The notes beneath the pieces were generated by a model that was given only the letters and a program-made list of their open reading frames with translations, was not told where the DNA came from and ran no database searches. A program made the translations under genes and the position numbers. Positions 1-64,000 of a stretch of 64,000 bases of DNA are shown here, in pieces. The stretch lies in the IMG/VR virus record IMGVR_UViG_3300032242_000723, positions 62,001 to 126,000 of that record; one strand, given 5' to 3'. How positions within the stretch are numbered: the first letter of the stretch is position 1; every line of letters begins with the position of its first letter.

Positions 1-303
1 AGTCGTATCATGAATTTCTATGCGAATGCCCAAGGACGTTCTAGGATGATGGGTGAAGCTTACAAGGCAAGGTTCATGCTGTTCACTACTGGCAAAGGGC
101 TGCACTACAAGCTAGAAGCTAATACCTTTGATGAAATTGAGGTCATCAACTTTAGTATGATCGACAAGAAAATTAACGGCAATCCTTTCTTTTGGAATGC
201 GTTCTTTATCAAAATGGGCTTGCCTGCAATTCCTATCGAATTTGTTAAGGACCCAGAATATTTGAGTTTAGAAGCTGAACTTGAATTAACCATTGACAAT
301 TGA
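1..303 (+). CDS. C-terminal fragment of an ORF entering from outside the window, function unknown
   Basis: Frame 1 is open from base 1 to TGA at 301-303; no diagnostic motif in the fragment. Confidence 0.6.
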   Translation, partial: SRIMNFYANAQGRSRMMGEAYKARFMLFTTGKGLHYKLEANTFDEIEVINFSMIDKKINGNPFFWNAFFIKMGLPAIPIEFVKDPEYLSLEAELELTIDN

Positions 304-357
304 TCAGTCTTCGTATATAGTACGAAGATAGTAACATCTTACACACAGAGAAAATTT

Positions 358-1497
358 ATGGATCTGGTAAAAATCAACGAAGTTATTAGCTATGTGAGGA
401 CTGGGTTTAAAGGTAAACGCTTTACTAATAACCCGTCTCCATTCACTCCTGCTCCTCTATCGAAAGAGATTCTAAACAAGATTCCTGACGTGTCGGGAAA
501 AATTGCCGTTTTCTTTACAGTTGAGTTTGCAGTTGAATTGCGGGTACGCGGCGCGGATGATGTGACGATCATTACTGAGCAACATTGCCCTGAAACAAAG
601 ATCATAGCTGACTATCTTGGTTATAAGTACATGTTGCTACAAGATGTAGAGGGAAACGATATGAAATTCGATGTGGTAGTTGGTAATCCGCCTTATCAAG
701 GTACAGCAGAAACACACCAAAAATTCTTCAACATGGCAGTTGAACTGACTAAGGACGGTGGTATAGTATCTTTCATACAACCTGCTACTCCGTACTTTAA
801 TAAAAAAGAAAAGGTCGGCAATCACACTACGGAAATGATCTCAAACATCAAAAAATATCGGTGTGAGGTAAAAATTGTTAGCGGATCAGTATTTGCGGCG
901 GCAAACATCAATACAGCCTTGGCTATTACGTTATTGACTAAGCTACCAAACACTGCAGGAAATTTAGTAAAATATGAGAGTGAATTGGGCAGGCAATATC
1001 AAAATATCAGTATTGACGCCATTAACATGTTAGATATGGATCCGATATTATACCAATCATTGGTAAATAAGGTATTTAACGTTGTTAATAAAAACGGTTC
1101 AATACAAGAGTTAATTACTACCGATCTATGCGAAAAAAAATTAGACATGAAGCAAATACGGGGAAATGCAGGGCGGCAAGATTTCTATACGTTGATTTCT
1201 CGTGATGCTACAAATTGGAAGGTAGATACTAAGTTTGAATACGGATTATCAGTCAGCGGAATAGCTGACGTTTCCTTTCTAACTAATTATCTAACTTCCT
1301 ACATCGCTAGGTTTTGTTTGTCTATATATAAATTTAATGCAAACAACCATCGAGGAGAACTGCGTAGTGTTCCTCAAGTCCCGTTTAATGTAGACTGGGA
1401 TGACAAAAAGCTTTGCACTTATTTTGGTATCACTGATATTGAGTATGCAGAGATCATTAGGTGTATTCCAGACTATCACGGAAAAAATGTGTCGTAA
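358..1497 (+). CDS. N6-adenine DNA methyltransferase-like protein (Eco57I/TaqI-type catalytic motif IV plus probable target-recognition region), SAM-binding motif I degenerate
   Basis: FDVVVGNPPY motif IV followed by FF..A..L.KDGG.VSFIQP; no DPxCGxG upstream. Confidence 0.75.
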   Translation: MDLVKINEVISYVRTGFKGKRFTNNPSPFTPAPLSKEILNKIPDVSGKIAVFFTVEFAVELRVRGADDVTIITEQHCPETKIIADYLGYKYMLLQDVEGNDMKFDVVVGNPPYQGTAETHQKFFNMAVELTKDGGIVSFIQPATPYFNKKEKVGNHTTEMISNIKKYRCEVKIVSGSVFAAANINTALAITLLTKLPNTAGNLVKYESELGRQYQNISIDAINMLDMDPILYQSLVNKVFNVVNKNGSIQELITTDLCEKKLDMKQIRGNAGRQDFYTLISRDATNWKVDTKFEYGLSVSGIADVSFLTNYLTSYIARFCLSIYKFNANNHRGELRSVPQVPFNVDWDDKKLCTYFGITDIEYAEIIRCIPDYHGKNVS

Positions 1498-1500
1498 ACT

Positions 1501-1947
1501 ATGCAAGTATCTAAGATAGTCGATCACATCCGCAACCGCTCGTACATGAGCGGAGTTGAACGAAGCAACCTAAGAGTGAAGGCTACCGGTGAAGTCTTCA
1601 CTCCAACTCCACTTGTTCAAGAGATACTAGATAAGTTGGATCCTATTCTGTTCACGGATCCAACTAAGACCTTTATCGACCCTAGTTGTGGCGATGGGCA
1701 ATTCTTAGGTGAAGTTCTTATCCGCAAGATAGAGAACGGTAGCACGTTTGAACAGGCATTAGGTACTATATATGGTGTCGATCTGATGCAAGACAACGTT
1801 GATCTATGTCGTGATAGATTACTATGCGGAAGAGAAGACCTCAGACACATTGTCGAAAAGAACATTGTGTGCCATGATGGACTTACGTATGACTATTCGT
1901 TCGGCGAGACCGTAGCGTTTGGCAATGGTTTCTTTAGCTTCACATAA
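1501..1947 (+). CDS. N6-adenine methyltransferase SAM-binding module (motifs X, I-III) without NPPY
   Basis: TGEVFTP motif X, FIDPSCGDGQFL motif I, IYGVDL, NIVCHDGL; protein ends before any NPPY. Confidence 0.8.
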   Translation: MQVSKIVDHIRNRSYMSGVERSNLRVKATGEVFTPTPLVQEILDKLDPILFTDPTKTFIDPSCGDGQFLGEVLIRKIENGSTFEQALGTIYGVDLMQDNVDLCRDRLLCGREDLRHIVEKNIVCHDGLTYDYSFGETVAFGNGFFSFT

Positions 1948-1997
1948 GGCTTGACATCTATCCATTAAGTGCGTATATTAAATGATCGAACGTTAAC

Positions 1998-2426
1998 ATG
2001 AAAGATTATTCAATGTCACTTTTCCGCCCCAAATGTGTCGTAGACGGCTGTAACAAATCAGGTCAACACACAGGTCAATATAGAGTAGATGGTACTGTTG
2101 TTTACCGAAAAAAGTGCGGTACACACCATTCAATGGCATATAAAATGGGAGATTGGGTGTACAAAATAAATCGCAAAGATTATTGTGAAAACATCGATGG
2201 TCGTTTGGGATTTGTATGCACTAGTACCATTATTGATATTGCTTGGCAACTGGATGTTGATCACATTGACGGAGACCCATCAAACAACGACCCTAGCAAT
2301 CATCAAACATTATGTAAGTGCTGTCACCCAATCAAGACTCGCAATGAGCGTGATTACATGACGCCAGGACGTAAAACATTGAAAGAGGCAACTACTTTCG
2401 GTAGCGGACTTTTCTGTGACGCTTAA
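1998..2426 (+). CDS. HNH endonuclease with Cys-rich N-terminus
   Basis: LDVDHIDGDPSNNDPSNHQTLCKCCH. Confidence 0.8.
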   Translation: MKDYSMSLFRPKCVVDGCNKSGQHTGQYRVDGTVVYRKKCGTHHSMAYKMGDWVYKINRKDYCENIDGRLGFVCTSTIIDIAWQLDVDHIDGDPSNNDPSNHQTLCKCCHPIKTRNERDYMTPGRKTLKEATTFGSGLFCDA

Positions 2427-2484
2427 GGCTTGACATCCAGCGCTATCCTTGCTATAATATGCGTATAAATAGAGAAAGCCTCAC

Positions 2485-3492
2485 ATGAAATATGCACTGA
2501 TCGACACTGCTAATACCTTCTTCCGAGCACGTCACGTTGCGTCTCGCAATACCGATACTTGGGAAAAGATCGGCATGGCAATGCATCTTACACTGTCGTC
2601 TGTCAATCAGATGGTTCGTAAGTTTGGCGTTGATCATGTTGTCTTCTGTCTTGAGGGTCGTTCATGGCGTAAGGATTTCTACAAGCCATACAAGGCCAAT
2701 CGTGTTAAGTCTGATGCGACTGAAGCAGAGATTGAAGAAAACAAGATGTTCTGGGAAACGTATGAAGCGTTTACTACGTTCATTAGCACTAAGACTAATG
2801 CGTCGGTGTTGCGTCATCCTAATGCAGAAGCAGATGACCTCATTGCTCGTTTCATCGCGTTGCATCCTGATGATGAACATTTCATTATCTCCAATGACAC
2901 TGACTTTGTGCAACTGATTGCAGCCAACGTCAAGCAATATAACGGCGTTGCTGGTCAACTGATCACGCTCGAAGGTTACTTTGATGATCGCGGTAAGCCT
3001 GTCAAGGACAAGAAGACTAAGGAACCTAAGTTGCTTGAGGATCCTGAATATCTACTGTTCAAGAAGATCATTCGTGGTGACGCTACTGACAATGTGTTTA
3101 GTGCATATCCAGGTGTCCGCGAGAAGGGCACTAAGAATAAGGTTGGCATTGTTGAAGCATATGCTGATCGTAACAAGCAGGGGTTCTCGTGGAATAACCT
3201 AATGTTACAAAGCTGGACTGATCACGATGATGTACAGCACAAGGTTATTGATGACTATCGTCGCAATCGCACACTGATTGACTTGACCGCACAGCCTGAC
3301 GAGATCAAGCAAGGTGTTGACCAAGTTATTCGTGAGGGTGTTCGCACTGAACCTGTGTCGCAGGTTGGCATTCACTTTATCAGGTTTTGTGGAAAATATG
3401 AGCTTACTAAGATTTCTGAACAGGCTGAGACTTATGCTAAGTGGCTAAACAACACATACAAAGGAGCGTTGTTAGATGCTGTCGTTGCGTGA
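2485..3492 (+). CDS. rnh: T4-type RNase H / 5'-3' flap exonuclease
   Basis: ALIDTAN, EGRSWRKDFYKPYKANR, EADDLIA, SNDTDFVQL, GDATDNV. Confidence 0.9.
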   Translation: MKYALIDTANTFFRARHVASRNTDTWEKIGMAMHLTLSSVNQMVRKFGVDHVVFCLEGRSWRKDFYKPYKANRVKSDATEAEIEENKMFWETYEAFTTFISTKTNASVLRHPNAEADDLIARFIALHPDDEHFIISNDTDFVQLIAANVKQYNGVAGQLITLEGYFDDRGKPVKDKKTKEPKLLEDPEYLLFKKIIRGDATDNVFSAYPGVREKGTKNKVGIVEAYADRNKQGFSWNNLMLQSWTDHDDVQHKVIDDYRRNRTLIDLTAQPDEIKQGVDQVIREGVRTEPVSQVGIHFIRFCGKYELTKISEQAETYAKWLNNTYKGALLDAVVA

Positions 3493-3805
3493 ACTTCAAA
3501 AAGTGTTTGCACCTACTAGGACATATGTTGGCCAAACAGTAAATCCAGGCTTTCGATTTGGAGAACTAAACATCACCTCATTCGGCCGCATGAACAGTAA
3601 CTATTGGTTTCAGATTAAAGGTATTTGGTATCATAAATCTGTTATTAGCGTCGCCTTGAGATGGTCGGCTGATATTGTAATCACAAAGGACGAGCACGGT
3701 GCGTTCAAATATATAAAATATCGTGGGCACGGTGATCTGCGACCACTGAATGAAGCAGAACTAAAAGAAATGGCTTGGATTATTCTTAGTGCGGAGAAAG
3801 CATAA
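3476..3805 (+). CDS. hypothetical protein
   Basis: 109-aa ORF overlapping neighbours in a co-directional run. Confidence 0.55.
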   Translation: MLSLRELQKVFAPTRTYVGQTVNPGFRFGELNITSFGRMNSNYWFQIKGIWYHKSVISVALRWSADIVITKDEHGAFKYIKYRGHGDLRPLNEAELKEMAWIILSAEKA

Positions 3806-4104
3806 TGGATGAGACTGAATATCTATGTAAAGATTGTAAGCACTGTGTCATGGACAAGTACGGGTTGATTACGTCCTTCGGAGGTCTGTTGGGCGTACAA
3901 GATTGGATGTTCAAATGCAGCAAGATCGTTTATCCTGCTAGGGTAATTGTTAATCCAGTATTCGGTAACGAGAAAATCAAAGAGAAACTTACATATTGCA
4001 GTATTGCCCGTAATAGCGAAAATTGTGGGCCAAATGCAAAATACTGGACACCAAAGCATAAGAAAGACCTGTTTAAGGCACTAACAAAGGAACGCAATGT
4101 CTGA
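3805..4104 (+). CDS. hypothetical Cys-rich protein
   Basis: CKDCKHC plus further Cys; TAATG coupling to upstream ORF. Confidence 0.65.
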   Translation: MDETEYLCKDCKHCVMDKYGLITSFGGLLGVQDWMFKCSKIVYPARVIVNPVFGNEKIKEKLTYCSIARNSENCGPNAKYWTPKHKKDLFKALTKERNV

Positions 4105-4552
4105 TTTAATCGCAAAGCCAATCGTTAAGAACCAGTTTTGGATCGTCACTGATGGTACCAAGAAGGTCGGCAATATTGAAGCCAACAACGCTGGATATGG
4201 TGTTCAAATCAATGGGCACACACTTCAGTTTGACAATACGACTGACCTAAAGAAGAAGACGCAGATCAGGTTTGAACCAATCAAGTCTAACAAGACTAAG
4301 GCTGCACTTCCTTATCCACAGTATCCCACACCCGCAAAGGTATACAACTCTGTGTTTGATGTAAAGCGTGGTTTGCATCTGTTCACTACTACATTAAAGA
4401 GTAAGTGTCAACACGCTGCTGGATGGTTCGTCATTGATCAAAACGGTGTGCAGACAACATCATTCTGTCCTAAGTATATCTTCATCCAGCGTTACCCTTA
4501 TGAAGGTCCCTTTAAAACGGAAAATGAAGCGAAATCTAAGATAAATATCTAG
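4097..4552 (+). CDS. hypothetical phage protein
   Basis: 151-aa ORF with AAGGA RBS, coupled to neighbours. Confidence 0.7.
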   Translation: MSDLIAKPIVKNQFWIVTDGTKKVGNIEANNAGYGVQINGHTLQFDNTTDLKKKTQIRFEPIKSNKTKAALPYPQYPTPAKVYNSVFDVKRGLHLFTTTLKSKCQHAAGWFVIDQNGVQTTSFCPKYIFIQRYPYEGPFKTENEAKSKINI

Positions 4553-4768
4553 ATGATGCTACATATAAAACGATTCATGGATAAGGTAGCAATGGTAGAA
4601 ACTAAAACGTCTAAAGATGTTGTTTTGCCTATTGCCGATGCTCGTGGATTACGCGATGAAGTAGCCAAGTTGTTAGCTGACCTATATGAGTTAAGTTCAA
4701 CACAACAAGCTACATCTAAGCAGGACGAAGTTATACAAGTTGAGATTCGAGGAGGAACATTCAAATGA
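4553..4768 (+). CDS. hypothetical protein
   Basis: 71-aa ORF, GATAAATA motif just upstream, ATGA overlap with next ORF. Confidence 0.65.
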   Translation: MMLHIKRFMDKVAMVETKTSKDVVLPIADARGLRDEVAKLLADLYELSSTQQATSKQDEVIQVEIRGGTFK

Positions 4769-5064
4769 GTAGAAATCAACCCAAGGTGCTACTAGAGTAC
4801 GTTGATAAGAAAACTTATAAGTGTGACCAAATCGTAGAAGCATCAGGTATCTGGGCAGTGTTTCTTGACGATCAACCAATCAATTTAAAATCCTCTCACT
4901 ATCTCAACAACGACTCCGCTCCTAAGTACAAGAAGACCAGCTTTTCTAATCCTGGCCATGCTAGGAACCTATGTCGCAAGTTGAACGCACAGTTTAAGTC
5001 AGATAAATTCACTGTAGTCTTTATGAACTCAGGAACCACTGTCTACCCAGATGATCTATCGTAA
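4765..5064 (+). CDS. hypothetical phage protein
   Basis: GAGGAGG RBS; 99-aa ORF. Confidence 0.7.
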   Translation: MSRNQPKVLLEYVDKKTYKCDQIVEASGIWAVFLDDQPINLKSSHYLNNDSAPKYKKTSFSNPGHARNLCRKLNAQFKSDKFTVVFMNSGTTVYPDDLS

Positions 5065-5440
5065 GAACAAATTTGAGATCGCGGCAACCGTCCTTGCTCA
5101 AATCGGGGACGATCCTGATAATCCTTGGAAAGACATATCAATAGATAAACTCGTATTTGCTTGGTGGGTTACCGGTAGAGCAGGCGATGGATTAAGATTG
5201 ACGGTCGAGGGGTCTAAAGCGTTCGAATATGCAAAGATAGCACACTATAATTTCCCGTTTGATAAAAGTGATCGTGTATGGACGGCTACTGGATGGGAAA
5301 GGTATGCTGTTGTTGTCAACAGAAAACTACAATGTCCTCATTTCATTTCGCATAACGTAGTACGAGTCTATGATCACAAAATCGCTATGCTATTAGGATT
5401 GTTTGGCTCGCTTACTGAATATATCGAAGTTCCTAAATAA
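5051..5440 (+). CDS. hypothetical protein
   Basis: 129-aa ORF in operon. Confidence 0.6.
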   Translation: MIYRKNKFEIAATVLAQIGDDPDNPWKDISIDKLVFAWWVTGRAGDGLRLTVEGSKAFEYAKIAHYNFPFDKSDRVWTATGWERYAVVVNRKLQCPHFISHNVVRVYDHKIAMLLGLFGSLTEYIEVPK

Positions 5441-5529
5441 AATACCCAAAACGTTTTACTAATGATAAATAATATCGTACACTGACAATGTAGTCAATGC
5501 TACACAACACACACAGAAAAGGAAATAAA

Positions 5530-5634
5530 ATGACTAATAAAAATATAACCCGATTTGCCAGCCGTGCTGGTAACACTGTACTCGGTGCAACTTGTTTGTT
5601 CCTCGTACTCGCTGTCGCTTCATTAGCATTATAA
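5530..5634 (+). CDS. 34-aa peptide with hydrophobic C-terminus (not in ORF track)
   Basis: AAGGA RBS, MTNKNITRFASRAGNTVLGATCLFLVLAVASLAL. Confidence 0.5.
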   Translation: MTNKNITRFASRAGNTVLGATCLFLVLAVASLAL

Positions 5635-5646
5635 GGAGCACACATT

Positions 5647-5904
5647 ATGGAAATGCCAAAACTCCCAGAAGTTAAGTTTACCAAGAACGGTTATGAGATC
5701 AGAGCCGATGTCCTAGAAATGGCTAGAAATCTTGTCACTGAAGAATATCGTGCCAAGTATATGGGATGGGAAGTATCTCAGGAACGTGATTCAAAGACTG
5801 GTCAGATTATAACTAGTGTCGCTATGCCAGAGTTTCCTGGACTTGAAAAGGTTCTTGAGACTGCACAGAAGATGTATGATTTCGTAAATCAATCTCGTAA
5901 GTAA
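5647..5904 (+). CDS. hypothetical phage protein
   Basis: AAGGAG RBS; 85-aa ORF. Confidence 0.7.
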   Translation: MEMPKLPEVKFTKNGYEIRADVLEMARNLVTEEYRAKYMGWEVSQERDSKTGQIITSVAMPEFPGLEKVLETAQKMYDFVNQSRK

Positions 5905-5925
5905 TCTCACTAAACCGGAGACAGT

Positions 5926-6249
5926 GTGATGCCATATACTCTAACTGATGCAATCAAAGATGAGATTAAAACTCTCGAGGATATGTCAGCATGGGAAAGC
6001 GATTTCGGCGGTGGTAAGCTTTGGCCGATGATATTTACATCTTTGGCCGAAAGTTTAGACCGTATCTCTCAACGCATGGAGGGAAAGGACTGGCGCGTTA
6101 CGGCGGATCCTAAAGAGCCCAGTAAGTATTATCTGAAGGGAATCAAGACTAATCGCAAGACCCTTGAAGAAGAATATCCTGCTCTTCGTACAGCCGCTGA
6201 ACGATATGATCTTATTAAAACTCTAGTGGATTCTACTACAGACGAGTAA
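5926..6249 (+). CDS. hypothetical protein
   Basis: GGAG RBS; 107-aa ORF. Confidence 0.6.
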   Translation: MMPYTLTDAIKDEIKTLEDMSAWESDFGGGKLWPMIFTSLAESLDRISQRMEGKDWRVTADPKEPSKYYLKGIKTNRKTLEEEYPALRTAAERYDLIKTLVDSTTDE

Positions 6250-6253
6250 ATGA

Positions 6254-6820
6254 CTACTTACGACTAAACTTGCCCCAGGCATGACCTATTAGGCAGTATC
6301 GGGTTCCGGATATGACTTCAGTAACTTTATGTAATACATAAGGTGGAAAGAATATCCCGGACCCGATATTCCTAATTGCACAGTAATCTTTAATATATAA
6401 ATCTCCACCTTCATAACTATCAGATTCACTTAGTTGAATAGTAAGATTTAACTTACGTTGCTGGGTCATATTAGCTGAACCGTGGGTATCAATATGCTCT
6501 CCAAAGCTGTCACCTGTTTGGTATTCTTTAATCTCGTAGTATTCAATAAATGAAATGTCGTATCCATTTGCATCAGCGTGAGATTTCCAGATTGGATCTA
6601 GTATCTCATAAATAGGATGGGTAAGATCGAATATTAGGCAAGTAGTAAACGATGCTGTTACGTTAGAACTCTTGCTACCTCTACGGTGAAAGCCGTCATT
6701 GTTTATTGCAAGTTGTATAAGGCTTTCGGCCATTTCAGAAGTTATTAGGTTATCATACTCAATGATATGTCCGTCAAGCGACATATCTATATCAGGCTTC
6801 ATTCTAATTCGATAATGCAT
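6254..6820 (-). CDS. 2OG-Fe(II) oxygenase (prolyl-4-hydroxylase/PKHD type)
   Basis: HID (HxD), RKLNLTIQLS..DSYEGGDL, FFPPYVLHKVTEVISGTRY. Confidence 0.85.
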   Translation of the reverse strand: MHYRIRMKPDIDMSLDGHIIEYDNLITSEMAESLIQLAINNDGFHRRGSKSSNVTASFTTCLIFDLTHPIYEILDPIWKSHADANGYDISFIEYYEIKEYQTGDSFGEHIDTHGSANMTQQRKLNLTIQLSESDSYEGGDLYIKDYCAIRNIGSGIFFPPYVLHKVTEVISGTRYCLIGHAWGKFSRK

Positions 6821-6860
6821 ATTCTATTTATTAGGCTTAGCTAATCTTAATAAATACATC

Positions 6861-7844
6861 ATGACAATACAAACCTGGTTTACTGGATATAATAACTTCC
6901 AAAAACTTACCCTATTATCAGGTCAAGGGGAAAATCAGTTTATTACGGAAATGGTTGATGTAGAGACACAGCCTTTTCAGACTATACAAGAAACGTTTGC
7001 TGCTCATCTTACTGGTGCTACTCATCCAGTAGAAGTATTATACAGCGGTGGTATGGACAGTGAATTCGTACTTAAAGTATGCCTGCAAAACAAAACACCT
7101 GTCACTGCAATTACAATGAGATTGATGTTTCGGGGAAGCCCTATTAACGTTCAGGATCTGTATTATGCTGAAAAGTTTTGCAGAGAAAATAGTGTTTCTC
7201 ATAAGATAGTAGATTTAGATTATGAACCATTCTTTAAGAACGGTGACTATGCTAAATATTTGGATCCTTATCTATTAACATTCTATTCAACTGCTACTCA
7301 ATTATGGTTATTAACACAATGCGATCATTTTCCTATAATAGGCGGAGGGTATACGTGGCCTCAAATTAACATCGGTAAAAAGATATTCAGTCCAATTCGC
7401 AACGAAGCTGCATTCTTTGATGTGTTTATGCGAGATAATGGCATTACAGGCATAGGTAACATGCTTGGACATAGTTTAGAATCAAATATTATGCTAGCAA
7501 AAGAACATGTAAAGGTGTATCTTAATGACCCTGAAAATGTACTAGGAGACGAGTTGAAGATAAGAGTTTTGAAACAACGAATGTGGGAGAATTTAGGAAT
7601 AGGGAATCTTGAGTTTAGACATAGATTTAATGGCTGGGAGATGTACCCGCGACTTAATGACTGGTACAACATAATGGATCCAGTTGAAGCATCGTTAAAG
7701 CGAAACAACTTAACTATCAGTACCATTAAATGGGGCCAAAAATTAGCAGATGCAATAGGGGGTGATTCTGGTGAAAACTCAGATTTTGGCGCAGGTGATG
7801 CAGAGCTATTAGCAAAGGTCAGGCAGATAATTAATTCCCAATAA
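6861..7844 (+). CDS. PP-loop (adenine nucleotide alpha-hydrolase-like) protein
   Basis: VLYSGGMDSE near N-terminus; TAAATA motif upstream. Confidence 0.6.
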   Translation: MTIQTWFTGYNNFQKLTLLSGQGENQFITEMVDVETQPFQTIQETFAAHLTGATHPVEVLYSGGMDSEFVLKVCLQNKTPVTAITMRLMFRGSPINVQDLYYAEKFCRENSVSHKIVDLDYEPFFKNGDYAKYLDPYLLTFYSTATQLWLLTQCDHFPIIGGGYTWPQINIGKKIFSPIRNEAAFFDVFMRDNGITGIGNMLGHSLESNIMLAKEHVKVYLNDPENVLGDELKIRVLKQRMWENLGIGNLEFRHRFNGWEMYPRLNDWYNIMDPVEASLKRNNLTISTIKWGQKLADAIGGDSGENSDFGAGDAELLAKVRQIINSQ

Positions 7845-7857
7845 GGCACGATTTTGG

Positions 7858-7886
7858 TTGACTTCATTTACCCGATTTGTTATATT
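7858..7886 (+). promoter_or_regulatory. early sigma70-type promoter
   Basis: TTGACT-17-TATATT; 46-bp block nearly identical to 8144-8189. Confidence 0.8.
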
Positions 7887-7924
7887 CAATCATAGACAGC
7901 AACACACAGACGGAGACACAAAAG

Positions 7925-8134
7925 ATGCAATTCCAAAAGATTTTCAAACTCCGCGTTATATACAAGAGCGGATATGCCATTGATTTTGAAGTGACTGAAT
8001 ATGAAATCAATGCTTCACGGATGTCATGGGTCTCTGCTGATGTTAACACACGGCCCCTTCATCTGAACTATGATGAAGTCTCTGCGGTATGGAAGGTCGG
8101 AGAGCGCAGCCGCCTCAAATTTTTCGGGAAATAG
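7925..8134 (+). CDS. hypothetical early protein
   Basis: GGAG RBS after promoter cassette; ATG 7925 preferred over track start. Confidence 0.6.
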   Translation: MQFQKIFKLRVIYKSGYAIDFEVTEYEINASRMSWVSADVNTRPLHLNYDEVSAVWKVGERSRLKFFGK

Positions 8135-8145
8135 AAAAATATCGG

Positions 8146-8174
8146 TTGACTTCATTTACCCGATTTGTTATATT
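8146..8174 (+). promoter_or_regulatory. early sigma70-type promoter
   Basis: TTGACT-17-TATATT. Confidence 0.8.
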
Positions 8175-8202
8175 CAATTATAGACAGCAACGGAGACGAG
8201 AC

Positions 8203-8487
8203 ATGTACGAACTCAATCAATATATCGCTACTGCTAATCGTGCCGAGAAGCAACTTGGTCAGACCGAGTACGACCTCAACATCTTCTGGCACCGTGTTGC
8301 CCTTTCACGCAAGATTCTGCAAGACCTTGAGCCCGAGAACCTGTCATGTGACGGTGAGTTTGCACCAGGTGGCTGGCGTGCTCGTCAACGCGAAATGTTC
8401 CTGACTCGTGCCCTTGAACAACTTGATAATGTAGAAGAGCATCTCAGCATGGGCGCGGCAGCACCGATTGGATACTACAATGGGTAG
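8203..8487 (+). CDS. hypothetical early protein
   Basis: GGAG RBS, ATG at 8203. Confidence 0.6.
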   Translation: MYELNQYIATANRAEKQLGQTEYDLNIFWHRVALSRKILQDLEPENLSCDGEFAPGGWRARQREMFLTRALEQLDNVEEHLSMGAAAPIGYYNG

Positions 8488-8692
8488 GCCAATGGGCAAG
8501 GTCGGTGATGGCGATATTCCTAATCCTGAAAAGACCACTGAAAGTAAGTACCCTACTGCATTGTTCTGGAATCGTTGCGGTTTGGCTGTGATCATTCTAT
8601 TCACATTAGTCGGTATCGGAACCTGTCGTGCCCTCGTCGGTGTGCCTGTTGTTGAATACGACTCCCCTGCCGTTATCGGCGACAAAACATAA
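8480..8692 (+). CDS. small membrane protein
   Basis: One hydrophobic stretch GLAVIILFTLVGIG. Confidence 0.5.
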   Translation: MGRPMGKVGDGDIPNPEKTTESKYPTALFWNRCGLAVIILFTLVGIGTCRALVGVPVVEYDSPAVIGDKT

Positions 8693-8707
8693 TATAGGAA
8701 AATAGCA

Positions 8708-8920
8708 ATGCCTTCTGAAACACCACGTATGCCATACGAAACACACGAACGCCTTCTCAGTCAAGGTGGTAACGGACATCTTCCCTTGCTATCAGGTGAA
8801 GTTGCTTGGATGCACCGAAGCAAGATGGCTCGTACTCGCGATGCCCGCATCTTCCTGTCCGGTACCATTGTTGGTGTTGTCGCACTGGTCGCTAGCCTAG
8901 CGTTTATGATGAACCAATGA
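8708..8920 (+). CDS. small protein with C-terminal transmembrane helix
   Basis: IFLSGTIVGVVALVASLAFMM; AGGA RBS. Confidence 0.55.
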   Translation: MPSETPRMPYETHERLLSQGGNGHLPLLSGEVAWMHRSKMARTRDARIFLSGTIVGVVALVASLAFMMNQ

Positions 8921-9411
8921 GTGATAACCTAGGTCCCTTAACCGTTGCCAACAGTCGGGCAGAACATGCTGAAATGAGGCTTGCTGGGGCGGCTAAAGCC
9001 TACAGTGATTTAGCTGACCAATTAGCCGCCGAACAGAAAAAGTCTGACCTCGCGATTGGTACGGTAGAAGGTCTAAAAGCTGATCTGTATGATGCGGTGC
9101 AGACTGCATACCATCGTGGTGCTGTTGATTGGGTTAAGTGGAACTATCCAAGGTACTATGATCAACTCAAGCACACTTCTCCCGTGTATGCTGATAGCCC
9201 AGCAAGTTCCAACGTTACCCTTGATGTCGCACTTAGCCTGTTACGAGAAGGTTCACAGACTGAAAAGGTCCAGGCATTTCTCGCAAGCGTAGAGCCTTCT
9301 GCTATAGCAAAGATCATTGAAGCTGAGAAGAACGGTGAATGGTCAGATCCGGTATCAGGTGAGAAGATGATAGAGACAATTAAATCCTGGGTTGACGAAA
9401 ATAATGGTTGA
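8917..9411 (+). CDS. hypothetical protein with N-terminal coiled-coil character
   Basis: ATGA overlap; 164-aa ORF. Confidence 0.6.
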   Translation: MSDNLGPLTVANSRAEHAEMRLAGAAKAYSDLADQLAAEQKKSDLAIGTVEGLKADLYDAVQTAYHRGAVDWVKWNYPRYYDQLKHTSPVYADSPASSNVTLDVALSLLREGSQTEKVQAFLASVEPSAIAKIIEAEKNGEWSDPVSGEKMIETIKSWVDENNG

Positions 9412-9436
9412 CATCAGATATCCGTTTTGCTATATT
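9408..9436 (+). promoter_or_regulatory. early sigma70-type promoter
   Basis: TTGACA-17-TATATT. Confidence 0.8.
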
Positions 9437-9467
9437 AAGTCATAGAGTGAAACACAGGAACTGAGCC

Positions 9468-10136
9468 ATGAAGAAGAAGTCGCTTTCATACCCTACTGAA
9501 AAAGTTTTCGCTGCTGCATGTGCGGCTCTTCGCATCAATGAAGGTGAGTATCTCAAGGAAGATGTTCTGTCATATGATAACGAGGATGTCATCACTGTCA
9601 AAAAGATGGCTAACAAGAACCTCGTCCGTCAGTTGCTGAAGGGCAACATCATTTTCGGTACGATCACTGAAGCCGATCATGAGCAGGGTGTTATGGTCCG
9701 TCGTTACTATCAGGGTTTTTCTTTCAAGATCCTGGCAGGCAAGCGTTTGAGTGACTTTGATCATGGTGCAATGACTGCTGCTACCTCAGAGATGGTTACG
9801 AATTTCCTAGAAGTTGGCATCATCGCTTATCTCCCAGTTGGCTATAATCGTTATAAGGATCGTGTAAGCGTAGAGCAACGGTTGGCTACTGCCCAGGGAT
9901 ATATCGCAAAGATCGGTGATAAGGTTAAGAGTGAGATTGAAGTCGTGAAGTCTTACTACAATCGTGATTGGAATACTAGTTACATCACTGGCCTGACTGA
10001 TGAAAACAAGGCTGTGTTTTTTAGCTATCGTGAAGATATTGAAATTGGTGTACGCATTACTGTTTCAGGTCGGGTTAAAGATACTCGTAATGACAAGTAC
10101 GAAGTCACCCAGCTAACACGAGTTAGGGTTCTCTGA
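9468..10136 (+). CDS. hypothetical protein with probable C-terminal OB-like beta domain
   Basis: C-terminal pattern IGDKV..EIEVVKS...ITVSGRVK...QLTRVRV. Confidence 0.6.
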   Translation: MKKKSLSYPTEKVFAAACAALRINEGEYLKEDVLSYDNEDVITVKKMANKNLVRQLLKGNIIFGTITEADHEQGVMVRRYYQGFSFKILAGKRLSDFDHGAMTAATSEMVTNFLEVGIIAYLPVGYNRYKDRVSVEQRLATAQGYIAKIGDKVKSEIEVVKSYYNRDWNTSYITGLTDENKAVFFSYREDIEIGVRITVSGRVKDTRNDKYEVTQLTRVRVL

Positions 10137-10259
10137 ACCTTAAGTATGGGTGTTCATCTAAGCCCGAATGGCATTTCGTAAATTGGGTCTCCCTTAAATG
10201 GGTTGTAAATTCCCTAAGTGTGCTGCTTGATGAACACCCAAGATATTCAGGATTTGAGT

Positions 10260-10478
10260 ATGAGTTATGTAGTTGATGTAACCCATCAACCGAAATGGTA
10301 CGTGAATGCGTGGATGGATGCCTTTTACATGTCGGGGGCGAGGCTGACTGGCGACAATAGTTGGAATCTTTTTTATCCTGACTATGTTTTTAATTGGGGC
10401 GCGGGCCCTTATGGCCCGAACACTGTTACTTTTCCAGATGAACAATCGTATATTATGTTTTTATTGAGGTGGTCATGA
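10260..10478 (+). CDS. LRWS-array small protein 1
   Basis: Ends NTVTFPDEQSYIMFLLRWS; start 10260 is a guess (10218/10230 possible). Confidence 0.7.
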   Translation: MSYVVDVTHQPKWYVNAWMDAFYMSGARLTGDNSWNLFYPDYVFNWGAGPYGPNTVTFPDEQSYIMFLLRWS

Positions 10479-10735
10479 AAAAGAAAAAGATCACGCTTGA
10501 CACTGAGACACTAGACCGTGTTTGGAGTAACTGGCTTGTTGATAATAATACAACGTCCGTTAATGCTACTCGGCAAACACGATATCGTTATTATACAGGC
10601 TATAATGATTTACAAACAAAGTTTAAACTGTGGTTGCAAGATCACGGTGCCGCCGTTCGTAAAGATCATCGTGTTCACATCCTTGAGTTCCAAAATCCTG
10701 AACATGCAACCTTTTTTATATTGAAGTACACATGA
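10475..10735 (+). CDS. LRWS-array small protein 2
   Basis: ATGA overlap; ends HILEFQNPEHATFFILKYT. Confidence 0.75.
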   Translation: MKKKKITLDTETLDRVWSNWLVDNNTTSVNATRQTRYRYYTGYNDLQTKFKLWLQDHGAAVRKDHRVHILEFQNPEHATFFILKYT

Positions 10736-10941
10736 GCAGCAAGTTTACAGCGTATGATCTTGACTATGGTATGTCCCATGAATATACCTTAGTCTGTAAT
10801 AACTTGCCATATTTGCTTGACAATGAAAACGAAATCAGAGAGTGGCTGAAATCCTATACCAAAACAGGAAGGATTGAAGGAATCGTTGTTGTCTTTGATA
10901 TTCCGGAAGAGCGGCCCTGGTTTATATTGAGGTGGTCATGA
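10732..10941 (+). CDS. LRWS-array small protein 3
   Basis: ATGA overlap; ends IVVVFDIPEERPWFILRWS. Confidence 0.75.
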   Translation: MSSKFTAYDLDYGMSHEYTLVCNNLPYLLDNENEIREWLKSYTKTGRIEGIVVVFDIPEERPWFILRWS

Positions 10942-11147
10942 GTTACGAGGTTACGGCTGACGAAGAGGTTACAGTTTGGTTTGCGAATGCATGGGAGAAC
11001 GTGTGTGACCCTGTTAACGGGGCCATACGCGACAACATGTGGCACGAAACCTATAATAGTATTCTTGAGTACGACGGTGACGGTAAGTGGAAAATCACTT
11101 TTCCATCTGAGCAAGATTATATTTGGTTTGTGTTGAAATGGTCATGA
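10938..11147 (+). CDS. LRWS-array small protein 4
   Basis: ATGA overlap; ends WKITFPSEQDYIWFVLKWS. Confidence 0.75.
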   Translation: MSYEVTADEEVTVWFANAWENVCDPVNGAIRDNMWHETYNSILEYDGDGKWKITFPSEQDYIWFVLKWS

Positions 11148-11347
11148 AGGAATACGAGATTGCGATTAGGCCTGAACTGATTATTCATGAAAACGGCGGC
11201 TTTGCTTTTATTGATGAGGTTAGTGTTTGGTTGAAAGAAAATAAAGTGTTCGGTTGGTATGCAGTTAAAGTTCCATTAGAACGGGAATATTATATCTGGT
11301 TCACTAACACAACCGATGCTATGTTATTCATGTTGAGATGGTCATGA
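11144..11347 (+). CDS. LRWS-array small protein 5
   Basis: ATGA overlap; ends YYIWFTNTTDAMLFMLRWS. Confidence 0.75.
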   Translation: MKEYEIAIRPELIIHENGGFAFIDEVSVWLKENKVFGWYAVKVPLEREYYIWFTNTTDAMLFMLRWS

Positions 11348-11586
11348 GTGAACCTGTTGACATGATGAGTGCTCGGTATCTTTCTATCATAGATGAAGCT
11401 CGGTCGGCATCTCCAAGATTGCAGGCTGTTACTCGGCCATGGATTAACTATCTCAGAGAATATGGTGAGGATTCTGAACTGGCAATGAAACGACTGTCAG
11501 AGGAATATCATGGCACTTATGTTAGTAGCGGCATCGTTTTTAGAACCGAAGAAGATAAAGTCTGGTTTCTGTTGAGGTGGTCATGA
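11344..11586 (+). CDS. LRWS-array small protein 6
   Basis: ATGA overlap; ends SGIVFRTEEDKVWFLLRWS. Confidence 0.75.
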   Translation: MSEPVDMMSARYLSIIDEARSASPRLQAVTRPWINYLREYGEDSELAMKRLSEEYHGTYVSSGIVFRTEEDKVWFLLRWS

Positions 11587-11804
11587 GTACCGTTCTGTTT
11601 TATGTTCCTATCATGAATATCGATGATGCATTTTGTAGGTCGGCAAATCCGGTTTGGACTAACTTTCACCGAGCAAGTGGTTGGGGAACGGATGCCGCGG
11701 TAAATACTTGGTTAGCAAATGAATATAATGCTACACTTGTAAATGATATGATCGTTTTTAACAACGAGAAAGATAAGATCATGTGGATATTGAGGTGGTC
11801 ATGA
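11583..11804 (+). CDS. LRWS-array small protein 7
   Basis: ATGA overlap; ends DMIVFNNEKDKIMWILRWS. Confidence 0.75.
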   Translation: MSTVLFYVPIMNIDDAFCRSANPVWTNFHRASGWGTDAAVNTWLANEYNATLVNDMIVFNNEKDKIMWILRWS

Positions 11805-12127
11805 CAGGACCTTTGAAAATAGTTAAAGTAGAAGTGAATACACGTACTAGGAAACTTGTTGAAAACTGGACTTGTAAGATATTACCAGAAGTAGAGTCAT
11901 ACATAGAACCATTATTAGGCGAGTGGACTCGCGACGGTATTGTTGTATATTGGGCTAAATTCAAGAGTCCTATTAAGCGGGCTACTATCAAAGAATGGTG
12001 CACAAGCATATACGGGCCAGAACTGTCAACTAGAAACGAAATTGAATGGAGATGGTTTTGTAAGTATGATAAGGTCGTCTTTAGGCTTGAAGCAGATCGG
12101 TTGATATTTGTATTGAGGTGGTCATGA
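11801..12127 (+). CDS. LRWS-array small protein 8
   Basis: ATGA overlap; ends DKVVFRLEADRLIFVLRWS. Confidence 0.75.
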   Translation: MTGPLKIVKVEVNTRTRKLVENWTCKILPEVESYIEPLLGEWTRDGIVVYWAKFKSPIKRATIKEWCTSIYGPELSTRNEIEWRWFCKYDKVVFRLEADRLIFVLRWS

Positions 12128-12145
12128 GTACTATATCGTTTGATG

Positions 12146-12706
12146 TTATCTTGACTTACAAGAATCAAAATGATATCGTTTCATATTTGAGGTTCCTCCG
12201 GACTTTTTACAATGTGGACAGGTTATTTGCTGCTGCGGACCCTTCAGAACTCCTGTTTGTTTGAGTGATCGTTTTAACTTTTGTTCTTCACTCATCGGGC
12301 CTTTAGTAACACCTTTTAATCGTTTGCTCATCTGGTCAATGAATGATTGAGTTTTAGGACGCTTTAAGTGCGGGAAGGAACGACCTTTCAACGCCTTTGA
12401 GCGTTTCATTCTGGTTTCTTCGGTACCTGCTCCTCCCGGACCTCCTCCGGTTTCTGGTATCTTATTAGCCCACTCAGTGCTTTCTACGATATTCCATAAA
12501 CTGCTGAAATACCTTCCCCAATGAGAAAGTTCCTCATTTGTTTGACACTCTTTGATAACTTCTGTTTTAACATCCGGACCGTGCTCACGTATGTGTTTGA
12601 CCCAATCTTTTCCAGAACCTTTATAGATGAACGGGTTCTGAACTGTTTTGCCAAGATATTGTAGACCGGTTTTGTTGTGGGTCTTCTTATACAAATAAAT
12701 AGTCAT
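12146..12706 (-). CDS. GIY-YIG-type (Seg-like) endonuclease with basic NUMOD3-like linker and C-terminal Zn finger
   Basis: IYLY-x-YLGKT, YKGSG, WAN..PETG; CPHCKKSGGTSNMKRYHFDSCK. Confidence 0.8.
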   Translation of the reverse strand: MTIYLYKKTHNKTGLQYLGKTVQNPFIYKGSGKDWVKHIREHGPDVKTEVIKECQTNEELSHWGRYFSSLWNIVESTEWANKIPETGGGPGGAGTEETRMKRSKALKGRSFPHLKRPKTQSFIDQMSKRLKGVTKGPMSEEQKLKRSLKQTGVLKGPQQQITCPHCKKSGGTSNMKRYHFDSCKSR

Positions 12707-12774
12707 TGCTGATGCTCTCCAAAGCGTTAGAGTAGTTGGAGATTCCCGTCTCGCGAACTACATCTTTATTTATC
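12707..12774 (-). promoter_or_regulatory. conserved endonuclease leader copy 1 (TAAATA motif + hairpin + RBS)
   Basis: GATAAATAAAGATGTAGTTCGCGAGACGGGAATCTCCAACTACTCTAACGCTTTGGAGAGCATCAGCAATG on minus strand. Confidence 0.8.
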
Positions 12775-12837
12775 TTTTTGCTTGACTTGCGCTGATAACC
12801 TTGTTATATTGTCATTATAAACTTTAAAGGAATAGCA

Positions 12838-14178
12838 ATGTCATCGTCGTGGATCAAACAACTCAACGAAAGCGACTCTCGCTTACATAAAGAAAACATT
12901 ATCGGACAGGCGCTTACTGCTGCGTTGTTAGGCAATGAGAATGCTAACTTCTGTCTTGAAATGCTACAACTCTGTTACGACACATATATTACATTTGGTG
13001 TGAGGCAGATTCCAGAAACGGTTGGTATCGTTGATGCGGAAAATCCCTGGTCAGAGTTCATTGATCTTACTGTAAGTCTCGGCACTCGTGAACTTACCGG
13101 ACATGATGCTCGTGATGCTATTCAATCATTATCTGAACGATTTGACAGTGATGAGTGGAACATCTTCCTTGCTCCTATCTTGCGTCGGGACATGCGTTGC
13201 GGCATCTCTTCAACTACGATCAACAAGGTCTGCAAGAATACGAAGTATGCTATCGCAGTGTTCGGTTGCCAGCTTGCGACCAACAGTGAGGGTCGCCCGG
13301 AGATGAAGGGCGTTAAGCGTCTTGAACCTAAGTTGGATGGTGTCCGTGTTCTAATGGCTGTTCAAATGACTCAGTTCGGTCCAAAAATCGTGACCAGCTA
13401 TAGTCGTAACGGTAAACAGTTTGAGAACTTCAAGCACATTGAAAAGCAAATTAGTGATAACTTTACCCGATTGATCGGTGCGATGGGAAGCAGTGAATAC
13501 TTTGGGTCAGGCATAGTGTTCGATGGTGAGATCGTAGGCAACAGTTTTCAAGAACTGATGCGGCAGGCTCGGCGCAAGAATGATGTTCAAAATGATGACA
13601 GTGTTTATCATATCTTTGACATGATTCCTATGGATGACTTTAAGCGTGGTCACTGGAATGCACAGTTGTCTAAGCGTCTTTTGCTACTACGCCGCATGAA
13701 TACTGTCATTGACGCGATGCCTAATGTGGAACTTCTTCCTCACCTTGAAGTCAACCTTAACTCACCACATGGCGTCACTCATCTTGAAACTTACGCTAAT
13801 GAGATGGTCGCAGCAGGGTTTGAAGGCATTATGATCAAGGACCTTGACGCTCCATATGAATGCAAGCGTAATACATCCTGGATGAAGTATAAACCCGTAC
13901 ATGACTATGATCTCACTGTAATCGGAGTTGAACCTGGTACTGGAAAGAACAAGGGAAGAATGGGAGCATTAGTCTGCGAAGGTGTTGATGATGGAAAACA
14001 CATCGTGGTTAATGTGGGCAGCGGATTTACGGATGTTGAGCGACAAGAATATTGGGATAACCGAGATGATGTGGTCGGTCGTTCGGCCGTAGTTATGGCA
14101 GATGCGATAACACTTAATCAAAGCGGAACCTATAGTTTGCGGTTTCCCAGGTTTAAATCATTTAGGTACGATAAGTGA
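12838..14178 (+). CDS. lig: ATP-dependent DNA ligase
   Basis: EPKLDGVR (motif I), FDGEI, HIFDM, EGIMIK, WMKYKP, SLRFPRF. Confidence 0.95.
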   Translation: MSSSWIKQLNESDSRLHKENIIGQALTAALLGNENANFCLEMLQLCYDTYITFGVRQIPETVGIVDAENPWSEFIDLTVSLGTRELTGHDARDAIQSLSERFDSDEWNIFLAPILRRDMRCGISSTTINKVCKNTKYAIAVFGCQLATNSEGRPEMKGVKRLEPKLDGVRVLMAVQMTQFGPKIVTSYSRNGKQFENFKHIEKQISDNFTRLIGAMGSSEYFGSGIVFDGEIVGNSFQELMRQARRKNDVQNDDSVYHIFDMIPMDDFKRGHWNAQLSKRLLLLRRMNTVIDAMPNVELLPHLEVNLNSPHGVTHLETYANEMVAAGFEGIMIKDLDAPYECKRNTSWMKYKPVHDYDLTVIGVEPGTGKNKGRMGALVCEGVDDGKHIVVNVGSGFTDVERQEYWDNRDDVVGRSAVVMADAITLNQSGTYSLRFPRFKSFRYDK

Positions 14179-14858
14179 CCTTCATAAACAACCTGTAATA
14201 CTTCATCGGAAAGTTGGTACCAGCCAGACTTTATATTAGTTTGCTTATCTAACTCTTGTCGTATTTTTCTTGGTATAGTTTTTCTTAACTGATTGAGTGT
14301 TTTAACAATGTCTCTGTTGCCTTTTGCGATGTTTTTACTTTTTATCTTGTCTAGTGTTTCTTTCTTTATTTCAACTCCGCAGTTATCAAAGTGATGACGG
14401 TGCATAACAGAAACGCCACCGCGTTTGCCGCAATGCGGGCACTCAACTATTGGTTTTGGTTTACGTTTTTTGGCTTTGATGTATTCGGGTTGTGGTTTAT
14501 CTTTATTACCCGGAGAGACGCCGGTTCTTGCTTTAGATGACGCTAAGGGACAAATAGAACGACCATCACTTTCGTTCAAATAATCCTTTCGGCTAATAAC
14601 CTTCATCTTCCGAAGGATGCGGTGCTCCCAGATTCTGGCTTTATTTACCGCATTATTGCCTGAAAAGATTTTTCTTATTTGTATTATATCGGGGTTGCCA
14701 TGTTCTTTGACATATTCTGCTACATTTACGCTTGAAGTAAAGTATGTTTTCCAAAGATCATTTGGGTGGCAGTCTTTTGCATACCTAACCCCGTAGTATT
14801 TCATTCCTGTAGTAGACCAGGTAATATAATAGGTATAAGGAATATTATAAATAGTCAT
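14130..14858 (-). CDS. GIY-YIG-type endonuclease with Zn finger
   Basis: YTYYI-x-YYGVR, YFTSS, WEHRIL, YLNES; CPHCGKRGGVSVMHRHHFDNC; ATG 14858 follows the conserved leader. Confidence 0.75.
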   Translation of the reverse strand: MTIYNIPYTYYITWSTTGMKYYGVRYAKDCHPNDLWKTYFTSSVNVAEYVKEHGNPDIIQIRKIFSGNNAVNKARIWEHRILRKMKVISRKDYLNESDGRSICPLASSKARTGVSPGNKDKPQPEYIKAKKRKPKPIVECPHCGKRGGVSVMHRHHFDNCGVEIKKETLDKIKSKNIAKGNRDIVKTLNQLRKTIPRKIRQELDKQTNIKSGWYQLSDEVLQVVYEGHLSYLNDLNLGNRKL

Positions 14859-14925
14859 GCTGATGCTCCTGTAAGCGTTAGAGTAGTTGGGAATCCCCAT
14901 TCCGTGAACTACATCTTTATTTATC
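14859..14925 (-). promoter_or_regulatory. conserved endonuclease leader copy 2
   Basis: GATAAATAAAGATGTAGTTCACGGAATGGGGATTCCCAACTACTCTAACGCTTACAGGAGCATCAGCATG. Confidence 0.8.
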
Positions 14926-14988
14926 TTTTTGATTGACATATCTGTTTAAACCTGTTATAAAGAAGAAACATGGGAGACATTAAAAATA

Positions 14989-15279
14989 ATGAACATTAAA
15001 CTTAAAGCAGCATTATACACACTTATACCTACTGTTATCTTGGCAACATGGTTGTTTTCATTGGCAACTTGGTATGTACAAACAGTGTTATTCACTATAG
15101 TTTTTCTTTGGTTGGTAGCACTGCCATTCTGTATTTACAATCTCATACTCATTAATCTAAAGAGTAAGCAGGATAGTGCAGATTTTCAACAAACTTTTAA
15201 AGCAGCAATGGATGCAAATAAGAGAGCAAGTGACAAGGTAAAAGAGATTCTTGAGTCAAGTAAAGAGAGAAAAAGATGA
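14989..15279 (+). CDS. membrane protein (two hydrophobic segments)
   Basis: Hydrophobic N-terminal half; TTGACA promoter and GGGAG RBS upstream. Confidence 0.6.
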   Translation: MNIKLKAALYTLIPTVILATWLFSLATWYVQTVLFTIVFLWLVALPFCIYNLILINLKSKQDSADFQQTFKAAMDANKRASDKVKEILESSKERKR

Positions 15280-15452
15280 ATAACTTAGATACATTTGAAG
15301 AAAATCCACAGCGTTGCGAAGGATGCGGGTTCATTACTGAAACTCGTCCATATGGTCTTCATCACGAAGAAATCTGTGTTGATTGTGCTATGAAAGACAT
15401 GCCAGTAAGTTTGATCCGCATGAAGGAGCATATGCTAGGCTATGACGAATGA
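15276..15452 (+). CDS. 58-aa CxxC...CxxC zinc-finger protein (not in ORF track)
   Basis: RCEGCG...ICVDCA; ATGA overlaps on both ends. Confidence 0.6.
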   Translation: MNNLDTFEENPQRCEGCGFITETRPYGLHHEEICVDCAMKDMPVSLIRMKEHMLGYDE

Positions 15453-15688
15453 ACGACGATGAAGTAGAGTTTGATGACTACCATACCCCTACCTTAGAAG
15501 AGGTAAATCGGTATCTGGGAAAGTCTCATACATTTGAAGATAATGACAAGATTGAAGTCACACAGATTAGGCGCAGAGATAGTGGTTGGTGGGTAACATA
15601 TAACATCTATCAGGGTCCAGGTATTCCTCGTAGACTATTAATGGTATACGAAGAGTTTGTAAGAGAGTTCGGCCATCTATTTGATTAA
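15449..15688 (+). CDS. hypothetical protein
   Basis: 79-aa ORF, ATGA coupled. Confidence 0.6.
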   Translation: MNDDEVEFDDYHTPTLEEVNRYLGKSHTFEDNDKIEVTQIRRRDSGWWVTYNIYQGPGIPRRLLMVYEEFVREFGHLFD

Positions 15689-15714
15689 CAACACAGGAAA
15701 GACTAAATAAATAC

Positions 15715-17154
15715 ATGACTTTACTTAGGAAAATATTTAGTTTTGCAACATTGACACTGCTGGTAGCGATCATGCTTAGCAGTGTTGCTGCATGGTATTC
15801 TATCCAGGGCTTAATGGCGATCTTTGCGGCAGCAGTGTTCCCTATCATTGTCATGGGTGGGTCACTTGAGTTCGCTAAGGTCGTGACTACGGTATGGTTG
15901 CATAAGTACTGGAATCGTGCTGACTGGGTGATGAAGGCATATCTTGTGCCTGCTGTTGTTGCACTTGCACTATTAACAAGTATGGGGATTTTCGGTTTCC
16001 TCAGCAAGGCGCACAGTGATCAATCGTTGATCAGTGGTGATGTTGGTGCCAAGATCGCAGTTTATGATCAAAAGATTGAGACTGCTAACGCTAACATCGT
16101 CGCCAATCGCAAAGCATTAGAGCAAATGGATGCTCAAGTTGATCAGTTGCTTGGTCGTACTGCTGATGACAAGGGTGCAAATCGTGCTGTCCAGGTTCGT
16201 AAGCAACAAAAATCTGAACGGGCAAGGCTAAATCAAGAGATACAAGATGACCAGGCATTGATAGCCAAGACTAACGAAGAAGCGGCTCCTGTTCGTGCTG
16301 AAGTGCGTAAGGTCGAGGCTGAAGTTGGACCAATCAAGTATATCGCTGCGTTGATCTACGGTGATAATCCTAATGGTGATCTATTAGAACGTGCTGTACG
16401 CTGGGTGATCATTCTTATCGTTCTGGTATTTGACCCACTTGCACTAACGCTCATGCTCGCTGCACAAAGCAGTTACAAGTGGCTTGAGGAAGATGAAGAA
16501 GCCGAAAAGTTAGATGGTTTCAAAGAGGCATTGGCTGAGGCCTTTGCACCAACAGAGGAGGTAGCAGATGATGGACCTATACAAGAAGATGATGCTCAAC
16601 TGGATGACGGAGTGGGAGAACCACTACAAGAAGACGATCTTCCCGGCCCAGTTGAAGATGCTATTGAAGTGGAACAGGTTGAAGACGAATCTAGGTGCGA
16701 AGCCGAAGTATCCGGACCCGAGACCACCGAAAGACCAGTAGTTGACATCCGCACTGAAGGCGTAACATTAGAAGAAACTGAAGATGGTGCATATGTACAG
16801 TTTGAAGGTAAATCTACGAGTAAAGTAGCACTGTTAGGCATGCATCCTGAACTGTTTAGGGCAACAGTTGACGGTGGAAAGCAAGCAAACACTAACTTCG
16901 GTACAGTTTTCCCTACGTTTGCTCAAAAGGGCGATGTCTTCGTAAGAGTTGATATGTTACCAAATCGTGTTTATAAGTTTGATTCAACTAAATGGATTGA
17001 AGTTAACAAGAACACTACGGATTCTTACTTATATGACGATGAATATATTGGTTATCTAGTAAGCAAGATTGATAGCGGTGAATATGATGTTGACTTACTA
17101 TCCGAAAACGAAAGAGTGCAAATAGAGAACTACCTACAGACACAACCCAAGTAA
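15715..17154 (+). CDS. multi-pass membrane protein with coiled coil and acidic cytoplasmic region
   Basis: Three N-terminal TM segments, long helical region, fourth TM WVIILIVLVFDPLAL, D/E-rich tract. Confidence 0.75.
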   Translation: MTLLRKIFSFATLTLLVAIMLSSVAAWYSIQGLMAIFAAAVFPIIVMGGSLEFAKVVTTVWLHKYWNRADWVMKAYLVPAVVALALLTSMGIFGFLSKAHSDQSLISGDVGAKIAVYDQKIETANANIVANRKALEQMDAQVDQLLGRTADDKGANRAVQVRKQQKSERARLNQEIQDDQALIAKTNEEAAPVRAEVRKVEAEVGPIKYIAALIYGDNPNGDLLERAVRWVIILIVLVFDPLALTLMLAAQSSYKWLEEDEEAEKLDGFKEALAEAFAPTEEVADDGPIQEDDAQLDDGVGEPLQEDDLPGPVEDAIEVEQVEDESRCEAEVSGPETTERPVVDIRTEGVTLEETEDGAYVQFEGKSTSKVALLGMHPELFRATVDGGKQANTNFGTVFPTFAQKGDVFVRVDMLPNRVYKFDSTKWIEVNKNTTDSYLYDDEYIGYLVSKIDSGEYDVDLLSENERVQIENYLQTQPK

Positions 17155-17180
17155 TCATAGTAAAAGAGTGAAGCGTAAAA

Positions 17181-18350
17181 ATGAACTACTGTTCCTTCTG
17201 CGGAAGCCATAAAGATAAAGTCCGCAAGTTGATTGTGGGTGATGATACTGCGATTTGTAGTGATTGCATTACCTTATGCAACCAACTGATAGAAGAGCGA
17301 GTTCAACAAAGTGTACAAGGTGAGTTTGACGCATATAGTATCAAAGCACATTTGGATGAGCATGTGATTGGTCAAGATTCTGCTAAAGAGGTGATCAGTG
17401 TTGCGATATCAAATCACTATAAACGAATCAACTATCCACCCAAGCATATTGAGATCCAAAAGGGCAATGTGTTATTGATTGGGCCAACTGGTTCTGGTAA
17501 GACATTGCTTGCTCGTGCTGTAGCGAAATATCTAAACGTTCCCTTTGTAGTGGCAGATGCTACTAGCCTGACTGAATCAGGATATGTAGGTGAGGATGTT
17601 GAATCAATGATCTCTACCTTACTATCACTTGCTGACAACGATGTTAGCTTGGCCGAGCGTGGTATCGTGTTCATTGACGAGATTGACAAGATTGCTCGTA
17701 AGAGTGAGAGTGCAAGTCTAACTCGTGATGTAAGCGGCGAAGGTGTGCAACAAGCATTATTGAAACTGGTAGAAGGTACCACTTGCCGCGTAAGTCCTGC
17801 TGGAGTTCGCAAAGGCCCAAACAGTGAGACCGTTGAAGTTAGCACCAAGAACATACTCTTCATAGCAGGTGGAGCCTTTGTTGGCCTTGAAAATATCATA
17901 AAGAGTAGAGTAGGCGGAGCGTCTATAGGATTCAATGCACCGTTGAAGTCTAAGACAAAAACTATTGACTATTCTAATATCGCACCCGGTGATCTTACTA
18001 AGTTTGGAATGATTCCTGAACTGGTTGGTAGATTTACTACGACTATCACATTAGAAGAACTGTCATTAGATCAGTTAGTCTTGGTATTGACTACTGTAAA
18101 AAACAGTTTCATTGAACAATACAAGTACATGTTTGAGATTGATGGTATTCGATTGGTATTTACCGATGAGGCCATTGTAAGAATCGCGCAGAAATGTCTT
18201 GATCTAAAAACAGGTGCTCGTGGATTACATACCGAGATAGAGAAGGTATTAATGCCTCACATGTTCCACATTCACAAGTACTCAAAGAACAAGATAGGCA
18301 AGATCACTATCACTCTTGATCTAGTTGATAATCCAAAATCTTTAGTATAA
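17181..18350 (+). CDS. clpX: ClpX AAA+ unfoldase
   Basis: C4 zinc finger CSFC..ICSDC, Walker A GPTGSGKT, GYVGED pore loop, FIDEIDK, RDVSGEGVQQALLK, IGF loop, TGARGL. Confidence 0.95.
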   Translation: MNYCSFCGSHKDKVRKLIVGDDTAICSDCITLCNQLIEERVQQSVQGEFDAYSIKAHLDEHVIGQDSAKEVISVAISNHYKRINYPPKHIEIQKGNVLLIGPTGSGKTLLARAVAKYLNVPFVVADATSLTESGYVGEDVESMISTLLSLADNDVSLAERGIVFIDEIDKIARKSESASLTRDVSGEGVQQALLKLVEGTTCRVSPAGVRKGPNSETVEVSTKNILFIAGGAFVGLENIIKSRVGGASIGFNAPLKSKTKTIDYSNIAPGDLTKFGMIPELVGRFTTTITLEELSLDQLVLVLTTVKNSFIEQYKYMFEIDGIRLVFTDEAIVRIAQKCLDLKTGARGLHTEIEKVLMPHMFHIHKYSKNKIGKITITLDLVDNPKSLV

Positions 18351-18399
18351 CACCCAAAATACTTTAGTTTTTTACGCAATAGTGTATACTAAATAATGT

Positions 18400-18447
18400 T
18401 GTAGATGCTTAACGGGTCTACAGTAAAAAGTCTTGCTTAAAAGGAGA
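18400..18447 (+). promoter_or_regulatory. Hsp20 5' leader with ROSE-like RNA thermometer
   Basis: TGTAGA/TCTACA hairpin then TCTT(G)CT-TAAA-AGGAGA pairing the SD with a bulged G in UUGCU. Confidence 0.55.
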
Positions 18448-18454
18448 TAAAAAC

Positions 18455-18913
18455 ATGACTAATACACAACTACACCTTCGTGCCCTTGACATTCCGTCAA
18501 TCCATAGATTTGCAGTAGGATTCGATTCAATGATCGATGAACTTATGCGAACTAATGCAGAACAACCAAACACTAACTATCCCCCATATAACGTAATCAA
18601 GCACACAGACGACATGTTCACGATTGAACTGGCTGTGGCTGGCTTTGATGAACAAGACATCAAGATCACCGTTGATAAGAATGTTCTCTTAATCAAAGGT
18701 GAACAGCGTCAGGATGTTGGTGAACTGGATCAAGAAGTTGAATACCTACATCGCGGGATTTCAGCACGAAACTTCACACGTTCGTTTAAACTAGCGGACT
18801 ATGTGGAAGTAGTAAACGCTACTGCTAGTAACGGTATCCTCAAGGTCGAACTTGAGAGACAAGTTCCTGAAGCGGCTAAGCCAAAAACTATTCGCATATC
18901 AAGTAATAAGTGA
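18455..18913 (+). CDS. ibpA: small heat shock protein Hsp20 (IbpA-like)
   Basis: [39 protein letters not shown]...NGILKVEL. Confidence 0.95.
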
Positions 18914-19501
18914 TTTACACTTACTAAAGTGAAAGCGTATCATTCCGGGTTTTCCACCTGATTTGAGGCAGTGAGGGCATGTTATTATAATCTTACTAGG
19001 ATTAATCTGTGATTGGAAATTATGAGTACCATTCGCAAATTGTGCCTTTGCTGCCTCTGATTGCGTCATCGGCGGTTTTCGGTCAGTAATCTTTGTGATC
19101 TTCTTCCGAAACTCTGGTGATTGATTTTTTCTGCGATTTGCCTCTGCTATCTTGGTAGAATCTCGTTTAGGTTTACGCATTTTAGCCTTGTGTTCTTCGC
19201 TCAAAGGTCCATATTTAGGATTCTTTTTGGTATGTTTTGAGGCACCATCTCCGCCGTCTGTTTTGTTGATTAGGATTCCTGTACCAAGGTCTTTTCTTCC
19301 GTACCAACGAATCATTCTACGTTCAATCGCAAGGGCACCGGTATTAGTTAGATTACATTCTAAGAATACGATTTTGGATCTATCTTTAGGAACAGAAACG
19401 CCAGGATGCCTAGCATATGCTCTGTTGTCTTTGCCTTTTCCGATATAATAGGGAGTGTTGTCACTTTTGCGTAGGTACGCATATACGTAATAAATAGTCA
19501 T
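18899..19501 (-). CDS. GIY-YIG-type endonuclease with NUMOD3-like linker and Zn finger
   Basis: YYVY-x-[20 protein letters not shown]; [22 protein letters not shown]. Confidence 0.8.
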
Positions 19502-19569
19502 TGCTGATGCTCCTTCAAAGCGTTAGAGTAGTTGGGTGTTAGCGCACCGTGAACTACATCTTTATTTAG
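19502..19569 (-). promoter_or_regulatory. conserved endonuclease leader copy 3
   Basis: CTAAATAAAGATGTAGTTCACGGTGCGCTAACACCCAACTACTCTAACGCTTTGAAGGAGCATCAGCAATG. Confidence 0.8.
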
Positions 19570-19670
19570 TCCAAAACACTTGCTATTCATAACAATAAAT
19601 AGTATAGTAAATCAATAACCCGTGCTTGCAGTCAATAATGGCTGCAATCACACTAACAAGGATCAATAAC

Positions 19671-19979
19671 ATGGCAAACGCCGAAACAAAAAGCAAGATC
19701 AAGCCTAACCTCGCACTTCGCGAACCTCCTCTTTGGAAGATCATCTATTTCAATGATGAGAAGACCACGATGGAATTCGTTGTTGAATCTTTGGTTGAGT
19801 TCTTTAACTACAACGTGGATACTGCATCAGCCATTACAGTTGATATCCATGAAAACGGCAGTGCGGTAGTCGCAGTATTACCGCATGAGATTGCAGAACA
19901 AAAAGGCGTTGAAGTCACGCTGGATGCACGATCAAAGGGTTATCCCTTGAAGGTCATGGTCGAAGCGGAATCAAACTGA
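19671..19979 (+). CDS. clpS: ClpS N-end-rule adaptor
   Basis: EPPLWKIIYFNDEKTTMEFVV, IHENGSAVV, E.K..EV...AR..GYPL. Confidence 0.9.
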   Translation: MANAETKSKIKPNLALREPPLWKIIYFNDEKTTMEFVVESLVEFFNYNVDTASAITVDIHENGSAVVAVLPHEIAEQKGVEVTLDARSKGYPLKVMVEAESN

Positions 19980-20669
19980 TAAAGTGATACGCTTAGCGTA
20001 GTATGGATTCTTTTTCAAATATGGATTATTGACATAGTTGGTGTTGTTAATCACAACATCAGCACTCTTGTCGTAGGTACCAAATACCCAATGCGTTACT
20101 TTATGTTCGGTATCACTTGACAGTGTATCGCGTAGAGGTATTTGGTCTTCTACGATATCAGGCTTTTCCCCAAAGTATAAATCAGGATGAGGAACTGCAC
20201 CTGTAACAACGATCATCTTCTTGATGTCTAGGTGCTTTTGTAGTTTCCCAATCGCGTTATATAGATAGGCTACATCCTCGTGCCTTGCGGATGCAGGAAG
20301 AAGATTGTCTAATGTGAGAGAATCTCCTACGTTACTCCAACCATTGATACCTACAACAGCGATGCCGTCAATAATGACTACATGTTGATGTAGCATACAT
20401 ACGTTCGGGATAGCCTTAGTAATGGCTATTAACTCTGTTGTACGCTTGCTAATACTTTCTGCTGTTTCATATTCTAAGACACCAGGTACATAGAATACAC
20501 CTTGGTAAAATCTACCTAAGTGTGAAAGTGTTTGCACCACTGTTCGCAAACTTGAACTGATATTGCCTGCTACCAAACAATATAAACTCGTTGCTTTTCC
20601 TTCCCAGTTGAAACTATCATCGGGAGCGAGGTGCAAATCACTTATCAGGTCAAAACCGATATCTTGCAT
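19971..20669 (-). CDS. metallophosphoesterase-fold protein with degenerate metal ligands
   Basis: ISDLHL retained, but AGN for GD and PGVLE for GNHE. Confidence 0.65.
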   Translation of the reverse strand: MQDIGFDLISDLHLAPDDSFNWEGKATSLYCLVAGNISSSLRTVVQTLSHLGRFYQGVFYVPGVLEYETAESISKRTTELIAITKAIPNVCMLHQHVVIIDGIAVVGINGWSNVGDSLTLDNLLPASARHEDVAYLYNAIGKLQKHLDIKKMIVVTGAVPHPDLYFGEKPDIVEDQIPLRDTLSSDTEHKVTHWVFGTYDKSADVVINNTNYVNNPYLKKNPYYAKRITLSV

Positions 20670-20679
20670 GATATAGGTT

Positions 20680-20877
20680 TTACTTTGCTACGTTTAACTT
20701 AGGCTTGCGAGGGGCACGTGGCTTCTTGATTGCTGCTTCTACGACATCTTCAACAGGAGCCTCAACTGGTGCTACCTTTGCAACTGCTTCTACCTTAGGA
20801 GCCTCAGCAACTGTAGTTACTACAGTAGTAGGCGTAGATGGGAAGATAGCACTTAATAACTTCTTTAGAAATGACAT
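20680..20877 (-). CDS. small Ala/Pro/Lys-rich protein
   Basis: 65-aa ORF with AGGAG RBS and TAAATA motif upstream on minus strand. Confidence 0.55.
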   Translation of the reverse strand: MSFLKKLLSAIFPSTPTTVVTTVAEAPKVEAVAKVAPVEAPVEDVVEAAIKKPRAPRKPKLNVAK

Positions 20878-20951
20878 ATAATATTTCTCCTAATAGTCTG
20901 GTTTCTAATAGTATTTATGATAGTATCCGTTTAGATTATAATAAATACATC

Positions 20952-22493
20952 ATGCGTGACATACTTGAAAAACTTGAGACTTTATCCGAAAGCACTGGCC
21001 TAGCTAATCGTAAAGCAGGTGACGTGTTTCGCAATACTGACGGCGATGAGATCACGTTTGATGGTATTGATTTCTACCCTAAAGAAGCAGGTAGATATGA
21101 CAATGAACAGCTAGATCATGCAGTACTTGATATAGGATCAGAAACCGATCATAATCTTAAATGGTTAAACAATCGCACAGGTCGCACTGGCGGATTTGCT
21201 ATTGCAAAGTTTACAGGGAAAGAAGGACCTCTATATTTCGGGCGTTATCTTGAACAGATTAAAGCAGACCCTGTTGATAACTATATTCCTAATCAAATCG
21301 GTGATTATAAACTTGCCAGCAAGGCAGCAGCAAAAGCTCAGTCTGGATTGACCCCACAAGACCTGCTCGTTAATAAGATTGATCTAACAGCGGATGATAT
21401 TCTTGGTCAGCTAGCTGAAACGTTAGGTACCGATAACACTCTTTATGATGTCGCCGCTAAACTAGCTGCAGGTGAGCCGCTTCCCATGACGTTTGATGCA
21501 CCTCCTAACATAAGTTTCTCTGCGTTCCGTGACTACTTTTGCGAGATTCTACAACCAATCGCATTACAAATGGGGCAGTACACGGGCAATGCGGGCGAGG
21601 CTGCTGAAGTCTTCTTAGGTGGAAGTTTTCAAAACACTCTTATCTCGTTTGATGACACGAAGACAGCTGGTCTCAGTGACAGCATTATGACTAACGAAGA
21701 AGGCAAATACATCAAGGTTAGTACTAAGGGCGGTCTCGGCGCGATGGCAAGTACGGCTAATCTAGTCAAGAGTGCTGACGAGCTATCACAAACCGAAAAC
21801 GGTAGAAAGTTAATGGAGAAGTACTCCGAAACTATTGAAATACTACGTGAGATCAAGGACCGAGGGCAGGCACTTGCACCTATATACTTAGGTTTAAAGT
21901 ATGATATTATCGACAGAGAAGATGCTAAGAAAATCATATCGTTAAAGAACGTTAATCCTCAGCCAATGAGTGAGTTAGATAACTTAGGGTTATCAGACAA
22001 TCTGTTAAAGTTAGCCAAAATCAGAAAAACATCTAATCAAGATAGTGTTAACTTCTATTACCTATTACTTGCTGGATTGGCTCAGGAAGCTGCGGACCAA
22101 GTTAATGAACACACTGACTTTAGCAGTACGGCTGCTGACATCTTGAACAACGGGGCACTCATTCAAGTCTATACTAAAGCCAGCGAGAACAAAGGACAAT
22201 GGACTCTAAAAGAGTTTGAAACTGTATACCCAGGTGAAAGCATTAAGGGTGTTTATCTGTCGGCAGCGAAAACGTATTATAGTACTGGTATTAAGGGTAA
22301 CTTCACATTCAAGATCGACAAGGGCAAGGGTCTACCTGAAGATAAACCTGAGTCTAGTATTGGTAGAGAGAAACGAACAGACACCGCTCCCGAGTTTGCT
22401 AAAAAGGCTGGCGACATTGCATTAGGTAGAGATAAACCAAAAAGCAAGGAACCATCTTCAATGGGTAATGTAGGTAGAGAAAAACGCAAATAG
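20952..22493 (+). CDS. large late protein, possible PD-(D/E)xK-like domain
   Basis: ATAAATA directly upstream of ATG 20952; LSDSIM...IKVSTKGG. Confidence 0.65.
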   Translation: MRDILEKLETLSESTGLANRKAGDVFRNTDGDEITFDGIDFYPKEAGRYDNEQLDHAVLDIGSETDHNLKWLNNRTGRTGGFAIAKFTGKEGPLYFGRYLEQIKADPVDNYIPNQIGDYKLASKAAAKAQSGLTPQDLLVNKIDLTADDILGQLAETLGTDNTLYDVAAKLAAGEPLPMTFDAPPNISFSAFRDYFCEILQPIALQMGQYTGNAGEAAEVFLGGSFQNTLISFDDTKTAGLSDSIMTNEEGKYIKVSTKGGLGAMASTANLVKSADELSQTENGRKLMEKYSETIEILREIKDRGQALAPIYLGLKYDIIDREDAKKIISLKNVNPQPMSELDNLGLSDNLLKLAKIRKTSNQDSVNFYYLLLAGLAQEAADQVNEHTDFSSTAADILNNGALIQVYTKASENKGQWTLKEFETVYPGESIKGVYLSAAKTYYSTGIKGNFTFKIDKGKGLPEDKPESSIGREKRTDTAPEFAKKAGDIALGRDKPKSKEPSSMGNVGREKRK

Positions 22494-22573
22494 TGTTTTG
22501 GTAACCAAAACACTTGTAATCCTTAATGAGATATCGTAAGATATAAATCTCAGTAACATAAAAGGATTATTAT

Positions 22574-23164
22574 ATGAGTTTGGTTCCAATCGTACTTGAA
22601 CAAACGGCTCGCGGTGAGCGTTCATACGACATCTATTCCCGTTTGCTACGAGATCGTGTTATTTTGCTTGAGGGCGAAGTGCATGATCAAATGGCAAATC
22701 TTATCGTCGCACAGTTGCTCTATCTTGAGTCAGAAGACTCAGCCACTGACATCTCACTTTACATCAATAGTCCAGGTGGCTCTGTAACTGCTGGCTTAGC
22801 GATTTACGATGCTATGCAGTTCATCAAGCCCGATATCTCAACTATCGTTATGGGACAAGCATGTTCAATGGGGTCGTTTCTTGCTCAAGCAGGTTCTCCA
22901 GGTAAGCGTCTTATGCTTCCATATGCACGTCACATGATTCACCAACCATCTGGTGGTGCTCGTGGTATGCAAAGTGATATTGCAATTCAATACAAAGAAA
23001 TCACACAGATCAAGACGACTCTTACTGAACTTTATGTCCAACATAACTCTAAGGGCAAGACCTACGAAGAGTTTGAGAAGGACATGGATCGCGATACGTT
23101 TATGAGTGCTCAAGAAGCCCTTGATTATGGATTGATTGATCGTATTGTTACTAAGCGTGACTAA
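22574..23164 (+). CDS. clpP: ClpP protease subunit
   Basis: [28 protein letters not shown] (Ser), MIHQP (His), DRDTFMSA (Asp). Confidence 0.97.
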
Positions 23165-23252
23165 AAAGTATATGCAGAAATTGTAGCTTGGGTCTGCACC
23201 TTTATAAGTAATCTTTGCTTATAATAAAAAGCTACACACAAACGGAGATAAA

Positions 23253-25628
23253 ATGAAGTTAAAATATTTACTCGCAGCTACTACTGCTGCACTGTGTCTG
23301 TCTTTCGGGACTGCACATGCAGTTGAGGTTGCTGATGATCCATCAGTGATCGTTATTACCGCAACCAAGCGAGAAACTAATCTAAAGGATACCCCAATCT
23401 CAGTCGTTGTTCAAAACGCACAGAGCCTTCAGGATCGTCACGTTCAAAGTCTAGTTGACTTTGCTGATGGTGCGGTCCCATCGCTTCGCGTTGCAACTTT
23501 TGAGTCACGTCAATCAGCATTGACTATCGGCATTCGTGGTATTGTTCCTTTTGATGCAAATCAAACGGCACGAGATCAGGGCGTTGGTGTTTATCTTGAT
23601 GGCGTCTATCTTGGTCGTCAACAAGGTCTGAATGCAGCATTGTTTGATGTTGATCGTATTGAAGTCCTTCGTGGTCCTCAGGGAACACTCTTCGGTCGTA
23701 ATACTGAAGGTGGTGCATTGTCAATCATCACTAAGCAACCAACTGGTGAGTTCGGTGGCAGTTTGACAGGTGGCATTGGCAACTACGGTAGCTATACTAC
23801 ACAGGCTCACATTGATCTTCCTTCAGTTGCAAACATCGCAGTTAAGGTTGATGGTGTTGTTCAACATCAAGATGCTACGGTGAAGAATATTCTTGCTGGT
23901 CAAACTGGCTGGAACTATCGTCACAATGTCGGTGGAAAGATCACTGCAAAGTGGGAACCTACTGACAACTTCTCGGCTACGGTATCATACGATAACGTAC
24001 ACGACAAGAACACGCCAAACTATAGCCAACTGATCAACTACAACCCAACGAATAAGACTGTTGGTAAGTATGATACAGTGACTAACAAGCTGGTTGCACC
24101 TACTGCACCTACTGGCACTTCAACTGTTTGTGCGACTTGTATTGCCCCTCTCTCACGCCTCGTGTATGTGAGTGGTACTGATCGTCAATCAGTTGCTGAA
24201 ATCGGCGTTCCACAACAGCCTAGCATTGGTGACTCAAATGGTTACTCTGCTAATCTGAAGTACACGGTTTCACCAACACTGGAACTTCGCTCTATCACTG
24301 CAAAGCGTAGGGTAACTACTGAACAGTGGGACAACTCGGGCGGCGCACATAGAACGATCTTTGCTCCTAATGCAAACTTCAGCCGGTACAGTCTGTCGCA
24401 TTTGTATCAAGATCAAGTCAGCCAAGAATTCCAAGCAGTAGGCGAATTGCCTAAGTTGGATTATGTTGTTGGTCTGTACTACTTCAAGGAACATGTTCAA
24501 GAATATGCGGCAACTGCATCCACTAATAAGTGGAACGCAACTGGTACTGCATATACGATCAACAGCCCATCGGTAGCAGGAGCAATCACTTCTTCTAACA
24601 ATGGTTGGAATCCTTACTCTTGGTTCTTTGCGCGAAACAGCCGAGCAACTTCTGAAAGCAAAGCCGCTTTCGCTCAAGCAACTTGGACACCAGTTGAAAA
24701 GGTTCACTTGACTGTTGGTGGTCGTTATACAGAAGACAAGCGTAATGGTGCGTTGACTGTTGTATCTGGTGTTGCTACTCCTTGGAAGTTGAAGTTTGAT
24801 AAGTCACGCTTTGATCCAATGGTAACGGTTGCGGTTGATGCTACTGATCATATCAATGCATATGCTAAGTATTCAACTGGCTATCGTGCTGGTGGTGCAA
24901 ATGATCGTTCTTCACGATTTAGTGCATTCGGTCCAGAATCTGTTACAGCGTATGAAATCGGTACTAAGGCAAATATGTTCGACAACACTGTCAATCTAAA
25001 TGTCGCAGGTTATATGATGGATCGCACTGGAACTCAGATTGACTTTGACCACGTTGATACTTCACCCTATCTTGCTGATGGCGTGACTAAGAACCCAACT
25101 TTCAATCTTCACACCGAAGATACTGCGAATGCTCCTGGCACTTCAAAGATTCGTGGTGCTGAAGTTGAATTGACTGTTCGTCCAACTAACCGACTATCGT
25201 TTGGTACGTCTTATGCGTATACATATACTAACATCCCTGCTACTCTGAACCCACAAACTGGTGCATTGACTAAGGTGTTCGTTGTGTACACTCCTAAGAA
25301 TGCGGCAGCAGCTTATGTTGACTATCGTATCCCACTCAAGAACGATGCTCGTGTAGAACTACACGCCGATGCTAACTACTCTGATGCAGTTTACAGTTTC
25401 CAGAATGAAAATGTACTGACACAGCCTAGCTTCATCGTCAACGGTCGGGTTGCTCTTGCTAACCTCTCTGTTGCTAATCAGAAGACTTCTGTCTCACTTT
25501 GGGGCAGAAATATTCTAGACGAGACGCATGTTTATCGTAGGTCTGATGCTAATATCACGACTCTCGGTTCTTATGCAAACTTCAATCCACCTCGCACTTT
25601 CGGTGTAGAAGTGAATACGAAGTTCTAA
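23253..25628 (+). CDS. TonB-dependent outer-membrane receptor
   Basis: Signal peptide, IVITATKRE TonB-box region, IRG, VYLDGV, IEVLRGPQGTLFGRN..GGA plug motifs, C-terminal PRTFGVEVNTKF. Confidence 0.93.
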   Translation: MKLKYLLAATTAALCLSFGTAHAVEVADDPSVIVITATKRETNLKDTPISVVVQNAQSLQDRHVQSLVDFADGAVPSLRVATFESRQSALTIGIRGIVPFDANQTARDQGVGVYLDGVYLGRQQGLNAALFDVDRIEVLRGPQGTLFGRNTEGGALSIITKQPTGEFGGSLTGGIGNYGSYTTQAHIDLPSVANIAVKVDGVVQHQDATVKNILAGQTGWNYRHNVGGKITAKWEPTDNFSATVSYDNVHDKNTPNYSQLINYNPTNKTVGKYDTVTNKLVAPTAPTGTSTVCATCIAPLSRLVYVSGTDRQSVAEIGVPQQPSIGDSNGYSANLKYTVSPTLELRSITAKRRVTTEQWDNSGGAHRTIFAPNANFSRYSLSHLYQDQVSQEFQAVGELPKLDYVVGLYYFKEHVQEYAATASTNKWNATGTAYTINSPSVAGAITSSNNGWNPYSWFFARNSRATSESKAAFAQATWTPVEKVHLTVGGRYTEDKRNGALTVVSGVATPWKLKFDKSRFDPMVTVAVDATDHINAYAKYSTGYRAGGANDRSSRFSAFGPESVTAYEIGTKANMFDNTVNLNVAGYMMDRTGTQIDFDHVDTSPYLADGVTKNPTFNLHTEDTANAPGTSKIRGAEVELTVRPTNRLSFGTSYAYTYTNIPATLNPQTGALTKVFVVYTPKNAAAAYVDYRIPLKNDARVELHADANYSDAVYSFQNENVLTQPSFIVNGRVALANLSVANQKTSVSLWGRNILDETHVYRRSDANITTLGSYANFNPPRTFGVEVNTKF

Positions 25629-25724
25629 AAATACTTTGATCAGGCTAGACCACAGCTTTTGCTGAGTCTGGTCAAAGTCTCAGGCTTCGGCTTGAGTGGC
25701 GAGGGTGATAACACACTCCAGAGA

Positions 25725-25753
25725 ATACCCTCGATAGAAATATCGGGGGTATT
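25725..25753 (+). terminator. intrinsic terminator-like hairpin, copy 1 of a 29-bp direct repeat
   Basis: ATACCCTCGAT-AGAA-ATATCGGGGGTATT, identical to 26901-26929. Confidence 0.7.
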
Positions 25754-25813
25754 CTTGTATTACACTACAAGTGTACTAAATAAGTTTACACACAGAGAGA
25801 GAAAAGGTGGTGC

Positions 25814-26875
25814 ATGTCAAAAATTCTATTCATTCTAAAACGCCGTGAAGATTACAGTGCAATACTGCACGATCAAGTTGGCCTGAGCACAGGTCTTTTT
25901 AATAGTGCTACTTTTGTTAATGATATGCTAATAAATGCTGGCATTGAAAGCATTCTTGAAGTCGCAATTGATAATAATTGCATTGATGGATTAGTGAACA
26001 AACATAAACCTACTCATGTTATAATTGAAGCACTGTGGGTGGTTCCATCTAAATTTGAAGTATTATGCAAACTACATCCTGATGTAACATGGATCATTCG
26101 CTTACATAGCGAAATGCCGTTCATGGCTGGCGAAGGCATCGCGATGGAGTGGATTGGTGAATATAGTAAGTTTAAGAATATTGTTATCGGGGTAAATGCG
26201 CCTCGTATGATGCGTGAAGTGCAAATGTATTTACGTCATTTGAACGGTTGGTCAAAGAAAGAAACAGCCAATCGTGTTATCTATATGCCAAACTATTATC
26301 CACAAAAATATAAATCAGTACGAAAAATTAATAAGAAAAAGAATACAATTGATATTGCGTGTTTTGGTGCTATTCGTCCTCTTAAAAATCATCTAACCCA
26401 GGCATTTGCTGCTATTGAATTTGCAGAAAGTATAGATAAAAAGTTACGTTTCCATATTAATGCAGGGCGTATTGAAATGAATGGTAGTCCTGTACTCAAT
26501 AATCTCAAAGGCCTGTTTGATCAAATATGTGCTCGTGGTCATATCCTAGTTGATCATCAATGGTCACTGCATGAAGAATTCTTAGAACTATGTGGCAAGA
26601 TGGATATTGGATTGCAATCTAGTTTCAGCGAGACGTTTAACATTGTTGGTGCAGACTTGATCAGTCAAGGTGTTCCATTAGTAAGTAGCCCTGAAATACC
26701 ATGGGCCGTTCCTTTGTTTGAAGCAGATCCAACCGAAACCAAACATATAGTAAAAAAACTAAAATTAGCATATAACTTTAACTGGTTAAATGTGAAATTA
26801 CATCAATGTGAATTAACAAAATACACTAACAAAACAAAAAAGATTTGGATCAAGCACTTTAAACGAAAGAAATAA
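25814..26875 (+). CDS. GT-B glycosyltransferase (GT4-like)
   Basis: IACFGAIRPLKN, DIGLQSSFSETFNIVGAD..SQGVPLVSS. Confidence 0.8.
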   Translation: MSKILFILKRREDYSAILHDQVGLSTGLFNSATFVNDMLINAGIESILEVAIDNNCIDGLVNKHKPTHVIIEALWVVPSKFEVLCKLHPDVTWIIRLHSEMPFMAGEGIAMEWIGEYSKFKNIVIGVNAPRMMREVQMYLRHLNGWSKKETANRVIYMPNYYPQKYKSVRKINKKKNTIDIACFGAIRPLKNHLTQAFAAIEFAESIDKKLRFHINAGRIEMNGSPVLNNLKGLFDQICARGHILVDHQWSLHEEFLELCGKMDIGLQSSFSETFNIVGADLISQGVPLVSSPEIPWAVPLFEADPTETKHIVKKLKLAYNFNWLNVKLHQCELTKYTNKTKKIWIKHFKRKK

Positions 26876-26900
26876 ACAAATATAATTTCAACCTATAACG

Positions 26901-26934
26901 ATACCCTCGATAGAAATATCGGGGGTATTTTTTT
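26901..26934 (+). terminator. intrinsic terminator, copy 2 of the 29-bp direct repeat
   Basis: Same hairpin followed by a T-run. Confidence 0.8.
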
Positions 26935-26956
26935 GATTAGACCGGCAAGAAAAAGG

Positions 26957-26985
26957 TTGACATCATTTACCCGTTTTGCTATATT
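26957..26985 (+). promoter_or_regulatory. early sigma70-type promoter
   Basis: TTGACA-17-TATATT. Confidence 0.8.
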
Positions 26986-27015
26986 GAGTCATAGATTGAA
27001 ACAAGGAAAAAAGAA

Positions 27016-27159
27016 ATGACTGTGCAAGAGTTGATGGAAGTTTTGAAGAACTTGGATCCGAACAAAGAGGTATGGATTCATAACGGAGAGTGGGATTCAT
27101 ATGATCGTCTGAACTGCGCGGAAATGGATGAAGATGGTGATTTGGTGTTGTATCCGTAA
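27016..27159 (+). CDS. 47-aa MTVxEL-type small protein (not in ORF track)
   Basis: MTVQELMEVLKNLDPNKEV; paralogous to 28712-28864. Confidence 0.6.
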   Translation: MTVQELMEVLKNLDPNKEVWIHNGEWDSYDRLNCAEMDEDGDLVLYP

Positions 27160-27179
27160 TTTTATTGGAAAGGAGAAGA

Positions 27180-27473
27180 ATGATGTGGCAGTTTGAGTTT
27201 GAGGCTCCTGTAAAGACACGGATCCTGCGTAATCATTTCTTTGGCATTCAGCATTACAGTGCGGTTGATAAATGGTTTTCACCAGGGCAAAAGAAGTGGT
27301 TGCCTGTTGATGATATTGAACGCACCCAAGGATTCAGTAACACCGCTACTTGCTCTTCGTTCAAAGCATTCAAGCGTCATCTGCGTAAGAATCCTGAACT
27401 ACAAGAGTGCGGTGAAGTGGTTTTGCAAAGTCGGTTTATGGGTCATAATATTATTGCAAAATGGATTGTGTAA
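27180..27473 (+). CDS. hypothetical protein
   Basis: AAGGAG RBS; 97-aa ORF. Confidence 0.6.
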   Translation: MMWQFEFEAPVKTRILRNHFFGIQHYSAVDKWFSPGQKKWLPVDDIERTQGFSNTATCSSFKAFKRHLRKNPELQECGEVVLQSRFMGHNIIAKWIV

Positions 27474-27619
27474 TGCCAAACGGTTATGTTATTGTTCATT
27501 ACAAAGATGATGGTTGCCATAACTGCGAAGATGATTTGAAGTTTTTAGACTCAGATAATATTTGTATAACTTGTGGCACTGAGTGGGAGCCAGATGAAAG
27601 TTATGAGGAGTGGACTTAA
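27473..27619 (+). CDS. 48-aa zinc-ribbon protein (not in ORF track)
   Basis: CHNC...CITC; TAATG overlap. Confidence 0.5.
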   Translation: MPNGYVIVHYKDDGCHNCEDDLKFLDSDNICITCGTEWEPDESYEEWT

Positions 27620-27640
27620 TGGCATTGAGGATTAAGGAAA

Positions 27641-28168
27641 ATGGAAAAAGTGTTACAACATCTACGCGAACGGCATCTTGATGTGGATCTTCACCGACCA
27701 GTCATTGATGAAGTTGAAGGTGTTGCAACACTTTTCCTATGGAATCTGTCAGGCGCACTTGTCGGCTATCAACAGTATCGTCCACACGCAAGTAAGGCTG
27801 TTAACAACGATGTTCGTTTGGGCCGTTACTTTACTCGTGTAAAGCAGCCCACAATCGCTGTGTGGGGCGTTGAGAGCTTGGACCTGACACCACATGTAGT
27901 ATTTGTCACAGAAGGCGTGTTTGACGCTGCACGACTAACATCGCGTGGCTACAGTGCTATCGCGGTGTTGTCAAATGATCCCAAGCGTGAACTGCGTAAC
28001 TGGTTGAAGTCATTGGCTCGCAAGGTTGTTGTCGTATGTGATAACGATAGTGCAGGTCGGCGTTTGGCTAAGTTTGGTGATGTTGTCGCATTCACTGAAG
28101 AAAAAGATTTAGGTGACAGTTCCGACGAGTTTGTGACTACCCTATTGGAAAAGTACGGAAGCGTTTAA
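27641..28168 (+). CDS. Toprim-domain (primase-like) protein
   Basis: VFVTEGVFDA, VVCDNDSAG, KDLGD. Confidence 0.85.
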   Translation: MEKVLQHLRERHLDVDLHRPVIDEVEGVATLFLWNLSGALVGYQQYRPHASKAVNNDVRLGRYFTRVKQPTIAVWGVESLDLTPHVVFVTEGVFDAARLTSRGYSAIAVLSNDPKRELRNWLKSLARKVVVVCDNDSAGRRLAKFGDVVAFTEEKDLGDSSDEFVTTLLEKYGSV

Positions 28169-28387
28169 ATGGCTATGCGAGTTAAGTTTAACAGAGAGCC
28201 AGGTGATGACGATCTGGCGTGGTTTTCAAAACATATCGGGCCGCGGACACACTGGCTGATGACAAAGCGTGGTGGAGTAGGTTGGGAATTTCAGTGGGAT
28301 AACGATGGTGCAGGGCGGCGGCAATGGTTCCTCACTGTTGATGACGAATACGGGAAGATATTGACATACTATTTGTTGATGCGATAA
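28169..28387 (+). CDS. small protein, paralog of 32271-32492, distantly LRWS-like C-terminus
   Basis: WF..HIGP...GGVGWEF...WFLTVDD...LTYYLL. Confidence 0.65.
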   Translation: MAMRVKFNREPGDDDLAWFSKHIGPRTHWLMTKRGGVGWEFQWDNDGAGRRQWFLTVDDEYGKILTYYLLMR

Positions 28388-28412
28388 AAACATCCTTGAT
28401 CTACCTTTTCGG

Positions 28413-28441
28413 TTGACATCAGTTACCCGTTTCGCTATATT
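28413..28441 (+). promoter_or_regulatory. early promoter cassette
   Basis: TTGACA-17-TATATT followed by GAATCATAGACA..CACAC..AACGGA RBS leader. Confidence 0.85.
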
Positions 28442-28478
28442 GAATCATAGACAAACACACAGAAACGGAACTACTCAA

Positions 28479-28700
28479 ATGGTTTATCAAGTCGCACAAA
28501 AGTCTAAAGTTGACGATATCTCGTTTCTCGCTGAACGCATCATCAATGGTCTTGATCCTGCTAAGAACTATGTTGTTCAAGGTGAGTTTGAAACTTACGC
28601 TCAGGCACAAGAGTTTCTAGCATATCTGGATGGTATCGCAGATATGATCATTGATAAGTTGGGTTCGGTTTCTTTCTATAACTTCATCGTTCGGGCTTAG
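28479..28700 (+). CDS. hypothetical early protein
   Basis: ATG 28479 after cassette leader. Confidence 0.6.
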   Translation: MVYQVAQKSKVDDISFLAERIINGLDPAKNYVVQGEFETYAQAQEFLAYLDGIADMIIDKLGSVSFYNFIVRA

Positions 28701-28711
28701 GAGTAAAGATA

Positions 28712-28864
28712 ATGACTGTCGCAGAACTTATTGAACAACTTCAAAAGATGCCTCAGAATGCGTGGGTCCAGGTTCTTGCAAACGGATATGATGGGTCATT
28801 ATGTAGGAGCGCCGATAGTGTGTCTATTAATGAAGTAGAACTCGTGGTTTATATCGAGGGATAA
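28712..28864 (+). CDS. 50-aa MTVxEL-type small protein (not in ORF track)
   Basis: AGGAG RBS; MTVAELIEQLQKMPQNA. Confidence 0.6.
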   Translation: MTVAELIEQLQKMPQNAWVQVLANGYDGSLCRSADSVSINEVELVVYIEG

Positions 28865-28872
28865 AATAACGG

Positions 28873-28901
28873 TTGACATCAGTTACCCGTTTTGCTATAT
28901 T
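28873..28901 (+). promoter_or_regulatory. early promoter cassette
   Basis: TTGACA-17-TATATT, nearly identical to 28413-28441. Confidence 0.85.
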
Positions 28902-28938
28902 GAATCATAGACAGACACACATAAACGGAGTTATTCAC

Positions 28939-29148
28939 ATGACTACATCTTGCACACACTTTGTTGGATTCAAGGACGATGCCTTTAACCGTGCTATTCA
29001 AGTGTTCGGTCTTCCTGACTTCATTCACCGTCAATGGGACGGTCGTGCTAAGAGCATGATCGCCGAATGTGACCGTGTTGTATTCGCTAAGGGCACTGAA
29101 CAAGATGTGCCTTATATGTATTCGTTTGACGACTCGGGAGTATTCTAA
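28939..29148 (+). CDS. hypothetical early protein
   Basis: GGAG RBS; HFVGFK.D....A..VFG.PDFIH..WD.RA. Confidence 0.65.
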   Translation: MTTSCTHFVGFKDDAFNRAIQVFGLPDFIHRQWDGRAKSMIAECDRVVFAKGTEQDVPYMYSFDDSGVF

Positions 29149-29345
29149 TGGCCAAGATTGATAGCGAAAAGCGTAAGTGGTCAACTGACGGTCAGTTCAA
29201 TCTGACTCGTCTGGTTATCTATGACCATTCAAGCAAGGAAATGCCTGAGTCTTTCAGCGTTCGGTTCAACCGTGATGTTATTTACACGGGTTATGACTAC
29301 AGTGAGGCTCTGCAAACTTTCATGATGTATGAGGATATGTTCTGA
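29148..29345 (+). CDS. hypothetical protein
   Basis: TAATG coupling; GGGAG RBS. Confidence 0.55.
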   Translation: MAKIDSEKRKWSTDGQFNLTRLVIYDHSSKEMPESFSVRFNRDVIYTGYDYSEALQTFMMYEDMF

Positions 29346-29505
29346 TGATTAAGTGGTTTCGTAGACGATATTATTACATTCGTGTGCAAACCATATTGTT
29401 CGGGTGGCGATGGATTTTAGGTGATCGGAGTCAAGAATTCGATATGGTGAAATATCGTGCATTCAATAAGCAGTATATAAAGAAGATTTACTAGGAGATG
29501 GTCTG

Positions 29506-29796
29506 ATGATGTACGCAGTTTATAGACATTACGGAAATGAAGTTTTTAGCGGTGAAAATCTTCTGTTTGTCACTGCTAGCAAGCGAGTTGCAGAAGATGC
29601 AGTTGCTCTTGCTCAATTGGAACAAGAAGAAGCCCGCTCAATCCAGCGTCCACAATGGGAAGATATTGAACTATACGTTGTTCATATCAACAAAATTACT
29701 GAATATGAGGCTAAAGTGAAAGCAATCCTAACGGTTGATCCAGAAGGCATTGATGACGATTTTAGTTATTATTATGAAGAAGTAGAAGTACGATGA
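29506..29796 (+). CDS. hypothetical protein
   Basis: AGGAG RBS; 96-aa ORF. Confidence 0.6.
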   Translation: MMYAVYRHYGNEVFSGENLLFVTASKRVAEDAVALAQLEQEEARSIQRPQWEDIELYVVHINKITEYEAKVKAILTVDPEGIDDDFSYYYEEVEVR

Positions 29797-30149
29797 GTTA
29801 TGTTGATATTGACACTATGGTAGGAAAGACCTTCACCAAAGTTTGGGAGAATGGCGATGCAATGGTTTTTGAGAATGATGTAGAGCGTTATACGTTCTAT
29901 CATGATCAAGACTGTTGCGAAACTGTTCAAATTGAAGACATCAACGGTGACTTGGAAGACCTTGAAAACTTGCCACTACTAATAGCGAGGGAGGCTTCAG
30001 GTGAAACTGAAGATGAGTGTAGTGAGGAATCATACACCTGGACGTTCTACAAGTTTGCGACCTTTAAGGGTTATGTTGACGTTCGCTGGTTAGGAACTTC
30101 AAACGGATATTATTCCGAAAAAGTTGATTTGAAATATGAAAGGATATAA
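29793..30149 (+). CDS. conserved-looking phage hypothetical protein
   Basis: HDQDCCE.V.IEDI.GDL...SYTWTFYK.AT.KGYVDVRWLG.SNGYYSE. Confidence 0.7.
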   Translation: MSYVDIDTMVGKTFTKVWENGDAMVFENDVERYTFYHDQDCCETVQIEDINGDLEDLENLPLLIAREASGETEDECSEESYTWTFYKFATFKGYVDVRWLGTSNGYYSEKVDLKYERI

Positions 30150-30150
30150 G

Positions 30151-30666
30151 ATGACAATGCTAAACAAACTTAAGGCCGATCAACTAACGGCTCGCAAGAC
30201 GAATGACAAGATTGCAGCATCTTTGCTGACCACATTACTTGGTGAGGCTACTAAGGTCTCTGATGAAGATTTCAAGAAAGGTGCCACTGAGATTACCGAC
30301 GAAAAGGTGATCGTGACCATCAAGAAGTTCTTGAAGAACACGGAAGAAACCAAGCGTATCCTAGACGCTGAGTTTGAACAGGTCATGGGTCATTCTCCTG
30401 ACAGCATGAAGACATATCCACTGACTGATGAAGGTCGGGTGTTCATGGAAAGTAGAACTTCTAAGTGGCAGGCTGTTAAGCGTGAGATCATGATTTTGAA
30501 TGAGTATCTTCCACAACAAATGGATGAGTCTCAACTACGTATTGCTATTGAAACGTTCAAGGCTGAAAACCCTGACGCGAATATGGGTGGCATCATGGCA
30601 CACTTGAAGGCTAACTTTGCTGGTCTCTATGACGGCAACATGGCAAGTCAGTTGGCTAAGGGTTAG
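30151..30666 (+). CDS. GatB/YqeY-domain protein
   Basis: LKADQLTARK, E..IL..YLPQQMDESQL, MGGIMAHLKANFAG..DG. Confidence 0.8.
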   Translation: MTMLNKLKADQLTARKTNDKIAASLLTTLLGEATKVSDEDFKKGATEITDEKVIVTIKKFLKNTEETKRILDAEFEQVMGHSPDSMKTYPLTDEGRVFMESRTSKWQAVKREIMILNEYLPQQMDESQLRIAIETFKAENPDANMGGIMAHLKANFAGLYDGNMASQLAKG

Positions 30667-30800
30667 TCATATGATGCGTATCGTTAGGATCGCACTATGG
30701 ACTATCGTTTGGATACTATATGGAATCCTAATGTGGTGTGTGATACAGATAGCAAGTCTGTTCGCCATGTTAGGGTTCTTCTAAAAAAGTACGATTCCGG

Positions 30801-30829
30801 TTGACATCGGTTTTCATGTTTGCTATATT
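30801..30829 (+). promoter_or_regulatory. early promoter cassette
   Basis: TTGACA-17-TATATT plus GAATCATAGACAGAAACACACAAACGGAGTTACTCAAATG leader. Confidence 0.85.
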
Positions 30830-30866
30830 GAATCATAGACAGAAACACACAAACGGAGTTACTCAA

Positions 30867-31127
30867 ATGGCTTATATCGTTTACAACATCGAAACGACTC
30901 GCATTGAAGACACCTACATGAGCGAAACTGTTGCAAAGCGTCAACGCACTCGTTTGAATAATCAGGCAGGCTTTGAGAAGTTTGCTTATCAGGACGATAC
31001 TGTGTATCGCATCGCTATTGAAAAGATGGTCGAGCGTACTAACATGATGACTGGTGAGAAGTATATGGAGAGCGTGAACACTCCTCTTTGTTGCTCGCCA
31101 TCATCCGATTCCTATTGGTCTGCATAA
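30867..31127 (+). CDS. hypothetical early protein
   Basis: C-terminal RTNMMTGEKYMESVNTPLCCSPSSDSYWS. Confidence 0.65.
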   Translation: MAYIVYNIETTRIEDTYMSETVAKRQRTRLNNQAGFEKFAYQDDTVYRIAIEKMVERTNMMTGEKYMESVNTPLCCSPSSDSYWSA

Positions 31128-31182
31128 GATGCAACACTTCATTGTCCCAAATCAAAATCTCAACACAACGGAAGAAAATAAA

Positions 31183-31401
31183 ATGGGAAATATTGCTAAA
31201 GTAATCGGTGTTGCTATGATCGGAGTAGTTATTATCATTGCTAGTGGATTGCTGTTCAGCCTTCCGGTAATGTGGCTCTGGAACGGCTGCTTGATCGCTG
31301 CTATTCCTGGCATCAAATCTATCGGCTGGCTCCAGGCTTGGGGTATTCTCATTCTCTGCGGACTGTTGTTCAAGTCTTCGGTCACTACTAAGAACCAATA
31401 A
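31183..31401 (+). CDS. small two-TM membrane protein
   Basis: LPVMWLWN...IGWLQAWGILIL. Confidence 0.65.
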   Translation: MGNIAKVIGVAMIGVVIIIASGLLFSLPVMWLWNGCLIAAIPGIKSIGWLQAWGILILCGLLFKSSVTTKNQ

Positions 31402-31417
31402 CTTAAAAGGAAAACAA

Positions 31418-31756
31418 ATGATTAAAACACTCTTCGGAAGTGTCGGTGCAGCACTTGCTACTATTGCACTTCTATTCGGACTATCATATCTCTCGTATCT
31501 GGGATATGCATACTTTGCTCCAAAGTATCGTGCTGTTGACAGCAAGGTGTTTCACGAGTCAGAGCAATATAATGAAGGTATGGTTCGTGATCTAAGCGAA
31601 CTACAACGGCAGTATGTTACTGCAAGTGCTGAAGATAAGGCTGCATTGCGTCCTATCATTCTGCATCGCTTCTCAGTCTATCCTACTGAAAAGATGCCCA
31701 CTGAACTGCGTAGTTTCTACGAGTCAATCCAAAACCCATCAATCGTATCTAAGTAA
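31418..31756 (+). CDS. membrane-anchored hypothetical protein
   Basis: N-terminal TM; AAGGA RBS. Confidence 0.65.
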   Translation: MIKTLFGSVGAALATIALLFGLSYLSYLGYAYFAPKYRAVDSKVFHESEQYNEGMVRDLSELQRQYVTASAEDKAALRPIILHRFSVYPTEKMPTELRSFYESIQNPSIVSK

Positions 31757-31765
31757 GGAAATCAA

Positions 31766-32269
31766 ATGAACAAGTTTATGACTATTACTGCCATCTCTGC
31801 CGCTGCTGTTGCCCTCGCATCTTGCGGTAAATATGAGCCAAGTTCCGACGCTATTCAGAATGCCAAGCAAGAAGAACTATCTAAGCGAGGCGTTCAGTCG
31901 GTTGGTCTCCCTGCAATCAAGAACTTTCAAGAAAAGCGAATCCTTAAGGACATTCTTGAACTTCGCGACAATCCAAAGTTCAATACATATACCTACACCG
32001 AAGACATGAACGGTCGTTTGCATCTTCGTTGTCATTCGATCGGCTATGGTATTCCTTATGCTACGCAGTATACTAATCCGCAGCAGATTGAAAACTACGG
32101 AAGCTACGGTCAAGTAGCGATCCCACAAGCCGATCCTAATGGTTTGTTCAGTCCTGCTAGTGCTGATGGTACTTGGGTTCTCTGTAAGGTACCTGGCAAG
32201 GACGATGTTCAACCAGTCTACATGGAACCTCGCATCACTGTTAGTCCATTCCCCCTAGAGAATAACTAA
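31766..32269 (+). CDS. predicted lipoprotein
   Basis: Signal peptide ending ALASC; GYGIPYATQYTNP, QADPNGLFSP. Confidence 0.7.
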   Translation: MNKFMTITAISAAAVALASCGKYEPSSDAIQNAKQEELSKRGVQSVGLPAIKNFQEKRILKDILELRDNPKFNTYTYTEDMNGRLHLRCHSIGYGIPYATQYTNPQQIENYGSYGQVAIPQADPNGLFSPASADGTWVLCKVPGKDDVQPVYMEPRITVSPFPLENN

Positions 32270-32270
32270 C

Positions 32271-32492
32271 ATGAGTGCGACGGTCAAGATCAAGGGTCCT
32301 CCTCAATCAAAAGAGGTTGATTGGTTTGTGACTAATGTTGGTCCATTCCAAGCTCGTCCTGACGCGAGATCAGTTGTGGGGAAAGGGTGGCGTTTTGATC
32401 GTCTTGATTTCACTAAGCCCTATCCTCACAAGGAATGGACGCTTACTGTTGATGACGACAAGGTTCTAACTCATTACTTTTTGACAAAGTAG
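32271..32492 (+). CDS. small protein, paralog of 28169-28387
   Basis: WF..NVGP...VVGKGWRF...WTLTVDDDKVLTHYFL. Confidence 0.65.
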   Translation: MSATVKIKGPPQSKEVDWFVTNVGPFQARPDARSVVGKGWRFDRLDFTKPYPHKEWTLTVDDDKVLTHYFLTK

Positions 32493-32501
32493 GAATAGAC
32501 T

Positions 32502-32783
32502 ATGAAGTACGAATATATTTGTTGGTGCAAGGAAGATAAGCACGATAAAGTTTGGGGACTTGTTGAACTTGCTCCCAACAAATATATGACCTTTTGGGGT
32601 CGTCGTGGTGCTAAGTTACAAACTAAAATCTCTGAAATGAGTGACTATAAGGCAACCGACGCTCTTCAGTCAAAACTTCGTAAGGGATATATTCGAGTTC
32701 ATAAATCTGATCTTGATACCATCTACCCTGAGTTTCAAGAAGAACTAGAAAAAGCCGCGTTTTGGAATAGATTTAAGGTCTAA
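32502..32783 (+). CDS. WGR-domain-like protein
   Basis: HDKVW...TFWGRRG..LQ...KLRKGY. Confidence 0.65.
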   Translation: MKYEYICWCKEDKHDKVWGLVELAPNKYMTFWGRRGAKLQTKISEMSDYKATDALQSKLRKGYIRVHKSDLDTIYPEFQEELEKAAFWNRFKV

Positions 32784-32839
32784 AAAACGATATTTGCTCT
32801 AAATATGTTCATACCCGAATAATAAAAAGGATAAACGGT

Positions 32840-33073
32840 ATGGACATTTTAGCACAAATCAAAAGCATGTTAGCCGACTCACATGATCCTAATGTAGTCT
32901 CAAGCAAAAGAGTTATCACAGTCATTTGCGTTCTATTGATGGTCGTGGGCTTTATAGGCAATATGTTCTTCAAGTACGCAGTTGATCAGCACATTTTTGA
33001 TTCTATCATGTATGTGGTAATCGCTACAACAGGTGCAACTGGATTAGAAAAGTTTGCTCCCCCTAAGAAATAA
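32840..33073 (+). CDS. two-TM small membrane protein (holin-like topology)
   Basis: SSKR followed by two hydrophobic helices; CTAAATA upstream. Confidence 0.6.
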   Translation: MDILAQIKSMLADSHDPNVVSSKRVITVICVLLMVVGFIGNMFFKYAVDQHIFDSIMYVVIATTGATGLEKFAPPKK

Positions 33074-33136
33074 TAGTTGACATCACCCTCGCTTCTGTGC
33101 TATATTAAGTTATAGTTTGAAACGAGGGTTTTTGTT

Positions 33137-33523
33137 ATGCTCACTGAAGGTACAGTTGTCACTCTTAAAGTTCGCAACCCTAACTGGGAGGCCCGTGATC
33201 GTTATGCATCAGGTGTCATTCGCGAGTTTAGCATGTACACTGGTACTGTTATGCGTCAAAAGTGGTTTGGTGCCAACGAGATTGGTCTGACGACTACCGA
33301 AAAGCACAATCCGTTTCGCGTGATTCGTATGGAAAATATCGCTGAGATTGACGGTACTGTTTCTACATATGTTGCCCCAGTTAAGACGGAACCTAAGACT
33401 GTGATCGTTCACGGTTCTAAGGGTGACTCGTATACTGTCACTAAAGATGGTCTCAAGTCTACTTGCACTTGCAAGGGCTTTTCGTTTCGTAAAACTTGTA
33501 AACACATTGAAGGAGTAATCTAA
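33137..33523 (+). CDS. SWIM zinc-finger protein
   Basis: GSKGDSYTV...CTCKGFSFRKTCKHI. Confidence 0.75.
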   Translation: MLTEGTVVTLKVRNPNWEARDRYASGVIREFSMYTGTVMRQKWFGANEIGLTTTEKHNPFRVIRMENIAEIDGTVSTYVAPVKTEPKTVIVHGSKGDSYTVTKDGLKSTCTCKGFSFRKTCKHIEGVI

Positions 33524-33632
33524 TGGAAGTTTTGACTTTTATCTTTCAAGATTTTTTGCACTTTGTCGGTGTCTGGATCTTGCTATCTATCGTTATGGAG
33601 CCTTTTTGCTATCTGTTCGGGAAGCGTGATTA

Positions 33633-34091
33633 ATGCCTAAGTTGTATGTCCTTGTCGGTGTGCCTGGTGCTGGTAAGAGCACTTGGGTATCGAGCCAAGA
33701 ATGGACGAACACCGTGTTCATCTCTACTGACAAGTTTGTAGATGAATATGCAGAGTCGGTCGGTAAGACCTATTCGGAAGTGTTTGAAAGTTACATGCCA
33801 ACTGCCGTCAAGCGTATGACTAACGAGGTTATCGAGGCTCGCAGTGCGGGTAAGGACATTGTGTGGGATCAGACCTCAACTTCTCGCGGTGCTCGTGCTC
33901 GCAAACTAAATATGCTCAAAGAGTATGAGGCTATCGCAGTTGTGTTTAAGACGCCAGATCAGGAAGAACTTGCTAAGAGGCTTGCGAGCCGTACTGGTAA
34001 GAACATTCCTGATCATGTCATGAAACAAATGATCAATAACTTCTCTATGCCTTCTAAAGATGAAGGCTTCAACAAAATAATGGTGATATAA
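33633..34091 (+). CDS. P-loop kinase (AAA_33 / polynucleotide kinase-like)
   Basis: LVGVPGAGKST, ISTD, WDQT, RLASR...IP. Confidence 0.85.
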   Translation: MPKLYVLVGVPGAGKSTWVSSQEWTNTVFISTDKFVDEYAESVGKTYSEVFESYMPTAVKRMTNEVIEARSAGKDIVWDQTSTSRGARARKLNMLKEYEAIAVVFKTPDQEELAKRLASRTGKNIPDHVMKQMINNFSMPSKDEGFNKIMVI

Positions 34092-34092
34092 A

Positions 34093-34431
34093 ATGCAGTT
34101 TGCAATATGTGACGAACGCGGAAAGGCATCTCTTTGGTGCGAACAACTCAGTGTGCTGTTAGATGGACGAATCACTTTTAGAGTGCTCAATGGATTCTGG
34201 ACTGGAATCTATGATCCTCAAAAGCATGAAATATTTGTAGATGCGACAGGGACAACTCGTTACGGCAAGTTGATCTGGCAAGGTCGGGCTCCATTCAACC
34301 CATACCATTGCGAGCAAATCCTAGCTTGGATTGACGAGCAAGTCATGTTAACTGGTGGTAGGATTCGCGATTGGATCTTTGTTGATGACGGTAAAGCAGA
34401 TTACACCGAAGATGATGAAGTTCCGTTTTAA
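34093..34431 (+). CDS. hypothetical protein
   Basis: 112-aa ORF ending acidic EDDEVPF. Confidence 0.55.
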   Translation: MQFAICDERGKASLWCEQLSVLLDGRITFRVLNGFWTGIYDPQKHEIFVDATGTTRYGKLIWQGRAPFNPYHCEQILAWIDEQVMLTGGRIRDWIFVDDGKADYTEDDEVPF

Positions 34432-34442
34432 GGATCAATGAG

Positions 34443-34868
34443 ATGAAGATCGGAGTAACCGGTACCCGTTCAGGAATGAATGAACATCAGCATAAAGAGT
34501 TGGTACACTTTATGAAGCTGGCTGTTGCAGCCTATGCTCTTGACAATGAATCTGTGGAAGTTCATCATGGAGATTGTGTGGGTGTAGATGTTGAGGTTGC
34601 TGAACTGGCGAAAAAGTCAGGTTTCAAGACCATCTGTCATCCTCCAGAAAAAGATGAACTCCGTGCATTTCACAAGTCGGATGAGATTCGCCAACCTAAA
34701 TCATACTTTGCTCGCAATCGTAATATCGTAGACGAATGTGATCTATTGATCGTGATTCCATATCAAGACAGTCATCAAAAGTCAGGCGGCACCTGGTACA
34801 CATATGACTATGCTGTAAAAAAGCAAAAGCCTACACATATTATCTTTCCAATGAACGAGTCACAATGA
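34443..34868 (+). CDS. SLOG-superfamily (YspA/DprA-like) nucleotide-binding protein
   Basis: IGVTGTR, HHGDCVGVD, ARNRNIVDECD.LI, GGTWYT. Confidence 0.7.
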   Translation: MKIGVTGTRSGMNEHQHKELVHFMKLAVAAYALDNESVEVHHGDCVGVDVEVAELAKKSGFKTICHPPEKDELRAFHKSDEIRQPKSYFARNRNIVDECDLLIVIPYQDSHQKSGGTWYTYDYAVKKQKPTHIIFPMNESQ

Positions 34869-35059
34869 CTGAGCGAGAAGCATCAAGAAAATGGTGCCCT
34901 AACCGAGAACTTAGAAACAACGCTAATGCCTGTTGTATTGGATCAGAATGTATGGCATGGCGTTGGATCCAGGATGAGTTGGTAGCCTTCGCCGCTGGTA
35001 CAAAAACGGTGGTGTCCGAGGGTAAACATGGGTATTGTGGTCTGGCTGGAAAGTTATAA
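34865..35059 (+). CDS. small Cys-rich protein
   Basis: KWCP...CIGSECMAWRW...GYCGLAG. Confidence 0.6.
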   Translation: MTEREASRKWCPNRELRNNANACCIGSECMAWRWIQDELVAFAAGTKTVVSEGKHGYCGLAGKL

Positions 35060-35117
35060 TAGGCTTGACATCGGTATATAATCTTGCTATATTAAAGATT
35101 ACAAAGGAGATGTATCA

Positions 35118-35480
35118 ATGACTATGCATATGGCCCCGATCTTTGTTAGCACTGTTAACAACGGAAAGATCAAGAAGAAACTCACTGCTCCCCAGCTTAG
35201 AGCGAAGGCAGAGCATGAGGCATGGTTGACTAAGCGTGGTCTTCATCCTGATCAACTCAAGGCTAAGAAGTCTAAGAAGCGTGATAAGGAAGAAAGCACT
35301 TTCACATATGAGTCTCGCCGCACTGTTCCCACTTCCAACACTGTTGGTAACGGGTTCAAGAAGCAAGAACAAGTCTATACGGGCGACAATCTTTTGGGAA
35401 TTGCCGTAATGCATAAAAGTTGTTTGGTGCCTGTGTTCAACAAAGAAAACGCAGAAGAAATCGCTAGGATGAGGCGATGA
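35118..35480 (+). CDS. basic hypothetical phage protein
   Basis: AAGGAG RBS, TTGACA-17-TATATT promoter at 35065-35093; YTG..LLGIAVMHKS.LVPVF. Confidence 0.7.
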   Translation: MTMHMAPIFVSTVNNGKIKKKLTAPQLRAKAEHEAWLTKRGLHPDQLKAKKSKKRDKEESTFTYESRRTVPTSNTVGNGFKKQEQVYTGDNLLGIAVMHKSCLVPVFNKENAEEIARMRR

Positions 35481-35776
35481 TCTACTATTCACTTCGCGTA
35501 AAGAGCAACGGTAAGTATCTCAAAGGTACGCCCGGCTATGCTGATTACGCCACATCTGCCTCAGCCCGTGTATTCACTACCGTTGGTGATCTCAAAAAGT
35601 TTGTTAATGCGTTTGTAAAGATTAAAATAAATGAGAAGCGTCAGGGCTGGTTTTCTCGTCCCAATATCGCAATGAGTGATTTGGAAGTAGTTGAATATGA
35701 AGTCGCTGAAACAGAGACAAAAGGTGTTCATGAGTTCGTGAAACCTGAACTGATTATACAAATATTAGGAAGTTAA
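35477..35776 (+). CDS. hypothetical protein
   Basis: ATGA overlap; 99 aa. Confidence 0.55.
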   Translation: MIYYSLRVKSNGKYLKGTPGYADYATSASARVFTTVGDLKKFVNAFVKIKINEKRQGWFSRPNIAMSDLEVVEYEVAETETKGVHEFVKPELIIQILGS

Positions 35777-35778
35777 AC

Positions 35779-36663
35779 ATGAAAATCGCATTAGCCAGTG
35801 ACCTCCATACCGAGTTCTCACCCATTACATTGCCCAACACTGAAGGGGCAAAGGTTCTCATATTGTCTGGTGATATCTTAGTCGCACACGCACTACACGA
35901 TCATCCTATTGACAAGCCTGTTCCTACTAATGCAATGCAGCCAGGTCGGAACCAAGGTGCTGCTGTAAGATTCCGTGAGTTTCTAACTCATGTGAGCCAA
36001 GAGTATGAGCATGTGGTATATGTGGGAGGTAACCATGAGGCTTATCATGGTCGTTTCCCTGACTATATTCAATGGTTGAGAGACGAGTGTAAGAACTATC
36101 CTAACATTCACTTCCTTGAAATGGATAGTGTTGTCATTGATGATATCACTTTTGTCGGTGGTACATTGTGGACGGACATGAACAAGCGTGATCCAAACAC
36201 GATGTATATGATTACTAACATGATGAATGACTTCCGTCTCATTAGACATAGCCATCATAACTATCGCAAGTTCATGCCGCAAGACGCTGTACAGCGTCAT
36301 ACTGAGACATTACAATATATCAAAGATACTGTAGACGCCAGTCCTGAGCGTTCCTATGTCGTTGTAGGGCACATGGGACCGAGTCAGCGTAGCATTCATG
36401 CTCGGTATAAGAACGATCAGTATATGAACGGTGGGTATGTGAGTGATCTTGATGATTTCATTCATAACCGCCCTCAAATCAAGTTATGGACAATGGGACA
36501 TACCCATGACCCTCATAGTTATTATATCAACAACACCTTTGTTGCGTGTAATCCTAGAGGATATAAAGGTCATGATCCAGAAGAGGCTAACTTTAAACTG
36601 AGATACATTGATCTAGATAATATGCCTGAAAAGTTTGAAGGCGTGAAGTGGTCTAGAGATTAA
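35779..36663 (+). CDS. calcineurin-like metallophosphoesterase
   Basis: SDLH, LSGDI, GGNHE, GHTH, CNPRGY. Confidence 0.9.
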   Translation: MKIALASDLHTEFSPITLPNTEGAKVLILSGDILVAHALHDHPIDKPVPTNAMQPGRNQGAAVRFREFLTHVSQEYEHVVYVGGNHEAYHGRFPDYIQWLRDECKNYPNIHFLEMDSVVIDDITFVGGTLWTDMNKRDPNTMYMITNMMNDFRLIRHSHHNYRKFMPQDAVQRHTETLQYIKDTVDASPERSYVVVGHMGPSQRSIHARYKNDQYMNGGYVSDLDDFIHNRPQIKLWTMGHTHDPHSYYINNTFVACNPRGYKGHDPEEANFKLRYIDLDNMPEKFEGVKWSRD

Positions 36664-36707
36664 ACTCTACCAACATAATCTCTACTATATAGTATGAAGG
36701 ACATGAT

Positions 36708-37241
36708 ATGAAGGTTAATCTCGGCAAGTTTAGAGACAATGACGCTAACAGAACGGTTAAGGTCGTAATAAACGATTATGATACTTGGTCGCTTGATTAT
36801 ACTCTTGCATTGATCATACTGCCTGCGTTGCTACAACTTAGACAAGCTAAAAGTGGTACTCCAGGTGAGTTCATACTTGATATCAGTGGCGATCCTAATG
36901 CTGTTCAAAGAAGTTTTGATTTCCATACTGAAACCTACAATGAAACAGTTGATAAAGCCCATGAAAAGTGGGAAAATATTCTTGACAAGATGATCTGGTC
37001 TTTCTATCAACTTGTTAGAGATGACTATGCAAAACAATATCATCATGGTAAGATGGACCTATCGTTTGAACCCATAGAGATGACTAATCCAGTTACTGGT
37101 AAAACTGAGACTATGCAACAGATGATAGACAAGAATCCTGATGAGCATTGGTATGATCATGTAGGACACGATTTGCATGTTGAACGAGTACAAGAAGGTC
37201 TTGAACTGTTCGGCCGTTATTTCCGAAGTTTGTGGGATTAG
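36708..37241 (+). CDS. hypothetical phage protein
   Basis: YDTWSLD.TLA.IILP.L..L, W..ILDKMIWSF, QEGLELFGRY...LWD. Confidence 0.7.
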   Translation: MKVNLGKFRDNDANRTVKVVINDYDTWSLDYTLALIILPALLQLRQAKSGTPGEFILDISGDPNAVQRSFDFHTETYNETVDKAHEKWENILDKMIWSFYQLVRDDYAKQYHHGKMDLSFEPIEMTNPVTGKTETMQQMIDKNPDEHWYDHVGHDLHVERVQEGLELFGRYFRSLWD

Positions 37242-37250
37242 GAAAATAAA

Positions 37251-37562
37251 ATGGAAATGACTACATTTAGTATGGATGTCTCTGAACTAGCCGCGAGGTT
37301 AACATGTCAGGTACATGGCACTTTAGACTATCTATATAACGATGGATATTTGACAGCAGAACAACATGATGACCTGTCTGCTAGACTTATAGTATGTCCA
37401 GTTAGAAACAAGCCTAAGTGGTTTGGTGAAAGGCTATTGAATAGGTTTTGGGGTAAACAAGAAGATAATGAACATCTTTATATTTTCCCGATCACCACAA
37501 TGCAGAAACCATATAGACCTGACGAGATCATAGAAGAAGGAACCTCAAATGAAAGTGATTAA
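37251..37562 (+). CDS. hypothetical protein
   Basis: AGGA RBS; 103 aa. Confidence 0.55.
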   Translation: MEMTTFSMDVSELAARLTCQVHGTLDYLYNDGYLTAEQHDDLSARLIVCPVRNKPKWFGERLLNRFWGKQEDNEHLYIFPITTMQKPYRPDEIIEEGTSNESD

Positions 37563-37711
37563 AGAAGCGATTAAGTCAATAGACGGTAGGATAGAATGGT
37601 GTTGGGCCTCAACTCGCATGTTTCTTGAGAATAAAGACGCACATGGAGTTATGGATATGGGTGCAGAACTTCAGTCTTTGCAACGGGCTAAGGCTGAGTT
37701 GGAAAAGTTAT

Positions 37712-38182
37712 ATGAAGCCTAAGTTCATTGAATACTACATGAAGTTTGCAGAGTTGACCAGTACACTGAGTCATGCAAAACGATTGCAGGTTGGTGCCGT
37801 TATTGTCAAGGGTGATAGTCAAATCATCGCTACAGGCTATAACGGTATGCCAACTGGATGGGATAACACCTGCGAAGAAGAGCATGTAGAGTATGTAAGT
37901 TCTGGTTACGGTATGCCCATGAGGGAAGAAACATATCTAAAAACTCGTCCAGAAGTCCTCCACGCGGAGAGCAACGCCATTGCTAAAGTAGCACGATCTA
38001 CTGAATCAAGTGAAGGTGCCACATTGTTCTGTACTCACGCTCCTTGTATGGATTGTGCTAAGTTGATCTATCAGGCTGGTATCTCTACTGTGTACTACAA
38101 GGAAAAGTATCGCGACGAAGGTGGAGTGAAGTTTTTGTGTGAAGGTGGTGTAAGTGTCCATCAGCATCCCGACAGCGTTTAA
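37712..38182 (+). CDS. dCMP deaminase
   Basis: QVGAVIVK, TGYNG.P.G, VLHAESNAI, THAPCMDCAK; start 37712 preferred. Confidence 0.92.
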   Translation: MKPKFIEYYMKFAELTSTLSHAKRLQVGAVIVKGDSQIIATGYNGMPTGWDNTCEEEHVEYVSSGYGMPMREETYLKTRPEVLHAESNAIAKVARSTESSEGATLFCTHAPCMDCAKLIYQAGISTVYYKEKYRDEGGVKFLCEGGVSVHQHPDSV

Positions 38183-38354
38183 GGCTAACATAGATGTTCC
38201 TTACGGAGAACTACAGCCAATAGTTGATTGGTGTGAGCGTAACTGCTCCTCAGAATGGTTCTTCATGGAAGATGCGAACAATCAATGGGGTGGATATGAG
38301 TTTGTATTTGAGTCCGATCGGGACTTCGTAGCGTTTTTATTATGGAACAAGTGA
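38154..38354 (+). CDS. small protein of the LRWS-array family
   Basis: IVDWCERN...GGYEFVFESDRDFVAFLLW. Confidence 0.65.
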   Translation: MSISIPTAFKANIDVPYGELQPIVDWCERNCSSEWFFMEDANNQWGGYEFVFESDRDFVAFLLWNK

Positions 38355-38632
38355 TGAAAGAGTTTCTAATCGTTAGGGCGTCAAACAACTTTGATGATAT
38401 CCTTAAGGATCCTAATCTAAAGAAAAAGTTTAGCGCCATTATGCAGTACAACAACAGTCTCCTCGTGCAGATGGATGAGGATGATAGCATTATATCCTAT
38501 GTGCTGCTAAAGTACGGCGAGGACATTGTTGATTTGAACAGTGCTATCCCTGATAGAACTCCCGTTGCAGGTAAAGATTATGCTATTCAACGGAGAGATG
38601 TCAAGGTACGATTTAGTGCTCGGATAAACTGA
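38354..38632 (+). CDS. hypothetical protein
   Basis: TGATG coupling. Confidence 0.55.
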   Translation: MKEFLIVRASNNFDDILKDPNLKKKFSAIMQYNNSLLVQMDEDDSIISYVLLKYGEDIVDLNSAIPDRTPVAGKDYAIQRRDVKVRFSARIN

Positions 38633-38676
38633 TTTTGGGTATTGACATCATTTGATCTGCATGTTATATATGTAGT

Positions 38677-39210
38677 ATGAAGATTACAGAACTCGCAAAA
38701 AGTAAACCCATCGTTTATGTTGACATGGATGGCGTACTTGCCGACTTGTATGGCTACGCTGCTACCCTGCATGATGTAGCACACTACAACGATATGACTC
38801 CTGATCAATGGGAGAAGTTCTTCAAAGAATCAAATGCATATCATCTGTTCCGCGATATTAGTCCATTTCCCAATGCTAATCAGTTACTACAATCAGTTAA
38901 AGATCAATCTGGTGGATATACCATTCTAAGTAGCCCATTGAACTTTGACCGTGAAGGTAGTATCAAGGGAAAATGTGAGTGGCTCAAGAAGTATATCACT
39001 GTTCCTGCTGATAAACATATCTTTGACCATGAAAAGTACAACTACGCTGTTCAACCTAATGGTACACCTAATATCTTGATTGATGATTACGGTCCAAACA
39101 TTGATGCTTGGAATAAAGCCGGTGGTATTGCTTTGAAGTTCCAAAACGATGAAGATAGTTTAGACACATTGCTCAATAGGTTACAAAAGGCTCTAAAGCA
39201 AGATAAATAA
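38677..39210 (+). CDS. HAD-family 5'(3')-deoxyribonucleotidase-like protein
   Basis: YVDMDGVLAD, ILSSP, GKCEWL, ILIDDY..NI..W..AGG. Confidence 0.85.
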   Translation: MKITELAKSKPIVYVDMDGVLADLYGYAATLHDVAHYNDMTPDQWEKFFKESNAYHLFRDISPFPNANQLLQSVKDQSGGYTILSSPLNFDREGSIKGKCEWLKKYITVPADKHIFDHEKYNYAVQPNGTPNILIDDYGPNIDAWNKAGGIALKFQNDEDSLDTLLNRLQKALKQDK

Positions 39211-39232
39211 AGTTATACTTTAGGGATATAAG

Positions 39233-39676
39233 ATGAATACCAGAGACCTTTACCAACGCATTCTTGAGTTGTCACAAGACGACGAGAATACCATTGACCT
39301 ATATGATTCCATTGATTTAGAACTACACGAGAACTTTGTCATTGAGACAGGTGTAGTTGGCTTTATGGAAGATGGCATTATCATTCACCTTGACGAAGAT
39401 GCTATGGAGTTTTTAGACTTCAATGGTGTTTTGTTGGAAGCTGAGTACCAAGGTCATAAGGTCACTTTAGGTAAGCCTATGCAAGGTGATGTAGCCAAAA
39501 GTAAAGTTTATGTCCGAAAGCCAAATGGCAAGGTTGTTAAAGTGAACTTTGGTGACAAGAATATGCGTATTCACAAAAGCAATCCTGCAAGACGCAAGTC
39601 ATTTAGAGCAAGACATCATTGCGAGAATCCTGGACCCCGCTGGAAAGCAAGATACTGGTCTTGCAAAAAGTGGTAA
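39233..39676 (+). CDS. late protein with basic C-terminal domain
   Basis: GATAAATA upstream; KVYVRKPNGKVVKVNFGD...RRKSFRARHHC...ARYWSCKKW. Confidence 0.7.
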   Translation: MNTRDLYQRILELSQDDENTIDLYDSIDLELHENFVIETGVVGFMEDGIIIHLDEDAMEFLDFNGVLLEAEYQGHKVTLGKPMQGDVAKSKVYVRKPNGKVVKVNFGDKNMRIHKSNPARRKSFRARHHCENPGPRWKARYWSCKKW

Positions 39677-39684
39677 GCATATAA

Positions 39685-40320
39685 ATGGCACTCGTATACA
39701 AAATAACCAACTTAGAAAACAAAAAGGTTTACATCGGGTGGACCTCCAAAACGCTTGATCAGCGTTGGAATGCACATGTTCACTGTGCATTGAAAAACCA
39801 AGATAACCGAAAGTTTTATAATGCTATTCGTAAATATAAATTAGAAAGTTGGAAAACAGAAATAATTTGTGAGGTAGAGACAAATGATATCGCCAAGCAA
39901 AAAGAAATAGAATACATTGCCATCTTTGATTCGTATAACAAAGGATACAATGCTACTAAGGGAGGAGATGGTAATAACGGTATAATAATGTCAGCAGAAT
40001 CTAATCTCCGTAGAAGCAAAGCCCTCAAGGGGATTCCTAAATCCGAAGATACTGTACAAAAATTCAAGAACAGAAAATCTACACCTGAAGAAAACCTAAG
40101 GCGGAGTCAATCACATCTTGGTACAAAAAAACCTTGGGTTAAATGGAACAAGGAACAAGTAGCAAAAAGAGCGATGACCAGAAGAAGCCTTACTAAAGAA
40201 CAATTTGATCACATACATCTACTAAGAGACGAAGGATTGTTAATAAGAGAGATTGCTGAAAAGACTAATCTAACTAACGATTTAGTGAAAAAATGGTTGA
40301 AGAGGGTTTGGGATTTATAA
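39685..40320 (+). CDS. GIY-YIG homing endonuclease with NUMOD3-like and HTH-like C-terminus
   Basis: LVYKITN...VYIGWT, RW..H, KEIEYI, GYN.TKGGDG; lacks the 70-nt leader of the other four. Confidence 0.85.
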   Translation: MALVYKITNLENKKVYIGWTSKTLDQRWNAHVHCALKNQDNRKFYNAIRKYKLESWKTEIICEVETNDIAKQKEIEYIAIFDSYNKGYNATKGGDGNNGIIMSAESNLRRSKALKGIPKSEDTVQKFKNRKSTPEENLRRSQSHLGTKKPWVKWNKEQVAKRAMTRRSLTKEQFDHIHLLRDEGLLIREIAEKTNLTNDLVKKWLKRVWDL

Positions 40321-40389
40321 AATGTTTTTAATGCTCAAGGCCACATAAATAATAGTATGACACATTCTATCACGATAGCCTCAGTTTAG

Positions 40390-40578
40390 ATGGCTATGCA
40401 ACCCTCTCAAAATAACATCCGCTACGAAGTCATCACACAATCAGATTCTGAGACTGGTGATGTGATCATTCCTGTTCCTATGGCACTATTGCAAAAGTTA
40501 GGCTGGAAAGAAGGCGACAATGTTGAGATTGATGTAGATGAGAATGGTCAACTATTCTTAAAGAAAGCCGACAAATGA
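40390..40578 (+). CDS. AbrB/MazE-like DNA-binding protein
   Basis: GDVIIPVP..LLQKLGWKEGDNVEI. Confidence 0.75.
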   Translation: MAMQPSQNNIRYEVITQSDSETGDVIIPVPMALLQKLGWKEGDNVEIDVDENGQLFLKKADK

Positions 40579-41030
40579 GCGTTAACAACTTACAACATCC
40601 TACTACTATCACTTTGCCACCTGTCTCCCCTGCCGGAGCAACATATTCAATAAGTGCGGCAGGACCACTAACAACTACATTAGGCACCACAACAGGTACT
40701 AGTGGGATGGTCTTAACCAGCACCGGTGGCAGCATAAACTATACAAACACAATGGTCGGATCCAGTGTTTGGTCGAATCCAAGCTGGACTACTCCTGCTC
40801 CTTCAAACTTACAGGTCGGAGGTGATGCTGATATTAAGGGTAAACTTGTTGTAGGCGGTAAAGATATTGGAGAACTGATTGACAAGATTGAACAACGGTT
40901 AGCCATTCTTCATGTTAATGTAGAGTTAGAAGACAAGTGGAAAGACTTAAAGTCACTCGGTGATCAATATCGGGAACTTGAGAAAGAAATCATTGAAAAA
41001 GAGAAGATGTGGGAAATATTAAACAGATAA
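40575..41030 (+). CDS. hypothetical protein (Thr/Ser/Gly-rich N-terminus, helical C-terminus)
   Basis: ATGA overlap; 151 aa. Confidence 0.65.
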   Translation: MSVNNLQHPTTITLPPVSPAGATYSISAAGPLTTTLGTTTGTSGMVLTSTGGSINYTNTMVGSSVWSNPSWTTPAPSNLQVGGDADIKGKLVVGGKDIGELIDKIEQRLAILHVNVELEDKWKDLKSLGDQYRELEKEIIEKEKMWEILNR

Positions 41031-41036
41031 CTAGTT

Positions 41037-41255
41037 ATGAGTAAGGAAAGTGCATTCAAGATGGAGGGTGAGATTATTGATGTTTTGCCCAACGCTACAT
41101 TTAAAGTCAAGTTGATTGAAAGTGATTTGGTTGTGCTTACCTATGTTTCTGGTAAGATGCGTCAGCATGAGATTCGTATTCTCATGGGGGACAAAGTTTC
41201 GGTGGAAATGAGTCCATATGACCTCTCTAGAGGCCGCATCGTTCGCCGCATGTAA
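41037..41255 (+). CDS. infA: translation initiation factor IF-1
   Basis: [21 protein letters not shown]...[23 protein letters not shown]. Confidence 0.95.
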
Positions 41256-41269
41256 CGATAAATACTCTT

Positions 41270-41824
41270 ATGTTAGAGTTTATCAAGGTACTTGAAGGTA
41301 AAAGCAAATCTACTGATTTGGAAATAATCCCACTGAACTTCACCAAGCGTGATGTCTCATCCGTTATGAGCGGAGCAACTCTTGACCTGCATTATGATAA
41401 GTTGGCTAAGGGTTATGCTAAGCGTTATAATGAAAAAGAAGGTGATCCGGACTTCAACTATGCGGGTGCGTTCTTACATAATCTTTGGTTCCCACAGTTT
41501 AGAAAAGTCGCATTAAACAATACACCAAACGGTCCTATGAAGGGCTTCATAGATAAGCACTATGGTTCTTTTGACAGTTTCAAGGACAAGTTTGAAGAGA
41601 TAGCGATGAAGATACAAGGCTCAGGTTGGGTCTATCTTGCTTACGATGGTAACATCAAAACAATCAAGAATCATGAAGTCAAGAGTGACATTCTACTGTT
41701 AGTGGACTGGTGGGAGCACTCGTTTGTGCTGGATTATGGCTCAGACAAAAAGGCCTACTTGCGTAACCTTTGGAAGATCATTAACTGGAATGTGATTTCT
41801 ACCAGGTGGGGCAAGTCACTATGA
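41270..41824 (+). CDS. sod: Fe/Mn superoxide dismutase
   Basis: LHY (His ligand 1), FLHN (His 2), QGSGW, DWWEH (Asp/His ligands). Confidence 0.85.
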   Translation: MLEFIKVLEGKSKSTDLEIIPLNFTKRDVSSVMSGATLDLHYDKLAKGYAKRYNEKEGDPDFNYAGAFLHNLWFPQFRKVALNNTPNGPMKGFIDKHYGSFDSFKDKFEEIAMKIQGSGWVYLAYDGNIKTIKNHEVKSDILLLVDWWEHSFVLDYGSDKKAYLRNLWKIINWNVISTRWGKSL

Positions 41825-43773
41825 GAGCAAAAGAGTTTTTACCAGAAGGTGGTTGGGCAAATCCAGTCACACAAAACACTACGATAACTCCTGCACTTGT
41901 AAAGAATGTGTATGAGAAAGTATTGCCTGTATTCATAAAGAAACTCAATGAGCATCTTAAGTCACAAGATTTGCCTGCCGTTGAACTCGGTAGACCATGT
42001 GGTAGCACGACATACTATGAACGAGACTTATTGAGAGATCCTGAACGCGAATACGGCGACATTGATGTCAACATGTTTATCCCTCGCATCGAAGGTATGA
42101 CCAACAATGCTAATGCTGAGATCATCAAGACACAGATTCGTGACTTCTGTGAGAGTAGCCCAGACTTTCAGACCAGCAATGGTACCAATGTTATCTTCCA
42201 AATAGGGAAAGATTATGTTCAAGTTGACTTGATTACCTCTTATCATCATAATAAAGAGTGGGCTAAAGCATTAGCACCTGAATATCAAGTCAAAGGTGTG
42301 TTATGTAACTCACTATATTCCAGCTTAGGTGAAGCACTACAACTCAGCATTGGTAGTGGACATGGTGTTCAGGCTAAGTTACAAAAAGATAAACTTGTAC
42401 CGTTCAAGACAAGCAAAGATGTTGTATTAAAGACTATCACGAACAATCCAAAAACCTGGGCGATTGATATTGCTAAGTTCTTGGGAGCAAAGAAGATGTC
42501 ACCAACATTAAAGAAGTATCCTGGTATGCTTGATGAGATTCGCGTTGCTGATATTGTCAACTCTATCAAAGGCATTGCCGAATCAATAGACGATAATGAA
42601 CTTGTTGATAAGGTTAAGGACATCTACTTGAAGAAGATTCAAGCGGCAATCAACTCATCAAAGTTTGACAAGGCTGCGAGTGCTGGTGCTATTGAAAAAG
42701 CAAACAAGACTAAAGAAGCATTGGCATCTAAATCGGCACAGATTGCTTCATTGTTTGATAGTACACCGTTGTCCGAAGATATTAAATCATCAGGTATAGG
42801 TGCTAAGATTCAATCTCAGTTAGGATTGAAAGCCTTTTATGTGTATGAGAATGGAGACGATATCGTATTAGATTCGTTGATTGTTGGTAAAGATAAGCAA
42901 GGGCAGGGTTTAGGTAGTCAGGCTATGAAGATGCTGACTGACTATGCTGACCAACATGGTAAACGAATCGTGTTGACTCCTGGTTCAAAAGACAAAATAC
43001 ACGGTACCACTTCTCGCAACAGACTTGTTCGCTTCTATAAACAGTTTGGCTTCAAAGAAAACAAAGGCAGAACCATTGATTACGGAATCGGTGCTGGCAA
43101 GATGTTCCGCGAACCTAAACTAAATGAGATGCCACTACCCGTTGATTGGGATCCCGCTGCATTGGGTGCAGGCAAGACCTTCAAGGATCGCCTACAGTAC
43201 GCCCTAGAGCGTGCTAAGAAGATCGGCACTGGGTCAGCAAGAGTCGCGTTCACGATAGACTTCGAGGGGCGTCCTACAGTCTTGAAGGTGGCAAAAAACA
43301 ATAAGGGTCTGGCACAAAATAATGCTGAACTTGGTATACTAGACGATGGATATACAGGTCAACTGGATATCGTTATCCCACTCATTGACTATGACAAAAA
43401 GAACCCATCACCGATTTGGATTCAAACAGAACTTGCTAAGAAGGTAAATGCTAAACGATTAGCACAACTGTTACATTGCACTGATGTCTATGAGTTTTTT
43501 GATTGTGTTTATGATATCATTACCCCAAGAGCAAAACCAACAGTTCCAAGTCGCCTCGAGCAAACAAAACAACGATTGATCGCTAATGGTAAATCTGAGC
43601 AAGATGCAGAACTATTTGGTGAATATGTAGATGATGTTGTTAGACTATTACACGACTCTACCTTAGAGTTTGGAGACTTGCGTCAAATAGCTAACTGGGG
43701 CGAATATCAGGGTAGACCAGTTATCATTGATCTTGGCTTTACTGAAGAAACAAAACATCTTTACGGGCACTAG
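41821..43773 (+). CDS. three-module protein: Pol-beta-type nucleotidyltransferase + GNAT acetyltransferase + kinase-like domain
   Basis: GS...GDIDV...VDL; QGQGLGS..M...RLVRFY..FGF; IGTGSARV, VLKVAK, DL...NWG, IIDLGF. Confidence 0.75.
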   Translation: MRAKEFLPEGGWANPVTQNTTITPALVKNVYEKVLPVFIKKLNEHLKSQDLPAVELGRPCGSTTYYERDLLRDPEREYGDIDVNMFIPRIEGMTNNANAEIIKTQIRDFCESSPDFQTSNGTNVIFQIGKDYVQVDLITSYHHNKEWAKALAPEYQVKGVLCNSLYSSLGEALQLSIGSGHGVQAKLQKDKLVPFKTSKDVVLKTITNNPKTWAIDIAKFLGAKKMSPTLKKYPGMLDEIRVADIVNSIKGIAESIDDNELVDKVKDIYLKKIQAAINSSKFDKAASAGAIEKANKTKEALASKSAQIASLFDSTPLSEDIKSSGIGAKIQSQLGLKAFYVYENGDDIVLDSLIVGKDKQGQGLGSQAMKMLTDYADQHGKRIVLTPGSKDKIHGTTSRNRLVRFYKQFGFKENKGRTIDYGIGAGKMFREPKLNEMPLPVDWDPAALGAGKTFKDRLQYALERAKKIGTGSARVAFTIDFEGRPTVLKVAKNNKGLAQNNAELGILDDGYTGQLDIVIPLIDYDKKNPSPIWIQTELAKKVNAKRLAQLLHCTDVYEFFDCVYDIITPRAKPTVPSRLEQTKQRLIANGKSEQDAELFGEYVDDVVRLLHDSTLEFGDLRQIANWGEYQGRPVIIDLGFTEETKHLYGH

Positions 43774-44112
43774 ATGATAAATACTGATATGATCACATTA
43801 ACAGTATCAGCACAAAATAAAGTCGCTAAGGTGCTAGCAGAAGAAATACCAAATGCAAGACTTAGACTATATGTCTCTGGCAAAGGTTGTGCTGGGATGA
43901 CATATGGCTTTGCTATAGCAGAAGAACTTGAAGAAGGTGATACTGAGATTCAATCAGGTCCAGTTGTCGTAGTGATTGATCCAGAATCAATGCCCTATTT
44001 AAAAGGTGCAATCGTTGATTTTAAAGAGGATTTAACTGGTTCTCGCTTTGCTATAATCAACCCTAATGCCAAGTCCAGTTGTGGTTGCGGAGATAGTTTC
44101 CAGCCTTATTGA
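43774..44112 (+). CDS. iscA: A-type Fe-S carrier (IscA/ErpA, HesB family)
   Basis: GKGCAGMTY, VDF, NPNAKSSCGCGDSF. Confidence 0.9.
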   Translation: MINTDMITLTVSAQNKVAKVLAEEIPNARLRLYVSGKGCAGMTYGFAIAEELEEGDTEIQSGPVVVVIDPESMPYLKGAIVDFKEDLTGSRFAIINPNAKSSCGCGDSFQPY

Positions 44113-44135
44113 TAAATACATCATAAGGACTGAAA

Positions 44136-45254
44136 ATGAGTATATCTGGCAAACAAACAATCAACATTGGCTTACCTAACGAGTCAGTAGGTAGCGATTC
44201 ATTATACACGGCTTTCACAAAGTCACAAACCAACTTTGACACACTTTTTGCATGTGCAAGTCCATATAGTACATTCACTGCTGGTAATGGTATAAATGTC
44301 AACGCTAACTCATCAACTGGCATCGTATCAATAACTAACTCTGGTGTGACAAACATCATTGCTGGTACAAACATCGTTGTCAGCAATGCGAACGGTAATG
44401 TGACTATCTCGTCAACAGGCGGTGGCGGTAGCGGTGGCGGCGGGACAGTCACAAGCGTCGGTGTAACACCAGTGTCAACTGATCGTCTAACCACTACAGG
44501 CTCCCCTGTCATATCATCTGGCAATATTAATATCGATCTTGCTGTAATCGCAAACATCACTCCTGCAACCTATACTAATCCAAATGTAACGATAGATGCA
44601 TATGGTAGAGTAACTGCGGTAAGCAATGGTTCAAGTGCCGGCTCTGTTACAAGTGTAGGATTGACTCCAGGTACTGGTATTCAAATCAACGGTGGACCAA
44701 TCACATCTAACGGAAACATCACTGTAACGAACATCGGTGTGACTCGCGTAACTGCTGGTACTGGTATCTTGGTGTCAGGTAGTAATGGAAATGTTACGAT
44801 CTCTTCAACTTCGTCAGGTGGTACGGTTACTGCGGTTGGAGTATCAAGTGGCTCACTCGTAGTCAGCGGAAGTCCAGTTGTAAACTCTGGTACAATCGTA
44901 GTTGACTTGCCTACATCTGCAACTTTCACCGGATCACTCACTGCGAACACAATGTTCTTACCAGGTAGTCAAGATTTGGCAACAGGTACCGCTGCTAATC
45001 TCGCAGTTACAGCAAGTTACTTTACGACTACGGGTGCAAGCACTGCTACTCTTGCTGCCGGTACTGCTGGCTTGATCAAGACATTCATGATGGTAGCTGA
45101 CGGTGGTGACATGGTTATTACTGTAACTAACGCAGGCTGGAAGACATCTGGTACTGGCACGATCACATTTAACGATATAGGTGATGGCTGCACATTACAA
45201 TACATTAATAGTAAGTGGTATGCAATTGGCATCAACGGCGTAGTCTTCGCATAA
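44136..45254 (+). CDS. baseplate/tail-fibre-like structural protein with Gly/Thr/Val repeats
   Basis: N-terminus KQTINIG.PN...SD.L..AF.K...NF..L resembles T4 gp9/gp10-type starts; three VT[SA]VG repeats; TTGATAAATA upstream. Confidence 0.65.
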   Translation: MSISGKQTINIGLPNESVGSDSLYTAFTKSQTNFDTLFACASPYSTFTAGNGINVNANSSTGIVSITNSGVTNIIAGTNIVVSNANGNVTISSTGGGGSGGGGTVTSVGVTPVSTDRLTTTGSPVISSGNINIDLAVIANITPATYTNPNVTIDAYGRVTAVSNGSSAGSVTSVGLTPGTGIQINGGPITSNGNITVTNIGVTRVTAGTGILVSGSNGNVTISSTSSGGTVTAVGVSSGSLVVSGSPVVNSGTIVVDLPTSATFTGSLTANTMFLPGSQDLATGTAANLAVTASYFTTTGASTATLAAGTAGLIKTFMMVADGGDMVITVTNAGWKTSGTGTITFNDIGDGCTLQYINSKWYAIGINGVVFA

Positions 45255-45273
45255 GAATAATAGGAACACGAGT

Positions 45274-46662
45274 ATGATTGACAGCATTAAAATCACGAGC
45301 CTGACTAATATCGGGCCAAACATCGCGTATAATACGGTTTTTCCGCTAGTCAATACTGCTGGTACACCTGTCACTCAAAAAGGCAATCTTCAGATAATCG
45401 GTAATGTGATTCTCAATGGTGCCGGTGGTGCATATTTTCCACCAGCGGCACAAGCTGTTCTTGCTCAATCAGTAACCAATGCTGCACAACCTAACATCAC
45501 CAGCGTAGGTACTCTTACGAGTCTTAACATAAGCGGAAGAGCCAATTTAGGTAGTGTCGCTAACGTTGCTATCTTAGGTGGAGTTAACGGTCAATATATA
45601 CAAACTGATGGTACTGGCAATCTTGCGTGGGTATCAGGTGGCGGTTCTGGTAACGGCGTTGTTGGTGGTGCAAACACTCAGATTCAGTTTAACAACAGTG
45701 GATCATTTGGCGGTACTACTGGATTAGTTTGGTCAGCTAGTAACACAACGCTTGTCACAACAAACATTGCTGCTGGTACTGTTAAGACAGACAACTATAA
45801 ATACGCAAACGGTGCGACATTCAATGGTACATATAGCAACGCCAATGTAACTGCTTACTTGCCTACATATCTCGGTAATGTTGGTGCAAATACTATCATT
45901 GGTGCAGGCAATCTCAAACTTCAACCAAATGTAGCGAACAGTGATGCATATTTAGACATTTATTTGACTACAGGGCCAGATATTCACATTGCAAGCAACA
46001 GCGAGAATCTAATTTTGGGTCGTGATGGTACTGCTAATGTGACAATTGGTGTCAACGGTACTGTTTCTATTCAAGCAACTACAGGTACTTCGCATGTTTG
46101 GACATTCGGAGCTGATGGTACATTAAACTTACCAGAATCATCAAGTGTAGGTAATTCAATAATACAAACAACTAGTAATATTCAGTTAAATTCTAACAGT
46201 AATACATGGACATTCGGATCTGATGGTAACTTGACACTGCCTGGTGATCTTAAGTCAATACACATGACATCATTGGGTGCTAATGGTCCTGAGATTCAAG
46301 GCGATACCGGTGCTAGTGGGGCAGTGTATGTTCGTGCTAACGCAACAAATGATATGACTGGTCTTCATTTGGACAACGATACAGATGCAATATTATATGG
46401 TAATAGTAATGTAGTTCTTCGTGCTGGTGGACCGGGTGGGCAGGAATTTATATTTAATGAAGCTGGACTCGCATCGGCGATTGCCTTCAAATCATCACCG
46501 AGTCCCTTAGCTGACCTTCAGTTTCCGGGACAGCCCGGCTTACGAGCATTCATCAATGACGCTAACTTAGTAGCAGCAGGAAACTTCGGTGAAATCGTTG
46601 GTGATGGTGGATCAAATGTTGTTCCTATCTTCTATGACGGTACAAACTGGCGGATCGGATAA
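45274..46662 (+). CDS. tail-fibre-like structural protein
   Basis: AQPNITSVGTL, GGANTQIQFNNSG.FGG, WTFG.DG.L.LP repeats. Confidence 0.65.
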   Translation: MIDSIKITSLTNIGPNIAYNTVFPLVNTAGTPVTQKGNLQIIGNVILNGAGGAYFPPAAQAVLAQSVTNAAQPNITSVGTLTSLNISGRANLGSVANVAILGGVNGQYIQTDGTGNLAWVSGGGSGNGVVGGANTQIQFNNSGSFGGTTGLVWSASNTTLVTTNIAAGTVKTDNYKYANGATFNGTYSNANVTAYLPTYLGNVGANTIIGAGNLKLQPNVANSDAYLDIYLTTGPDIHIASNSENLILGRDGTANVTIGVNGTVSIQATTGTSHVWTFGADGTLNLPESSSVGNSIIQTTSNIQLNSNSNTWTFGSDGNLTLPGDLKSIHMTSLGANGPEIQGDTGASGAVYVRANATNDMTGLHLDNDTDAILYGNSNVVLRAGGPGGQEFIFNEAGLASAIAFKSSPSPLADLQFPGQPGLRAFINDANLVAAGNFGEIVGDGGSNVVPIFYDGTNWRIG

Positions 46663-46695
46663 CATTAACCATTAACAAAAATAAGGAAAAACATA

Positions 46696-48600
46696 ATGGC
46701 GATAAGTAACAAACCACAACAAGTAGGACTATCAGACCCTCACTTAGTTAGACAAGAGAATAATAAACTTGCACAAGATGCACTTATCGCTAAGGGCAAG
46801 CCAACCATAATTGGTGAAACGGCTGTTCTTCCTAGCACAACTGTATCAGCGACTCCGACCTCAGTTACTGCTACAACAAGTGCTAATAATCAAGTAGCAG
46901 ATACTACGACCGTATATCAAACGAATGGTGCCGTGTATGTCAGCACGATCAATGAGACCATACAACAAGTTACTAATAAGAACATCGTAAATCAGATTGG
47001 CGTAACCAATATCGTTGCAGGTACTAACGTTACTATCACTTCAACTGATGGTAATGGTGCTGGAACTGTTACTATCAATGCAACTGCCCCAACTCTTGGC
47101 AACATCTCAGTCATCAACTTAGACGGTAATGGTTCTAATGTTCTACATGGTAACGGGTATTGGAGTCCAGACCTAACTACATATAGCAACAGCAATGTAG
47201 TCTCATTGATGGCAGCGTTCGGTTCAAACACAATCGTTACTACTGGTAATGCAAATGTTGGCAATCTCATATCAACTGGTGTAGTAAAAGTATCAGGTGC
47301 ATCGGCTTATTTTGACGCAGGTGTTGGTTATATTCAAAACGGTGGCATGGGAGAATTTCAACTTAGTACTGCTGGTGCGACTCAACCACTTCAAATCAGC
47401 ACTAATAGTGCAAGCAAGAACTGGTTCTTCTATGCTAATGGTAAAATGACTGCACCAGGCAACATCGCTGCTAGTTATTTTATCGGCAACGGTAGTCAAC
47501 TAACTAGTTTACCGGCTCCAACGGTGGCACAAGATATTACCACTACTGGTGATATGAGTATAATGACCTATGATGGTAATCTAAAATATGTATCCTATGC
47601 TACAGTTGAACCCTCTTCAGGTAATCTAAAAGCCGGAAACATCAGTACCAATGGCAATATCACCGGTGGTAACTTGATGGGTCCTCTTGCAAATGGCAAC
47701 TCAAATGTTCGCATTGCTACAGCAAATGGAAATGTAACAATAACCGCAGTTGGTAATACGACTATGACTATTTCTGGTACTGGGGCGAACATCACTGGTA
47801 CAGCGAATGTCACAGGTAATGCGAATGTCGGTAACTTGGGTACTGCAACAGCGATCATCACAACTGGTAACATCACTACCATCAACAGCGGATTGCTACA
47901 AAACGGTACATCAAATGTAACGATCACGTCGGGTGCTAACATCTCTACCTTTATCGGTGGTAACGCGACTGCACAATTTATCGTAACAGCAACTGGTGCA
48001 AATATCGCAGGCTATGCTAACATAGTTGGTAACGTCACTGTTAGTAACTTAATAGGTCCTCATGCAAATGGTAACTCAAACGTTAATATTCCCGCTGCAA
48101 ACGGCAACGTTAATATTTCTGCTGTAGGTAATGCGAACATACTGGTCGTCACTGGAACTGGCGCCAACATCACTGGTACCGCAAACGTTTCTGGCAATGC
48201 TAACGTGGGTAACATCGGTGCTTTTAACGGTGTGTTCAGTAACAACATTTCAGGTAATACGAACGGATTTGCTATCGGTTACTTGAACATCCCACAAGTT
48301 GCTGCAAGTAATACTACAATCGCATTGACTGATGCTGGTAAACATTACTATTCTACTACCGCAGGTAACTTTACATTGACTATTCCGGCTAATGCAACTA
48401 CATCATTCGCTACTGGTACAGCAATCAGTATCGTTGTTCAAGCGGCGGGCAATATTCTCGTCAATGCAGCAGTTGGGGTAACATTATATATGGCAGGTAA
48501 CAGTACAGCAGCAAATAGAGCAGTTGGTACTTATGGCATGGCAACGGTGATGAAGGTTGCGACTGATACTTGGTTCATCAACGGTACGGGAGTCTCTTAA
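46696..48600 (+). CDS. tail-fibre-like structural protein with GNANVGN repeats
   Basis: Duplicated GP.ANGNSNV.I..ANGNV.I.AVGN...GTGANITGTANV.GNANVGN blocks. Confidence 0.65.
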   Translation: MAISNKPQQVGLSDPHLVRQENNKLAQDALIAKGKPTIIGETAVLPSTTVSATPTSVTATTSANNQVADTTTVYQTNGAVYVSTINETIQQVTNKNIVNQIGVTNIVAGTNVTITSTDGNGAGTVTINATAPTLGNISVINLDGNGSNVLHGNGYWSPDLTTYSNSNVVSLMAAFGSNTIVTTGNANVGNLISTGVVKVSGASAYFDAGVGYIQNGGMGEFQLSTAGATQPLQISTNSASKNWFFYANGKMTAPGNIAASYFIGNGSQLTSLPAPTVAQDITTTGDMSIMTYDGNLKYVSYATVEPSSGNLKAGNISTNGNITGGNLMGPLANGNSNVRIATANGNVTITAVGNTTMTISGTGANITGTANVTGNANVGNLGTATAIITTGNITTINSGLLQNGTSNVTITSGANISTFIGGNATAQFIVTATGANIAGYANIVGNVTVSNLIGPHANGNSNVNIPAANGNVNISAVGNANILVVTGTGANITGTANVSGNANVGNIGAFNGVFSNNISGNTNGFAIGYLNIPQVAASNTTIALTDAGKHYYSTTAGNFTLTIPANATTSFATGTAISIVVQAAGNILVNAAVGVTLYMAGNSTAANRAVGTYGMATVMKVATDTWFINGTGVS

Positions 48601-48601
48601 T

Positions 48602-49303
48602 ATGGCTGGAATAATGCAGGCAAATATCGGCAGTTGGAAAACTGCCGTTGCATCTGGTCCGACATTGGTATACGATTTAGATGCGGCTAACTATTCAGCA
48701 GTGCCTACTAACGCATCAATAGTGGCTGGCACAGGGGCATATCCTATAACTGTAGCGAATGCTGGTAGCAGTGTTGGTTGGTCAGCAACAAATGGTGGAA
48801 TCTTTACCAAATCCAATGCAACTGGCACGGACACTATGTACGGTGGACCCAACTATGTCACTGGACAAAGTTACTCAGTCTTTATGGCATATCAGTTGAC
48901 AGCAACATCAGCAGGCAGATTGTTAAACACGCAAAGTGAAGCTAGCAAAGACTGGTTAATGGGTGCTTATAATGGTTTTGTAAACACATTCTACCCAAAC
49001 GTTGCAGTTAACTTACCTTCATCAGGTGCTGATACGGTATGGCATTTTAACTGGGCAACATGGAATACTTCTACTAGCACCGGACAACTGTGGGGAGCAA
49101 CTAATACACAACCAACTAACTATCTGTTCACTGCAACGAACGGCGGTGGCGGTGGTTTCAATCAGTTGAGAATGTGGAGTCGTGCAGCAGCAACTGAAGT
49201 TCAAACTGCCAACATAGGATTCATTAAGGTCTATAACGGTGTACTAGGCTTGAGCGATATACAATCACAATACGCAGCATACAAAACAAGATTTGGATAC
49301 TAA
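48602..49303 (+). CDS. LamG/concanavalin-like beta-sandwich tail-associated protein
   Basis: LVYDLDAANY, WHF..ATW, IGFIKVYN.VL...DIQSQY. Confidence 0.65.
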   Translation: MAGIMQANIGSWKTAVASGPTLVYDLDAANYSAVPTNASIVAGTGAYPITVANAGSSVGWSATNGGIFTKSNATGTDTMYGGPNYVTGQSYSVFMAYQLTATSAGRLLNTQSEASKDWLMGAYNGFVNTFYPNVAVNLPSSGADTVWHFNWATWNTSTSTGQLWGATNTQPTNYLFTATNGGGGGFNQLRMWSRAAATEVQTANIGFIKVYNGVLGLSDIQSQYAAYKTRFGY

Positions 49304-49304
49304 T

Positions 49305-50135
49305 ATGGTCAAGAATGTTATTGACGAATCACAAGATCCGGGTGTCAGTAGAATCCCAGTTGTTCAAAAGGTAACCCCTGTTAATTCCAGAACACCGTTA
49401 TTCAACTGGTTACCTGATAAGATTGACAAGAGAGATTACATATATCAGCCAAATCAGGTTAGACTTCCAAGCGTAGTTGATCTTAGATCATATTGCACAC
49501 CTATTGAAGATCAAGGTGCTTTAGGTAGTTGTACTGGCCAAGCGATTGCTGGTGCTATTGAGATGCTAAACAAGCGTAACAATAAGCCTACGGATGTTAG
49601 CCGATTGTTCATCTACTATTATGAAAGATTGATTGAAGGCACAGTAAACTACGATAGCGGTGCATATATCCGTGACGGCATCAAAGCGTGTTACACATAT
49701 GGTGCACCACTTGAAACACTATGGCCACACGACATAGGGAAGTTCAGGACGAGACCTTCGGAATCTGCTAACATAGATGCAGCCCAACGCAAAGTAACGC
49801 TGTACGAACGTGCTACAGACTTTGACGCATGTATCAATGCACTATCAAACGGTTATTCGGTTGTAGTTGGATTTACCGTATACAGTAGCTTTATGACACC
49901 TATCCTATATAAATCTGGTATCATGCCGTATCCTAATACCAGAAAAGAGAAGATATTAGGGGGTCACGCTGTTTTACTAGTAGGATATGATAGTTTGGCA
50001 CAAAGATTTATTGCACGAAATAGTTGGGGCACTAGCTGGGGTGCGAACGGATATTTCTATATGCCATATGATGTCATTAAAAATACCAACATGAGTGCAG
50101 ATTTTTGGGTTATCAAATCGGTAAACAATCCATAA
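49305..50135 (+). CDS. papain-family (C1) cysteine peptidase
   Basis: DQGALGSCTG (Gln/Cys), GGHAVLLVGY (His), RNSWG..WG (Asn). Confidence 0.9.
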   Translation: MVKNVIDESQDPGVSRIPVVQKVTPVNSRTPLFNWLPDKIDKRDYIYQPNQVRLPSVVDLRSYCTPIEDQGALGSCTGQAIAGAIEMLNKRNNKPTDVSRLFIYYYERLIEGTVNYDSGAYIRDGIKACYTYGAPLETLWPHDIGKFRTRPSESANIDAAQRKVTLYERATDFDACINALSNGYSVVVGFTVYSSFMTPILYKSGIMPYPNTRKEKILGGHAVLLVGYDSLAQRFIARNSWGTSWGANGYFYMPYDVIKNTNMSADFWVIKSVNNP

Positions 50136-50138
50136 AGG

Positions 50139-50160
50139 AATAGCCCCTTTCGGGGCTATT
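50139..50160. terminator. terminator hairpin between convergent genes
   Basis: AATAGCCCC-TTTC-GGGGCTATT. Confidence 0.75.
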
Positions 50161-50166
50161 ACCCTA

Positions 50167-50535
50167 CTAGGAGTTGATCGTATCTAGAATGTCTTCAACC
50201 GTAACGTTTTTGCGAGGACGTGACGCGATATCAGTTAGTGATGGGGTATTCTTGACCTTCACAGTGTCTTTACCCTTACCGAACTCAATGATCTTGTCTT
50301 CAAGAGTGTCAGTGATCGTTGCTTGATCGTTGGCTGACTTAAACTCATTTAATGTGAGCATATACTTGAGTGCTTCAATCTTATCCATCTCGTGAGGAAG
50401 TTCTACGAAATCGATACGAGAAGCTCCGCCCTTAGCAAACTGCTTTACTCTACGACACATATCGTCAGTAAAGCGAATCTTATCATTACCGTTATGTGTC
50501 GTAATACCAACGACCTTAAAAGTCTGAGTAGTCAT
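50167..50535 (-). CDS. hypothetical phage protein
   Basis: FKVVGIT...KIRF..D; start 50535 preferred. Confidence 0.65.
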   Translation of the reverse strand: MTTQTFKVVGITTHNGNDKIRFTDDMCRRVKQFAKGGASRIDFVELPHEMDKIEALKYMLTLNEFKSANDQATITDTLEDKIIEFGKGKDTVKVKNTPSLTDIASRPRKNVTVEDILDTINS

Positions 50536-50636
50536 TATATAATTATATCCTAATATATTGAAGATTGTGCGACATTGCACTTTACTAATATAGAGCAAAG
50601 GGTATATAAGTCAAATGCTTATATACCCAAAATGTT

Positions 50637-50804
50637 TTAGGGAATCCAGCCTGCGTTTTCAGAAATCAAACCAGAACCGTCTGAATTTTGAAAACCATAT
50701 TGTGCTCGTGCAATCTGATTAGCTGAATAAGCATCAGGTGCCTGAACAGTAACTCGGATAACGCCGCCCGAAGAAGTACGATACATAAACCACCAACTAC
50801 GCAT
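50637..50804 (-). CDS. 55-aa hypothetical protein (not in ORF track)
   Basis: AAGGAG RBS; MRSWWFMYRTSSGGVIRVTVQAPDAYSA. Confidence 0.55.
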   Translation of the reverse strand: MRSWWFMYRTSSGGVIRVTVQAPDAYSANQIARAQYGFQNSDGSGLISENAGWIP

Positions 50805-50928
50805 TTCTTTTTCTCCTTAAAATGCAAAGACTAGAACGGTGAGTAGGATTACCCAACCGATTAAATTACCCGTAAGCCAAAAGCCTACATTCTTACTATA
50901 AGCCCAATTCTTGATCTTGTCAAGCATA

Positions 50929-51279
50929 TTATGCCTCCAATGCATACGGGTTGTTCCACTTACCGATGTTGACATCAACATAGTAAGCAATGTCAAAATA
51001 ATCAATCTCGGAGCGAGTGTTGTTGTACCAGCCTGCACTCTTAAGAGCAGCAAATGCCTCAGTCAAAAACTCCTTCGCAACGCCTTCGTAGTGTTCATGA
51101 AACCAGTAGGGGTTCACTTGATCACGAGCAGTACCGAAATCGATCTTGCCGGACTTGAGGGTCAACACGATGCTTGAGTGATGACTGACTGACAGGGTTC
51201 CCTTAACACCGAACTTCTTGAGGACAGGCTTCAAGTTAGAAGCGATGATTGCCTTACGCTCTTGATTCATATAAGCCAT
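50929..51279 (-). CDS. hypothetical early protein
   Basis: Follows promoter cassette; MAYMNQERK..I...LK...KKFGVKGTLSV. Confidence 0.7.
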   Translation of the reverse strand: MAYMNQERKAIIASNLKPVLKKFGVKGTLSVSHHSSIVLTLKSGKIDFGTARDQVNPYWFHEHYEGVAKEFLTEAFAALKSAGWYNNTRSEIDYFDIAYYVDVNIGKWNNPYALEA

Positions 51280-51316
51280 CTGAGTAACTCCGTTTGTGTG
51301 TGTCTGTCTATGATTC

Positions 51317-51345
51317 AATATAGCGAAACGGGCAAACGAAGTCAA
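51317..51345 (-). promoter_or_regulatory. early promoter cassette
   Basis: TTGACT-17-TATATT then GAATCATAGACAGACACACACAAACGGAGTTACTCAGATG. Confidence 0.85.
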
Positions 51346-51607
51346 CCGAAATCGTGCCTATTTGTCATTTTTATTTGTGGCGATAAGGTACCATACGAAT
51401 CCAAGTACAGTAAGTGCTAAGATCGTAAATATGAAATCAATCGTCATTTAATAAGTCCTATCTCTCTATATCGGTTTTCTTCTTCAAGATCGTGATTAAT
51501 GTAGTTCATCTTCCAATCATATTGTTCTTGGGTGATTTCACCTGATACTAACTTAGCATCATAATCGTCCTTGATTTGAGTGTACCAAACTGGAAGTTGT
51601 TCCTCGT

Positions 51608-51865
51608 TCATAGTCCAACTCCAAAATGTTCTTTGATCAGGTCGCGGTCAAGCTTGGCCTGCATTTTTCTATCATCGTTCCAAGAACTCTTATACTGCTG
51701 TTGACAGATGTCTACACAGTCCTGGACGAGCAATCGTGCGAACTTTTCATAGTCAAACTCGTATGAGTCTGCGTAACTTAGCCTGCTATCTTTTGGCAGA
51801 GGTAAAAACCCCTTACCTGTTTGTTGCCAGCATCTATCAGCAAGTTCTTCAATACGCTTGTTCAT
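51608..51865 (-). CDS. HFGV-array small protein 3
   Basis: MNKRIEELA...EKFARLLVQDC...IKEHFGVGL. Confidence 0.7.
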   Translation of the reverse strand: MNKRIEELADRCWQQTGKGFLPLPKDSRLSYADSYEFDYEKFARLLVQDCVDICQQQYKSSWNDDRKMQAKLDRDLIKEHFGVGL

Positions 51866-52122
51866 AGTTTTACTCCGAAATGTTTTTGGATCGCCCAAGC
51901 TCTATTTTCACAGGCTTGATCCCAGTAACTACTATCCCAATGTTCAGCATTATTGATGCCAGCCTTGACAATATCAATACATTCCTTCGCGATCAACTCT
52001 GCGAACTTTTCGACATCTAACTTTTCATCAGCAACAAACAACTTGTTGGATTTACAGTAGTCGTCTGCTTGATCAGCAGGAACAATACATTTCCAGATCA
52101 GTTCTACCATACGCTCGTTCAT
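51862..52122 (-). CDS. HFGV-array small protein 2
   Basis: MNERMVEL...EKFAELIAKEC...IQKHFGVKL. Confidence 0.7.
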   Translation of the reverse strand: MNERMVELIWKCIVPADQADDYCKSNKLFVADEKLDVEKFAELIAKECIDIVKAGINNAEHWDSSYWDQACENRAWAIQKHFGVKL

Positions 52123-52355
52123 TATTCAACTCCGAAATGGCGTGTCATTCGTTCAGCGCACAACTCTGCTTGATTAGAAGACGAAAAGATATTTGTATTT
52201 TTGACATACTTGGCGCATTCTTTCACAATCAACTCTGCGAACAGTTCCAAATCCTTTTGCCCGACTACCATGGCATGTGGATCCTCTTCAGGACCATAGT
52301 CATATAAACACATCAAGCCAGCTTGTTCGGCAAGTTCTTTGATTTTGTCGTTCAT
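52122..52355 (-). CDS. HFGV-array small protein 1
   Basis: MNDKIKELA...ELFAELIVKEC...MTRHFGVE. Confidence 0.7.
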   Translation of the reverse strand: MNDKIKELAEQAGLMCLYDYGPEEDPHAMVVGQKDLELFAELIVKECAKYVKNTNIFSSSNQAELCAERMTRHFGVE

Positions 52356-52356
52356 A

Positions 52357-52853
52357 GGAAAAACCTCGTTTCAGAAACTATAACTTATGATGCCAATCGC
52401 ATAGTATGTAGAGCGGGCCTATTTTCGCGTACAAACTCACCGTTCTTATACCATACCAGACGACCATGAGCATAAACCAGAGCAGGACCGTCCTCACGGT
52501 GAAGCTTGCCGTTTACGAACCATCGCTGAGTTCCGTCTGCTAACTCAACTGCAGGGCCATCCTCGCGATGTTCTACGCCGTGATTGAACCACATTTTACC
52601 AACATTCTCTATCTCAACGGCGGGGCCATCTTCGCGATGGTACTGGTTATTGTCATCCCAATATTGATGTGTAATATTGCCCTTATACCCGATAGATCGA
52701 ATATATTTCGCGTTCGGATCAGGTGAACTGTCTGCGTAGTTATCAGTAACGATGGTCATCTTGATTTTCCATTTCACATAATGATTGTTTCAGAAAGTTC
52801 TTAAACCGTTGTTTGTTCACATGGAAAAACCTCGTTTCAGAAACTATAACTTA
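52357..52853. repeat. 31-bp direct repeat at 52357-52387 and 52823-52853
   Basis: GGAAAAACCTCGTTTCAGAAACTATAACTTA in both places. Confidence 0.85.
52385..52777 (-). CDS. protein with three HREDGPA repeats
   Basis: YHREDGPAVE, EHREDGPAVE, LHREDGPALV. Confidence 0.75.
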   Translation of the reverse strand: MKWKIKMTIVTDNYADSSPDPNAKYIRSIGYKGNITHQYWDDNNQYHREDGPAVEIENVGKMWFNHGVEHREDGPAVELADGTQRWFVNGKLHREDGPALVYAHGRLVWYKNGEFVRENRPALHTMRLAS

Positions 52854-52881
52854 ATATAGAACCGAAACGAGGCAAAGTCAA
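52853..52881 (-). promoter_or_regulatory. early sigma70-type promoter
   Basis: TTGACT-17-TATATT. Confidence 0.75.
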
Positions 52882-52894
52882 CCATTATTTTTTG

Positions 52895-53524
52895 TTATCT
52901 GTAGAAAATGTGGTCACCAATCTTAGCGAGCCGTGCTCTATTTTTCCACTTTGGACGTATTTGATATTCATGGAAATACAAAGCGTGTTCCATACCCTTT
53001 ACCCGTTTACCTTCTAGGACTTCACGAGCAATGTTCATACTTTCATCCCATTGTGAGTTGTTTGGATGTGACCAACGCTTGTTACGATCATTGGCCCACG
53101 AAAACTGATTGCGAGCAAAAACGACCGAACAAATGTCACCTGCAAACTTGGGACTTGTTGTACGATTAAGGGTAACTTGAGCAACTGCGATCTTACCAAC
53201 GCTGGACTGATTTGCCGCTTCATGGTAGATGTTCTTTGCTAAACAGAAAAGTTCTAGGTTAGTATGTGATATCTTTTCTGTAGTATTGACAACGGTTAGG
53301 AACCTTGCGTTATCATATGTGGTCTTAAGACTTTGTTGTAGTATTTGCTCAGGAGAGATTGTACGGACTTTTGGAAGAGGTACACTAAACTGAGCAACTG
53401 TAGTAATCTCTTCAGCACGGGACTGTGATGGAGAGTATTGCCAGAAGAGAAACACAAAGAGTACGGCAAATAACACTCTATATGGGTTGATTAGCGAACT
53501 AACCGAGTTCTGAGAAATATACAT
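52895..53524 (-). CDS. SleB-like cell wall hydrolase (Hydrolase_2)
   Basis: CLAKNIYHEA, AVAQVTLNR, ICSVV...QFSW, ALYFH, IGDHIFY; N-terminal TM. Confidence 0.88.
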   Translation of the reverse strand: MYISQNSVSSLINPYRVLFAVLFVFLFWQYSPSQSRAEEITTVAQFSVPLPKVRTISPEQILQQSLKTTYDNARFLTVVNTTEKISHTNLELFCLAKNIYHEAANQSSVGKIAVAQVTLNRTTSPKFAGDICSVVFARNQFSWANDRNKRWSHPNNSQWDESMNIAREVLEGKRVKGMEHALYFHEYQIRPKWKNRARLAKIGDHIFYR

Positions 53525-53794
53525 TTTATTTCCTTAATTGGGCCGCTGATCAATAGCATAAGGCGTAGTTATATGCATTTAGCAGTAGCACTTCCACTGA
53601 TATTCAATGAATGGGAAAACCGTATCTAGGATACGGTTCTTTGTGTCCCTCATATAGTATCATAGGCAAACAATCAACTGAAATATCAGTTAATCAAGCT
53701 ATTCATCAATTGAATTGACGTTTAGCCTTTTATGTCGGCTTTCTCACGACCGACACAATAGAGTATTTAGCAGTAGTTAGCCGCTAAAGAATAC

Positions 53795-54070
53795 TTAGTT
53801 TTCCCAGTCGGCAACTTCCAAATCAATGGAGCTAACTGAATCATATGAGATACTACGCCATGCCCTGATCTCAAGATCAAAGACGGCAATAGAAGTTTCA
53901 GACTTCTTCTTAGCAGGCTTATCTTCGTTCACTACCTGAGCAGGAAGCAAGTCTGGCTTAAGCGTACACTTCATCACTCGTTGAGTACCGTCCTTCTTTG
54001 TAAAGGTTACAGTTGCAACATTATTTTTAAGCAGTTCAGGAAGTAATGCTTGTGTCGTGAGTTCATCCAT
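53795..54070 (-). CDS. WYL-like / DUF2693-type small protein
   Basis: VTFTKKDGTQRVMKCTL...VFDLE..AWRS. Confidence 0.7.
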   Translation of the reverse strand: MDELTTQALLPELLKNNVATVTFTKKDGTQRVMKCTLKPDLLPAQVVNEDKPAKKKSETSIAVFDLEIRAWRSISYDSVSSIDLEVADWEN

Positions 54071-54608
54071 GATCAACGGCCTTTGCTAACTCAATCTCTT
54101 CAGCCAACTTAGGTAGTTCACGCTCTAATAGCTGACTGATGTATTGGTTAAACGTGATATCAAGTGCATGTGATTGCTTAGCGATGAACAGGATAAGATC
54201 ATCTGGAAGATCAATCTCTACCTGCACCCGCTTGTCAAAGTCAAACTTTCCGTCAAACATATTTCGTGCCTTAGACAAGAAATCATCTTCAACTTCAAGG
54301 TCAATCCATTCAATATCGTCAAACGCAGTCTTAGGATTGAAGCCACGCTTAACTGATTCTGCATCGTGTGCTTCTTTCCACTCAGGATTCATCCAGCGAT
54401 AAACCAATGCCGGGTCCGTTTCAGCACCAGGTGCAACATCAACCTTGACTTCATAAATAGTTTGATCAATATATGAATAAACGGCCGAAATCTCGGCATA
54501 TTCGCTTGAAAGCGTCATGCACCTAGCATCGGGATAACACTTCCACAAAAACTCGCAACCATCAGTGATACGATAATCAAAAGTCTTTAACAGTGTTTCT
54601 AACTTCAT
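54063..54608 (-). CDS. hypothetical phage protein
   Basis: AAGGAG RBS before ATG 54608; YRITDG.EF.W.CY. Confidence 0.65.
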   Translation of the reverse strand: MKLETLLKTFDYRITDGCEFLWKCYPDARCMTLSSEYAEISAVYSYIDQTIYEVKVDVAPGAETDPALVYRWMNPEWKEAHDAESVKRGFNPKTAFDDIEWIDLEVEDDFLSKARNMFDGKFDFDKRVQVEIDLPDDLILFIAKQSHALDITFNQYISQLLERELPKLAEEIELAKAVDHG

Positions 54609-54665
54609 CTTATTCTCCTTAGTGTTCATTGTATGTCATATCAGTGTGAATGTCAACTGAAAAGG

Positions 54666-54893
54666 TTACTTCTTCAATAGATACATTGTTACCTTTGGTC
54701 CGTCAACCTTGACAACATTCTTTGAGTAGTAGTTATTGTGGTAAGCCTTGCCTAAAGGGGTGACACCAATCAGTTTGTTGTGCATTCTTGTCACCGTACC
54801 TACATGCATATCTCTTCCAACAGAGAAGGCAACATAATCACCCATTTTAATCTGTGTACCAAGCAAATCGTGATGAACGGGTTCAGGCTTCAT
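54666..54893 (-). CDS. small SH3/KOW-like hypothetical protein
   Basis: AAGGAG RBS; DLLG..I..GDYVAF...GTV. Confidence 0.55.
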   Translation of the reverse strand: MKPEPVHHDLLGTQIKMGDYVAFSVGRDMHVGTVTRMHNKLIGVTPLGKAYHNNYYSKNVVKVDGPKVTMYLLKK

Positions 54894-54956
54894 GTTATTC
54901 TCCTTGTGATCATTAGACTCATCCTACACTAGTTAGGTGAAGATGTCAAACAAAAA

Positions 54957-55027
54957 GATAAATAAAAGTGTAGTTCGCGGAGGTGAGATTCCCAACTACT
55001 CTAACGCTTATAAGGAGCAATCAGCAA
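54957..55027 (+). promoter_or_regulatory. conserved endonuclease leader copy 4
   Basis: GATAAATAAAAGTGTAGTTCGCGGAGGTGAGATTCCCAACTACTCTAACGCTTATAAGGAGCAATCAGCAAATG. Confidence 0.8.
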
Positions 55028-55622
55028 ATGTATTTAATCTACAAAATCCAACACCGTAACGGAAATTACTACATTGGTAGACATAAAACCGATAATCCTA
55101 ACGACAACTACATTGGTAGCGGAACTTGGTCGAACAGTATTAAAAATCGCGGCAATGTAAGTAAAACTATCATTGAAGTCTGTGAAAGCGAAGATCAATA
55201 CATAGCCCGATAACAATATTACATTGATCAACACTACGGTAAACCTGGCTGCATGAACGAGTAACAAATCAACCGGATTTCCGTGCGGTAGTGCTCACCA
55301 TATGAACAAGCCATCTAATCGTCGTAAACATTCTTTGCTACAAAAAGCCAGAACGGATCATCCATTCCTTACTCCAGAAAACCGTAAGCGTATGAAGACA
55401 AACAATCCAGGCTCATTTCCAGAAAATGCAGCTAATGCTTCTAAACGATTATTAGCAAATAATCCAATGTATGATCCTGTAGCGTTGGCAAAGATAACTG
55501 GAGACAATCACTGGACCAAAGACAAGGTTCACTTGAAAACTTGTGAGCATTGTGGTATTGCTAATATTTCTAAATCAAACTACACCCGCTGGCACGGTCC
55601 TAAATGCAAAGCACTTACATAG
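55028..55622 (+). pseudogene. disrupted GIY-YIG/Zn-finger endonuclease
   Basis: YLIY...YYIG..YIGSG start; in-frame TAA at 55211-55213 where REQYYI is expected; frameshift near 55259 joins ORF 55302-55622 ending CEHC...WHGPKCK. Confidence 0.75.
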
Positions 55623-56214
55623 TAGGACCATTTCCAGATTTAAATCCAACTTCTCCGCCCTCTTCCTTGATGCGTTTCAGCACTTCTTCAAACAGAATAG
55701 GACGGAAGTCTGTTTGCTCTACACAAACACAGTGATATCTTGGATCAATTTGATCGCTGTACAATACTTGATTAGTCTTCTTGTCAAATCCATTAGCCTT
55801 CATCACCCGGTTAGAGTGAAGATGGCCGTGTATATTACAACCGAACCTTCCAAGACTTGCTTCATGAATGGGGATATGACTTAGAATAAGTCCATTCATC
55901 ACATGATAGCCGCGAATGTCCCGGAAGTACGGGGTGAACTCAGACAGGTCAAAGATATCGTGGTTACCCTTGATCAACACCTTGTCACCGTTCAAACGAG
56001 ACATAGTGATCAGTGCCCTACGATTGATAACGACATCACCCAAATGATAGACCTTATCGTTTGGCTTAACGGTTTCATTCCACCGCTTTACCATTTCTTC
56101 GTCCATTTCAGCAGGATCAGTCCATGGCCGCAACTTTTCACCAGTTGCAGTGGTAAAACGACAAACGCCAGCGTGACCGAAGTGAGTGTCCGAGGTTAAA
56201 AATACAGATGGCAT
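55615..56214 (-). CDS. calcineurin-like metallophosphoesterase
   Basis: SDTHFGH, HLGD, KGNHD, SHIP, HGHLH; promoter at 56248-56275. Confidence 0.9.
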   Translation of the reverse strand: MPSVFLTSDTHFGHAGVCRFTTATGEKLRPWTDPAEMDEEMVKRWNETVKPNDKVYHLGDVVINRRALITMSRLNGDKVLIKGNHDIFDLSEFTPYFRDIRGYHVMNGLILSHIPIHEASLGRFGCNIHGHLHSNRVMKANGFDKKTNQVLYSDQIDPRYHCVCVEQTDFRPILFEEVLKRIKEEGGEVGFKSGNGPTM

Positions 56215-56279
56215 TAGCGTTCTCCTTTGCTGTTTAATCTATATGTGAATATAGCAACATCAAGGATAATGTCAACCGT

Positions 56280-56921
56280 TTATTCGACGGCTAACTCATT
56301 TAATATTGCTAGTAGTATTGGTTCGTATAGGGGATCGATACAATGATAATGTAACCATTGTTTAGTGTGATTGATGATCAACGGAAGGTCATACATCGTG
56401 ACAGGGATGATTCGTCTACCTTCTTTGCCTGTGTAGTGATTCTCACCATCAAAGTAGTAGTTAGGAAAGTTAGCAGGGTTATTAGTCTCGTAAGCCCCAC
56501 GCAAAATCCTGCGATTGTAGTGGTCAGTTGATGCAAAGCATGCCTTATATCCTAACTCTTTGATCAAGTCATACAACGGAAACTGAACATGAATGAATCT
56601 GGCCTCTGGTGCACCTCGATGATTTAGATTAGTATACAATCTAAAGGGATAGATGCAAGTGTTGGCATCATCTGACCAACGACAAATACCGGCACCCGTA
56701 AAGTAATCGGTACCGTTAGTTGATACTGCATATCCACCACCGTTCTCTCTATCAAACACTTTTTCTGTAAACATCTTATACATTAATGTTTCAGGTCTAT
56801 GTTGCCAATCAATTGAGGTGTAGTTCACTGCTGCTGGGCTAGGATCAGTTTGGGCCGCTTCGCAGAACTTGCTGACCTTTTCTACGGGTGTACTGCTGTC
56901 AAACCATTCAATCATTTGCAA
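56280..56921 (-). CDS. hypothetical protein, possible GNAT-like fold
   Basis: GAGI..W...RLYT...HRG pattern; weak. Confidence 0.5.
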   Translation of the reverse strand: MQMIEWFDSSTPVEKVSKFCEAAQTDPSPAAVNYTSIDWQHRPETLMYKMFTEKVFDRENGGGYAVSTNGTDYFTGAGICRWSDDANTCIYPFRLYTNLNHRGAPEARFIHVQFPLYDLIKELGYKACFASTDHYNRRILRGAYETNNPANFPNYYFDGENHYTGKEGRRIIPVTMYDLPLIINHTKQWLHYHCIDPLYEPILLAILNELAVE

Positions 56922-57610
56922 TCATCAAACACAATATGCAAGTGCGTGTTAGTAGTGAAGGGATGAACTGCATGTAGGTAGTTATAACTATTAAAGTCTA
57001 GGACTAAGATTTCATTTTGGGGAGGAAGCTCAATCCTATTGACAGGATACTTCTTTGCTGCTCGCATACCTCTGATGAACGCTTTAGTGTATTCACGTCT
57101 GATCTGTTTATCACCGACCTTTTCCCATGCGATTCCCTCTAGTACAGGCATAGGTTCATCAGTCCATTGAAATACAAAGGCCTCAGTAATTGGTTCGCGT
57201 ATGTCTAAGGGAATGACTGCGGTAACAGTCCTGCATAGGCTGCTCTCAGGCCGTCTAAAGTGCATGTGAGTAGCGACTCCGTCGCGTTCATCGGTTAGTG
57301 GATGATTTCCACCAAATACTGAATACATCTTTACGACAGAATCAAATCTGCCGCGTACTGCTTCGATGCCGTATTTAAGATATTCTGAGAATGGATTTAA
57401 GGGATCAATGTTGGCTACGTGATCGTCAAGTGATACATAATCGTCAAAAAAACTTTCGGTTAATACTCGTGTTCGCAATCTAACAGGGACATCCATATTG
57501 ACAAATTCATCAACAACCAAATTGTTTCCTATCAATGGTAATTTATTATAATCAAAATTGACTTCATAATCTTTAGGAAGTCTATCGTATTTTACTTCAT
57601 CCATTTTCAT
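56912..57610 (-). CDS. possible cupin / 2OG-Fe(II) oxygenase-like protein
   Basis: THMH...VTAVIPL and LDFNSY.YLHAV. Confidence 0.5.
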   Translation of the reverse strand: MKMDEVKYDRLPKDYEVNFDYNKLPLIGNNLVVDEFVNMDVPVRLRTRVLTESFFDDYVSLDDHVANIDPLNPFSEYLKYGIEAVRGRFDSVVKMYSVFGGNHPLTDERDGVATHMHFRRPESSLCRTVTAVIPLDIREPITEAFVFQWTDEPMPVLEGIAWEKVGDKQIRREYTKAFIRGMRAAKKYPVNRIELPPQNEILVLDFNSYNYLHAVHPFTTNTHLHIVFDDCK

Positions 57611-58400
57611 CTCTCACCGTAGGTATCTCACCCGTAAAGTCCATTCCCTCTAGTTCACCCCAAAAGATTTCAATACTCTGTTTAGGATCGCTACGAAGGA
57701 AATGAGCGAAACAGCCAAAATCATTTCCGTCATATGTATAAACTTTATCTGAGTCTAATAGTATATATCTAAGTAATTGCTGTTTTGTGTAATGTTTAAG
57801 CTTTAAGCTTAGATGTATGTCACTTATGCGTATATTCTCGCTAAACCGAAAGAAACGCAAACACCGCTTGGAAATGACTACGAACCTATTGAATTTAATA
57901 TGCTTTTTGGCCCGCTCGAACAGAAAAAGCAGTTTTTTCGCATTTAACATCGTAATGTCTTTTTTACACTTTGCTCGCCAATCATCGCTTGCTTCCCACT
58001 CATCAAGCGGGATGCGTTTGTCATCATATACTACGCTGCTTCCGATCAAGCCAACCACATCAGGGTCATATTTCTCAATCGTTCTTTGCAGGATGCCAAG
58101 AGATTCAGGTTCATAATAGTCGTCCCCGTCAATCAAAGTGAGATAATCATATTCGGTTGTAGCAAAGTGATCTAATGCAGTATTCTTACCCTTTGATGCA
58201 GTTCCGTTTGATTCAGTTACGATGAAGTTCCAGCCATGCTTTATTGCAATAGCTTCGGCGGCGGGAACGTAGTCGGGGTTTAGTGTATTGCACACTACGA
58301 TTCTACCTACATCTGTCTTTTGATTGTCGATTGAAACCATACAGCGTTCTAACTTTTCAGGGTAACGATCTGTTAGAACACAAACTAATAAGTTTTTCAT
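57597..58400 (-). CDS. GT-A glycosyltransferase (GT2-like)
   Basis: L.RCM.SI, SNGTASKGKN, LTLIDGDDYY. Confidence 0.75.
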   Translation of the reverse strand: MKNLLVCVLTDRYPEKLERCMVSIDNQKTDVGRIVVCNTLNPDYVPAAEAIAIKHGWNFIVTESNGTASKGKNTALDHFATTEYDYLTLIDGDDYYEPESLGILQRTIEKYDPDVVGLIGSSVVYDDKRIPLDEWEASDDWRAKCKKDITMLNAKKLLFLFERAKKHIKFNRFVVISKRCLRFFRFSENIRISDIHLSLKLKHYTKQQLLRYILLDSDKVYTYDGNDFGCFAHFLRSDPKQSIEIFWGELEGMDFTGEIPTVRDENG

Positions 58401-58990
58401 ATCTTAGATATCCTATCACATAATGTTTCAAACACGATTCGATTACCTGCTTCGTTAAAATGATTCATTGTCCCGCGATTCAATCGCATCAACTCTACAA
58501 AGCTTACCATGTCGTCAAACTGATATAGCCTATCCCAATCAAAACCAGTCATGTTGATAACCTTGTGTCTTACATTGCGTAATACTACTTCTTCGATCTC
58601 TTTGCAAATCAGATTGTGAGTAAACTCAGCATGATCTAAGTCAAAGTACCTTTCAAAGTAGTCAACAACAGGTTTCAGTTTAGCATTTCCATCACGGTTT
58701 ATGATGTCTGCATAGATCAAGTCGCTGTTGCAATGAAGGATGTCAGAATGATGGATTGGATGTTCTGTTACGTACAATCTGTTTGGACTAGTGTGCGATA
58801 TAATGATCACATCATACTCTTCCAAGTTAACAGACTTGAGTTGAAGATAAATCTTGTATTGACTGCAACCGGCTTGAGATATGTTTGTAGTGTCGAACTG
58901 TTTGGCGATCATGTTGGGCCAGCCCTGTCCTGGGTATTTCACTGTCCAGTCTGCTGCGAAACTATCTCCGCATATCAGTATCTTTGTCAT
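58397..58990 (-). CDS. SGNH/GDSL-like protein
   Basis: ICGDSF, WP...A, N.SQAGCSQ, NHFNEAGN; start 58990. Confidence 0.65.
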   Translation of the reverse strand: MTKILICGDSFAADWTVKYPGQGWPNMIAKQFDTTNISQAGCSQYKIYLQLKSVNLEEYDVIIISHTSPNRLYVTEHPIHHSDILHCNSDLIYADIINRDGNAKLKPVVDYFERYFDLDHAEFTHNLICKEIEEVVLRNVRHKVINMTGFDWDRLYQFDDMVSFVELMRLNRGTMNHFNEAGNRIVFETLCDRISKI

Positions 58991-59026
58991 ACAAATATTT
59001 ATCGGATATAGGAATGTCAAAAAAGT

Positions 59027-59518
59027 TTAGTACCACATGCCTTCGTTACGCATACGCTTGATGAACGATAGATAGGTTCCGCATATACCATAGCACTGTA
59101 GCTTGACTGTGCTCAACATGCCTCTATCAGTGATCTCAGGTAAAAAGATAATGCTTGAGTTGTTGATGGGCACAGTACCCGGTGTGATGATCTGTCCACC
59201 TGATGTCGTGGTGGGTGTGCTTTCAGTGTCGTTAGCAAACCAGAAGTAGTTAGGGTAAAGTTTGATTGGTTGTGTTACGATCCACTCTTGCATCTCAACA
59301 TTTCTAATATTCAGCCAAAAACGATTGCCACGCAGGTATTCAGGTGTCACTTCTGTCAACGGTTGTTGTGATCCTAAGTAGAGCTTACCGTCTACTCGCC
59401 AAACATCTACCATTACCGAGTACCCATGGTTAAACGCCTGACCGATTTGATCAGGCGTGTTGGCTTTCTCGTAGTTTTGACCGTCCCAGATGCCTTGATA
59501 TGATATAAGTAACATCAA
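59027..59518 (-). CDS. glycerophosphodiester phosphodiesterase-like fold, degenerate
   Basis: ISYQG..G...E.ANT...I..A...GY.V.VDVW..DGKLYLG; His of HRG replaced. Confidence 0.6.
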   Translation of the reverse strand: MMLLISYQGIWDGQNYEKANTPDQIGQAFNHGYSVMVDVWRVDGKLYLGSQQPLTEVTPEYLRGNRFWLNIRNVEMQEWIVTQPIKLYPNYFWFANDTESTPTTTSGGQIITPGTVPINNSSIIFLPEITDRGMLSTVKLQCYGICGTYLSFIKRMRNEGMWY

Positions 59519-59538
59519 GTATTTATGACAGATCGCAA

Positions 59539-59691
59539 CTAACTCAGGTACTTAACGAGAACACCGAGAGTCATAAAGCCGAGTGCAAAAGCGTTCAAAC
59601 AAGCCATCTTATATTGATATGTTTTAAAGCTGTCAACCATTGACCAAGCGTTCCAAGAGAACAGTGCGATCCAGATAAGTGCAGTAAACAT
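59539..59691 (-). CDS. 50-aa membrane peptide, paralog of 59701-59865 (not in ORF track)
   Basis: W.MVDS...MAC.NAF.LG..TL shared with neighbour. Confidence 0.6.
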   Translation of the reverse strand: MFTALIWIALFSWNAWSMVDSFKTYQYKMACLNAFALGFMTLGVLVKYLS

Positions 59692-59700
59692 GTGATGTTC

Positions 59701-59865
59701 CTATTTAACGGTTATAAACAAAATTCTTGATAACAATACTCTTAAAGTCAGCAAGCCAAGAACAAAAGCATTCACGCAAGCCATAATGTTTTGGCCTCTG
59801 CTAAGGCTGTCAACCATAGCCCAACCATTGGCTGCAATTAGTAAGATATATACAAAGTTGTTCAT
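59701..59865 (-). CDS. 54-aa membrane peptide (not in ORF track)
   Basis: AAGGA RBS; promoter TTGACA-17-TAAGTT at 59897-59925. Confidence 0.6.
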   Translation of the reverse strand: MNNFVYILLIAANGWAMVDSLSRGQNIMACVNAFVLGLLTLRVLLSRILFITVK

Positions 59866-60038
59866 GTGATATTTCCTTGTTCACAATTGATATCTTAACT
59901 TAGCAAACGGTTGAGCAAATGTCAACCTTTATTTAGGCACATTCCACTTCCTGTCCGCAGCTTTCGCTAATCCATGGGCGGAATACTTAGTGCTTTGCCC
60001 ATGGTCAATGTAACGGCAGGTCTCTACTAACCTAAAGT

Positions 60039-60113
60039 TGGAGCGGGCAGAGGGATTCGAACCCTCGACATTTACCTTGGCAAGGTAACGCTCTACCACT
60101 GAGCTATGCCCGC
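60039..60113 (-). tRNA. trnG-GCC: tRNA-Gly(GCC)
   Basis: GCGGGCA/TGCCCGC acceptor, TTACC-TTGCCAA-GGTAA anticodon arm, GGTTCGAATCC, encoded CCA. Confidence 0.95.
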
Positions 60114-60121
60114 ATTATTCT

Positions 60122-60196
60122 TGGAGCGGATGACAGGGGTCGAACCTGCGACGAACAGCTTGGAAGGCTGACACTCTACCACTGAGTTACATCCGC
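60122..60196 (-). tRNA. trnG-TCC: tRNA-Gly(TCC)
   Basis: GCGGATG/CATCCGC acceptor, CAGC-CTTCCAA-GCTG, GGTTCGACC, encoded CCA. Confidence 0.95.
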
Positions 60197-60203
60197 GTTA
60201 TAT

Positions 60204-60280
60204 TGGATGCGGGAGAGGGATTTGAACCCCCGATCTTTTGGTTATGAGCCAAACGAGCCACCGGACTGCTCCACCCCGCG
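60204..60280 (-). tRNA. trnM-CAT: tRNA-Met(CAT), initiator-like
   Basis: CGCGGGGTGGAGCAG start with C1:A72 mismatch, TTTGG-CTCATAA-CCAAA, GGTTCAAATCC, encoded CCA. Confidence 0.9.
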
Positions 60281-60285
60281 TTAAA

Positions 60286-60401
60286 CTATTTTGAAGAACA
60301 CACAAGATACTGAATAATGTTGACGCATTATTTTTCGCTACTCGTCAAAGTAACCGAGATCCGCGATTAGCAGAAATCGTCAGGTGTATTCATCAAAATA
60401 G
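60286..60401 (-). ncRNA. stem-closed ncRNA cassette A
   Basis: Ends CTATTTTGA-T-GAATACAC / GTGTGTTC-T-TCAAAATAG pair with one T.T mismatch. Confidence 0.6.
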
Positions 60402-60402
60402 T

Positions 60403-60473
60403 CTATTTAGAAGAACGTACCCCATGCGTACCTTTCGGTCGTTAGACTTATACGGATACATTCGTCAAAATAG
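60403..60473 (-). ncRNA. stem-closed ncRNA cassette B
   Basis: CTATTTTGA-C-GAATGTA / TACGTTC-T-TCTAAATAG; internal ACC-GAAA-GGT hairpin. Confidence 0.55.
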
Positions 60474-60494
60474 TCTACTATTATTTATACTTTT

Positions 60495-60623
60495 TAAACA
60501 GTTTAGAAGAATGCAGTGAAAGCGTCCTTTCGTGATACGACTGGATTCAAACCAGTATCTCGACCGTCGCCAGCCAGGGCGTTATCAGCCGCCACCATAT
60601 CCTGCATTCATCTAAACTGTTTA
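60495..60623 (-). ncRNA. stem-closed cassette C containing a degenerate tRNA-like core (60532-60602)
   Basis: AAACAGTTTAGA-T-GAATGCAG / CTGCATTC-T-TCTAAACTGTTT; D stem GGCG/CGCC and T arm ACTGG-TTTGAAT-CCAGT. Confidence 0.65.
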
Positions 60624-60626
60624 GGA

Positions 60627-60777
60627 TAACTTATTAGAAGAGTGCTGCCGAGGTATTGCGTTTCCCCTATTGCTCATCTGGCGCCAGATGGGAGAATTTC
60701 GGTTTATGATTGCCAACTACGACATACTTTCCCTACACCCAATTTTACGCTGACGACAGCACTCGTCTAATAAGTTA
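60627..60777 (-). ncRNA. stem-closed ncRNA cassette D
   Basis: TAACTTATTAGA-C-GAGTGCTG / CAGCACTC-T-TCTAATAAGTTA; internal palindrome CATCTGGCGCCAGATG. Confidence 0.6.
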
Positions 60778-60791
60778 AGTTTTATTCACGT

Positions 60792-60968
60792 TTAACTTAT
60801 TACGCTAACACTACAACATAGAGTTGGGACTTAAACCCAAACTTCCCACTATCGTCGCTGCACGTGACTACGAAAGACCAGCCTCGCTATTGTTGTTCGT
60901 TGTGCTACTTACACCACATCTACTTTATCGTTTCGAACCGATGTCGCAGTGTTAGCGAAATAAGTTAA
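60792..60968 (-). ncRNA. stem-closed cassette E with tRNA-like D and T arms around a long insert
   Basis: TTAACTTATT-T-CGCTAACACT / AGTGTTAGCG-T-AATAAGTTAA; GTGT-AAGTA-GCAC and TTGGG-TTTAAGT-CCCAA. Confidence 0.6.
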
Positions 60969-61009
60969 GTTTTCAAAGATCAAGGTGATTTCTCATCTCT
61001 TATTTTCTT

Positions 61010-61038
61010 AGTATATATAGTCCTTATACCAATGTCAA
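61010..61038 (-). promoter_or_regulatory. strong sigma70-type promoter for ncRNA/tRNA operon
   Basis: TTGACA-17-TATACT on minus strand, no ORF before cassette E. Confidence 0.8.
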
Positions 61039-61063
61039 GAACTAGTTTCAGTTTTTGTAACTT

Positions 61064-61342
61064 TTATTTACAGTTAGCCTTGTACCAATCATACAAAGCA
61101 CCGAATGACTCAATGCAACCTTCTGCCTTGAAGGGACCATTGAACCTAGAGCCATTAGGTGCAACCAAACAATATTGCTCCATATCAGGTTCATATCCGT
61201 TGAAGAACTGATGTACCGCACTCAAGCGATAGTTTTTCTTGTCTTCAGGGATACTAAACGCTGCTACGATATTACCAGACAGATCAGTCATCTCAATAAC
61301 GATATCGTTGGTAATAGTCATTTCACTGAACGCAGTAGACAT
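61064..61342 (-). CDS. hypothetical early protein
   Basis: Promoter TTGACA-17-TATAGT at 61374-61402 and GGAG RBS. Confidence 0.6.
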   Translation of the reverse strand: MSTAFSEMTITNDIVIEMTDLSGNIVAAFSIPEDKKNYRLSAVHQFFNGYEPDMEQYCLVAPNGSRFNGPFKAEGCIESFGALYDWYKANCK

Positions 61343-61414
61343 TTGATAACTCCGTGTGTTTCTCTATGATCTAACTATAGCAAACCGTGTTGTAAATGTC
61401 AACACCTTTTTGAC

Positions 61415-62551
61415 TTAGGTGTAGATTATTTTAGCGACAAGTTCAGGATCAAGCGACCCTATGTTTTTTCTAAAGTTTACCCAAATATCCTTCTCGTTCT
61501 TGTAGTCGGATAATAACGGTAATAGTTCAGGACAAAAACATTGTATAATACTGAGTTGTATAATACCATTTAAACAGTTAGCAGTCAAATCCTCAATCGA
61601 TAACCTACTCGTTACTTTAGGGATACGAATGTCAAAGAATGGGCTGAATACGATGTTATTATCTAAATGCCACATTTGATGATCATAGAAGATCGTATTG
61701 AATAGATATTGCTTTAACTCAATGTCATTCTCAAACTTGAGCATGGATTGCTTGTATCGTTCAAGTGACGGTCGCTTGAGGAACCAATACAAATAGTCGT
61801 TTTCAGATGCGAGTTCATCAATGAGTTTACCTTGATAGTTAGCTAATGCGTTGATCGCTTCGCCGTCTCGATATTGAAACGTTTCGGCATAGTAGCCGCT
61901 GATATACCAACTAGTGTCTCTGTTCCAACTTGAATGCGTATAGCCCCAGTAGTCTTTATCAGTTTGGTTGATCAGATCAGATTCATATTCTCGTCTTGTC
62001 CCCATTACTTTTTGAAAAGTATCATCTGAAGGATCAAAAAGATGAACAAAGGTCTTATAGTCTTGATTACGACTATATTCTAAAATAGCCCAACATGTCA
62101 ACGTGTCTAGTCCTGCCGAAAAGGGGAAGGTTAGATTTGCTACATCATTATAGCGATAAAAGTTTGTAGTGTTTTCTACCAAAATATCACCGATCATAAT
62201 CGATGCTTCTTCTAATGTTATTTGACTACCAATAACTAATGTTTGCCCGTGTTCATACATACACGGCTCAAATCCATTTAACTTTATGTTAGTGAAGTCG
62301 GTTCCGTTACTATTGATCGGAAAGCCTCGTAGTGTAGGATGAAAGATTTGTCCTTTATAGATAGCACACCACTTACCGTTTGGTTTATAGCCGTCTACTA
62401 TACCAAGCAGTGATTCTTCTAATCTGCAATCAGTGCTGTAGCCTTTGTACCAGATGCCATGCTTTTCTTTCCAGCCTTTGTCTAAAAAAAGGTTAGGTTG
62501 CACTTCATTGAGTGCTTGAATAGGACAGTTGGTACCGATATAGAAGAACAT
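61415..62551 (-). CDS. asparagine-synthetase-like / PP-loop protein
   Basis: FPFSAGLDTL PP-loop-like motif, SPFFD.R; CATAAATA upstream. Confidence 0.6.
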   Translation of the reverse strand: MFFYIGTNCPIQALNEVQPNLFLDKGWKEKHGIWYKGYSTDCRLEESLLGIVDGYKPNGKWCAIYKGQIFHPTLRGFPINSNGTDFTNIKLNGFEPCMYEHGQTLVIGSQITLEEASIMIGDILVENTTNFYRYNDVANLTFPFSAGLDTLTCWAILEYSRNQDYKTFVHLFDPSDDTFQKVMGTRREYESDLINQTDKDYWGYTHSSWNRDTSWYISGYYAETFQYRDGEAINALANYQGKLIDELASENDYLYWFLKRPSLERYKQSMLKFENDIELKQYLFNTIFYDHQMWHLDNNIVFSPFFDIRIPKVTSRLSIEDLTANCLNGIIQLSIIQCFCPELLPLLSDYKNEKDIWVNFRKNIGSLDPELVAKIIYT

Positions 62552-62858
62552 GAAAATATTTATGTGCTATGTTAGGGGTGGAAAGAAAAGAGCAAGTGAT
62601 AAACGGTGCAATATGCAGCGATACCTCTCAAAGAGTAGCGTATCAGTTATGCAAAAAACAATCAACAACCTGCAAGAACTGCGTATTTCCGGACATCAAA
62701 GTGCATATATTCTATATTAGTCCGGTTCACGCAATTTTATTTGAGCGCCCGAAGGCCTCAAATGATCATATGTGATATTTATCCTAATCTCTCTTTTCTT
62801 TCCAAGTAGTTTACCTTCTAGAAGATTGACGATCCCCCAAAAGGCCTAACTACCAAAC

Positions 62859-63086
62859 TTATTCAGCGTGGGCCGTCGCCTCTTTAGAAATATGAAGGTT
62901 CCCGAGAAGATTAATAGCCCTTCGTAGCTCCTTGATTTCCTCAATAGCCGCGATATACAATGCTCTATATGGGTCGCCGTAGTTGATAGCGTTTTCTAAC
63001 ACAGGAATGATATCACCTGTACCAGTTGGACCACCATTGCGGATAGTTGCTACTTTTTCTTTTAGTTGTTCATCTGTTAGTTTCAT
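62859..63086 (-). CDS. hypothetical protein
   Basis: AAGGA RBS before ATG 63086. Confidence 0.5.
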   Translation of the reverse strand: MKLTDEQLKEKVATIRNGGPTGTGDIIPVLENAINYGDPYRALYIAAIEEIKELRRAINLLGNLHISKEATAHAE

Positions 63087-63108
63087 AGTTTTTTCCTTTT
63101 TGGTTGAC

Positions 63109-63678
63109 TTAGAGGATGCTTTCATCCGTTAGTACCTTGATATCTTCATCAGTCAAGGTAATCTTGGTACTGATGTTAAGCTCAAGCAACTCGTCTTGGA
63201 GTTGTTGCTTTTGCTTCTTTGCATAGATGACTACCTTGCGGAATGCTTCAATGTTCTCTTCAGTGAAGACCGAAGACATTACATCCTTATCACTGTAGTA
63301 TGCACGATCAGCAGGTTGATTTTTGATCTTGTCTAGCTTACCAGACATTTCTGAAGGAGCGATTCTAGTCGAAGCCTTAGCATGTGACGCATAGAAGGTA
63401 AGGTCCTTCTCATACCGAGCAACATCCGCAAGACGGTCGTTGATGCCTAATGAGTTATTCGCAGCAGACACTGCCTTGCGAATGCTATAGAGCACATCAA
63501 TCAACTTCTCACGACGAAGGATGTTTGATGTGAAGCGTTCTGATACGGTAGTGATCATTGATTCGGGATTTTGAAACTCGTTGACCGAAACAGTGCTCTC
63601 AAAACTCAGCCCCTTAAGAGCTTCGTTGATTGCGAGTTGGATTGCGTTTGCCTTGCGTAGATTGATTTTCATTTTCAT
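63109..63678 (-). CDS. helical hypothetical phage protein
   Basis: MKINLRKANAIQ.AI...Q.LQDELLELN; AGGA RBS. Confidence 0.7.
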   Translation of the reverse strand: MKMKINLRKANAIQLAINEALKGLSFESTVSVNEFQNPESMITTVSERFTSNILRREKLIDVLYSIRKAVSAANNSLGINDRLADVARYEKDLTFYASHAKASTRIAPSEMSGKLDKIKNQPADRAYYSDKDVMSSVFTEENIEAFRKVVIYAKKQKQQLQDELLELNISTKITLTDEDIKVLTDESIL

Positions 63679-64000
63679 TTCCTGTGTGTTGTTAAGTTTC
63701 AGTGTAGCACTCTGCTACATTATTTTCAAGTATTTTGGTAATTAAGTATCAAGTATAAGACAGATATATTCGTTACTAGAACCTTGTTCGTTCTCTATCC
63801 AATGCAGATTATGCGATGAATCAAAGTCAAGTACTAAGTATTGCCCGGAATCTGGCAACTTGATTTTTTGTGTTTTACTCTCATCTATTTTAAGATTATC
63901 AGCGATCCACTGAGACTGCCCAAAAAAGTTATGCAGTGGTTGCCAAAAAGATAAGAAATCAAATTCAAATTCGGTCCAGCAGAAATTTTCAGTTACTGGA

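Follow-up and report, generated by a model that had tools for sequence, protein, structure and literature searches.

We found that eight tandem copies of a small, so far unnamed phage protein end in codons that also form the putative ribosome-binding site and the start of the next gene, that thousands of relatives in uncultured T4-like phages share this junction, and that whole genes are gained and lost there. The array lies at positions 10260-12127 of the window, a 64,000-nucleotide stretch of a 333-kb IMG/VR jumbo-phage contig. The first-pass annotation, which had described a chain of ATGA-joined ORFs of 67-108 aa with a recurrent C-terminus, was confirmed in its observation, whilst its interpretation, a shuffling array of variable N-terminal domains on a shared docking module, was only partly supported.

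The array and its junctions

The sequence and ORF list showed eight consecutive plus-strand genes, each overlapping the next by ATGA and ending in h-F-x-L-[RK]-W-S or a variant of it: p1 (10260-10478, 72 aa, ending LLRWS), p2 (10475-10735, 86 aa, ILKYT), p3 (10732-10941, 69 aa, ILRWS), p4 (10938-11147, 69 aa, VLKWS), p5 (11144-11347, 67 aa, MLRWS), p6 (11344-11586, 80 aa, LLRWS), p7 (11583-11804, 73 aa, ILRWS) and p8 (11801-12127, 108 aa, VLRWS), the last having the longest N-terminal extension. The 15-mer TTGAGGTGGTCATGA occurs in five exact copies (10464, 10927, 11572, 11790 and 12113-12127), with one 1-mismatch copy (11333, AGA, ending p5) and one 2-mismatch copy (11133, AAA, TTGAAATGGTCATGA, ending p4), against a chance expectation of 0.22, and none of 100 shuffles reached seven. 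It is confined to the array within the window. The eighth junction (10721, TTGAAGTACACATGA, LKYT, ending p2) is more diverged. Spacings are 200-323 bp, and a scan of the whole window found the [hh][RK][WYF][ST]-stop ending only in these eight ORFs. Leu is TTG in 8/8, Arg is AGG five times and AGA once, and Lys replaces it twice.

GAGGUGGUC pairs with 3'-CUCCACUAG-5' over 9 nt with one G:U. In five of the eight junctions GAGGTGG lies with its GAGG core 5 nt from the ATG, and the predicted duplex with the generic 16S tail (the host was not identified) is -14.1 kcal/mol, the strongest Shine-Dalgarno (SD) class in the window: the median for 82 other window genes is -5.5 kcal/mol and only one of them reaches -12 or below. 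The p5 junction is intermediate (-7.4 kcal/mol), whilst those of p4 (-4.1 kcal/mol) and p2 (-0.9 kcal/mol) are weak, that of p2 having lost the SD but kept ATGA. Since these three junctions are retained, the SD is helpful rather than essential. Local mRNA folding showed no consistent sequestration or exposure of the SD, although the SD window used was offset by 3 nt and we draw nothing from it. SD-stimulated frameshifting that would fuse neighbouring cassettes was rejected on sequence grounds, since the downstream frame is -1, G-GUC-A is not a slippery site, and a prfB-like +1 shift would enter the wrong frame.

The annotation had described the N-terminal parts as unalignable, but p1/p4 (34% over 73 aa) and p6/p7 (40% over 68 aa) align over their full length as in-array duplicates, and the conserved region spans about 40-50 aa rather than 19. 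In a family profile search p1 scored E = 1.8e-7 and p5 had the best score in the window (E = 3.3e-9); p3, p4, p6, p7 and p8 were also detected. The tail profile does not detect p2, which is linked to the family through gene a3 of a 71%-identity relative of this locus, termed L122 (E = 7e-10), and has an ortholog there, a6, at 72%. The L122 orthologs of p1 (68% identical, dN/dS 0.33) and p3 (a7, 79%, dN/dS 0.34) fall within a dN/dS range of 0.33-0.45 between window and L122 orthologs, consistent with real genes. The closest relatives of p8 are in other phages.

Upstream of the array, the best sigma70-like promoter match of the region (9408-9436, +; TTGACA-17-TATATT with TG, 11/12 match) precedes a 222-aa gene of unknown function (9468-10136, +; phrog_2319), which served as the anchor for finding relatives and whose L122 ortholog is 71% identical. 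This is a consensus match only, but no terminator-like site lies between it and the array and it is the likely promoter of the operon that includes the array. Between this gene and p1 lies a conserved structured leader (10137-10259, +) in which an 11-bp perfect inverted repeat (10148-10158/10230-10240) closes a long stem (-37.7 kcal/mol, z = -2.65). The leader is 93% identical to that of L122, against 77-79% for flanking coding DNA, and its one diverged patch keeps a hairpin. An Rfam search of 8.5-13.5 kb found nothing, the leader used as a probe of viral contigs returned only the source contig, and it is not repeated in the window. Downstream, the last junction starts ORF9 (12124-12264, +, 46 aa), which has no family motif, was not called by gene callers, and overlaps the 3' end of an antisense homing-endonuclease gene (12146-12706, -; phrog_314, E = 5.2e-13) abutting the array. 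ORF9 may be a remnant or a spurious ORF; as to whether it is the N-terminal stump of a cassette split by the endonuclease gene, no C-terminal remnant lies beyond that gene and there is only weak similarity to the start of p7, which does not settle its origin. A lone ninth family member lies at 38154-38354 (+, 66 aa, GTG start, ending LLWNK, E = 2.5e-6); it has the canonical W..WC motif and is coupled to the next gene by TGATG without an SD.

A virus-restricted family with a dual-coded C-terminus

The exact 15-mer was found in at least 120 viral stretches and ends ORFs of the same family in at least 96 other viral contigs; of 175 occurrences in 119 non-self loci, 149 end an ORF recognised by the family profile. 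In about 0.9 Mb of retrieved loci we counted 563 family ORFs in runs of up to 13, with about 15-16 consecutive in one further array (L127), and 7,943 protein clusters at 50% identity match the profile at E <= 1e-3, with the module at the extreme C-terminus. The layout, of which the annotation knew no described example, is thus common in uncultured phages. Neighbouring genes are T4-like, such as those for a gp41-like helicase, RnlA, Td and long tail fibres. In 596 Gb of cellular genomes there were only four pattern hits, two of them on small phage-like contigs in MAG bins. Megablast and blastn of the array gave no match in GenBank phages, and tblastn of three family members found nothing credible there even at E <= 1 to 10.

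A match to a known domain with a known role had been named in advance as grounds for rejecting the proposal, and none was found. The window proteins gave no significant match, 120 members scanned against Pfam-A and PHROGs v4 and 64 against NCBIfam 20 yielded only isolated single-member hits, and a profile search of PDB sequences gave a best E of 0.4. A word-indexed protein search gave only 26 unnamed 'hypothetical' hits, and cluster look-up added no names. Literature searches for the motif and for coding-embedded RBS repeats found no description.

Codon statistics in members not selected through the 15-mer support the annotation's claim that the junction is constrained at both the protein and the DNA level. 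L, R and W are each 82-85% conserved, yet the terminal Arg is AGG in 68% against 7% in gene bodies and the terminal Leu is TTG in 65% against 22%. The last residue is free (S, A, L, T, Q) but its codon ends in A, which gives ATGA; the stop is TGA in 221 of 306 members, and the overlap is ATGA in 182 of 306 and GTGA/TTGA in 36. The stop sits exactly one codon after Trp in 110 of 147 database representatives and 291 of 350 locus members (75-83%). Of 372 members, 358 are followed by a start within 12 nt, and AGG falls from 81% to 50% in the 14 that are not (p = 0.01).

An ordinary paralog array, in which LRWS is conserved only because the protein needs it and the SD resemblance and identical 15-mers are by-products of recent duplication or gene conversion, could be entertained because W has a single codon, because L, R and W are conserved even with TAA stops, CGN codons and the K substitution, and because p1/p4 and p6/p7 are in-array duplicates. 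We consider it very unlikely and largely refuted, since the codon bias is family-wide among proteins less than 30% identical whose other Arg and Leu codons are unbiased, the stop position and the final A are fixed whilst the last residue is free, and the bias relaxes, albeit with small n, when no gene follows. Gene conversion was rejected because the codon at position -4 is not homogenised within the window array and the bias is family-wide.

In the modular reading, variable, exchangeable N-terminal domains are fused to a common C-terminal beta-alpha docking module that binds one shared partner, and the array is an anti-defence repertoire built by shuffling those domains. We modelled p7 and the lone 66-aa member. 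The models show one compact beta-alpha-beta-beta-alpha domain whose last strand and helix are the conserved motif. In p7, pLDDT is 86-94 (ten-residue block means) over residues ~41-73, with DSSP elements helix 36-48, hairpin 50-53/56-59 and helix 62-72, and the 66-aa member is entirely one domain (pLDDT 86, pTM 0.68). In favour of the modular reading, N-terminal parts are much more diverged than the last ~20 aa, N-terminal extensions vary from ~25 to ~60 aa, the N-terminal 35 residues of p7 are modelled with low confidence, six of the eight proteins are acidic (pI 4.1-5.1) and cassette content turns over fast. However, the conserved region forms one domain together with the upstream helix and strand, some paralogs align end to end, all recombination breakpoints seen are between genes with none between an N-part and the C-module, and there is no evidence of a common partner or of anti-defence activity; an anti-defence or host-takeover role was not tested. 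We regard this reading as not supported and unlikely.

Foldseek of both models against the PDB, and of the p7 model against BFVD, found no significant neighbour of known function. The weak top hits are small ferredoxin-like alpha+beta domains (ACT, PII-like, ABM/Dabb; TM ~0.4-0.55), which resemble the models in beta-alpha-beta-beta-alpha order and two-layer packing. The final beta strand is missing, E-values are not significant (>= 0.14), there is no sequence similarity and no ligand-binding motifs were identified, so that the comparison decides neither for nor against a ferredoxin-like sandwich.

Cassette turnover and interpretation

The annotation had proposed that the junction acts as a microhomology handle and had stated that a content and order fixed across relatives would count against this; the arrays are not fixed. 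Contigs L070 and L075 (98% identical) differ by a 2-gene and a 3-gene indel, whilst L070/L091 and L078/L087 differ by one gene each. All four events, independent and in contigs about 86-98% identical, are perfect chimeras with the crossover inside 20-34 nt of shared junction repeat. At the window locus itself, L122 has a different cassette content with breakpoints at gene junctions, although four other contigs of the window's own phage carry an array identical to that of the window, p8 included; true reordering of cassettes was not examined. The clean indels were thus seen in other lineages and in this one 71% relative, not among contigs of the window's own phage. Across contig pairs, 21 of 53 internal similarity-block boundaries lie within 30 nt of a junction in both contigs, although only about 4% of positions do. 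As indels that respect gene boundaries are the ones most likely to survive, this enrichment is partly a survivorship effect and partly general phage mosaicism.

All of the evidence comes from short-read metagenome contigs, and assemblers could in principle skip between repeats of 15-35 nt, which are in the range of small assembly k-mers. That the indels are artefacts and the arrays stable nevertheless appears very unlikely, since the long form of the L070 array is reproduced in an independent sample (L059, 97% over 3.4 kb), events occur in several unrelated pairs, and the difference between L122 and the window includes diverged co-orthologs (a1 and a5 against p1) that cannot be an assembly skip. 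Similarly improbable is that the junction is primarily the recognition site of an enzyme, such as an integron-like recombinase, the adjacent homing endonuclease or an RNase, with cassettes actively mobilised or the transcript processed at each boundary and the SD likeness secondary. A homing-endonuclease gene abuts the array and another flanks the ligase, an HNH endonuclease lies near another array (L047), the junction contains the palindrome TCATGA, and breakpoints are very precise. However, no integrase or recombinase was found among the window ORFs scanned, the junction has no attC-like inverted repeat, crossovers lie anywhere within the shared sequence, as expected for homology-driven events rather than a fixed cleavage site, and the NNA-TGA and spacing rules are exactly what a start codon and SD require.

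The explanation that we favour, with reasonable though not high confidence, is that the eight genes are tandem paralogs of a very large, virus-restricted family of small single-domain proteins (consensus W..WC...G....W....hhF..E.D...F.LRW-x-stop, predicted beta-alpha-beta-beta-alpha) populating the accessory, replication-proximal regions of uncultured T4-like and jumbo myoviruses. In this view the last turn of the C-terminal helix is dual-coded: L-R-W is needed by the protein but is mostly written TTG-AGG-TGG, with the gene stopping exactly one NNA codon later at TGA, so that the mRNA reads GAGGUGG-NN-AUGA and each gene carries the translation-initiation region for whatever follows. The array would probably be made from one transcript, with ribosomes handed from gene to gene by SD-assisted termination-reinitiation. 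As the same 15-27 nt is repeated at every gene boundary, recombination or replication slippage between two junctions would delete or insert whole genes and always leave an intact, in-frame, coupled operon, such that copy number and content turn over quickly.

The analysis demonstrates the family, its spread, the dual constraint, the SD strength and cassette indels with crossovers in the junction, whereas translational coupling itself, early expression and the role of the proteins are inferred. There are no expression or ribosome data, and neither the dependence of downstream on upstream translation nor the effect of synonymous junction changes, the latter also named beforehand as a criterion, was measured. 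The only host hints are two small contigs binned with Bacteroidota MAGs, and Bacteroidota reportedly make almost no use of SD (PMC6728339), suggesting either that the binning is wrong or that the SD reading needs care. The function of the proteins is a guess: early host-interaction or counter-defence binders seem to us about as likely as not, given that six of the eight are small, acidic and Trp-rich, virus-only, fast-turnover paralogs. A more speculative possibility, which we consider unlikely but not excluded, is that the junction is a lineage-spanning, recombinase-free 'plug'. Since the same 15-27 nt ends family genes in otherwise unrelated phages, any cassette from a co-infecting phage could recombine into any array and be expressed at once, in frame and translationally coupled. 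The arrays would then work as an integron-like gene-capture and copy-number system for a fast-evolving counter-defence or host-takeover repertoire, and the L-R-W-x-stop ending would have been fixed because it encodes this plug.

The finding exposes one of the larger protein families without a name, apparently restricted to viruses and absent from cultured phages and from every curated library queried, and gives an unusually clean natural example of dual coding, in which a conserved C-terminus, its codon choice, the exact stop position and the third base of the last codon are jointly set by the translation start of the neighbouring gene. The 15-mer and the profile are ready-made probes for locating accessory-gene arrays in viral metagenomes and for selecting candidates for host-interaction or counter-defence screens.

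Comparison with known systems

Integron gene-cassette arrays likewise comprise small, mostly promoterless cassettes expressed from a common upstream promoter, with gain and loss at a repeated boundary element. Here the cassettes are paralogs, the boundary is coding plus an RBS without an attC hairpin (no inverted repeat beyond the trivial TCATGA palindrome), and recombination appears to be homology or slippage driven. No IntI-type tyrosine recombinase was found among the window ORFs scanned against Pfam or PHROGs, but not every ORF of the 333-kb contig was scanned, so the presence of one elsewhere on the contig is not ruled out. In the tandem multigene families and 'genomic accordions' of large DNA viruses, such as the poxvirus K3L amplification reported by Elde et al. 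(2012), copy-number change of tandem paralogs likewise serves as a route to rapid adaptation, but those arrays arise by recombination of whole duplicated segments with their own promoters, and no dual-coded junction is involved.

The 4-nt ATGA overlap at all eight junctions, the SD inside the 3' end of the upstream gene and the unidirectional gene chain are shared with gene pairs translationally coupled by termination-reinitiation (Huber et al., 2019; PMC6728339). ATGA pairs usually have such an intragenic SD, and removing it cut reinitiation by 60-100% in 4 of 5 E. coli pairs. Whilst that is a general arrangement of unrelated gene pairs, here one fixed SD/stop/start module is inherited as part of a protein family's conserved C-terminus across ~7,900 clusters, is chained 8 to 16 times, and has an unusually strong SD (-14 kcal/mol).

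The closest precedent, and a conceptual one that the annotation had not recognised, is the PeSL (promoter-early stem-loop) mobile regulatory cassettes of T4-type phages (Arbiol et al., 2010, PMC2839356; Comeau et al., 2014, PMC4122927). In both cases short conserved sequences repeat between small non-essential ORFs of unknown function in plastic regions of T4-like genomes, each repeat carries the expression signal for the next gene, and indels and replacements between close relatives have their breakpoints in the repeats. PeSLs, from which encapsidated mini-circles arise (not examined here), are intergenic transcription signals, a sigma70-like promoter plus a terminator stem-loop, flanking unrelated ORFs. 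In the array, promoter-like sites number 14, not above chance (10.3 +/- 2.9), and are not positioned at the junctions, and no terminator-like site lies on the plus strand within 10260-12127. The repeat is instead coding, comprising the last four codons and the stop of a protein family, it is a translation signal (SD plus ATGA start), and most of the linked genes are paralogs. The junction extends the PeSL idea, that repeated expression signals act as recombination handles in T4-like plastic regions, from transcription signals in spacers to a translation signal inside coding sequence, and in this view explains how long operons of tiny accessory genes can gain and lose members without ever breaking expression.

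The array and its genomic context

The + strand between 10260 and 12127 holds eight consecutive ORFs of 72, 86, 69, 69, 67, 80, 73 and 108 aa (here p1 to p8), each of which overlaps the next by ATGA. The 15-mer TTGAGGTGGTCATGA occurs five times exactly, once with one mismatch (AGA) and once with two (AAA), all copies being at gene ends, whilst 0.22 matches are expected by chance. The eighth junction reads TTGAAGTACACATGA (LKYT), and no other ORF in the 64-kb window ends in this motif. Leu is encoded by TTG in 8 of 8 cases, whilst Arg is AGG five times and AGA once, and Lys appears twice. The observation made in the first-pass annotation is thus confirmed and its description is accurate with one exception: the N-terminal parts, which had been regarded as unalignable, do align over their full length in the pairs p1/p4 and p6/p7, and the conserved region is about 40-50 aa rather than 19.

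The window is part of IMGVR_UViG_3300032242_000723, a 333-kb viral contig with no near relative in GenBank phages. Around the array are genes for a FEN-like 5'-3' exonuclease, an ATP-dependent DNA ligase and a ClpX homolog, an ORF that is dCMP-deaminase-like by its sequence motifs (read directly from the sequence, no family search being run), an Eco57I-like methylase, three tRNAs and a TonB-dependent receptor. The last of these, a 791-aa ORF at 23253-25628 (+), has a TonB-dependent receptor Plug domain and beta-barrel (Pfam E = 2.6e-15 and 3.2e-27), an outer-membrane receptor gene being an unusual thing to find on a phage contig. The window also holds, at 17181-18350 (+), 358-1497 (+), 6861-7844 (+) and 60039-60280 (-), the phage-encoded ClpX homolog with a zinc finger and AAA+ domain, the Eco57I-like methylase domain, a weak sub-threshold QueC-like match and the three tRNAs (Gly-GCC, Gly-UCC, Met).

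A sigma70-like promoter (11/12 match) precedes the 222-aa gene upstream of the array and no terminator-like site separates that gene from the array. The 123-nt leader before the first array gene (10137-10259, +) has an 11-bp perfect inverted repeat closing a long stem (-37.7 kcal/mol, z = -2.65). This leader is 93% identical to that of L122, a relative of this locus, whilst flanking coding DNA is 77-79% identical, and the only diverged patch keeps a hairpin with a different sequence (CCC...GGG against GAGC...GCTC). It has no Rfam match and is a candidate conserved regulatory RNA for the array operon. On the opposite strand two homing-endonuclease-like genes at 12146-12706 (-) and 14130-14939 (-) (phrog_314, E = 5e-13 and 9e-7) bracket the ATP-dependent DNA ligase gene (12838-14178), the first of them abutting the 3' end of the array. 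The last junction, with its full-strength SD, starts a 46-aa ORF (12124-12264, +) that has no family motif and overlaps the 3' end of the antisense endonuclease gene, and which may be a remnant of a ninth cassette, a real short gene or a spurious ORF.

A very large and unnamed protein family

Scanning IMG/VR for the exact 15-mer returned at least 120 stretches, and in 119 non-self loci 149 of 175 occurrences terminate an ORF of the same family, several loci holding multi-copy arrays. An HMM of the last 45 residues finds 563 ORFs in about 0.9 Mb of these loci, with runs of consecutive family genes reaching 13, 12 and 9. About 15-16 consecutive family genes (159-3690, +) fill the 6.4-kb contig DLXM01000070.1 (L127), which is binned with a Bacteroidota MAG, whilst a second contig (L128), in a Crocinitomicaceae MAG, has five; if the binning reflects the host, it conflicts with the reported lack of SD use in Bacteroidota. 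A 120-sequence profile (consensus M...W......WC....G.......W.........F..E.D...F.LRWS) matches 7,943 clusters at 50% identity at E <= 1e-3, the module almost always lying at the very C-terminus of a 56-160 aa protein. The profile also finds a ninth, lone member in the window at 38154-38354 (+), a canonical protein of 66 aa with a GTG start that ends LLWNK, sits directly after the dCMP-deaminase-like ORF, is joined to the next gene by TGATG and has no SD in its tail.

That the family maps to a known domain with a known role had been named beforehand as an outcome that would count against the initial interpretation; Pfam, PHROGs, NCBIfam and PDB sequences gave no shared match. One family-sized ORF of the 120 in the alignment matched Pfam Gp23 (E = 2.5e-5) and phrog_138, major head protein (E = 9.4e-5), but this is probably an overlapping or mis-chosen ORF in a T4-like contig, and which ORF it was we did not identify. 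GenBank phages gave no credible tblastn hit. A specific junction pattern had only 4 hits in 596 Gb of cellular genomes, of which two are chance and two are small phage-like contigs in MAG bins, and the best BFVD fold neighbours are annotated 'Uncharacterized protein [uncultured Caudovirales phage]'. Neighbouring genes in other loci are T4-like and include a gp41-like helicase, RnlA, thymidylate synthase and long tail-fibre subunits.

AlphaFold2 with the family alignment gave a confident core for p7, comprising helix 36-48, hairpin 50-59 and helix 62-72, with ten-residue block-mean pLDDT of 86-94 over residues ~41-73, and a confident whole model for the canonical 66-aa member (pLDDT 86, pTM 0.68; beta9-13, alpha17-30, beta35-39, beta48-52, alpha55-64). 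In these models the conserved hhhF..E.D...F.LRW is the last strand and last helix of one compact domain and not a separable docking module, so that the proposal of variable N-terminal domains carried on a shared docking module does not hold up. Foldseek found nothing significant, the weak hits being ferredoxin-like sandwiches such as ACT, PII-like and ABM. Six of the eight array proteins are acidic (pI 4.1-5.1) and all are Trp-rich, whilst none of the family members checked has a membrane-like hydrophobic run. Orthologs in a relative give dN/dS of 0.33-0.45, so these are real genes under purifying selection that is somewhat relaxed. p1/p4 and p6/p7 are in-array duplicates, whilst p2, p3, p5 and p8 have closer relatives in other phages.

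Protein-level and DNA-level constraint at the junctions

In order to avoid ascertainment bias we analysed about 300 family members in the fetched loci that do not carry the exact 15-mer. At the protein level L, R and W are each 82-85% conserved, with K replacing R, and F or Y replacing W. At the DNA level the terminal Arg is AGG in 68%, against 7% of Arg codons elsewhere in the same genes, and the terminal Leu is TTG in 65%, against 22%, and NTG in 84%. The last residue is free (S 39%, A 15%, L 14%, T, Q and others) but its codon ends in A, the stop is TGA in 72% and ATGA is formed in 59%. The stop lies exactly one codon after the Trp in 110 of 147 database representatives and 291 of 350 locus members, which fixes the distance from the GAGG core to the ATG at 5 nt. 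Of 372 members, 358 are followed by a start within 12 nt, and in the 14 that are not, AGG drops from 81% to 50% (p = 0.01, although n is small).

In the window the canonical junction pairs with the generic 16S tail at -14.1 kcal/mol, whilst the median for 82 other genes is -5.5 and only one reaches -12. This is what selection for an SD plus an overlapping start predicts, and it agrees with published work showing that ATGA pairs usually carry an SD in the upstream gene and that its removal reduced reinitiation by 60-100% in 4 of 5 E. coli pairs (PMC6728339). The three weak-SD junctions (after p2, p4 and p5) keep ATGA and the residue type; the protein constraint is therefore real and the SD is not indispensable.

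Cassette turnover and comparison with known systems

Two of the fetched contigs, L070 and L075, are 98% identical but differ by a 2-gene (478 bp) and a 3-gene (585 bp) indel, whilst the contig pairs L070/L091 and L078/L087 differ by one gene each. At base level every short form is a perfect chimera of the left flank of one cassette and the right flank of another, with the crossover inside 20-34 nt of shared junction, ...GTTTATATTGAGGTGGTCATGA... Of 7 clean indels among contig pairs at least 85% identical, 5 (4 of them unique) are junction-to-junction. Of 53 internal boundaries of high-similarity blocks, 21 lie within 30 nt of a junction in both contigs, although only about 4% of positions do. 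These boundaries come from at least 7 independent pairs. Boundaries at gene ends are favoured by survivorship, part of the enrichment reflects general phage mosaicism and all data are metagenome assemblies.

For the window's own locus, the relative L122 has a flanking gene that is 71% identical and carries a p1-ortholog, three cassettes absent from the window, a second p1-like gene, and then p2- and p3-orthologs, with the DNA alignments breaking exactly at the gene junctions. Contigs of the same phage (identical p8) keep the same eight genes. An array fixed across relatives had been put forward in the first-pass annotation as evidence that would refute its reading; array content is not fixed, since gain and loss were seen, though no reordering was proven, across the relatives compared.

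The best-supported reading of these data is a family-level dual-coded junction, in which the C-terminal L-R-W-x-stop of the protein is written so that it is also the SD and start of the next gene. In this view any chain of such genes would be translationally self-linking, and the repeated junction would also be a short-homology site where whole genes drop out or in without damaging expression. The function of the proteins is unknown, an early host-interaction or counter-defence role being plausible but untested, whilst the family, its codon constraint and the cassette indels are shown by the sequence data and actual translational coupling is inferred. The initial interpretation is supported in part: the SD/start role and the recombination handle hold up, whilst the modular N-terminal domains on a docking module and the claimed uniqueness of the layout do not.

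The elements of this arrangement, ATGA coupling, intragenic SD and short-repeat deletion, are known individually, and the arrangement is built on an undescribed and very large phage protein family. No integron features were found, the search for an integrase or recombinase covering the window ORFs scanned and not every ORF of the 333-kb contig, and the promoter and terminator features of PeSLs are not present at the junctions. The closest precedent is PeSL-mediated modular shuffling in T4-type phages (PMC2839356, PMC4122927), where the repeat is an intergenic promoter-terminator, whilst here it is coding sequence plus an RBS and belongs to one protein family.

What the first reader, a model, noticed from the sequence alone, without database searches (positions are those of the whole stretch)
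12707..55027. Conserved ~70-nt leader with a covarying hairpin in front of four divergent GIY-YIG/Zn-finger genes
Seen: four copies (12707-12774, 14859-14925, 19502-19569 on -; 54957-55027 on +) of TAAATAAA..TGTAGTT-c[ag]c-stem-loop-c-AACTAC-TCTAACGCT-n6/7-AGCATCAGC-A-ATG. The outer stem GTAGTT/AACTAC is invariant; the inner stem changes but always pairs (GAGA/TCTC, GGAAT/ATTCC, GGTG/CACC, GGAG/TTCC); a second GCT/AGC hairpin encloses or overlaps the GGAG SD. The nuclease domains downstream differ strongly but all proteins carry a C[PE]HC...H...C finger. Established: T4 homing endonuclease genes use late promoters and RBS-masking hairpins, but there the hairpin is gene-specific and disrupted in the late transcript; here it lies downstream of the TAAATA motif. 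Inference: a cis-regulatory RNA (possibly bound by the shared Zn finger) or the conserved end of a mobile-element family that carries interchangeable nucleases.
Basis: partly seen in the sequence, partly recalled or inferred. Interest (0 to 1): 0.8.

Follow-up and report, generated by a model that had tools for sequence, protein, structure and literature searches.

The report
Antisense RNA module fronting homing endonucleases
The four repeats are real copies of a widespread, undescribed 85-base cassette that sits in front of selfish nuclease genes in uncultured phages, and its conserved folded structure lies on the opposite strand, which points to a small antisense RNA that probably throttles the nuclease.

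Summary
The four copies are real (covariance-model E about 1e-22 each) and are the only ones in the window. They belong to a family of more than 200 distinct copies in IMG/VR phage contigs. The family is absent from Rfam 15, from 50,697 cultured-phage genomes and from all but 2 of 185,579 species genomes.

Every copy sits directly in front of a small free-standing homing endonuclease gene. These genes are GIY-YIG, HNH or TnsA-like, and only about 40% carry the Cys/His finger.

The decisive result is the strand:
- Non-Watson-Crick pairs are A·C on the sense strand, which read as G·U on the antisense strand.
- The "single-stranded" invariant blocks TCTAACGCT and AGCATCAGC form an 8-bp helix only on the antisense strand.
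- On 104 distinct antisense sequences, 98.8% of cells pair and 17 of 19 pairs show compensatory changes.

A second TAAATA box, the reverse complement of TATTTA in codons 2-4, is held at nucleotide level whatever the reading frame. It lies 5 nt before the structured segment, which ends in a hairpin and a U-rich tail.

Best reading (confidence 0.5): a portable sense/antisense module. It encodes a roughly 65-nt cis-antisense RNA complementary to the whole endonuclease 5' UTR. No RNA data exist.

The parts
12692..12777 (+). Copy 1 of the module, read on the strand antisense to the endonuclease gene. ATAAATA box 12695-12701; predicted RNA about 12708-12773; helix P2' 12709-12716 with 12723-12730; hairpin P1' 12732-12761; U-rich tail 12762-12773.
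   Evidence: R2 hit of 91.2 bits. The fold is -19.6 kcal/mol with z -3.36, against -12.4 and z -0.24 for the sense strand. Box found.
12146..12706 (-). Homing endonuclease gene 1 (186 aa, GIY-YIG-like N-terminus MTIYLYKKTHN..., C-terminal CPHC..H..C finger). Its own TAAATA box is at 12767-12772 (-), and the mRNA is predicted to start at G12761.
   Evidence: PHROG 314, E 5e-13.
14844..14928 (+). Copy 2, antisense strand. ATAAATA box 14847-14853; predicted RNA about 14859-14924; P2' 14860-14867 with 14874-14881; P1' 14883-14912; U-rich tail 14913-14931.
   Evidence: R2 hit of 89.1 bits. Fold -18.2 kcal/mol, z -2.99. Sequence read.
14130..14858 (-). Homing endonuclease gene 2 (242 aa, SegE-like GIY-YIG, finger at residues 139-160). 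Its last 49 nt overlap the 3' end of the DNA ligase gene on the other strand. TAAATA box at 14918-14923 (-).
   Evidence: Synteny with the endonuclease-free allele L211.
19487..19573 (+). Copy 3, antisense strand. ATAAATA box 19490-19496; predicted RNA about 19503-19569; P1' 19528-19557.
   Evidence: R2 hit of 94.2 bits. Fold -20.0 kcal/mol, z -2.46.
18899..19501 (-). Homing endonuclease gene 3 (200 aa, GIY-YIG motif YVYAYL...PYYIGKG, C-terminal finger). TAAATA box at 19563-19568 (-).
   Evidence: weak match to GIY-YIG structures, E 0.07.
54954..55040 (-). Copy 4, antisense strand. The box is the reverse complement of TATTTA at 55031-55036 and reads TTAAATA here. Predicted RNA about 55025 down to 54958; P1' 54970-54999. 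This is the weakest copy.
   Evidence: R2 hit of 73.5 bits. Fold -13.1 kcal/mol, z -0.94.
55028..55622 (+). Homing endonuclease gene 4, broken. The GIY-YIG N-terminus (61 codons) stops at 55211-55213. The finger-bearing C-terminal part is in the +1 frame, open from 55257 to 55622. TAAATA box at 54959-54964 (+).
   Evidence: PHROG 655 for the C-terminal piece.
12782..12810 (+). Sigma-70-like promoter (TTGACT-17-TATATT). It lies back-to-back with copy 1 and points at the ligase gene (12838-14178).
14933..14961 (+). Sigma-70-like promoter (TTGACA-17-TATAAA). It lies back-to-back with copy 2 and points at ORF 14989-15279.

Best explanation
The element is a self-contained, portable expression module that travels with free-standing homing endonuclease genes. 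Two T4-type late-promoter boxes (TAAATA) face each other about 75 bp apart. The outer box starts the endonuclease mRNA at the G of GUAGUU, so the 62-nt segment between the boxes is the mRNA's 5' UTR. The inner box lies in codons 2-4 of the endonuclease ORF on the other strand. It starts, at the G of GCUGAUG, a roughly 65-nt RNA that is perfectly complementary to that whole UTR.

This antisense RNA folds into two hairpins. P2' is 8 bp with two conserved G·U pairs, and its loop is the complement of the Shine-Dalgarno sequence. P1' has 11 pairs and two bulged G, and it is followed by a U-rich tail that is the complement of the outer promoter box, so it probably acts as the terminator. By pairing with the UTR, and through head-on transcription, the RNA most likely keeps synthesis of a self-damaging nuclease low. 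SymR does this for symE and Sar does it for P22 ant. Because all the control sits upstream of codon 5, any nuclease ORF placed behind the module inherits it.

Shown: the family, its exclusive link to endonuclease genes, the structure, its strand, nucleotide-level selection on the inner box, and the promoter-to-start spacing in these phages. Inferred: that the inner box fires, that the RNA ends at the U tail, and that the effect is repression.
For: 1. Strand of the structure. In helix P1 the non-Watson-Crick pairs are A·C 33 against G·U 3 on the sense strand. Among distinct variants the outer stem has A·C 13 against G·U 2, and the R-Y pair is G-C 106, A-U 13, A·C 17 and G·U 1. A·C on the sense strand is G·U on the antisense strand.

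2. Second helix. The invariant blocks CTAACGCT and AGCATCAG form an 8-bp helix on the antisense strand only. On the sense strand 2 of its 8 positions never pair, giving 75% pairing. On the antisense strand pairing is 100%.

3. Prediction test. Copies were selected only for a changed base at P2 position 7, and 40 of 41 carry the compensating partner.

4. Larger alignment. In 104 distinct antisense sequences 98.8% of cells pair and 17 of 19 pairs have double changes. The covariation score is 0.539 against 0.199 in shuffles (0 of 500 reach it), and slid controls pair at 29-52%.

5. Folding energy. The antisense RNAs of copies 1-3 have z -3.4, -3.0 and -2.5. The sense UTRs have z -0.2 to -1.7.

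6. Inner box. In 59 distinct M-x-I-Y proteins codon 2 encodes 9 different amino acids but ends in T in 59 of 59 (background 32%). The Ile codon is ATT in 58 of 59 (background 40%). The next codon follows background usage. The hexamer is kept in three reading-frame offsets. The start codon slides so that the CAGC-to-box spacing stays at 4-6 nt in 157 of 161 copies and at exactly 5 nt in 116.

7. TAAATA is a working start signal in these phages. An ATG lies 4-5 nt after the box at 12 of 50 boxes in the window. In 2.45 Mb of related loci the counts are 102 and 146 against a background of about 40, and the control hexamers are flat. The same 5-nt spacing precedes GUAGUU in 74 of 91 copies and GCUG.

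8. Tail. The 10 nt after P1' contain 5-7 U in 151 of 166 copies.

9. The element comes with the endonuclease gene. The endonuclease-free ligase locus L211 has the next gene 10 nt after the ligase stop and no hairpin.
Against: - No transcript data exist for either strand.
- The simple terminator scan did not call P1'. The stem is interrupted by bulges and the U run begins 2 nt after it.
- The base before the inner box is G in about 27% of copies, against 1% for the outer box, so the two boxes may not be equivalent.
- Both promoters are of the same class, so the timing logic is unclear.
- A pure cis-antisense pair needs no primary-sequence conservation. Yet a G·U pair is invariant in 104 of 104 and the two bulged G are invariant. 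This hints at a further partner, protein or RNA, that the model does not name.
- The TAAATA/TATTTA pair could instead close a three-way junction in longer transcripts.
- Alignment A5 was fitted to the model, and the sequences are related, so the counts are not independent events.
Confidence: 0.5

Rival explanations
1. One reading: the element is a sense-strand cis-regulatory leader. P1 stabilises the 5' end of the late mRNA and P2 partly masks the Shine-Dalgarno sequence. In read-through transcripts TAAATA pairs with TATTTA and closes off the initiation region.
For: The late-promoter box, the SD and the start codon are all present, and the mRNA 5' end falls at the base of P1. The long-range TAAATA:TATTTA helix appears in the minimum-energy fold of 47 of 90 read-through versions. 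The same principle is documented for I-TevI, segB and mobE (PMC2988022).
Against: The wobble asymmetry favours the other strand, with A·C 33 against G·U 3. The invariant blocks form only a 3-bp helix on the sense strand. Sense folds are no better than shuffles, with z -0.2 to -1.7. Twelve copies combine TAAATA with TACTTA, which gives an A·C in the sense long-range helix. In most loci the upstream neighbour is on the other strand, so there is no sense read-through.
Confidence: 0.12
2. Insulator only. The antisense-strand hairpins and U tail are a terminator that stops the neighbours' transcription after it has run backwards through the inserted endonuclease gene. A fresh promoter then restarts the next gene, and no discrete small RNA is made.
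For: Both neighbours are antisense to the endonuclease gene in 37 of about 91 loci. 25% of loci have a strong sigma-70-like promoter whose -35 lies 9-11 nt beyond the U tail, against under 1% in shuffles. In the window the insertion separates ligase from genes that are adjacent in L211.
Against: The same element, equally conserved, occurs where both neighbours are co-oriented with the endonuclease gene (15 loci) and in mixed contexts. A terminator explains neither the nucleotide-level selection on TATTTA nor the conserved P2' with its invariant G·U.
Confidence: 0.15
3. The structure forms in single-stranded DNA of the bottom strand, where G·T is tolerated. It would then be a recognition site for recombination, replication or the homing process itself.
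For: Covariation cannot tell DNA from RNA. Extrahelical bases flanking a single pair are reminiscent, as a resemblance recalled from memory, of strand-specific DNA hairpin sites such as integron attC. Locus L217 shows a duplicated target flank around the cassette.
Against: Homing by double-strand-break repair needs no hairpin. The element is bracketed by promoter-like and terminator-like signals at the spacing these phages use for transcription. Three unrelated nuclease families would have to share one DNA-structure partner.
Confidence: 0.08
4. The antisense RNA exists but its main role is not cis repression. It might be a trans-acting or protein-binding RNA, for example one that silences the leaders of other or incoming endonuclease cassettes, or one that protects the mRNA from RNase E by duplex formation.
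For: Primary sequence is far more conserved than cis pairing requires. It includes an invariant G·U and two invariant bulged G. All copies in a genome share the P2' region while the top of P1' differs. Antisense RNA that protects mRNA during phage infection is documented (PMC3113571).
Against: No candidate partner has been identified. The conserved loop is simply the complement of the SD.
Confidence: 0.12

Closest known systems
Late-promoter plus RNA-hairpin control of T-even homing endonuclease genes (I-TevI, I-TevII, I-TevIII, segB, Aeh1 mobE; review PMC2988022)
   Same: A TATAAATA-type late promoter lies immediately upstream of a homing endonuclease ORF, next to RNA structure at the ribosome binding site. 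The purpose is to limit expression of a nuclease gene.
   Different: In T-even phages each hairpin is gene-specific. It acts on the sense RNA, sequesters the RBS, and is truncated in the late transcript. Here one sequence family serves hundreds of genes from at least three nuclease superfamilies. The hairpins lie downstream of the box, the SD sits in a loop, and the selected fold is on the antisense strand.
SymR/symE of E. coli (PMC1891008); also P22 sar/ant and lambda OOP (listed in PMC12197685)
   Same: Each is a short cis-antisense RNA (SymR 77 nt, Sar 68/69 nt, OOP 77 nt) encoded opposite its target. [quoted passage not shown] That is the architecture inferred here.
   Different: Those RNAs are experimentally shown, use sigma-70 promoters, and are single loci. 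Here the RNA is only inferred. The promoter box is the phage late type, the terminator overlaps the target's own promoter, and the module is mobile and multi-copy.
CfrI antisense RNA of cyanophage S-PM2 (Millard et al. 2010, as summarised in PMC2984593 and PMC12197685)
   Same: It is an antisense RNA in a T4-like phage that runs opposite a free-standing homing endonuclease gene (F-CphI).
   Different: CfrI is about 225 nt, links the endonuclease gene to psbA, and is locus-specific with unknown function. There is no shared sequence or structure family, and none of the 50,697 cultured-phage genomes, S-PM2-type phages included, matches this element.
Hairpins and two complementary conserved motifs upstream of GIY-YIG and Vsr-like endonuclease genes in 'fractured genes' of GOS metagenomes (Dassa et al. 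2009, PMC2677866)
   Same: These are metagenomic phage loci, some from freshwater Lake Gatun. Hairpins lie in the endonuclease 5' UTR, often with TATAAATA, and are shared by different endonuclease families. The invading element brings its own control signals. This may be the same element or a relative.
   Different: The authors interpreted the hairpins as sense-strand translational hairpins. They did no covariation or strand analysis and proposed no antisense promoter. The motif sequences are in a supplementary figure that is not held, so identity could not be checked.
PeSL composite promoter-terminator motifs of T4-like phages (PMC2839356, PMC4122927)
   Same: They are small conserved regulatory cassettes, a stem-loop plus a promoter, that flank variable genes and serve as points of exchange between otherwise unrelated sequences.
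   Different: PeSLs pair an early sigma-70 promoter with a terminator and flank many kinds of gene. This element uses late-type boxes, is tied exclusively to endonuclease genes, and extends into the ORF. Only 25% of loci have an adjacent sigma-70-like promoter, and it is not conserved in sequence.

Membership tests
T4-type late-promoter / RBS-sequestering hairpin control of homing endonuclease genes | A TATAAATA-like late promoter immediately upstream of the endonuclease ORF | tested here: met
   TAAATA is present in 148 of 161 copies, 5 nt before the first structured base in 74 of 91. The box is followed by ATG at 4-5 nt far above background in the window and in related loci.
T4-type late-promoter / RBS-sequestering hairpin control of homing endonuclease genes | A sense-RNA hairpin pairs the SD or AUG, and the late start site lies inside it so that late transcripts are open | tested here: not met
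   Both hairpins lie downstream of the predicted start. The SD is in the loop and 3' edge of a 3-bp sense helix. The only candidate is the weak TAAATA:TATTTA helix, present in 47 of 90 minimum-energy folds. It carries an A·C in the 12 copies that have TACTTA.
Cis-antisense small RNA regulator (SymR/symE type) | Conserved RNA structure on the strand opposite the target's 5' end | tested here: met
   Pairing is 98.8% on the antisense strand and 17 of 19 pairs are compensatory. On the sense strand two positions of P2 never pair.
Cis-antisense small RNA regulator (SymR/symE type) | Own promoter on the opposite strand, embedded in the target ORF | tested here: inconclusive
   The hexamer is under nucleotide-level selection and lies at the spacing these phages use between box and start. 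Promoter activity itself cannot be shown by sequence.
Cis-antisense small RNA regulator (SymR/symE type) | Defined 3' end (intrinsic terminator) | tested here: inconclusive
   A hairpin is followed by a tail with 5-7 U in 10 nt in 151 of 166 copies. The simple terminator scan does not call it.
Cis-antisense small RNA regulator (SymR/symE type) | The RNA is detectable and changes expression of the target | not testable with these tools
   The phages are uncultured and no transcript data are available.
Any described RNA family (Rfam 15) | A covariance-model match at or near the gathering score, on either strand | tested here: not met
   The whole window at gathering threshold gives only 3 tRNAs. 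Copy 1 with flanks at E up to 10 gives only chance-level hits to unrelated families.
PeSL promoter-terminator cassette | An early sigma-70 promoter joined to a stem-loop, flanking diverse variable ORFs | tested here: not met
   A strong adjacent sigma-70-like promoter is present in only 23 of 92 loci, on the other strand, and is not conserved in sequence. The element precedes endonuclease genes only.
Free-standing homing endonuclease genes (the downstream proteins) | A nuclease domain of a homing-endonuclease superfamily in a small ORF that is absent from related genomes at the same site | tested here: met
   PHROG 314/655. Pfam domains HNH_3, HNH, GIY-YIG, SegE_GIY-YIG, TnsA-like and NUMOD3. 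Presence/absence polymorphism next to the ligase gene. A duplicated target flank in L217. Cleavage activity was not tested.

The most novel reading that the evidence does not exclude
The antisense RNA is not just a local brake. It is a family-wide, trans-acting 'anti-endonuclease' RNA. Because all cassettes share the P2'/SD region, a resident cassette, even one with a dead nuclease such as copy 4, could silence the endonucleases of co-infecting phages. The variable top of P1' would set specificity groups. That would make it an RNA-based immunity and competition system among selfish DNA elements. The invariant G·U and bulged G would mark a shared protein partner.
Probability: 0.12. Interest if true: 0.9.

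Novelty: new variant of a known kind. Interest (0 to 1): 0.8.

Why it matters
Homing endonuclease genes are the main selfish elements of large phages. How they are kept from harming their carrier has so far been worked out only gene by gene in T-even phages. This element would be the first sequence-and-structure family shared across hundreds of endonuclease genes and at least three nuclease superfamilies. It would also be the first case in which such genes carry their own antisense RNA.

If confirmed, it gives a ready marker for finding free-standing endonuclease genes and their insertion boundaries in metagenomes. It adds a new RNA family for Rfam. It explains how unrelated nucleases become mobile cassettes, by docking behind one portable control unit. 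It also provides a compact, symmetric promoter/terminator design that can be tested directly with reporters.

Tried and rejected
- Rfam at gathering and permissive thresholds gave no relevant family.
- The literature holds no paper with the exact motif strings. The Dassa 2009 supplement is not held.
- Cultured phages gave no match, neither megablast of 8 kb nor blastn of the leader.
- Zn-finger autoregulation is rejected as a general explanation. The finger is absent from about 60% of downstream proteins.
- A conserved 3' end of the cassette was sought, and no shared nucleotide motif was found around the stop codons.
- P1 as a resident terminator into which endonuclease genes insert is rejected. 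The endonuclease-free allele L211 has no hairpin.
- The sense long-range TAAATA:TATTTA pairing is weak (about -4.6 kcal/mol on average) and is contradicted by the TACTTA variants. It is kept only as a sub-alternative, a closing helix in longer antisense transcripts.
- An antisense small ORF is rejected. The frame and length change with loop length (3, 7 and 11 codons in copies 2, 1 and 3), so it is not conserved.
- The NTG-TAG start-stop at the mRNA 5' end was noted but not pursued.
- Ascertainment bias as the cause of the A·C excess was checked. All outer-stem variants come from a scan whose seed excluded P1. The 3' strand of P2 was unconstrained in the first scan, yet it reads AGCAUCAG in essentially all 91 copies, with one exception at each of two positions.
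- Host and taxonomy remain unclear. ClpX gives only about 50% hits to jumbo phages Atu_ph07 and Phosso. The two genome hits are Bacteroidota MAG contigs. The look-up of encoding contigs returned no habitat data.

Full report
**Observation.** The 15-mer AACTACTCTAACGCT occurs four times exactly. With up to 3 mismatches allowed it gives 6 hits against 1.4 expected. Two covariance models built later find these four sites and no others in the window, at 94-101 bits and 73-94 bits. Three downstream ORFs (12146-12706, 14130-14858 and 18899-19501, all on the minus strand) are intact small proteins with GIY-YIG-like N-termini and a C-terminal CPHC...H..C finger. They match the PHROG homing-endonuclease families 314 and 655. 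The fourth (55028 onward, plus strand) is broken. Frame 1 stops at 55211-55213, and the finger-bearing part is in the +1 frame, open only from 55257. All four genes lie antisense to their neighbours, and their 3' ends overlap the 3' ends of convergent genes.

**A large, undescribed family.**
Of these, 107 carry the full element.
- A third scan, for a deliberately altered base, gave 75 more stretches.
- Together these yield 211 distinct copies.
- There is no match in Rfam 15 on either strand and none in 50,697 cultured-phage genomes.
- Only two of 185,579 species genomes match, both contigs in Bacteroidota MAGs.
- No paper contains the motif strings. Dassa et al. 2009 (PMC2677866) reported hairpins, TATAAATA and two complementary motifs upstream of GIY-YIG and Vsr-like endonuclease genes in GOS 'fractured genes'. 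That may be the same element, but the sequences are not held.

**What follows the element.** Every copy is followed, at a fixed few bases, by a small ORF.
- The 150 complete products fall into three large N-terminal clusters and eight small ones. Two of the large clusters are GIY-YIG-like and one is HNH.
- Pfam over 100 of them gives NUMOD3 21, HNH_3 14, HNH 7, HNH_5 5, GIY-YIG 4, SegE_GIY-YIG 3, TnsA-like 2 and DUF7487 2.
- The Cys/His finger is present in about 40%.

So the element is tied to free-standing homing endonuclease genes of at least three nuclease superfamilies, and not to the finger.

**The TAAATA box is a start signal in these phages.** In the window TAAATA-N3-6-ATG occurs 17 times against 5.1 expected, and about ten of these sites are at ORF starts with no Shine-Dalgarno sequence. 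The spacing profile peaks sharply at 4-5 nt in the window (12 of 50 boxes outside the elements). In 2.45 Mb of related loci the counts are 102 and 146 against a background of about 40, and the control hexamers are flat. From established knowledge of T4 late promoters (TATAAATA centred near -10) this means that transcripts start 5-6 nt after the box and that many late genes here are leaderless. In the element the box lies 5 nt before GTAGTT in 74 of 91 copies. The endonuclease mRNA should therefore begin at the base of hairpin P1.

**Structure, and on which strand.**
- On the first, seed-biased alignment the inner stem of P1 covaries without mismatches.
- With a seed outside P1, the 'invariant' outer stem shows at least 35 complementary variants, such as GTGAGT/ACTCAC, GTAGGT/ACCTAC and GTCCGT/ACGGAC.
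- The R of the CRC motif pairs with the Y before the 3' arm, and a bulged C lies on either side of that pair.
- The non-Watson-Crick pairs are lopsided. On the sense strand A·C outnumbers G·U 33 to 3. Among distinct variants the outer stem has 13 against 2, and R-Y is G-C 106, A-U 13, A·C 17 and G·U 1. A·C on one strand is G·U on the other, so the helix is under selection on the antisense strand.
- Folding agrees. The antisense 66-nt RNAs of copies 1-3 fold at -18 to -20 kcal/mol (z -3.4, -3.0 and -2.5). The sense UTRs fold at -12 to -14 kcal/mol (z -0.2 to -1.7).
- The antisense fold reveals an 8-bp helix, CUGAUGCU with AGCGUUAG, containing two G·U pairs. It is made from exactly the two blocks that looked single-stranded and invariant on the sense strand. 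On the sense strand two of its positions never pair, giving 75%. On the antisense strand pairing is 100%.
- As a prediction test I fetched copies selected only for a changed base at position 7 of this helix. The partner had changed to match in 40 of 41: GTC/GAC 24, GTT/AAC 16, GAT/ATC 2 and GGT/ACC 1.
- A model of the antisense strand aligned 121 hits, 104 of them distinct. 98.8% of cells pair and 17 of 19 pairs show changes on both sides. The covariation score is 0.539 against 0.199 in shuffles (0 of 500 reach it), and slid controls pair at 29-52%. One G·U is invariant in 104 of 104.
- Ascertainment does not explain the asymmetry. The outer-stem variants come from a seed that excludes P1. The 3' strand of P2 was free in the first scan.

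**The second box.** Conservation continues past the ATG through TATTTA, the reverse complement of TAAATA.
- The hexamer is kept in three reading-frame offsets (M-x-I-Y, M-I-F, M-Y-L). The start codon slides so that the CAGC-to-box spacing stays at 4-6 nt in 157 of 161 copies and at exactly 5 nt in 116.
- In 59 distinct M-x-I-Y proteins codon 2 encodes nine different amino acids but ends in T in 59 of 59 (background 32%).
- In the same proteins the Ile codon is ATT in 58 of 59 (background 40%), while the following Tyr codon follows background usage.

Selection is therefore on the hexamer as DNA or RNA and not on the protein. On the antisense strand the hexamer is a TAAATA box 5 nt before the invariant G of GCUGAUG. 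That is the same geometry as the outer box and as the leaderless genes.

**Resulting architecture (inference).** On the antisense strand the order is:
- the box;
- 5 nt;
- G, followed by P2', whose loop is the complement of the SD;
- a single A;
- P1', with a G-Y-G bulge motif;
- ACUUUUAUUUAU, which is the complement of the endonuclease gene's own promoter box. This tail has 5-7 U in its first 10 nt in 151 of 166 copies.

This is the layout of a promoter, a 65-nt RNA with two hairpins, and a terminator. The RNA would be perfectly complementary to the whole 5' UTR of the endonuclease mRNA, from its first base to the CAGC just before the AUG. The closest worked-out analogue is SymR/symE. [quoted passage not shown] P22 Sar and lambda OOP are of the same kind (PMC12197685). 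I therefore propose a cis-antisense brake on a potentially self-damaging nuclease, packaged so that any nuclease ORF placed behind it is controlled.

**Context.**
- Both neighbours are antisense to the endonuclease gene in 37 loci, and both are co-oriented with it in 15. Where the upstream gene is co-oriented, its stop codon lies in TAAATAA.
- 23 of 92 loci have a strong sigma-70-like promoter on the other strand, with its -35 usually 9-11 nt beyond the U tail. The rate in shuffles is under 1%. The window has such promoters at 12782-12810 and 14933-14961.
- Ligase homologues at 61-73% identity lack both flanking cassettes. In L211 the next gene starts 10 nt after the ligase stop, with no hairpin, so the element arrives with the endonuclease gene.
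- In L217 the cassette is flanked by a second copy of the last 28 ligase codons.

The hairpin and tail may therefore also insulate neighbouring transcription. This cannot be the whole story, because the element is equally conserved in co-oriented contexts and a terminator does not need the inner box or P2'.

**What remains open.**
- No RNA has been observed.
- The simple terminator scan does not call P1'.
- The base before the inner box is less constrained than before the outer one.
- Both boxes are of the same temporal class.
- The invariant G·U and the bulged G suggest a partner that a pure cis-antisense model does not need.
- A single-stranded DNA role cannot be excluded by covariation.
- The sign of the effect is inferred by analogy. 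Antisense RNA can also protect an mRNA (PMC3113571).

**Verdict.** It is wrong about the strand, the invariance of the outer stem and the Zn finger. The element is a new, widespread RNA-structure family. Mechanistically it is most like known cis-antisense regulators, and by context it is most like T-even endonuclease control regions, so I rate it a new variant of a known kind with high interest.

Noticed in passing
window 6818-6830(-), 6851-6863(+), 15704-15717(+), 20942-20954(+), 40346-40359(+), 41259-41272(+), 43778-43791(+), 58988-59001(-), 59513-59525(-), 62549-62562(-), 62767-62781(-): Many genes of this phage start 4-5 nt after an ATAAATA box and have no Shine-Dalgarno sequence, so they are apparently leaderless late mRNAs. 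The same spacing peak is seen across 2.45 Mb of related phage contigs. The endonuclease genes, by contrast, carry a classical GGAG leader.
   Followed up: partly
window 55028-55622 (+): The fourth endonuclease gene is a pseudogene. Frame 1 stops at 55211-55213 and the C-terminal finger part is in the +1 frame, open only from 55257. Its module is still recognisable but is the weakest of the four (TTAAATA box, antisense fold z -0.94).
   Followed up: partly
window 14130-14178, 18899-18913 and 55615-55622: Each endonuclease ORF runs into the 3' end of the convergent neighbouring gene (ligase, ORF 18455-18913 and ORF 55615-56214). For gene 2, comparison with L211 shows that the last 16 codons are simply the antisense of conserved ligase codons.
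   Followed up: partly
L217:1-2100: An endonuclease cassette sits downstream of an intact ligase gene and is followed by a second, diverged copy of the last 28 ligase codons. This is a duplicated target flank, as expected if the cassette moves with a piece of its donor's flank.
   Followed up: no
window 12782-12810 (+) and 14933-14961 (+); 23 of 92 related loci: Near-consensus sigma-70-type promoters lie back-to-back with the module, with the -35 usually 9-11 nt from the TAAATA box. They point at the neighbouring gene. It is unclear whether they are brought in by the cassette or were resident.
   Followed up: partly
window 14989-15279 (+): A 96-aa ORF with its own promoter and SD is part of the roughly 1.1-kb insertion relative to the endonuclease-free locus L211, together with endonuclease gene 2. 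Its function is unknown.
   Followed up: no
window 12761-12763, 14912-14914 and 19557-19559 (-), and family-wide: The two bases before GTAGTT are nearly always NT with N = G, A or T (G 62, A 21, T 7, C 1; T 90 of 91). The predicted mRNA 5' end therefore reads GTG, ATG or TTG followed at once by TAG, a start-stop pair. This may be chance or a start-site preference.
   Followed up: no
window 60042-60280 (-): A cluster of three tRNA genes (Rfam tRNA, 55-77 bits).
   Followed up: no
window 17181-18350 (+): A full-length ClpX-like ATPase with an N-terminal C4 zinc finger (Pfam AAA_2 and zf-C4_ClpX). Its best phage relatives, at about 50% identity, are the jumbo phages Atu_ph07 and Phosso. The window equals part of a 333-kb IMG/VR contig.
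   Followed up: partly
L120 and L121 (GTDB genome contigs): The only two hits in 185,579 species genomes are contigs binned into Bacteroidota MAGs, one an uncultured Bacteroidetes bin and the other Haliscomenobacter sp.. This may hint at the host, or it may be a binning artefact. The sigma-70-like promoters in the window argue for caution.
   Followed up: no

What the first reader, a model, noticed from the sequence alone, without database searches (positions are those of the whole stretch)
23253..25628. Intact TonB-dependent receptor carried by the phage
Seen: complete 791-aa ORF with signal peptide, plug motifs and terminal Phe, own RBS and downstream terminator. Established: TBDRs import siderophores, B12 or carbohydrates and are frequent phage receptors; they are abundant in Caulobacter/Sphingomonas-like bacteria. 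Inference: nutrient acquisition during a long infection (fits SOD and IscA nearby as iron-linked genes), or competition for TonB/receptor sites giving superinfection exclusion.
Basis: partly seen in the sequence, partly recalled or inferred. Interest (0 to 1): 0.6.

Follow-up and report, generated by a model that had tools for sequence, protein, structure and literature searches.

The report
Jumbo phage carries host-derived TonB receptor
A 333-kb freshwater phage really does carry an intact outer-membrane nutrient transporter gene taken from Sphingomonadales bacteria, kept under selection but present in only some strains; similar genes in huge phages have been reported recently, and what this one does during infection is untested.

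Summary
Window 23253-25628 (+) encodes a 791-aa TonB-dependent receptor with signal peptide, TonB box, plug, predicted barrel fold and terminal Phe.

It lies 85 kb inside a 333-kb virus contig with T4-type capsid and portal genes, 28 tRNAs and 41% GC. It is not a chimera: four separately assembled contigs show the same junctions. Its GC3 (0.35) fits the phage, not its bacterial kin (0.57-0.84).

Its nearest relatives are four other phage copies (73-76% identity). This clade is nested in a core TBDR of Sphingomonadales that had one strong copy in each of five genomes checked. Related phages carry two further clades of the same gene, each with its own Sphingomonadales sister, so one phage clade is rejected (p-AU 6e-36).

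The signal-peptide end follows the phage lineage while the mature part follows the TBDR clade. This points to allele swapping at fixed loci.

Phage copies are under purifying selection (dN/dS about 0.1). They keep 231 of 252 bacterial near-invariant positions.

Contigs from two of four freshwater metagenomes lack the gene exactly, cut at a 7-bp direct repeat.

The phage has no TonB, ExbB or ExbD. Most likely it is an optional uptake gene run by host TonB. Substrate and expression are unknown. Huge-phage TBDRs were reported in 2021 and 2026.

The parts
22574..23164 (+). ClpP protease gene, the upstream neighbour. Its stop codon lies inside the left border repeat.
   Evidence: Pfam CLP_protease, E 9e-79. 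The same neighbour is seen in four assemblies. It is 88% identical to the ClpP that precedes the TBDR in the collinear phage contig L023.
23161..23167 (+). Left copy of the 7-bp direct repeat CTAAAAA at the cassette border.
   Evidence: Sequence read. Contigs of runs X2 and X6 join 23165 to 25630.
23168..23252 (+). Upstream spacer that belongs to the cassette, with GGAG at 23244-23247. No sigma-70-type promoter was called here.
   Evidence: sequence; no promoter match upstream of the ATG; the spacer is absent together with the gene in X2 and X6.
23253..25628 (+). TonB-dependent receptor gene, 791 aa (P0001).
23253..23321 (+). Signal peptide (residues 1-23, AHA then V24). This end resembles the signal peptides of clade-B copies of the same phage lineage more than those of other clade-A copies.
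   Evidence: By inspection. Signal-region identity is 67% to clade-B P0139 but 41% to clade-A P0002. DNA alignment.
23343..23366 (+). TonB box (residues 31-38), only about 8 residues after the signal-peptide cleavage site.
   Evidence: Alignment A1. The box starts at about residue 31 in phage copies and at 55-58 in bacterial kin.
23382..23717 (+). Plug domain (residues 44-155).
   Evidence: Pfam PF07715, 57.3 bits. Identity is 91% among phage copies and 82% to the nearest bacterial kin.
23733..25625 (+). Beta-barrel with long loops (residues about 161-791), ending in Phe.
   Evidence: Pfam PF00593. Model strands and Foldseek matches to solved TonB-dependent transporters.
25625..25631 (+). Right copy of the direct repeat CTAAAAA. 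It includes the TBDR stop codon.
25633..25752 (+). Three terminator-like hairpins. The last one (28 nt, 25725-25752) recurs only once more in the genome, at 26901-26928.
   Evidence: z -7.85; exactly two copies. The second copy was called terminator-like.
25814..26875 (+). Downstream 353-aa ORF, bracketed by the two hairpin copies. It is not tied to the TBDR: present without it in X2, absent beside it in X5, absent in L023.
   Evidence: No Pfam or PHROG match. Glycosyltransferase-like by Atlas features only, which is a lead. for the presence and absence.

Best explanation
The gene is a real, working copy of a host outer-membrane TonB-dependent transporter that lives in a jumbo phage of freshwater Sphingomonadales. 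It descends from one particular core TBDR of these bacteria. That TBDR had one strong copy in each of five genomes checked.

The phage copy has been in phage genomes long enough to take on phage base composition. It has also lost the long Ala/Asp-rich linker that precedes the TonB box in bacteria.

It sits as an optional cassette directly after ClpP, in a region of replication, nucleotide-metabolism and proteostasis genes.

Inferred mechanism: the protein is made in the infected cell, exported by Sec and inserted by the host BAM machinery. It is energised by host TonB-ExbB-ExbD, because the phage has none of these. It imports the same, still unknown substrate as the host orthologue. This would keep up or raise uptake while host gene expression is shut down during a long infection.

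Related phages carry other alleles of the same gene. These alleles have been exchanged at fixed loci, with the recipient's own signal-peptide end kept.
For: Shown:
- Phage context. T4-type capsid and portal genes are on the same 333-kb contig, which has 28 tRNAs and 41% GC.
- Continuity. The same protein with the same neighbours appears on four separately assembled contigs. In run X5 a copy differing at about 5-7% of bases bridges the ClpP-TBDR border.
- Composition. GC3 is 0.25-0.44 in phage copies, following their own flanks, against 0.57-0.84 in bacterial homologues.
- Origin. The five phage copies form one clade (support 100). It is sister to a bacterial sequence and nested in Sphingomonadales TBDRs.
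- Multiple alleles. Two more phage clades each have their own Sphingomonadales sister (Sphingorhabdus; 'Sphingomonas fennica'). A single phage clade is rejected, with delta lnL 554 and p-AU 6e-36.
- Copy number in bacteria. Five Sphingomonadales genomes each have one strong copy among 27-94 TBDR-like candidates.
- Constraint. dN is 0.15-0.19 and dS 1.2-2.3 among phage copies. Of 252 columns conserved in at least 97% of 105 bacterial sequences, 231 are unchanged in all five phage copies. The plug and long loops are as conserved as in bacteria. The TonB box is intact.
- Dependence on the host. No TonB_C, ExbB or ExbD was found in the phage, and only one Plug domain.
- Optional cassette. X2 and X6 contigs join 23165 to 25630 at a CTAAAAA repeat.
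- Mosaic 5' end and collinear loci that carry different alleles.

Inferred: export, insertion, TonB coupling, transport, and a benefit to the phage.
Against: - No expression data exist. All listed public runs that hold the stretch are DNA.
- No sigma-70-type promoter was found upstream.
- The substrate is unknown. The protein misses every NCBIfam cut-off. It is at most 17% identical to any solved transporter. Bacterial neighbourhoods show only an OmpR/PhoB-type two-component system.
- The phage carries no inner-membrane or periplasmic partner that I recognised.
- Close relatives do without the gene, so any benefit is conditional.
- Outer-membrane proteins are stable. An extra copy may therefore add little uptake in a short infection.
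- Allele swapping is also what one expects of genes involved in phage-host or phage-phage recognition.
Confidence: 0.55

Rival explanations
1. Receptor-landscape device. The host orthologue is the receptor of this phage group or of its competitors. The phage copy changes adsorption to infected cells, for example by superinfection exclusion, by acting as a decoy, or by protecting progeny. Nutrient import is not the point.
For: - TBDRs are classic phage receptors; this is established knowledge, and FhuA complexes with T5 proteins were among the fold matches.
- The same orthologue appears in three phage clades.
- Alleles track different host lineages and are swapped between phage lineages.
- Presence and absence vary among close strains. 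This pattern is typical of recognition and exclusion genes.
- The 2026 preprint proposes this role for huge-phage outer-membrane proteins.
Against: - Adding more receptor should increase adsorption to infected cells and debris, not reduce it.
- The TonB box and plug, which face the periplasm, are as conserved as in bacteria. A pure surface role would not require this.
- The loops are conserved rather than diversified, in both phage and bacteria.
- My searches were seeded with this family, so 'always the same orthologue' is partly due to how I looked.
Confidence: 0.2
2. TonB titration. The protein matters mainly as a carrier of a TonB box. It ties up host TonB and so blocks TonB-dependent entry of other phages or bacteriocins.
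For: - The TonB box is strictly conserved and sits closer to the N-terminus than in bacteria.
- The phage has no TonB of its own.
Against: The whole 791-aa protein is under purifying selection, including loops and barrel. A short periplasmic peptide would be enough for titration.
Confidence: 0.07
3. A passenger gene with no role for the phage, picked up by chance in a plastic region.
For: - It lies in a region of cassette gain and loss.
- Close relatives lack it.
Against: - It is fully adapted to phage composition.
- dN/dS is about 0.1 across phage copies that differ at most synonymous sites.
- It is kept in at least three phage clades and dozens of sequence clusters, on contigs up to 337 kb.
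Confidence: 0.05
4. Assembly chimera or host contamination of the viral contig.
For: The gene is bacterial in origin, and some relatives lack it.
Against: - The junctions are identical in four assemblies made with different pipelines.
- A diverged copy in X5 bridges the ClpP border.
- The gene is 85 kb from the nearest contig end.
- GC3 of 0.35 matches the phage and not the 0.57-0.84 of bacterial kin.
- Homologues sit between phage genes in more than 20 IMG/VR contigs.
Confidence: 0.01

Closest known systems
The core TonB-dependent receptor of Sphingomonadales, one strong copy per genome checked (unnamed; annotated 'TonB-dependent receptor' or 'iron complex outermembrane receptor protein')
   Same: It is 62-70% identical over 96% of the length. 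It shares the TonB box, plug, loops, a Cys pair in the long loop and the C-terminal Phe. Of 252 bacterial near-invariant columns, 231 are kept.
   Different: The phage copy has a different, short signal peptide and lacks the 20-50-residue Ala/Asp-rich linker before the TonB box. It lacks 4 residues in one late loop. It has phage codon composition. It has no adjacent two-component system.
22-stranded outer-membrane proteins and TonB-dependent receptors of huge phages (bioRxiv 10.64898/2026.10.24.761521), and the SusC-like TBDR of marine megaphage Mar_Mega_1 (PMC9723777)
   Same: These are host-type TonB-dependent receptors encoded by phages over 200 kb, many from freshwater. They have a signal peptide and were proposed to act as uptake genes or receptor-landscape modifiers.
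   Different: Those reports are surveys or annotations. The examples they detail belong to Bacteroidota-type systems (Lak phage, SusC). I could not check whether this genome is in their set. The Sphingomonadales origin, the three clades, the swapped alleles with retained signal peptide and the exact presence/absence cassette are described here.
Siderophore and metallophore transporters with solved structures: FyuA (4epa), Fiu, FhuE, FoxA, FhuA
   Same: Plug-in-barrel fold. Foldseek gives E 4.6e-39 and TM-score 0.85 (normalised by target) for FyuA. The plug also matches by sequence, E 1.7e-16.
   Different: Identity is at most 17%, the barrel is larger (791 aa) and there is no sequence-level match outside the plug. 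The substrate cannot be transferred. TIGR01783 scores 120 bits against a cut-off of 223.5.
Cyanophage nutrient-uptake genes such as PstS (auxiliary metabolic genes; from my own knowledge)
   Same: A host-derived envelope component of nutrient uptake, carried by a T4-type phage and presumably expressed during infection.
   Different: This is an outer-membrane active transporter that needs host TonB. It is not a periplasmic binding protein, and no regulation or expression data exist.

Membership tests
TonB-dependent receptor/transporter (TBDT) | N-terminal Sec signal peptide | tested here: inconclusive
   By eye, residues 1-23 have a basic n-region, a hydrophobic core and AHA before the cleavage site. 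No predictor was run. All phage and bacterial homologues have a comparable N-terminus.
TonB-dependent receptor/transporter (TBDT) | TonB box near the mature N-terminus | tested here: met
   Residues 31-38 align with the invariant TonB-box block of the family. The motif was found at residues 26-58 in every clade-B phage copy and in four of five clade-A copies. The window's own copy reads I-T-A-T where the search pattern expected V-T-A-T.
TonB-dependent receptor/transporter (TBDT) | Plug domain (PF07715) over the Pfam cut-off | tested here: met
   57.3 bits against 23.9, residues 44-155. Also found by the genome-wide family search.
TonB-dependent receptor/transporter (TBDT) | Beta-barrel (PF00593) enclosing the plug | tested here: met
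   PF00593 scores 96.9 bits against 27. The AF2 model has pLDDT 84.9 and pTM 0.85. More than 300 Foldseek matches at E <= 0.001 to solved TonB-dependent transporters. I did not count the strands on coordinates.
TonB-dependent receptor/transporter (TBDT) | C-terminal aromatic residue (beta-signal for BAM) | tested here: met
   The protein ends in Phe, as do all 18 aligned homologues.
TonB-dependent receptor/transporter (TBDT) | Energy coupling to TonB-ExbB-ExbD and actual transport | not testable with these tools
   The phage encodes no TonB_C, ExbB or ExbD. Coupling to the host complex is inferred from the conserved TonB box.
TonB-dependent siderophore receptor subfamily (TIGR01783) | Score over the curated cut-off | tested here: not met
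   120.3 bits against 223.5. All equivalog models are far under their cut-offs. It should not be filed as a siderophore receptor.
FecA-type TonB-dependent transducers | N-terminal signalling extension before the TonB box | tested here: not met
   Only about 8 residues lie between the signal peptide and the TonB box. No extra Pfam domain was found.
SusC-type TBDT (as in Mar_Mega_1 and Lak phages) | SusC-type extra N-terminal domain and a SusD partner gene next to it (from my own knowledge of the family) | tested here: not met
   Pfam finds only Plug and barrel. The neighbours are ClpP and an ORF without Pfam or PHROG matches. The relatives are Alphaproteobacteria.
Phage auxiliary (host-derived) gene | Host-type gene flanked on both sides by phage genes on one contig, with bacterial homologues as outgroup | tested here: met
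Phage auxiliary (host-derived) gene | Expressed during infection, with an effect on host metabolism | not testable with these tools
   No run on record as RNA holds the stretch.

The most novel reading that the evidence does not exclude
The slot after ClpP (and a second slot in a sister lineage) may be a host-matching module. These phages would keep their own translation start and signal peptide, and repeatedly replace the mature receptor with the orthologue of whichever Sphingomonadales lineage they infect. They would do so because the phage needs a host-matched copy of one specific outer-membrane transporter. That transporter could be the molecule that the phage group or its competitors use for entry, so the gene would act in adsorption control as well as, or instead of, nutrition.
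Probability: 0.15. Interest if true: 0.8.

Novelty: new member of a known kind. Interest (0 to 1): 0.55.

Why it matters
Phage-borne TonB-dependent receptors have so far been reported from surveys only. This locus offers a well-defined natural experiment with three useful properties:
- Close phage variants exist with and without the gene, differing by an exact 2.46-kb cassette.
- Several alleles each point to a different Sphingomonadales host lineage.
- The bacterial orthologue appears to be single-copy, so it can be knocked out and complemented in culturable Novosphingobium or Sphingorhabdus.

That makes the open question directly testable: do large phages remodel the outer membrane to feed the infected cell, or to control who can adsorb to it?

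The gene is also a host marker for an abundant, uncultured group of freshwater jumbo phages.

Tried and rejected
- Megablast of 20000-29000 against GenBank phages found no match.
- tblastn of the protein against GenBank phages gave only five weak hits (at most 33% identity). None was in an isolate related to this phage.
- The IMG/VR scan with the single protein found nothing. The scan with an alignment found 21 loci.
- The sigma-70 promoter scan found nothing upstream of the gene. I looked by eye for T4 middle or late promoter motifs and found nothing convincing, so the time of expression is left open.
- The search for RNA runs found none.
- Substrate from bacterial gene neighbourhoods: no siderophore, ABC-importer or FecIR genes. 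Only an OmpR/PhoB-type regulator appears in 45 of 80 loci. A kinase is closest to the CztS/SilS/CopS subfamily but scores under its cut-off. This is a faint hint of metal sensing and no more.
- Host clue from the phage SOD: all 120 best relatives are unnamed metagenomic proteins, many on contigs of about 320-333 kb. It says nothing about the host.
- In tree 2 the row L057 was mistranslated by my coordinates (21 stops) and should be ignored.
- The sliding-window DNA comparison of the 5' end was blurred by the five-sequence alignment. The mosaic claim rests.
- Complex prediction (TonB box with host TonB) was not run.
Full report
**1. The observation**

Window 23253-25628 (+) is one open frame of 791 codons, from ATG to TAA. 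GGAG lies 5 nt before the start. The product begins with a typical Sec signal (cleavage after AHA at residue 23, by inspection) and ends in Phe.

Pfam finds a Plug domain at residues 44-155 and the TonB-dependent receptor barrel at residues 325-754. Both score well over their cut-offs. NCBIfam places it nearest the siderophore-receptor subfamily, but at 120 bits against a cut-off of 223.5, and no equivalog model comes close.

An AlphaFold2 model built on 110 homologues has mean pLDDT 84.9 and pTM 0.85. It matches solved TonB-dependent transporters: FyuA at E 4.6e-39, then Fiu, FhuE, FoxA and FhuA. Sequence identity is at most 17%.

Three strong hairpins follow the stop codon (z -7.85).

**2. 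It is a phage gene, not an artefact**

The window is bases 62001-126000 of a 333,115-bp virus record that CheckV rates 92% complete. The gene lies 85 kb from the nearest contig end. The contig also encodes a T4-type major capsid protein and portal and 28 tRNAs, and it has 41% GC. The capsid is 65-73% identical to those of jumbo phages such as Sinorhizobium phage Phosso, Vibrio phage 2.275.O and Pseudomonas phage PA5oct.

The identical protein, with the same neighbours on both sides, occurs on four separately assembled contigs from different sources: 333,583 bp, 90,660 bp, 12,110 bp, and a fourth contig with the same neighbours that the look-up did not list separately.

GC3 of the gene is 0.35 and follows the phage flanks. 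In bacterial homologues it is 0.57-0.84.

**3. Where it came from**

The best 120 homologues fall into two groups. Four are proteins of 788-791 aa at 73-76% identity. The rest are Sphingomonadales receptors of 800-845 aa at 61-70% identity, from Novosphingobium, Sphingomonas, Sphingobium and Hephaestia.

The context of three of the four close homologues was examined, and all three sit in phage-like DNA:
- P0002 lies between T4-type replication and RNA-ligase genes on a 69-kb contig.
- P0004 lies after an Hsp20 gene on a contig with 38% GC in the flanks.
- P0003 is on a short contig with 42% GC in the flanks.

In a maximum-likelihood tree the five copies form one clade (support 100). It is sister to a bacterial sequence from a 53% GC contig with housekeeping genes. 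The whole group is nested among Sphingomonadales sequences.

**4. A wider set of phage alleles**

Scanning IMG/VR with an alignment found 21 viral contigs with relatives at 48-53% identity. All have low GC, and their flanking ORFs match this phage's proteins.

One of them, L023, is collinear with the window: DNA ligase, ClpX, Hsp20, ClpS, two conserved unknown ORFs, then ClpP (88% identical), then the TBDR, then the Toprim gene. The flanking proteins are 60-88% identical, but the TBDR is only 52% identical.

That second type has about 78 close sequence clusters, on contigs up to 337 kb. Its nearest bacterial relatives, at 73-74% identity, are Sphingorhabdus.

A joint tree shows three phage clades, each with its own Sphingomonadales sister. 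Forcing all phage rows into one clade costs 554 log-likelihood units (p-AU 6e-36).

In five Sphingomonadales genomes there is one strong match each, among 27-94 TBDR-like candidates. The three clades are therefore versions of one orthologous core gene, not different paralogues. One caveat applies: my searches were seeded with this family. Other TBDR types also occur on viral contigs, for example L035 at 26% and L036 at 38% identity. I therefore cannot say that phages prefer this orthologue.

**5. Mosaic structure**

In all three phage clades the TonB box starts at residues 21-33. In the bacterial relatives it starts at residues 55-58, because they carry a long Ala/Asp-rich linker.

The signal-peptide end groups by phage lineage and locus, not by TBDR clade:
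- The window copy (clade A) is 67% identical in this region to P0139 (clade B) but 54% in the mature part.
- L002 (clade A) and L019 (clade B) share gene order. They are 69% identical in the signal region and 57% in the mature part.
- The two clade-A copies, window and L002, are 41% identical in the signal region and 78% in the mature part.

The DNA alignment shows the same pattern. The simplest reading is that mature parts were exchanged between phage lineages, or with host genes. The crossover would lie in the highly conserved TonB-box and plug region, so the recipient kept its own 5' end. This is an inference from a region of only about 30 residues.

**6. An optional cassette**

I laid contigs of four freshwater metagenomes on 22400-27000.
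- In runs X2 and X6, from different studies, a contig joins 23165 to 25630 with one extra T. These contigs run straight from the ClpP stop codon to the base after the TBDR stop codon and skip 2,464 bp.
- Both borders read CTAAAAA, at 23161-23167 and 25625-25631.
- In X4 the flanks are covered but the gene is not.
- In X5 the gene is present, differing at about 5-7% of bases, and is joined to ClpP. There the downstream 353-aa ORF is skipped instead.

Contigs show presence better than absence. Even so, the explicit joints show that close relatives without the gene exist.

**7. Is it still a transporter?**

Among phage copies dN is 0.15-0.19 and dS is 1.2-2.3, so dN/dS is roughly 0.1 with dS near saturation.

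Of 252 alignment columns conserved in at least 97% of 105 bacterial sequences, 231 are unchanged in all five phage copies. Only two columns are changed in all five (Q45K; R581 to N or S).

The plug (91% identity among phage copies) and the long loops are as conserved as in bacteria, and more so than the membrane strands. The TonB box is intact. The phage has no TonB, ExbB or ExbD and no second Plug domain.

This pattern fits a protein that still binds TonB and a ligand. It does not fit a mere surface decoy or a TonB-box carrier.

**8. What it transports is open**

Bacterial neighbourhoods show no siderophore, ABC-importer or FecIR genes. The commonest neighbour, in 45 of 80 loci, is an OmpR/PhoB-type response regulator. 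The paired kinase is nearest the CztS/SilS/CopS heavy-metal subfamily but scores under its cut-off.

Both are real but lie 16-18 kb away.

**9. Comparison with what is known**

A putative SusC-type TBDR was noted in the marine megaphage Mar_Mega_1 (PMC9723777). [quoted passage not shown] It proposes remodelling of the receptor landscape (10.64898/2026.10.24.761521). The kind is thus already described, and this genome may even be in that set.

What is added here:
- the Sphingomonadales origin;
- the three clades of one orthologue;
- the shortened N-terminus in all three clades;
- the retained signal-peptide end;
- the exact presence/absence cassette.

No GenBank phage isolate carries a close homologue.

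**10. Verdict**

The best-supported function is conditional uptake through host TonB (confidence about 0.55). A role in adsorption control is the main rival (about 0.2). The finding is a new member of a recently described kind, and it is unusually well suited to experiment.

Noticed in passing
window 17181-23164: The phage carries its own proteostasis set: ClpX (17181-18350), Hsp20 (18455-18913), ClpS (about 19626-19979) and ClpP (22574-23164). The set is conserved in order in the related viral contig L023.
   Followed up: partly
window 25725-25752 and 26901-26928: An identical 28-nt hairpin occurs exactly twice in the 333-kb genome and brackets the 353-aa ORF 25814-26875. In run X5 this ORF is skipped (joint 25629 to 26901), so it looks like a second cassette.
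   Followed up: partly
window 25814-26875: The 353-aa ORF has no Pfam or PHROG match. By language-model features it resembles phage and bacterial family-1/4 glycosyltransferases (a lead only). It has no signal peptide.
   Followed up: partly
window 41270-41824 and 43774-44112: An Fe/Mn superoxide dismutase and an IscA-type Fe-S assembly protein lie here. The SOD has well over 100 sequence clusters of 184-aa metagenomic relatives, many on contigs of about 320-333 kb. This phage group therefore appears large and widespread.
   Followed up: partly
window 60039-60280, and G000 122-144 kb: Three tRNA genes (Gly-GCC, Gly-UCC, Met) form the start of a 28-tRNA region on the minus strand.
   Followed up: no
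window 26858-26985: Two strong sigma-70-like promoters lie just after the second hairpin (10/12, and 11/12 with TG). They would start the next block of small genes. No such site precedes the TBDR.
   Followed up: no
window 1998-2426 and 39685-40320: HNH- and GIY-YIG-type endonuclease genes lie among replication and nucleotide-metabolism genes. They are possible homing endonucleases and fit a plastic region.
   Followed up: no
L035:10001-12151 and L036:5633-7126: Other viral contigs carry TonB-dependent receptors of different families: 26% identity on a 102-kb contig and 38% on a 21-kb contig. Phage TBDRs are therefore not limited to the orthologue studied here.
   Followed up: no
L111, L105, L088 (genome contigs): Records titled Arthrobacter sp. 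TPD3018, uncultured Bordetella and uncultured Gammaproteobacteria carry this Sphingomonadales-type receptor at 54-58% identity to the clade-B query (the L023 receptor). Mislabelled or contaminated assemblies are likelier than true occurrence.
   Followed up: no
L002:6670-7245 and G000 149279-149821: An AhpC/peroxiredoxin gene is shared at 70-75% identity by this phage and by the TBDR-bearing contigs L002, L016 and L019. Together with the SOD, this gives the group an oxidative-stress gene set.
   Followed up: no
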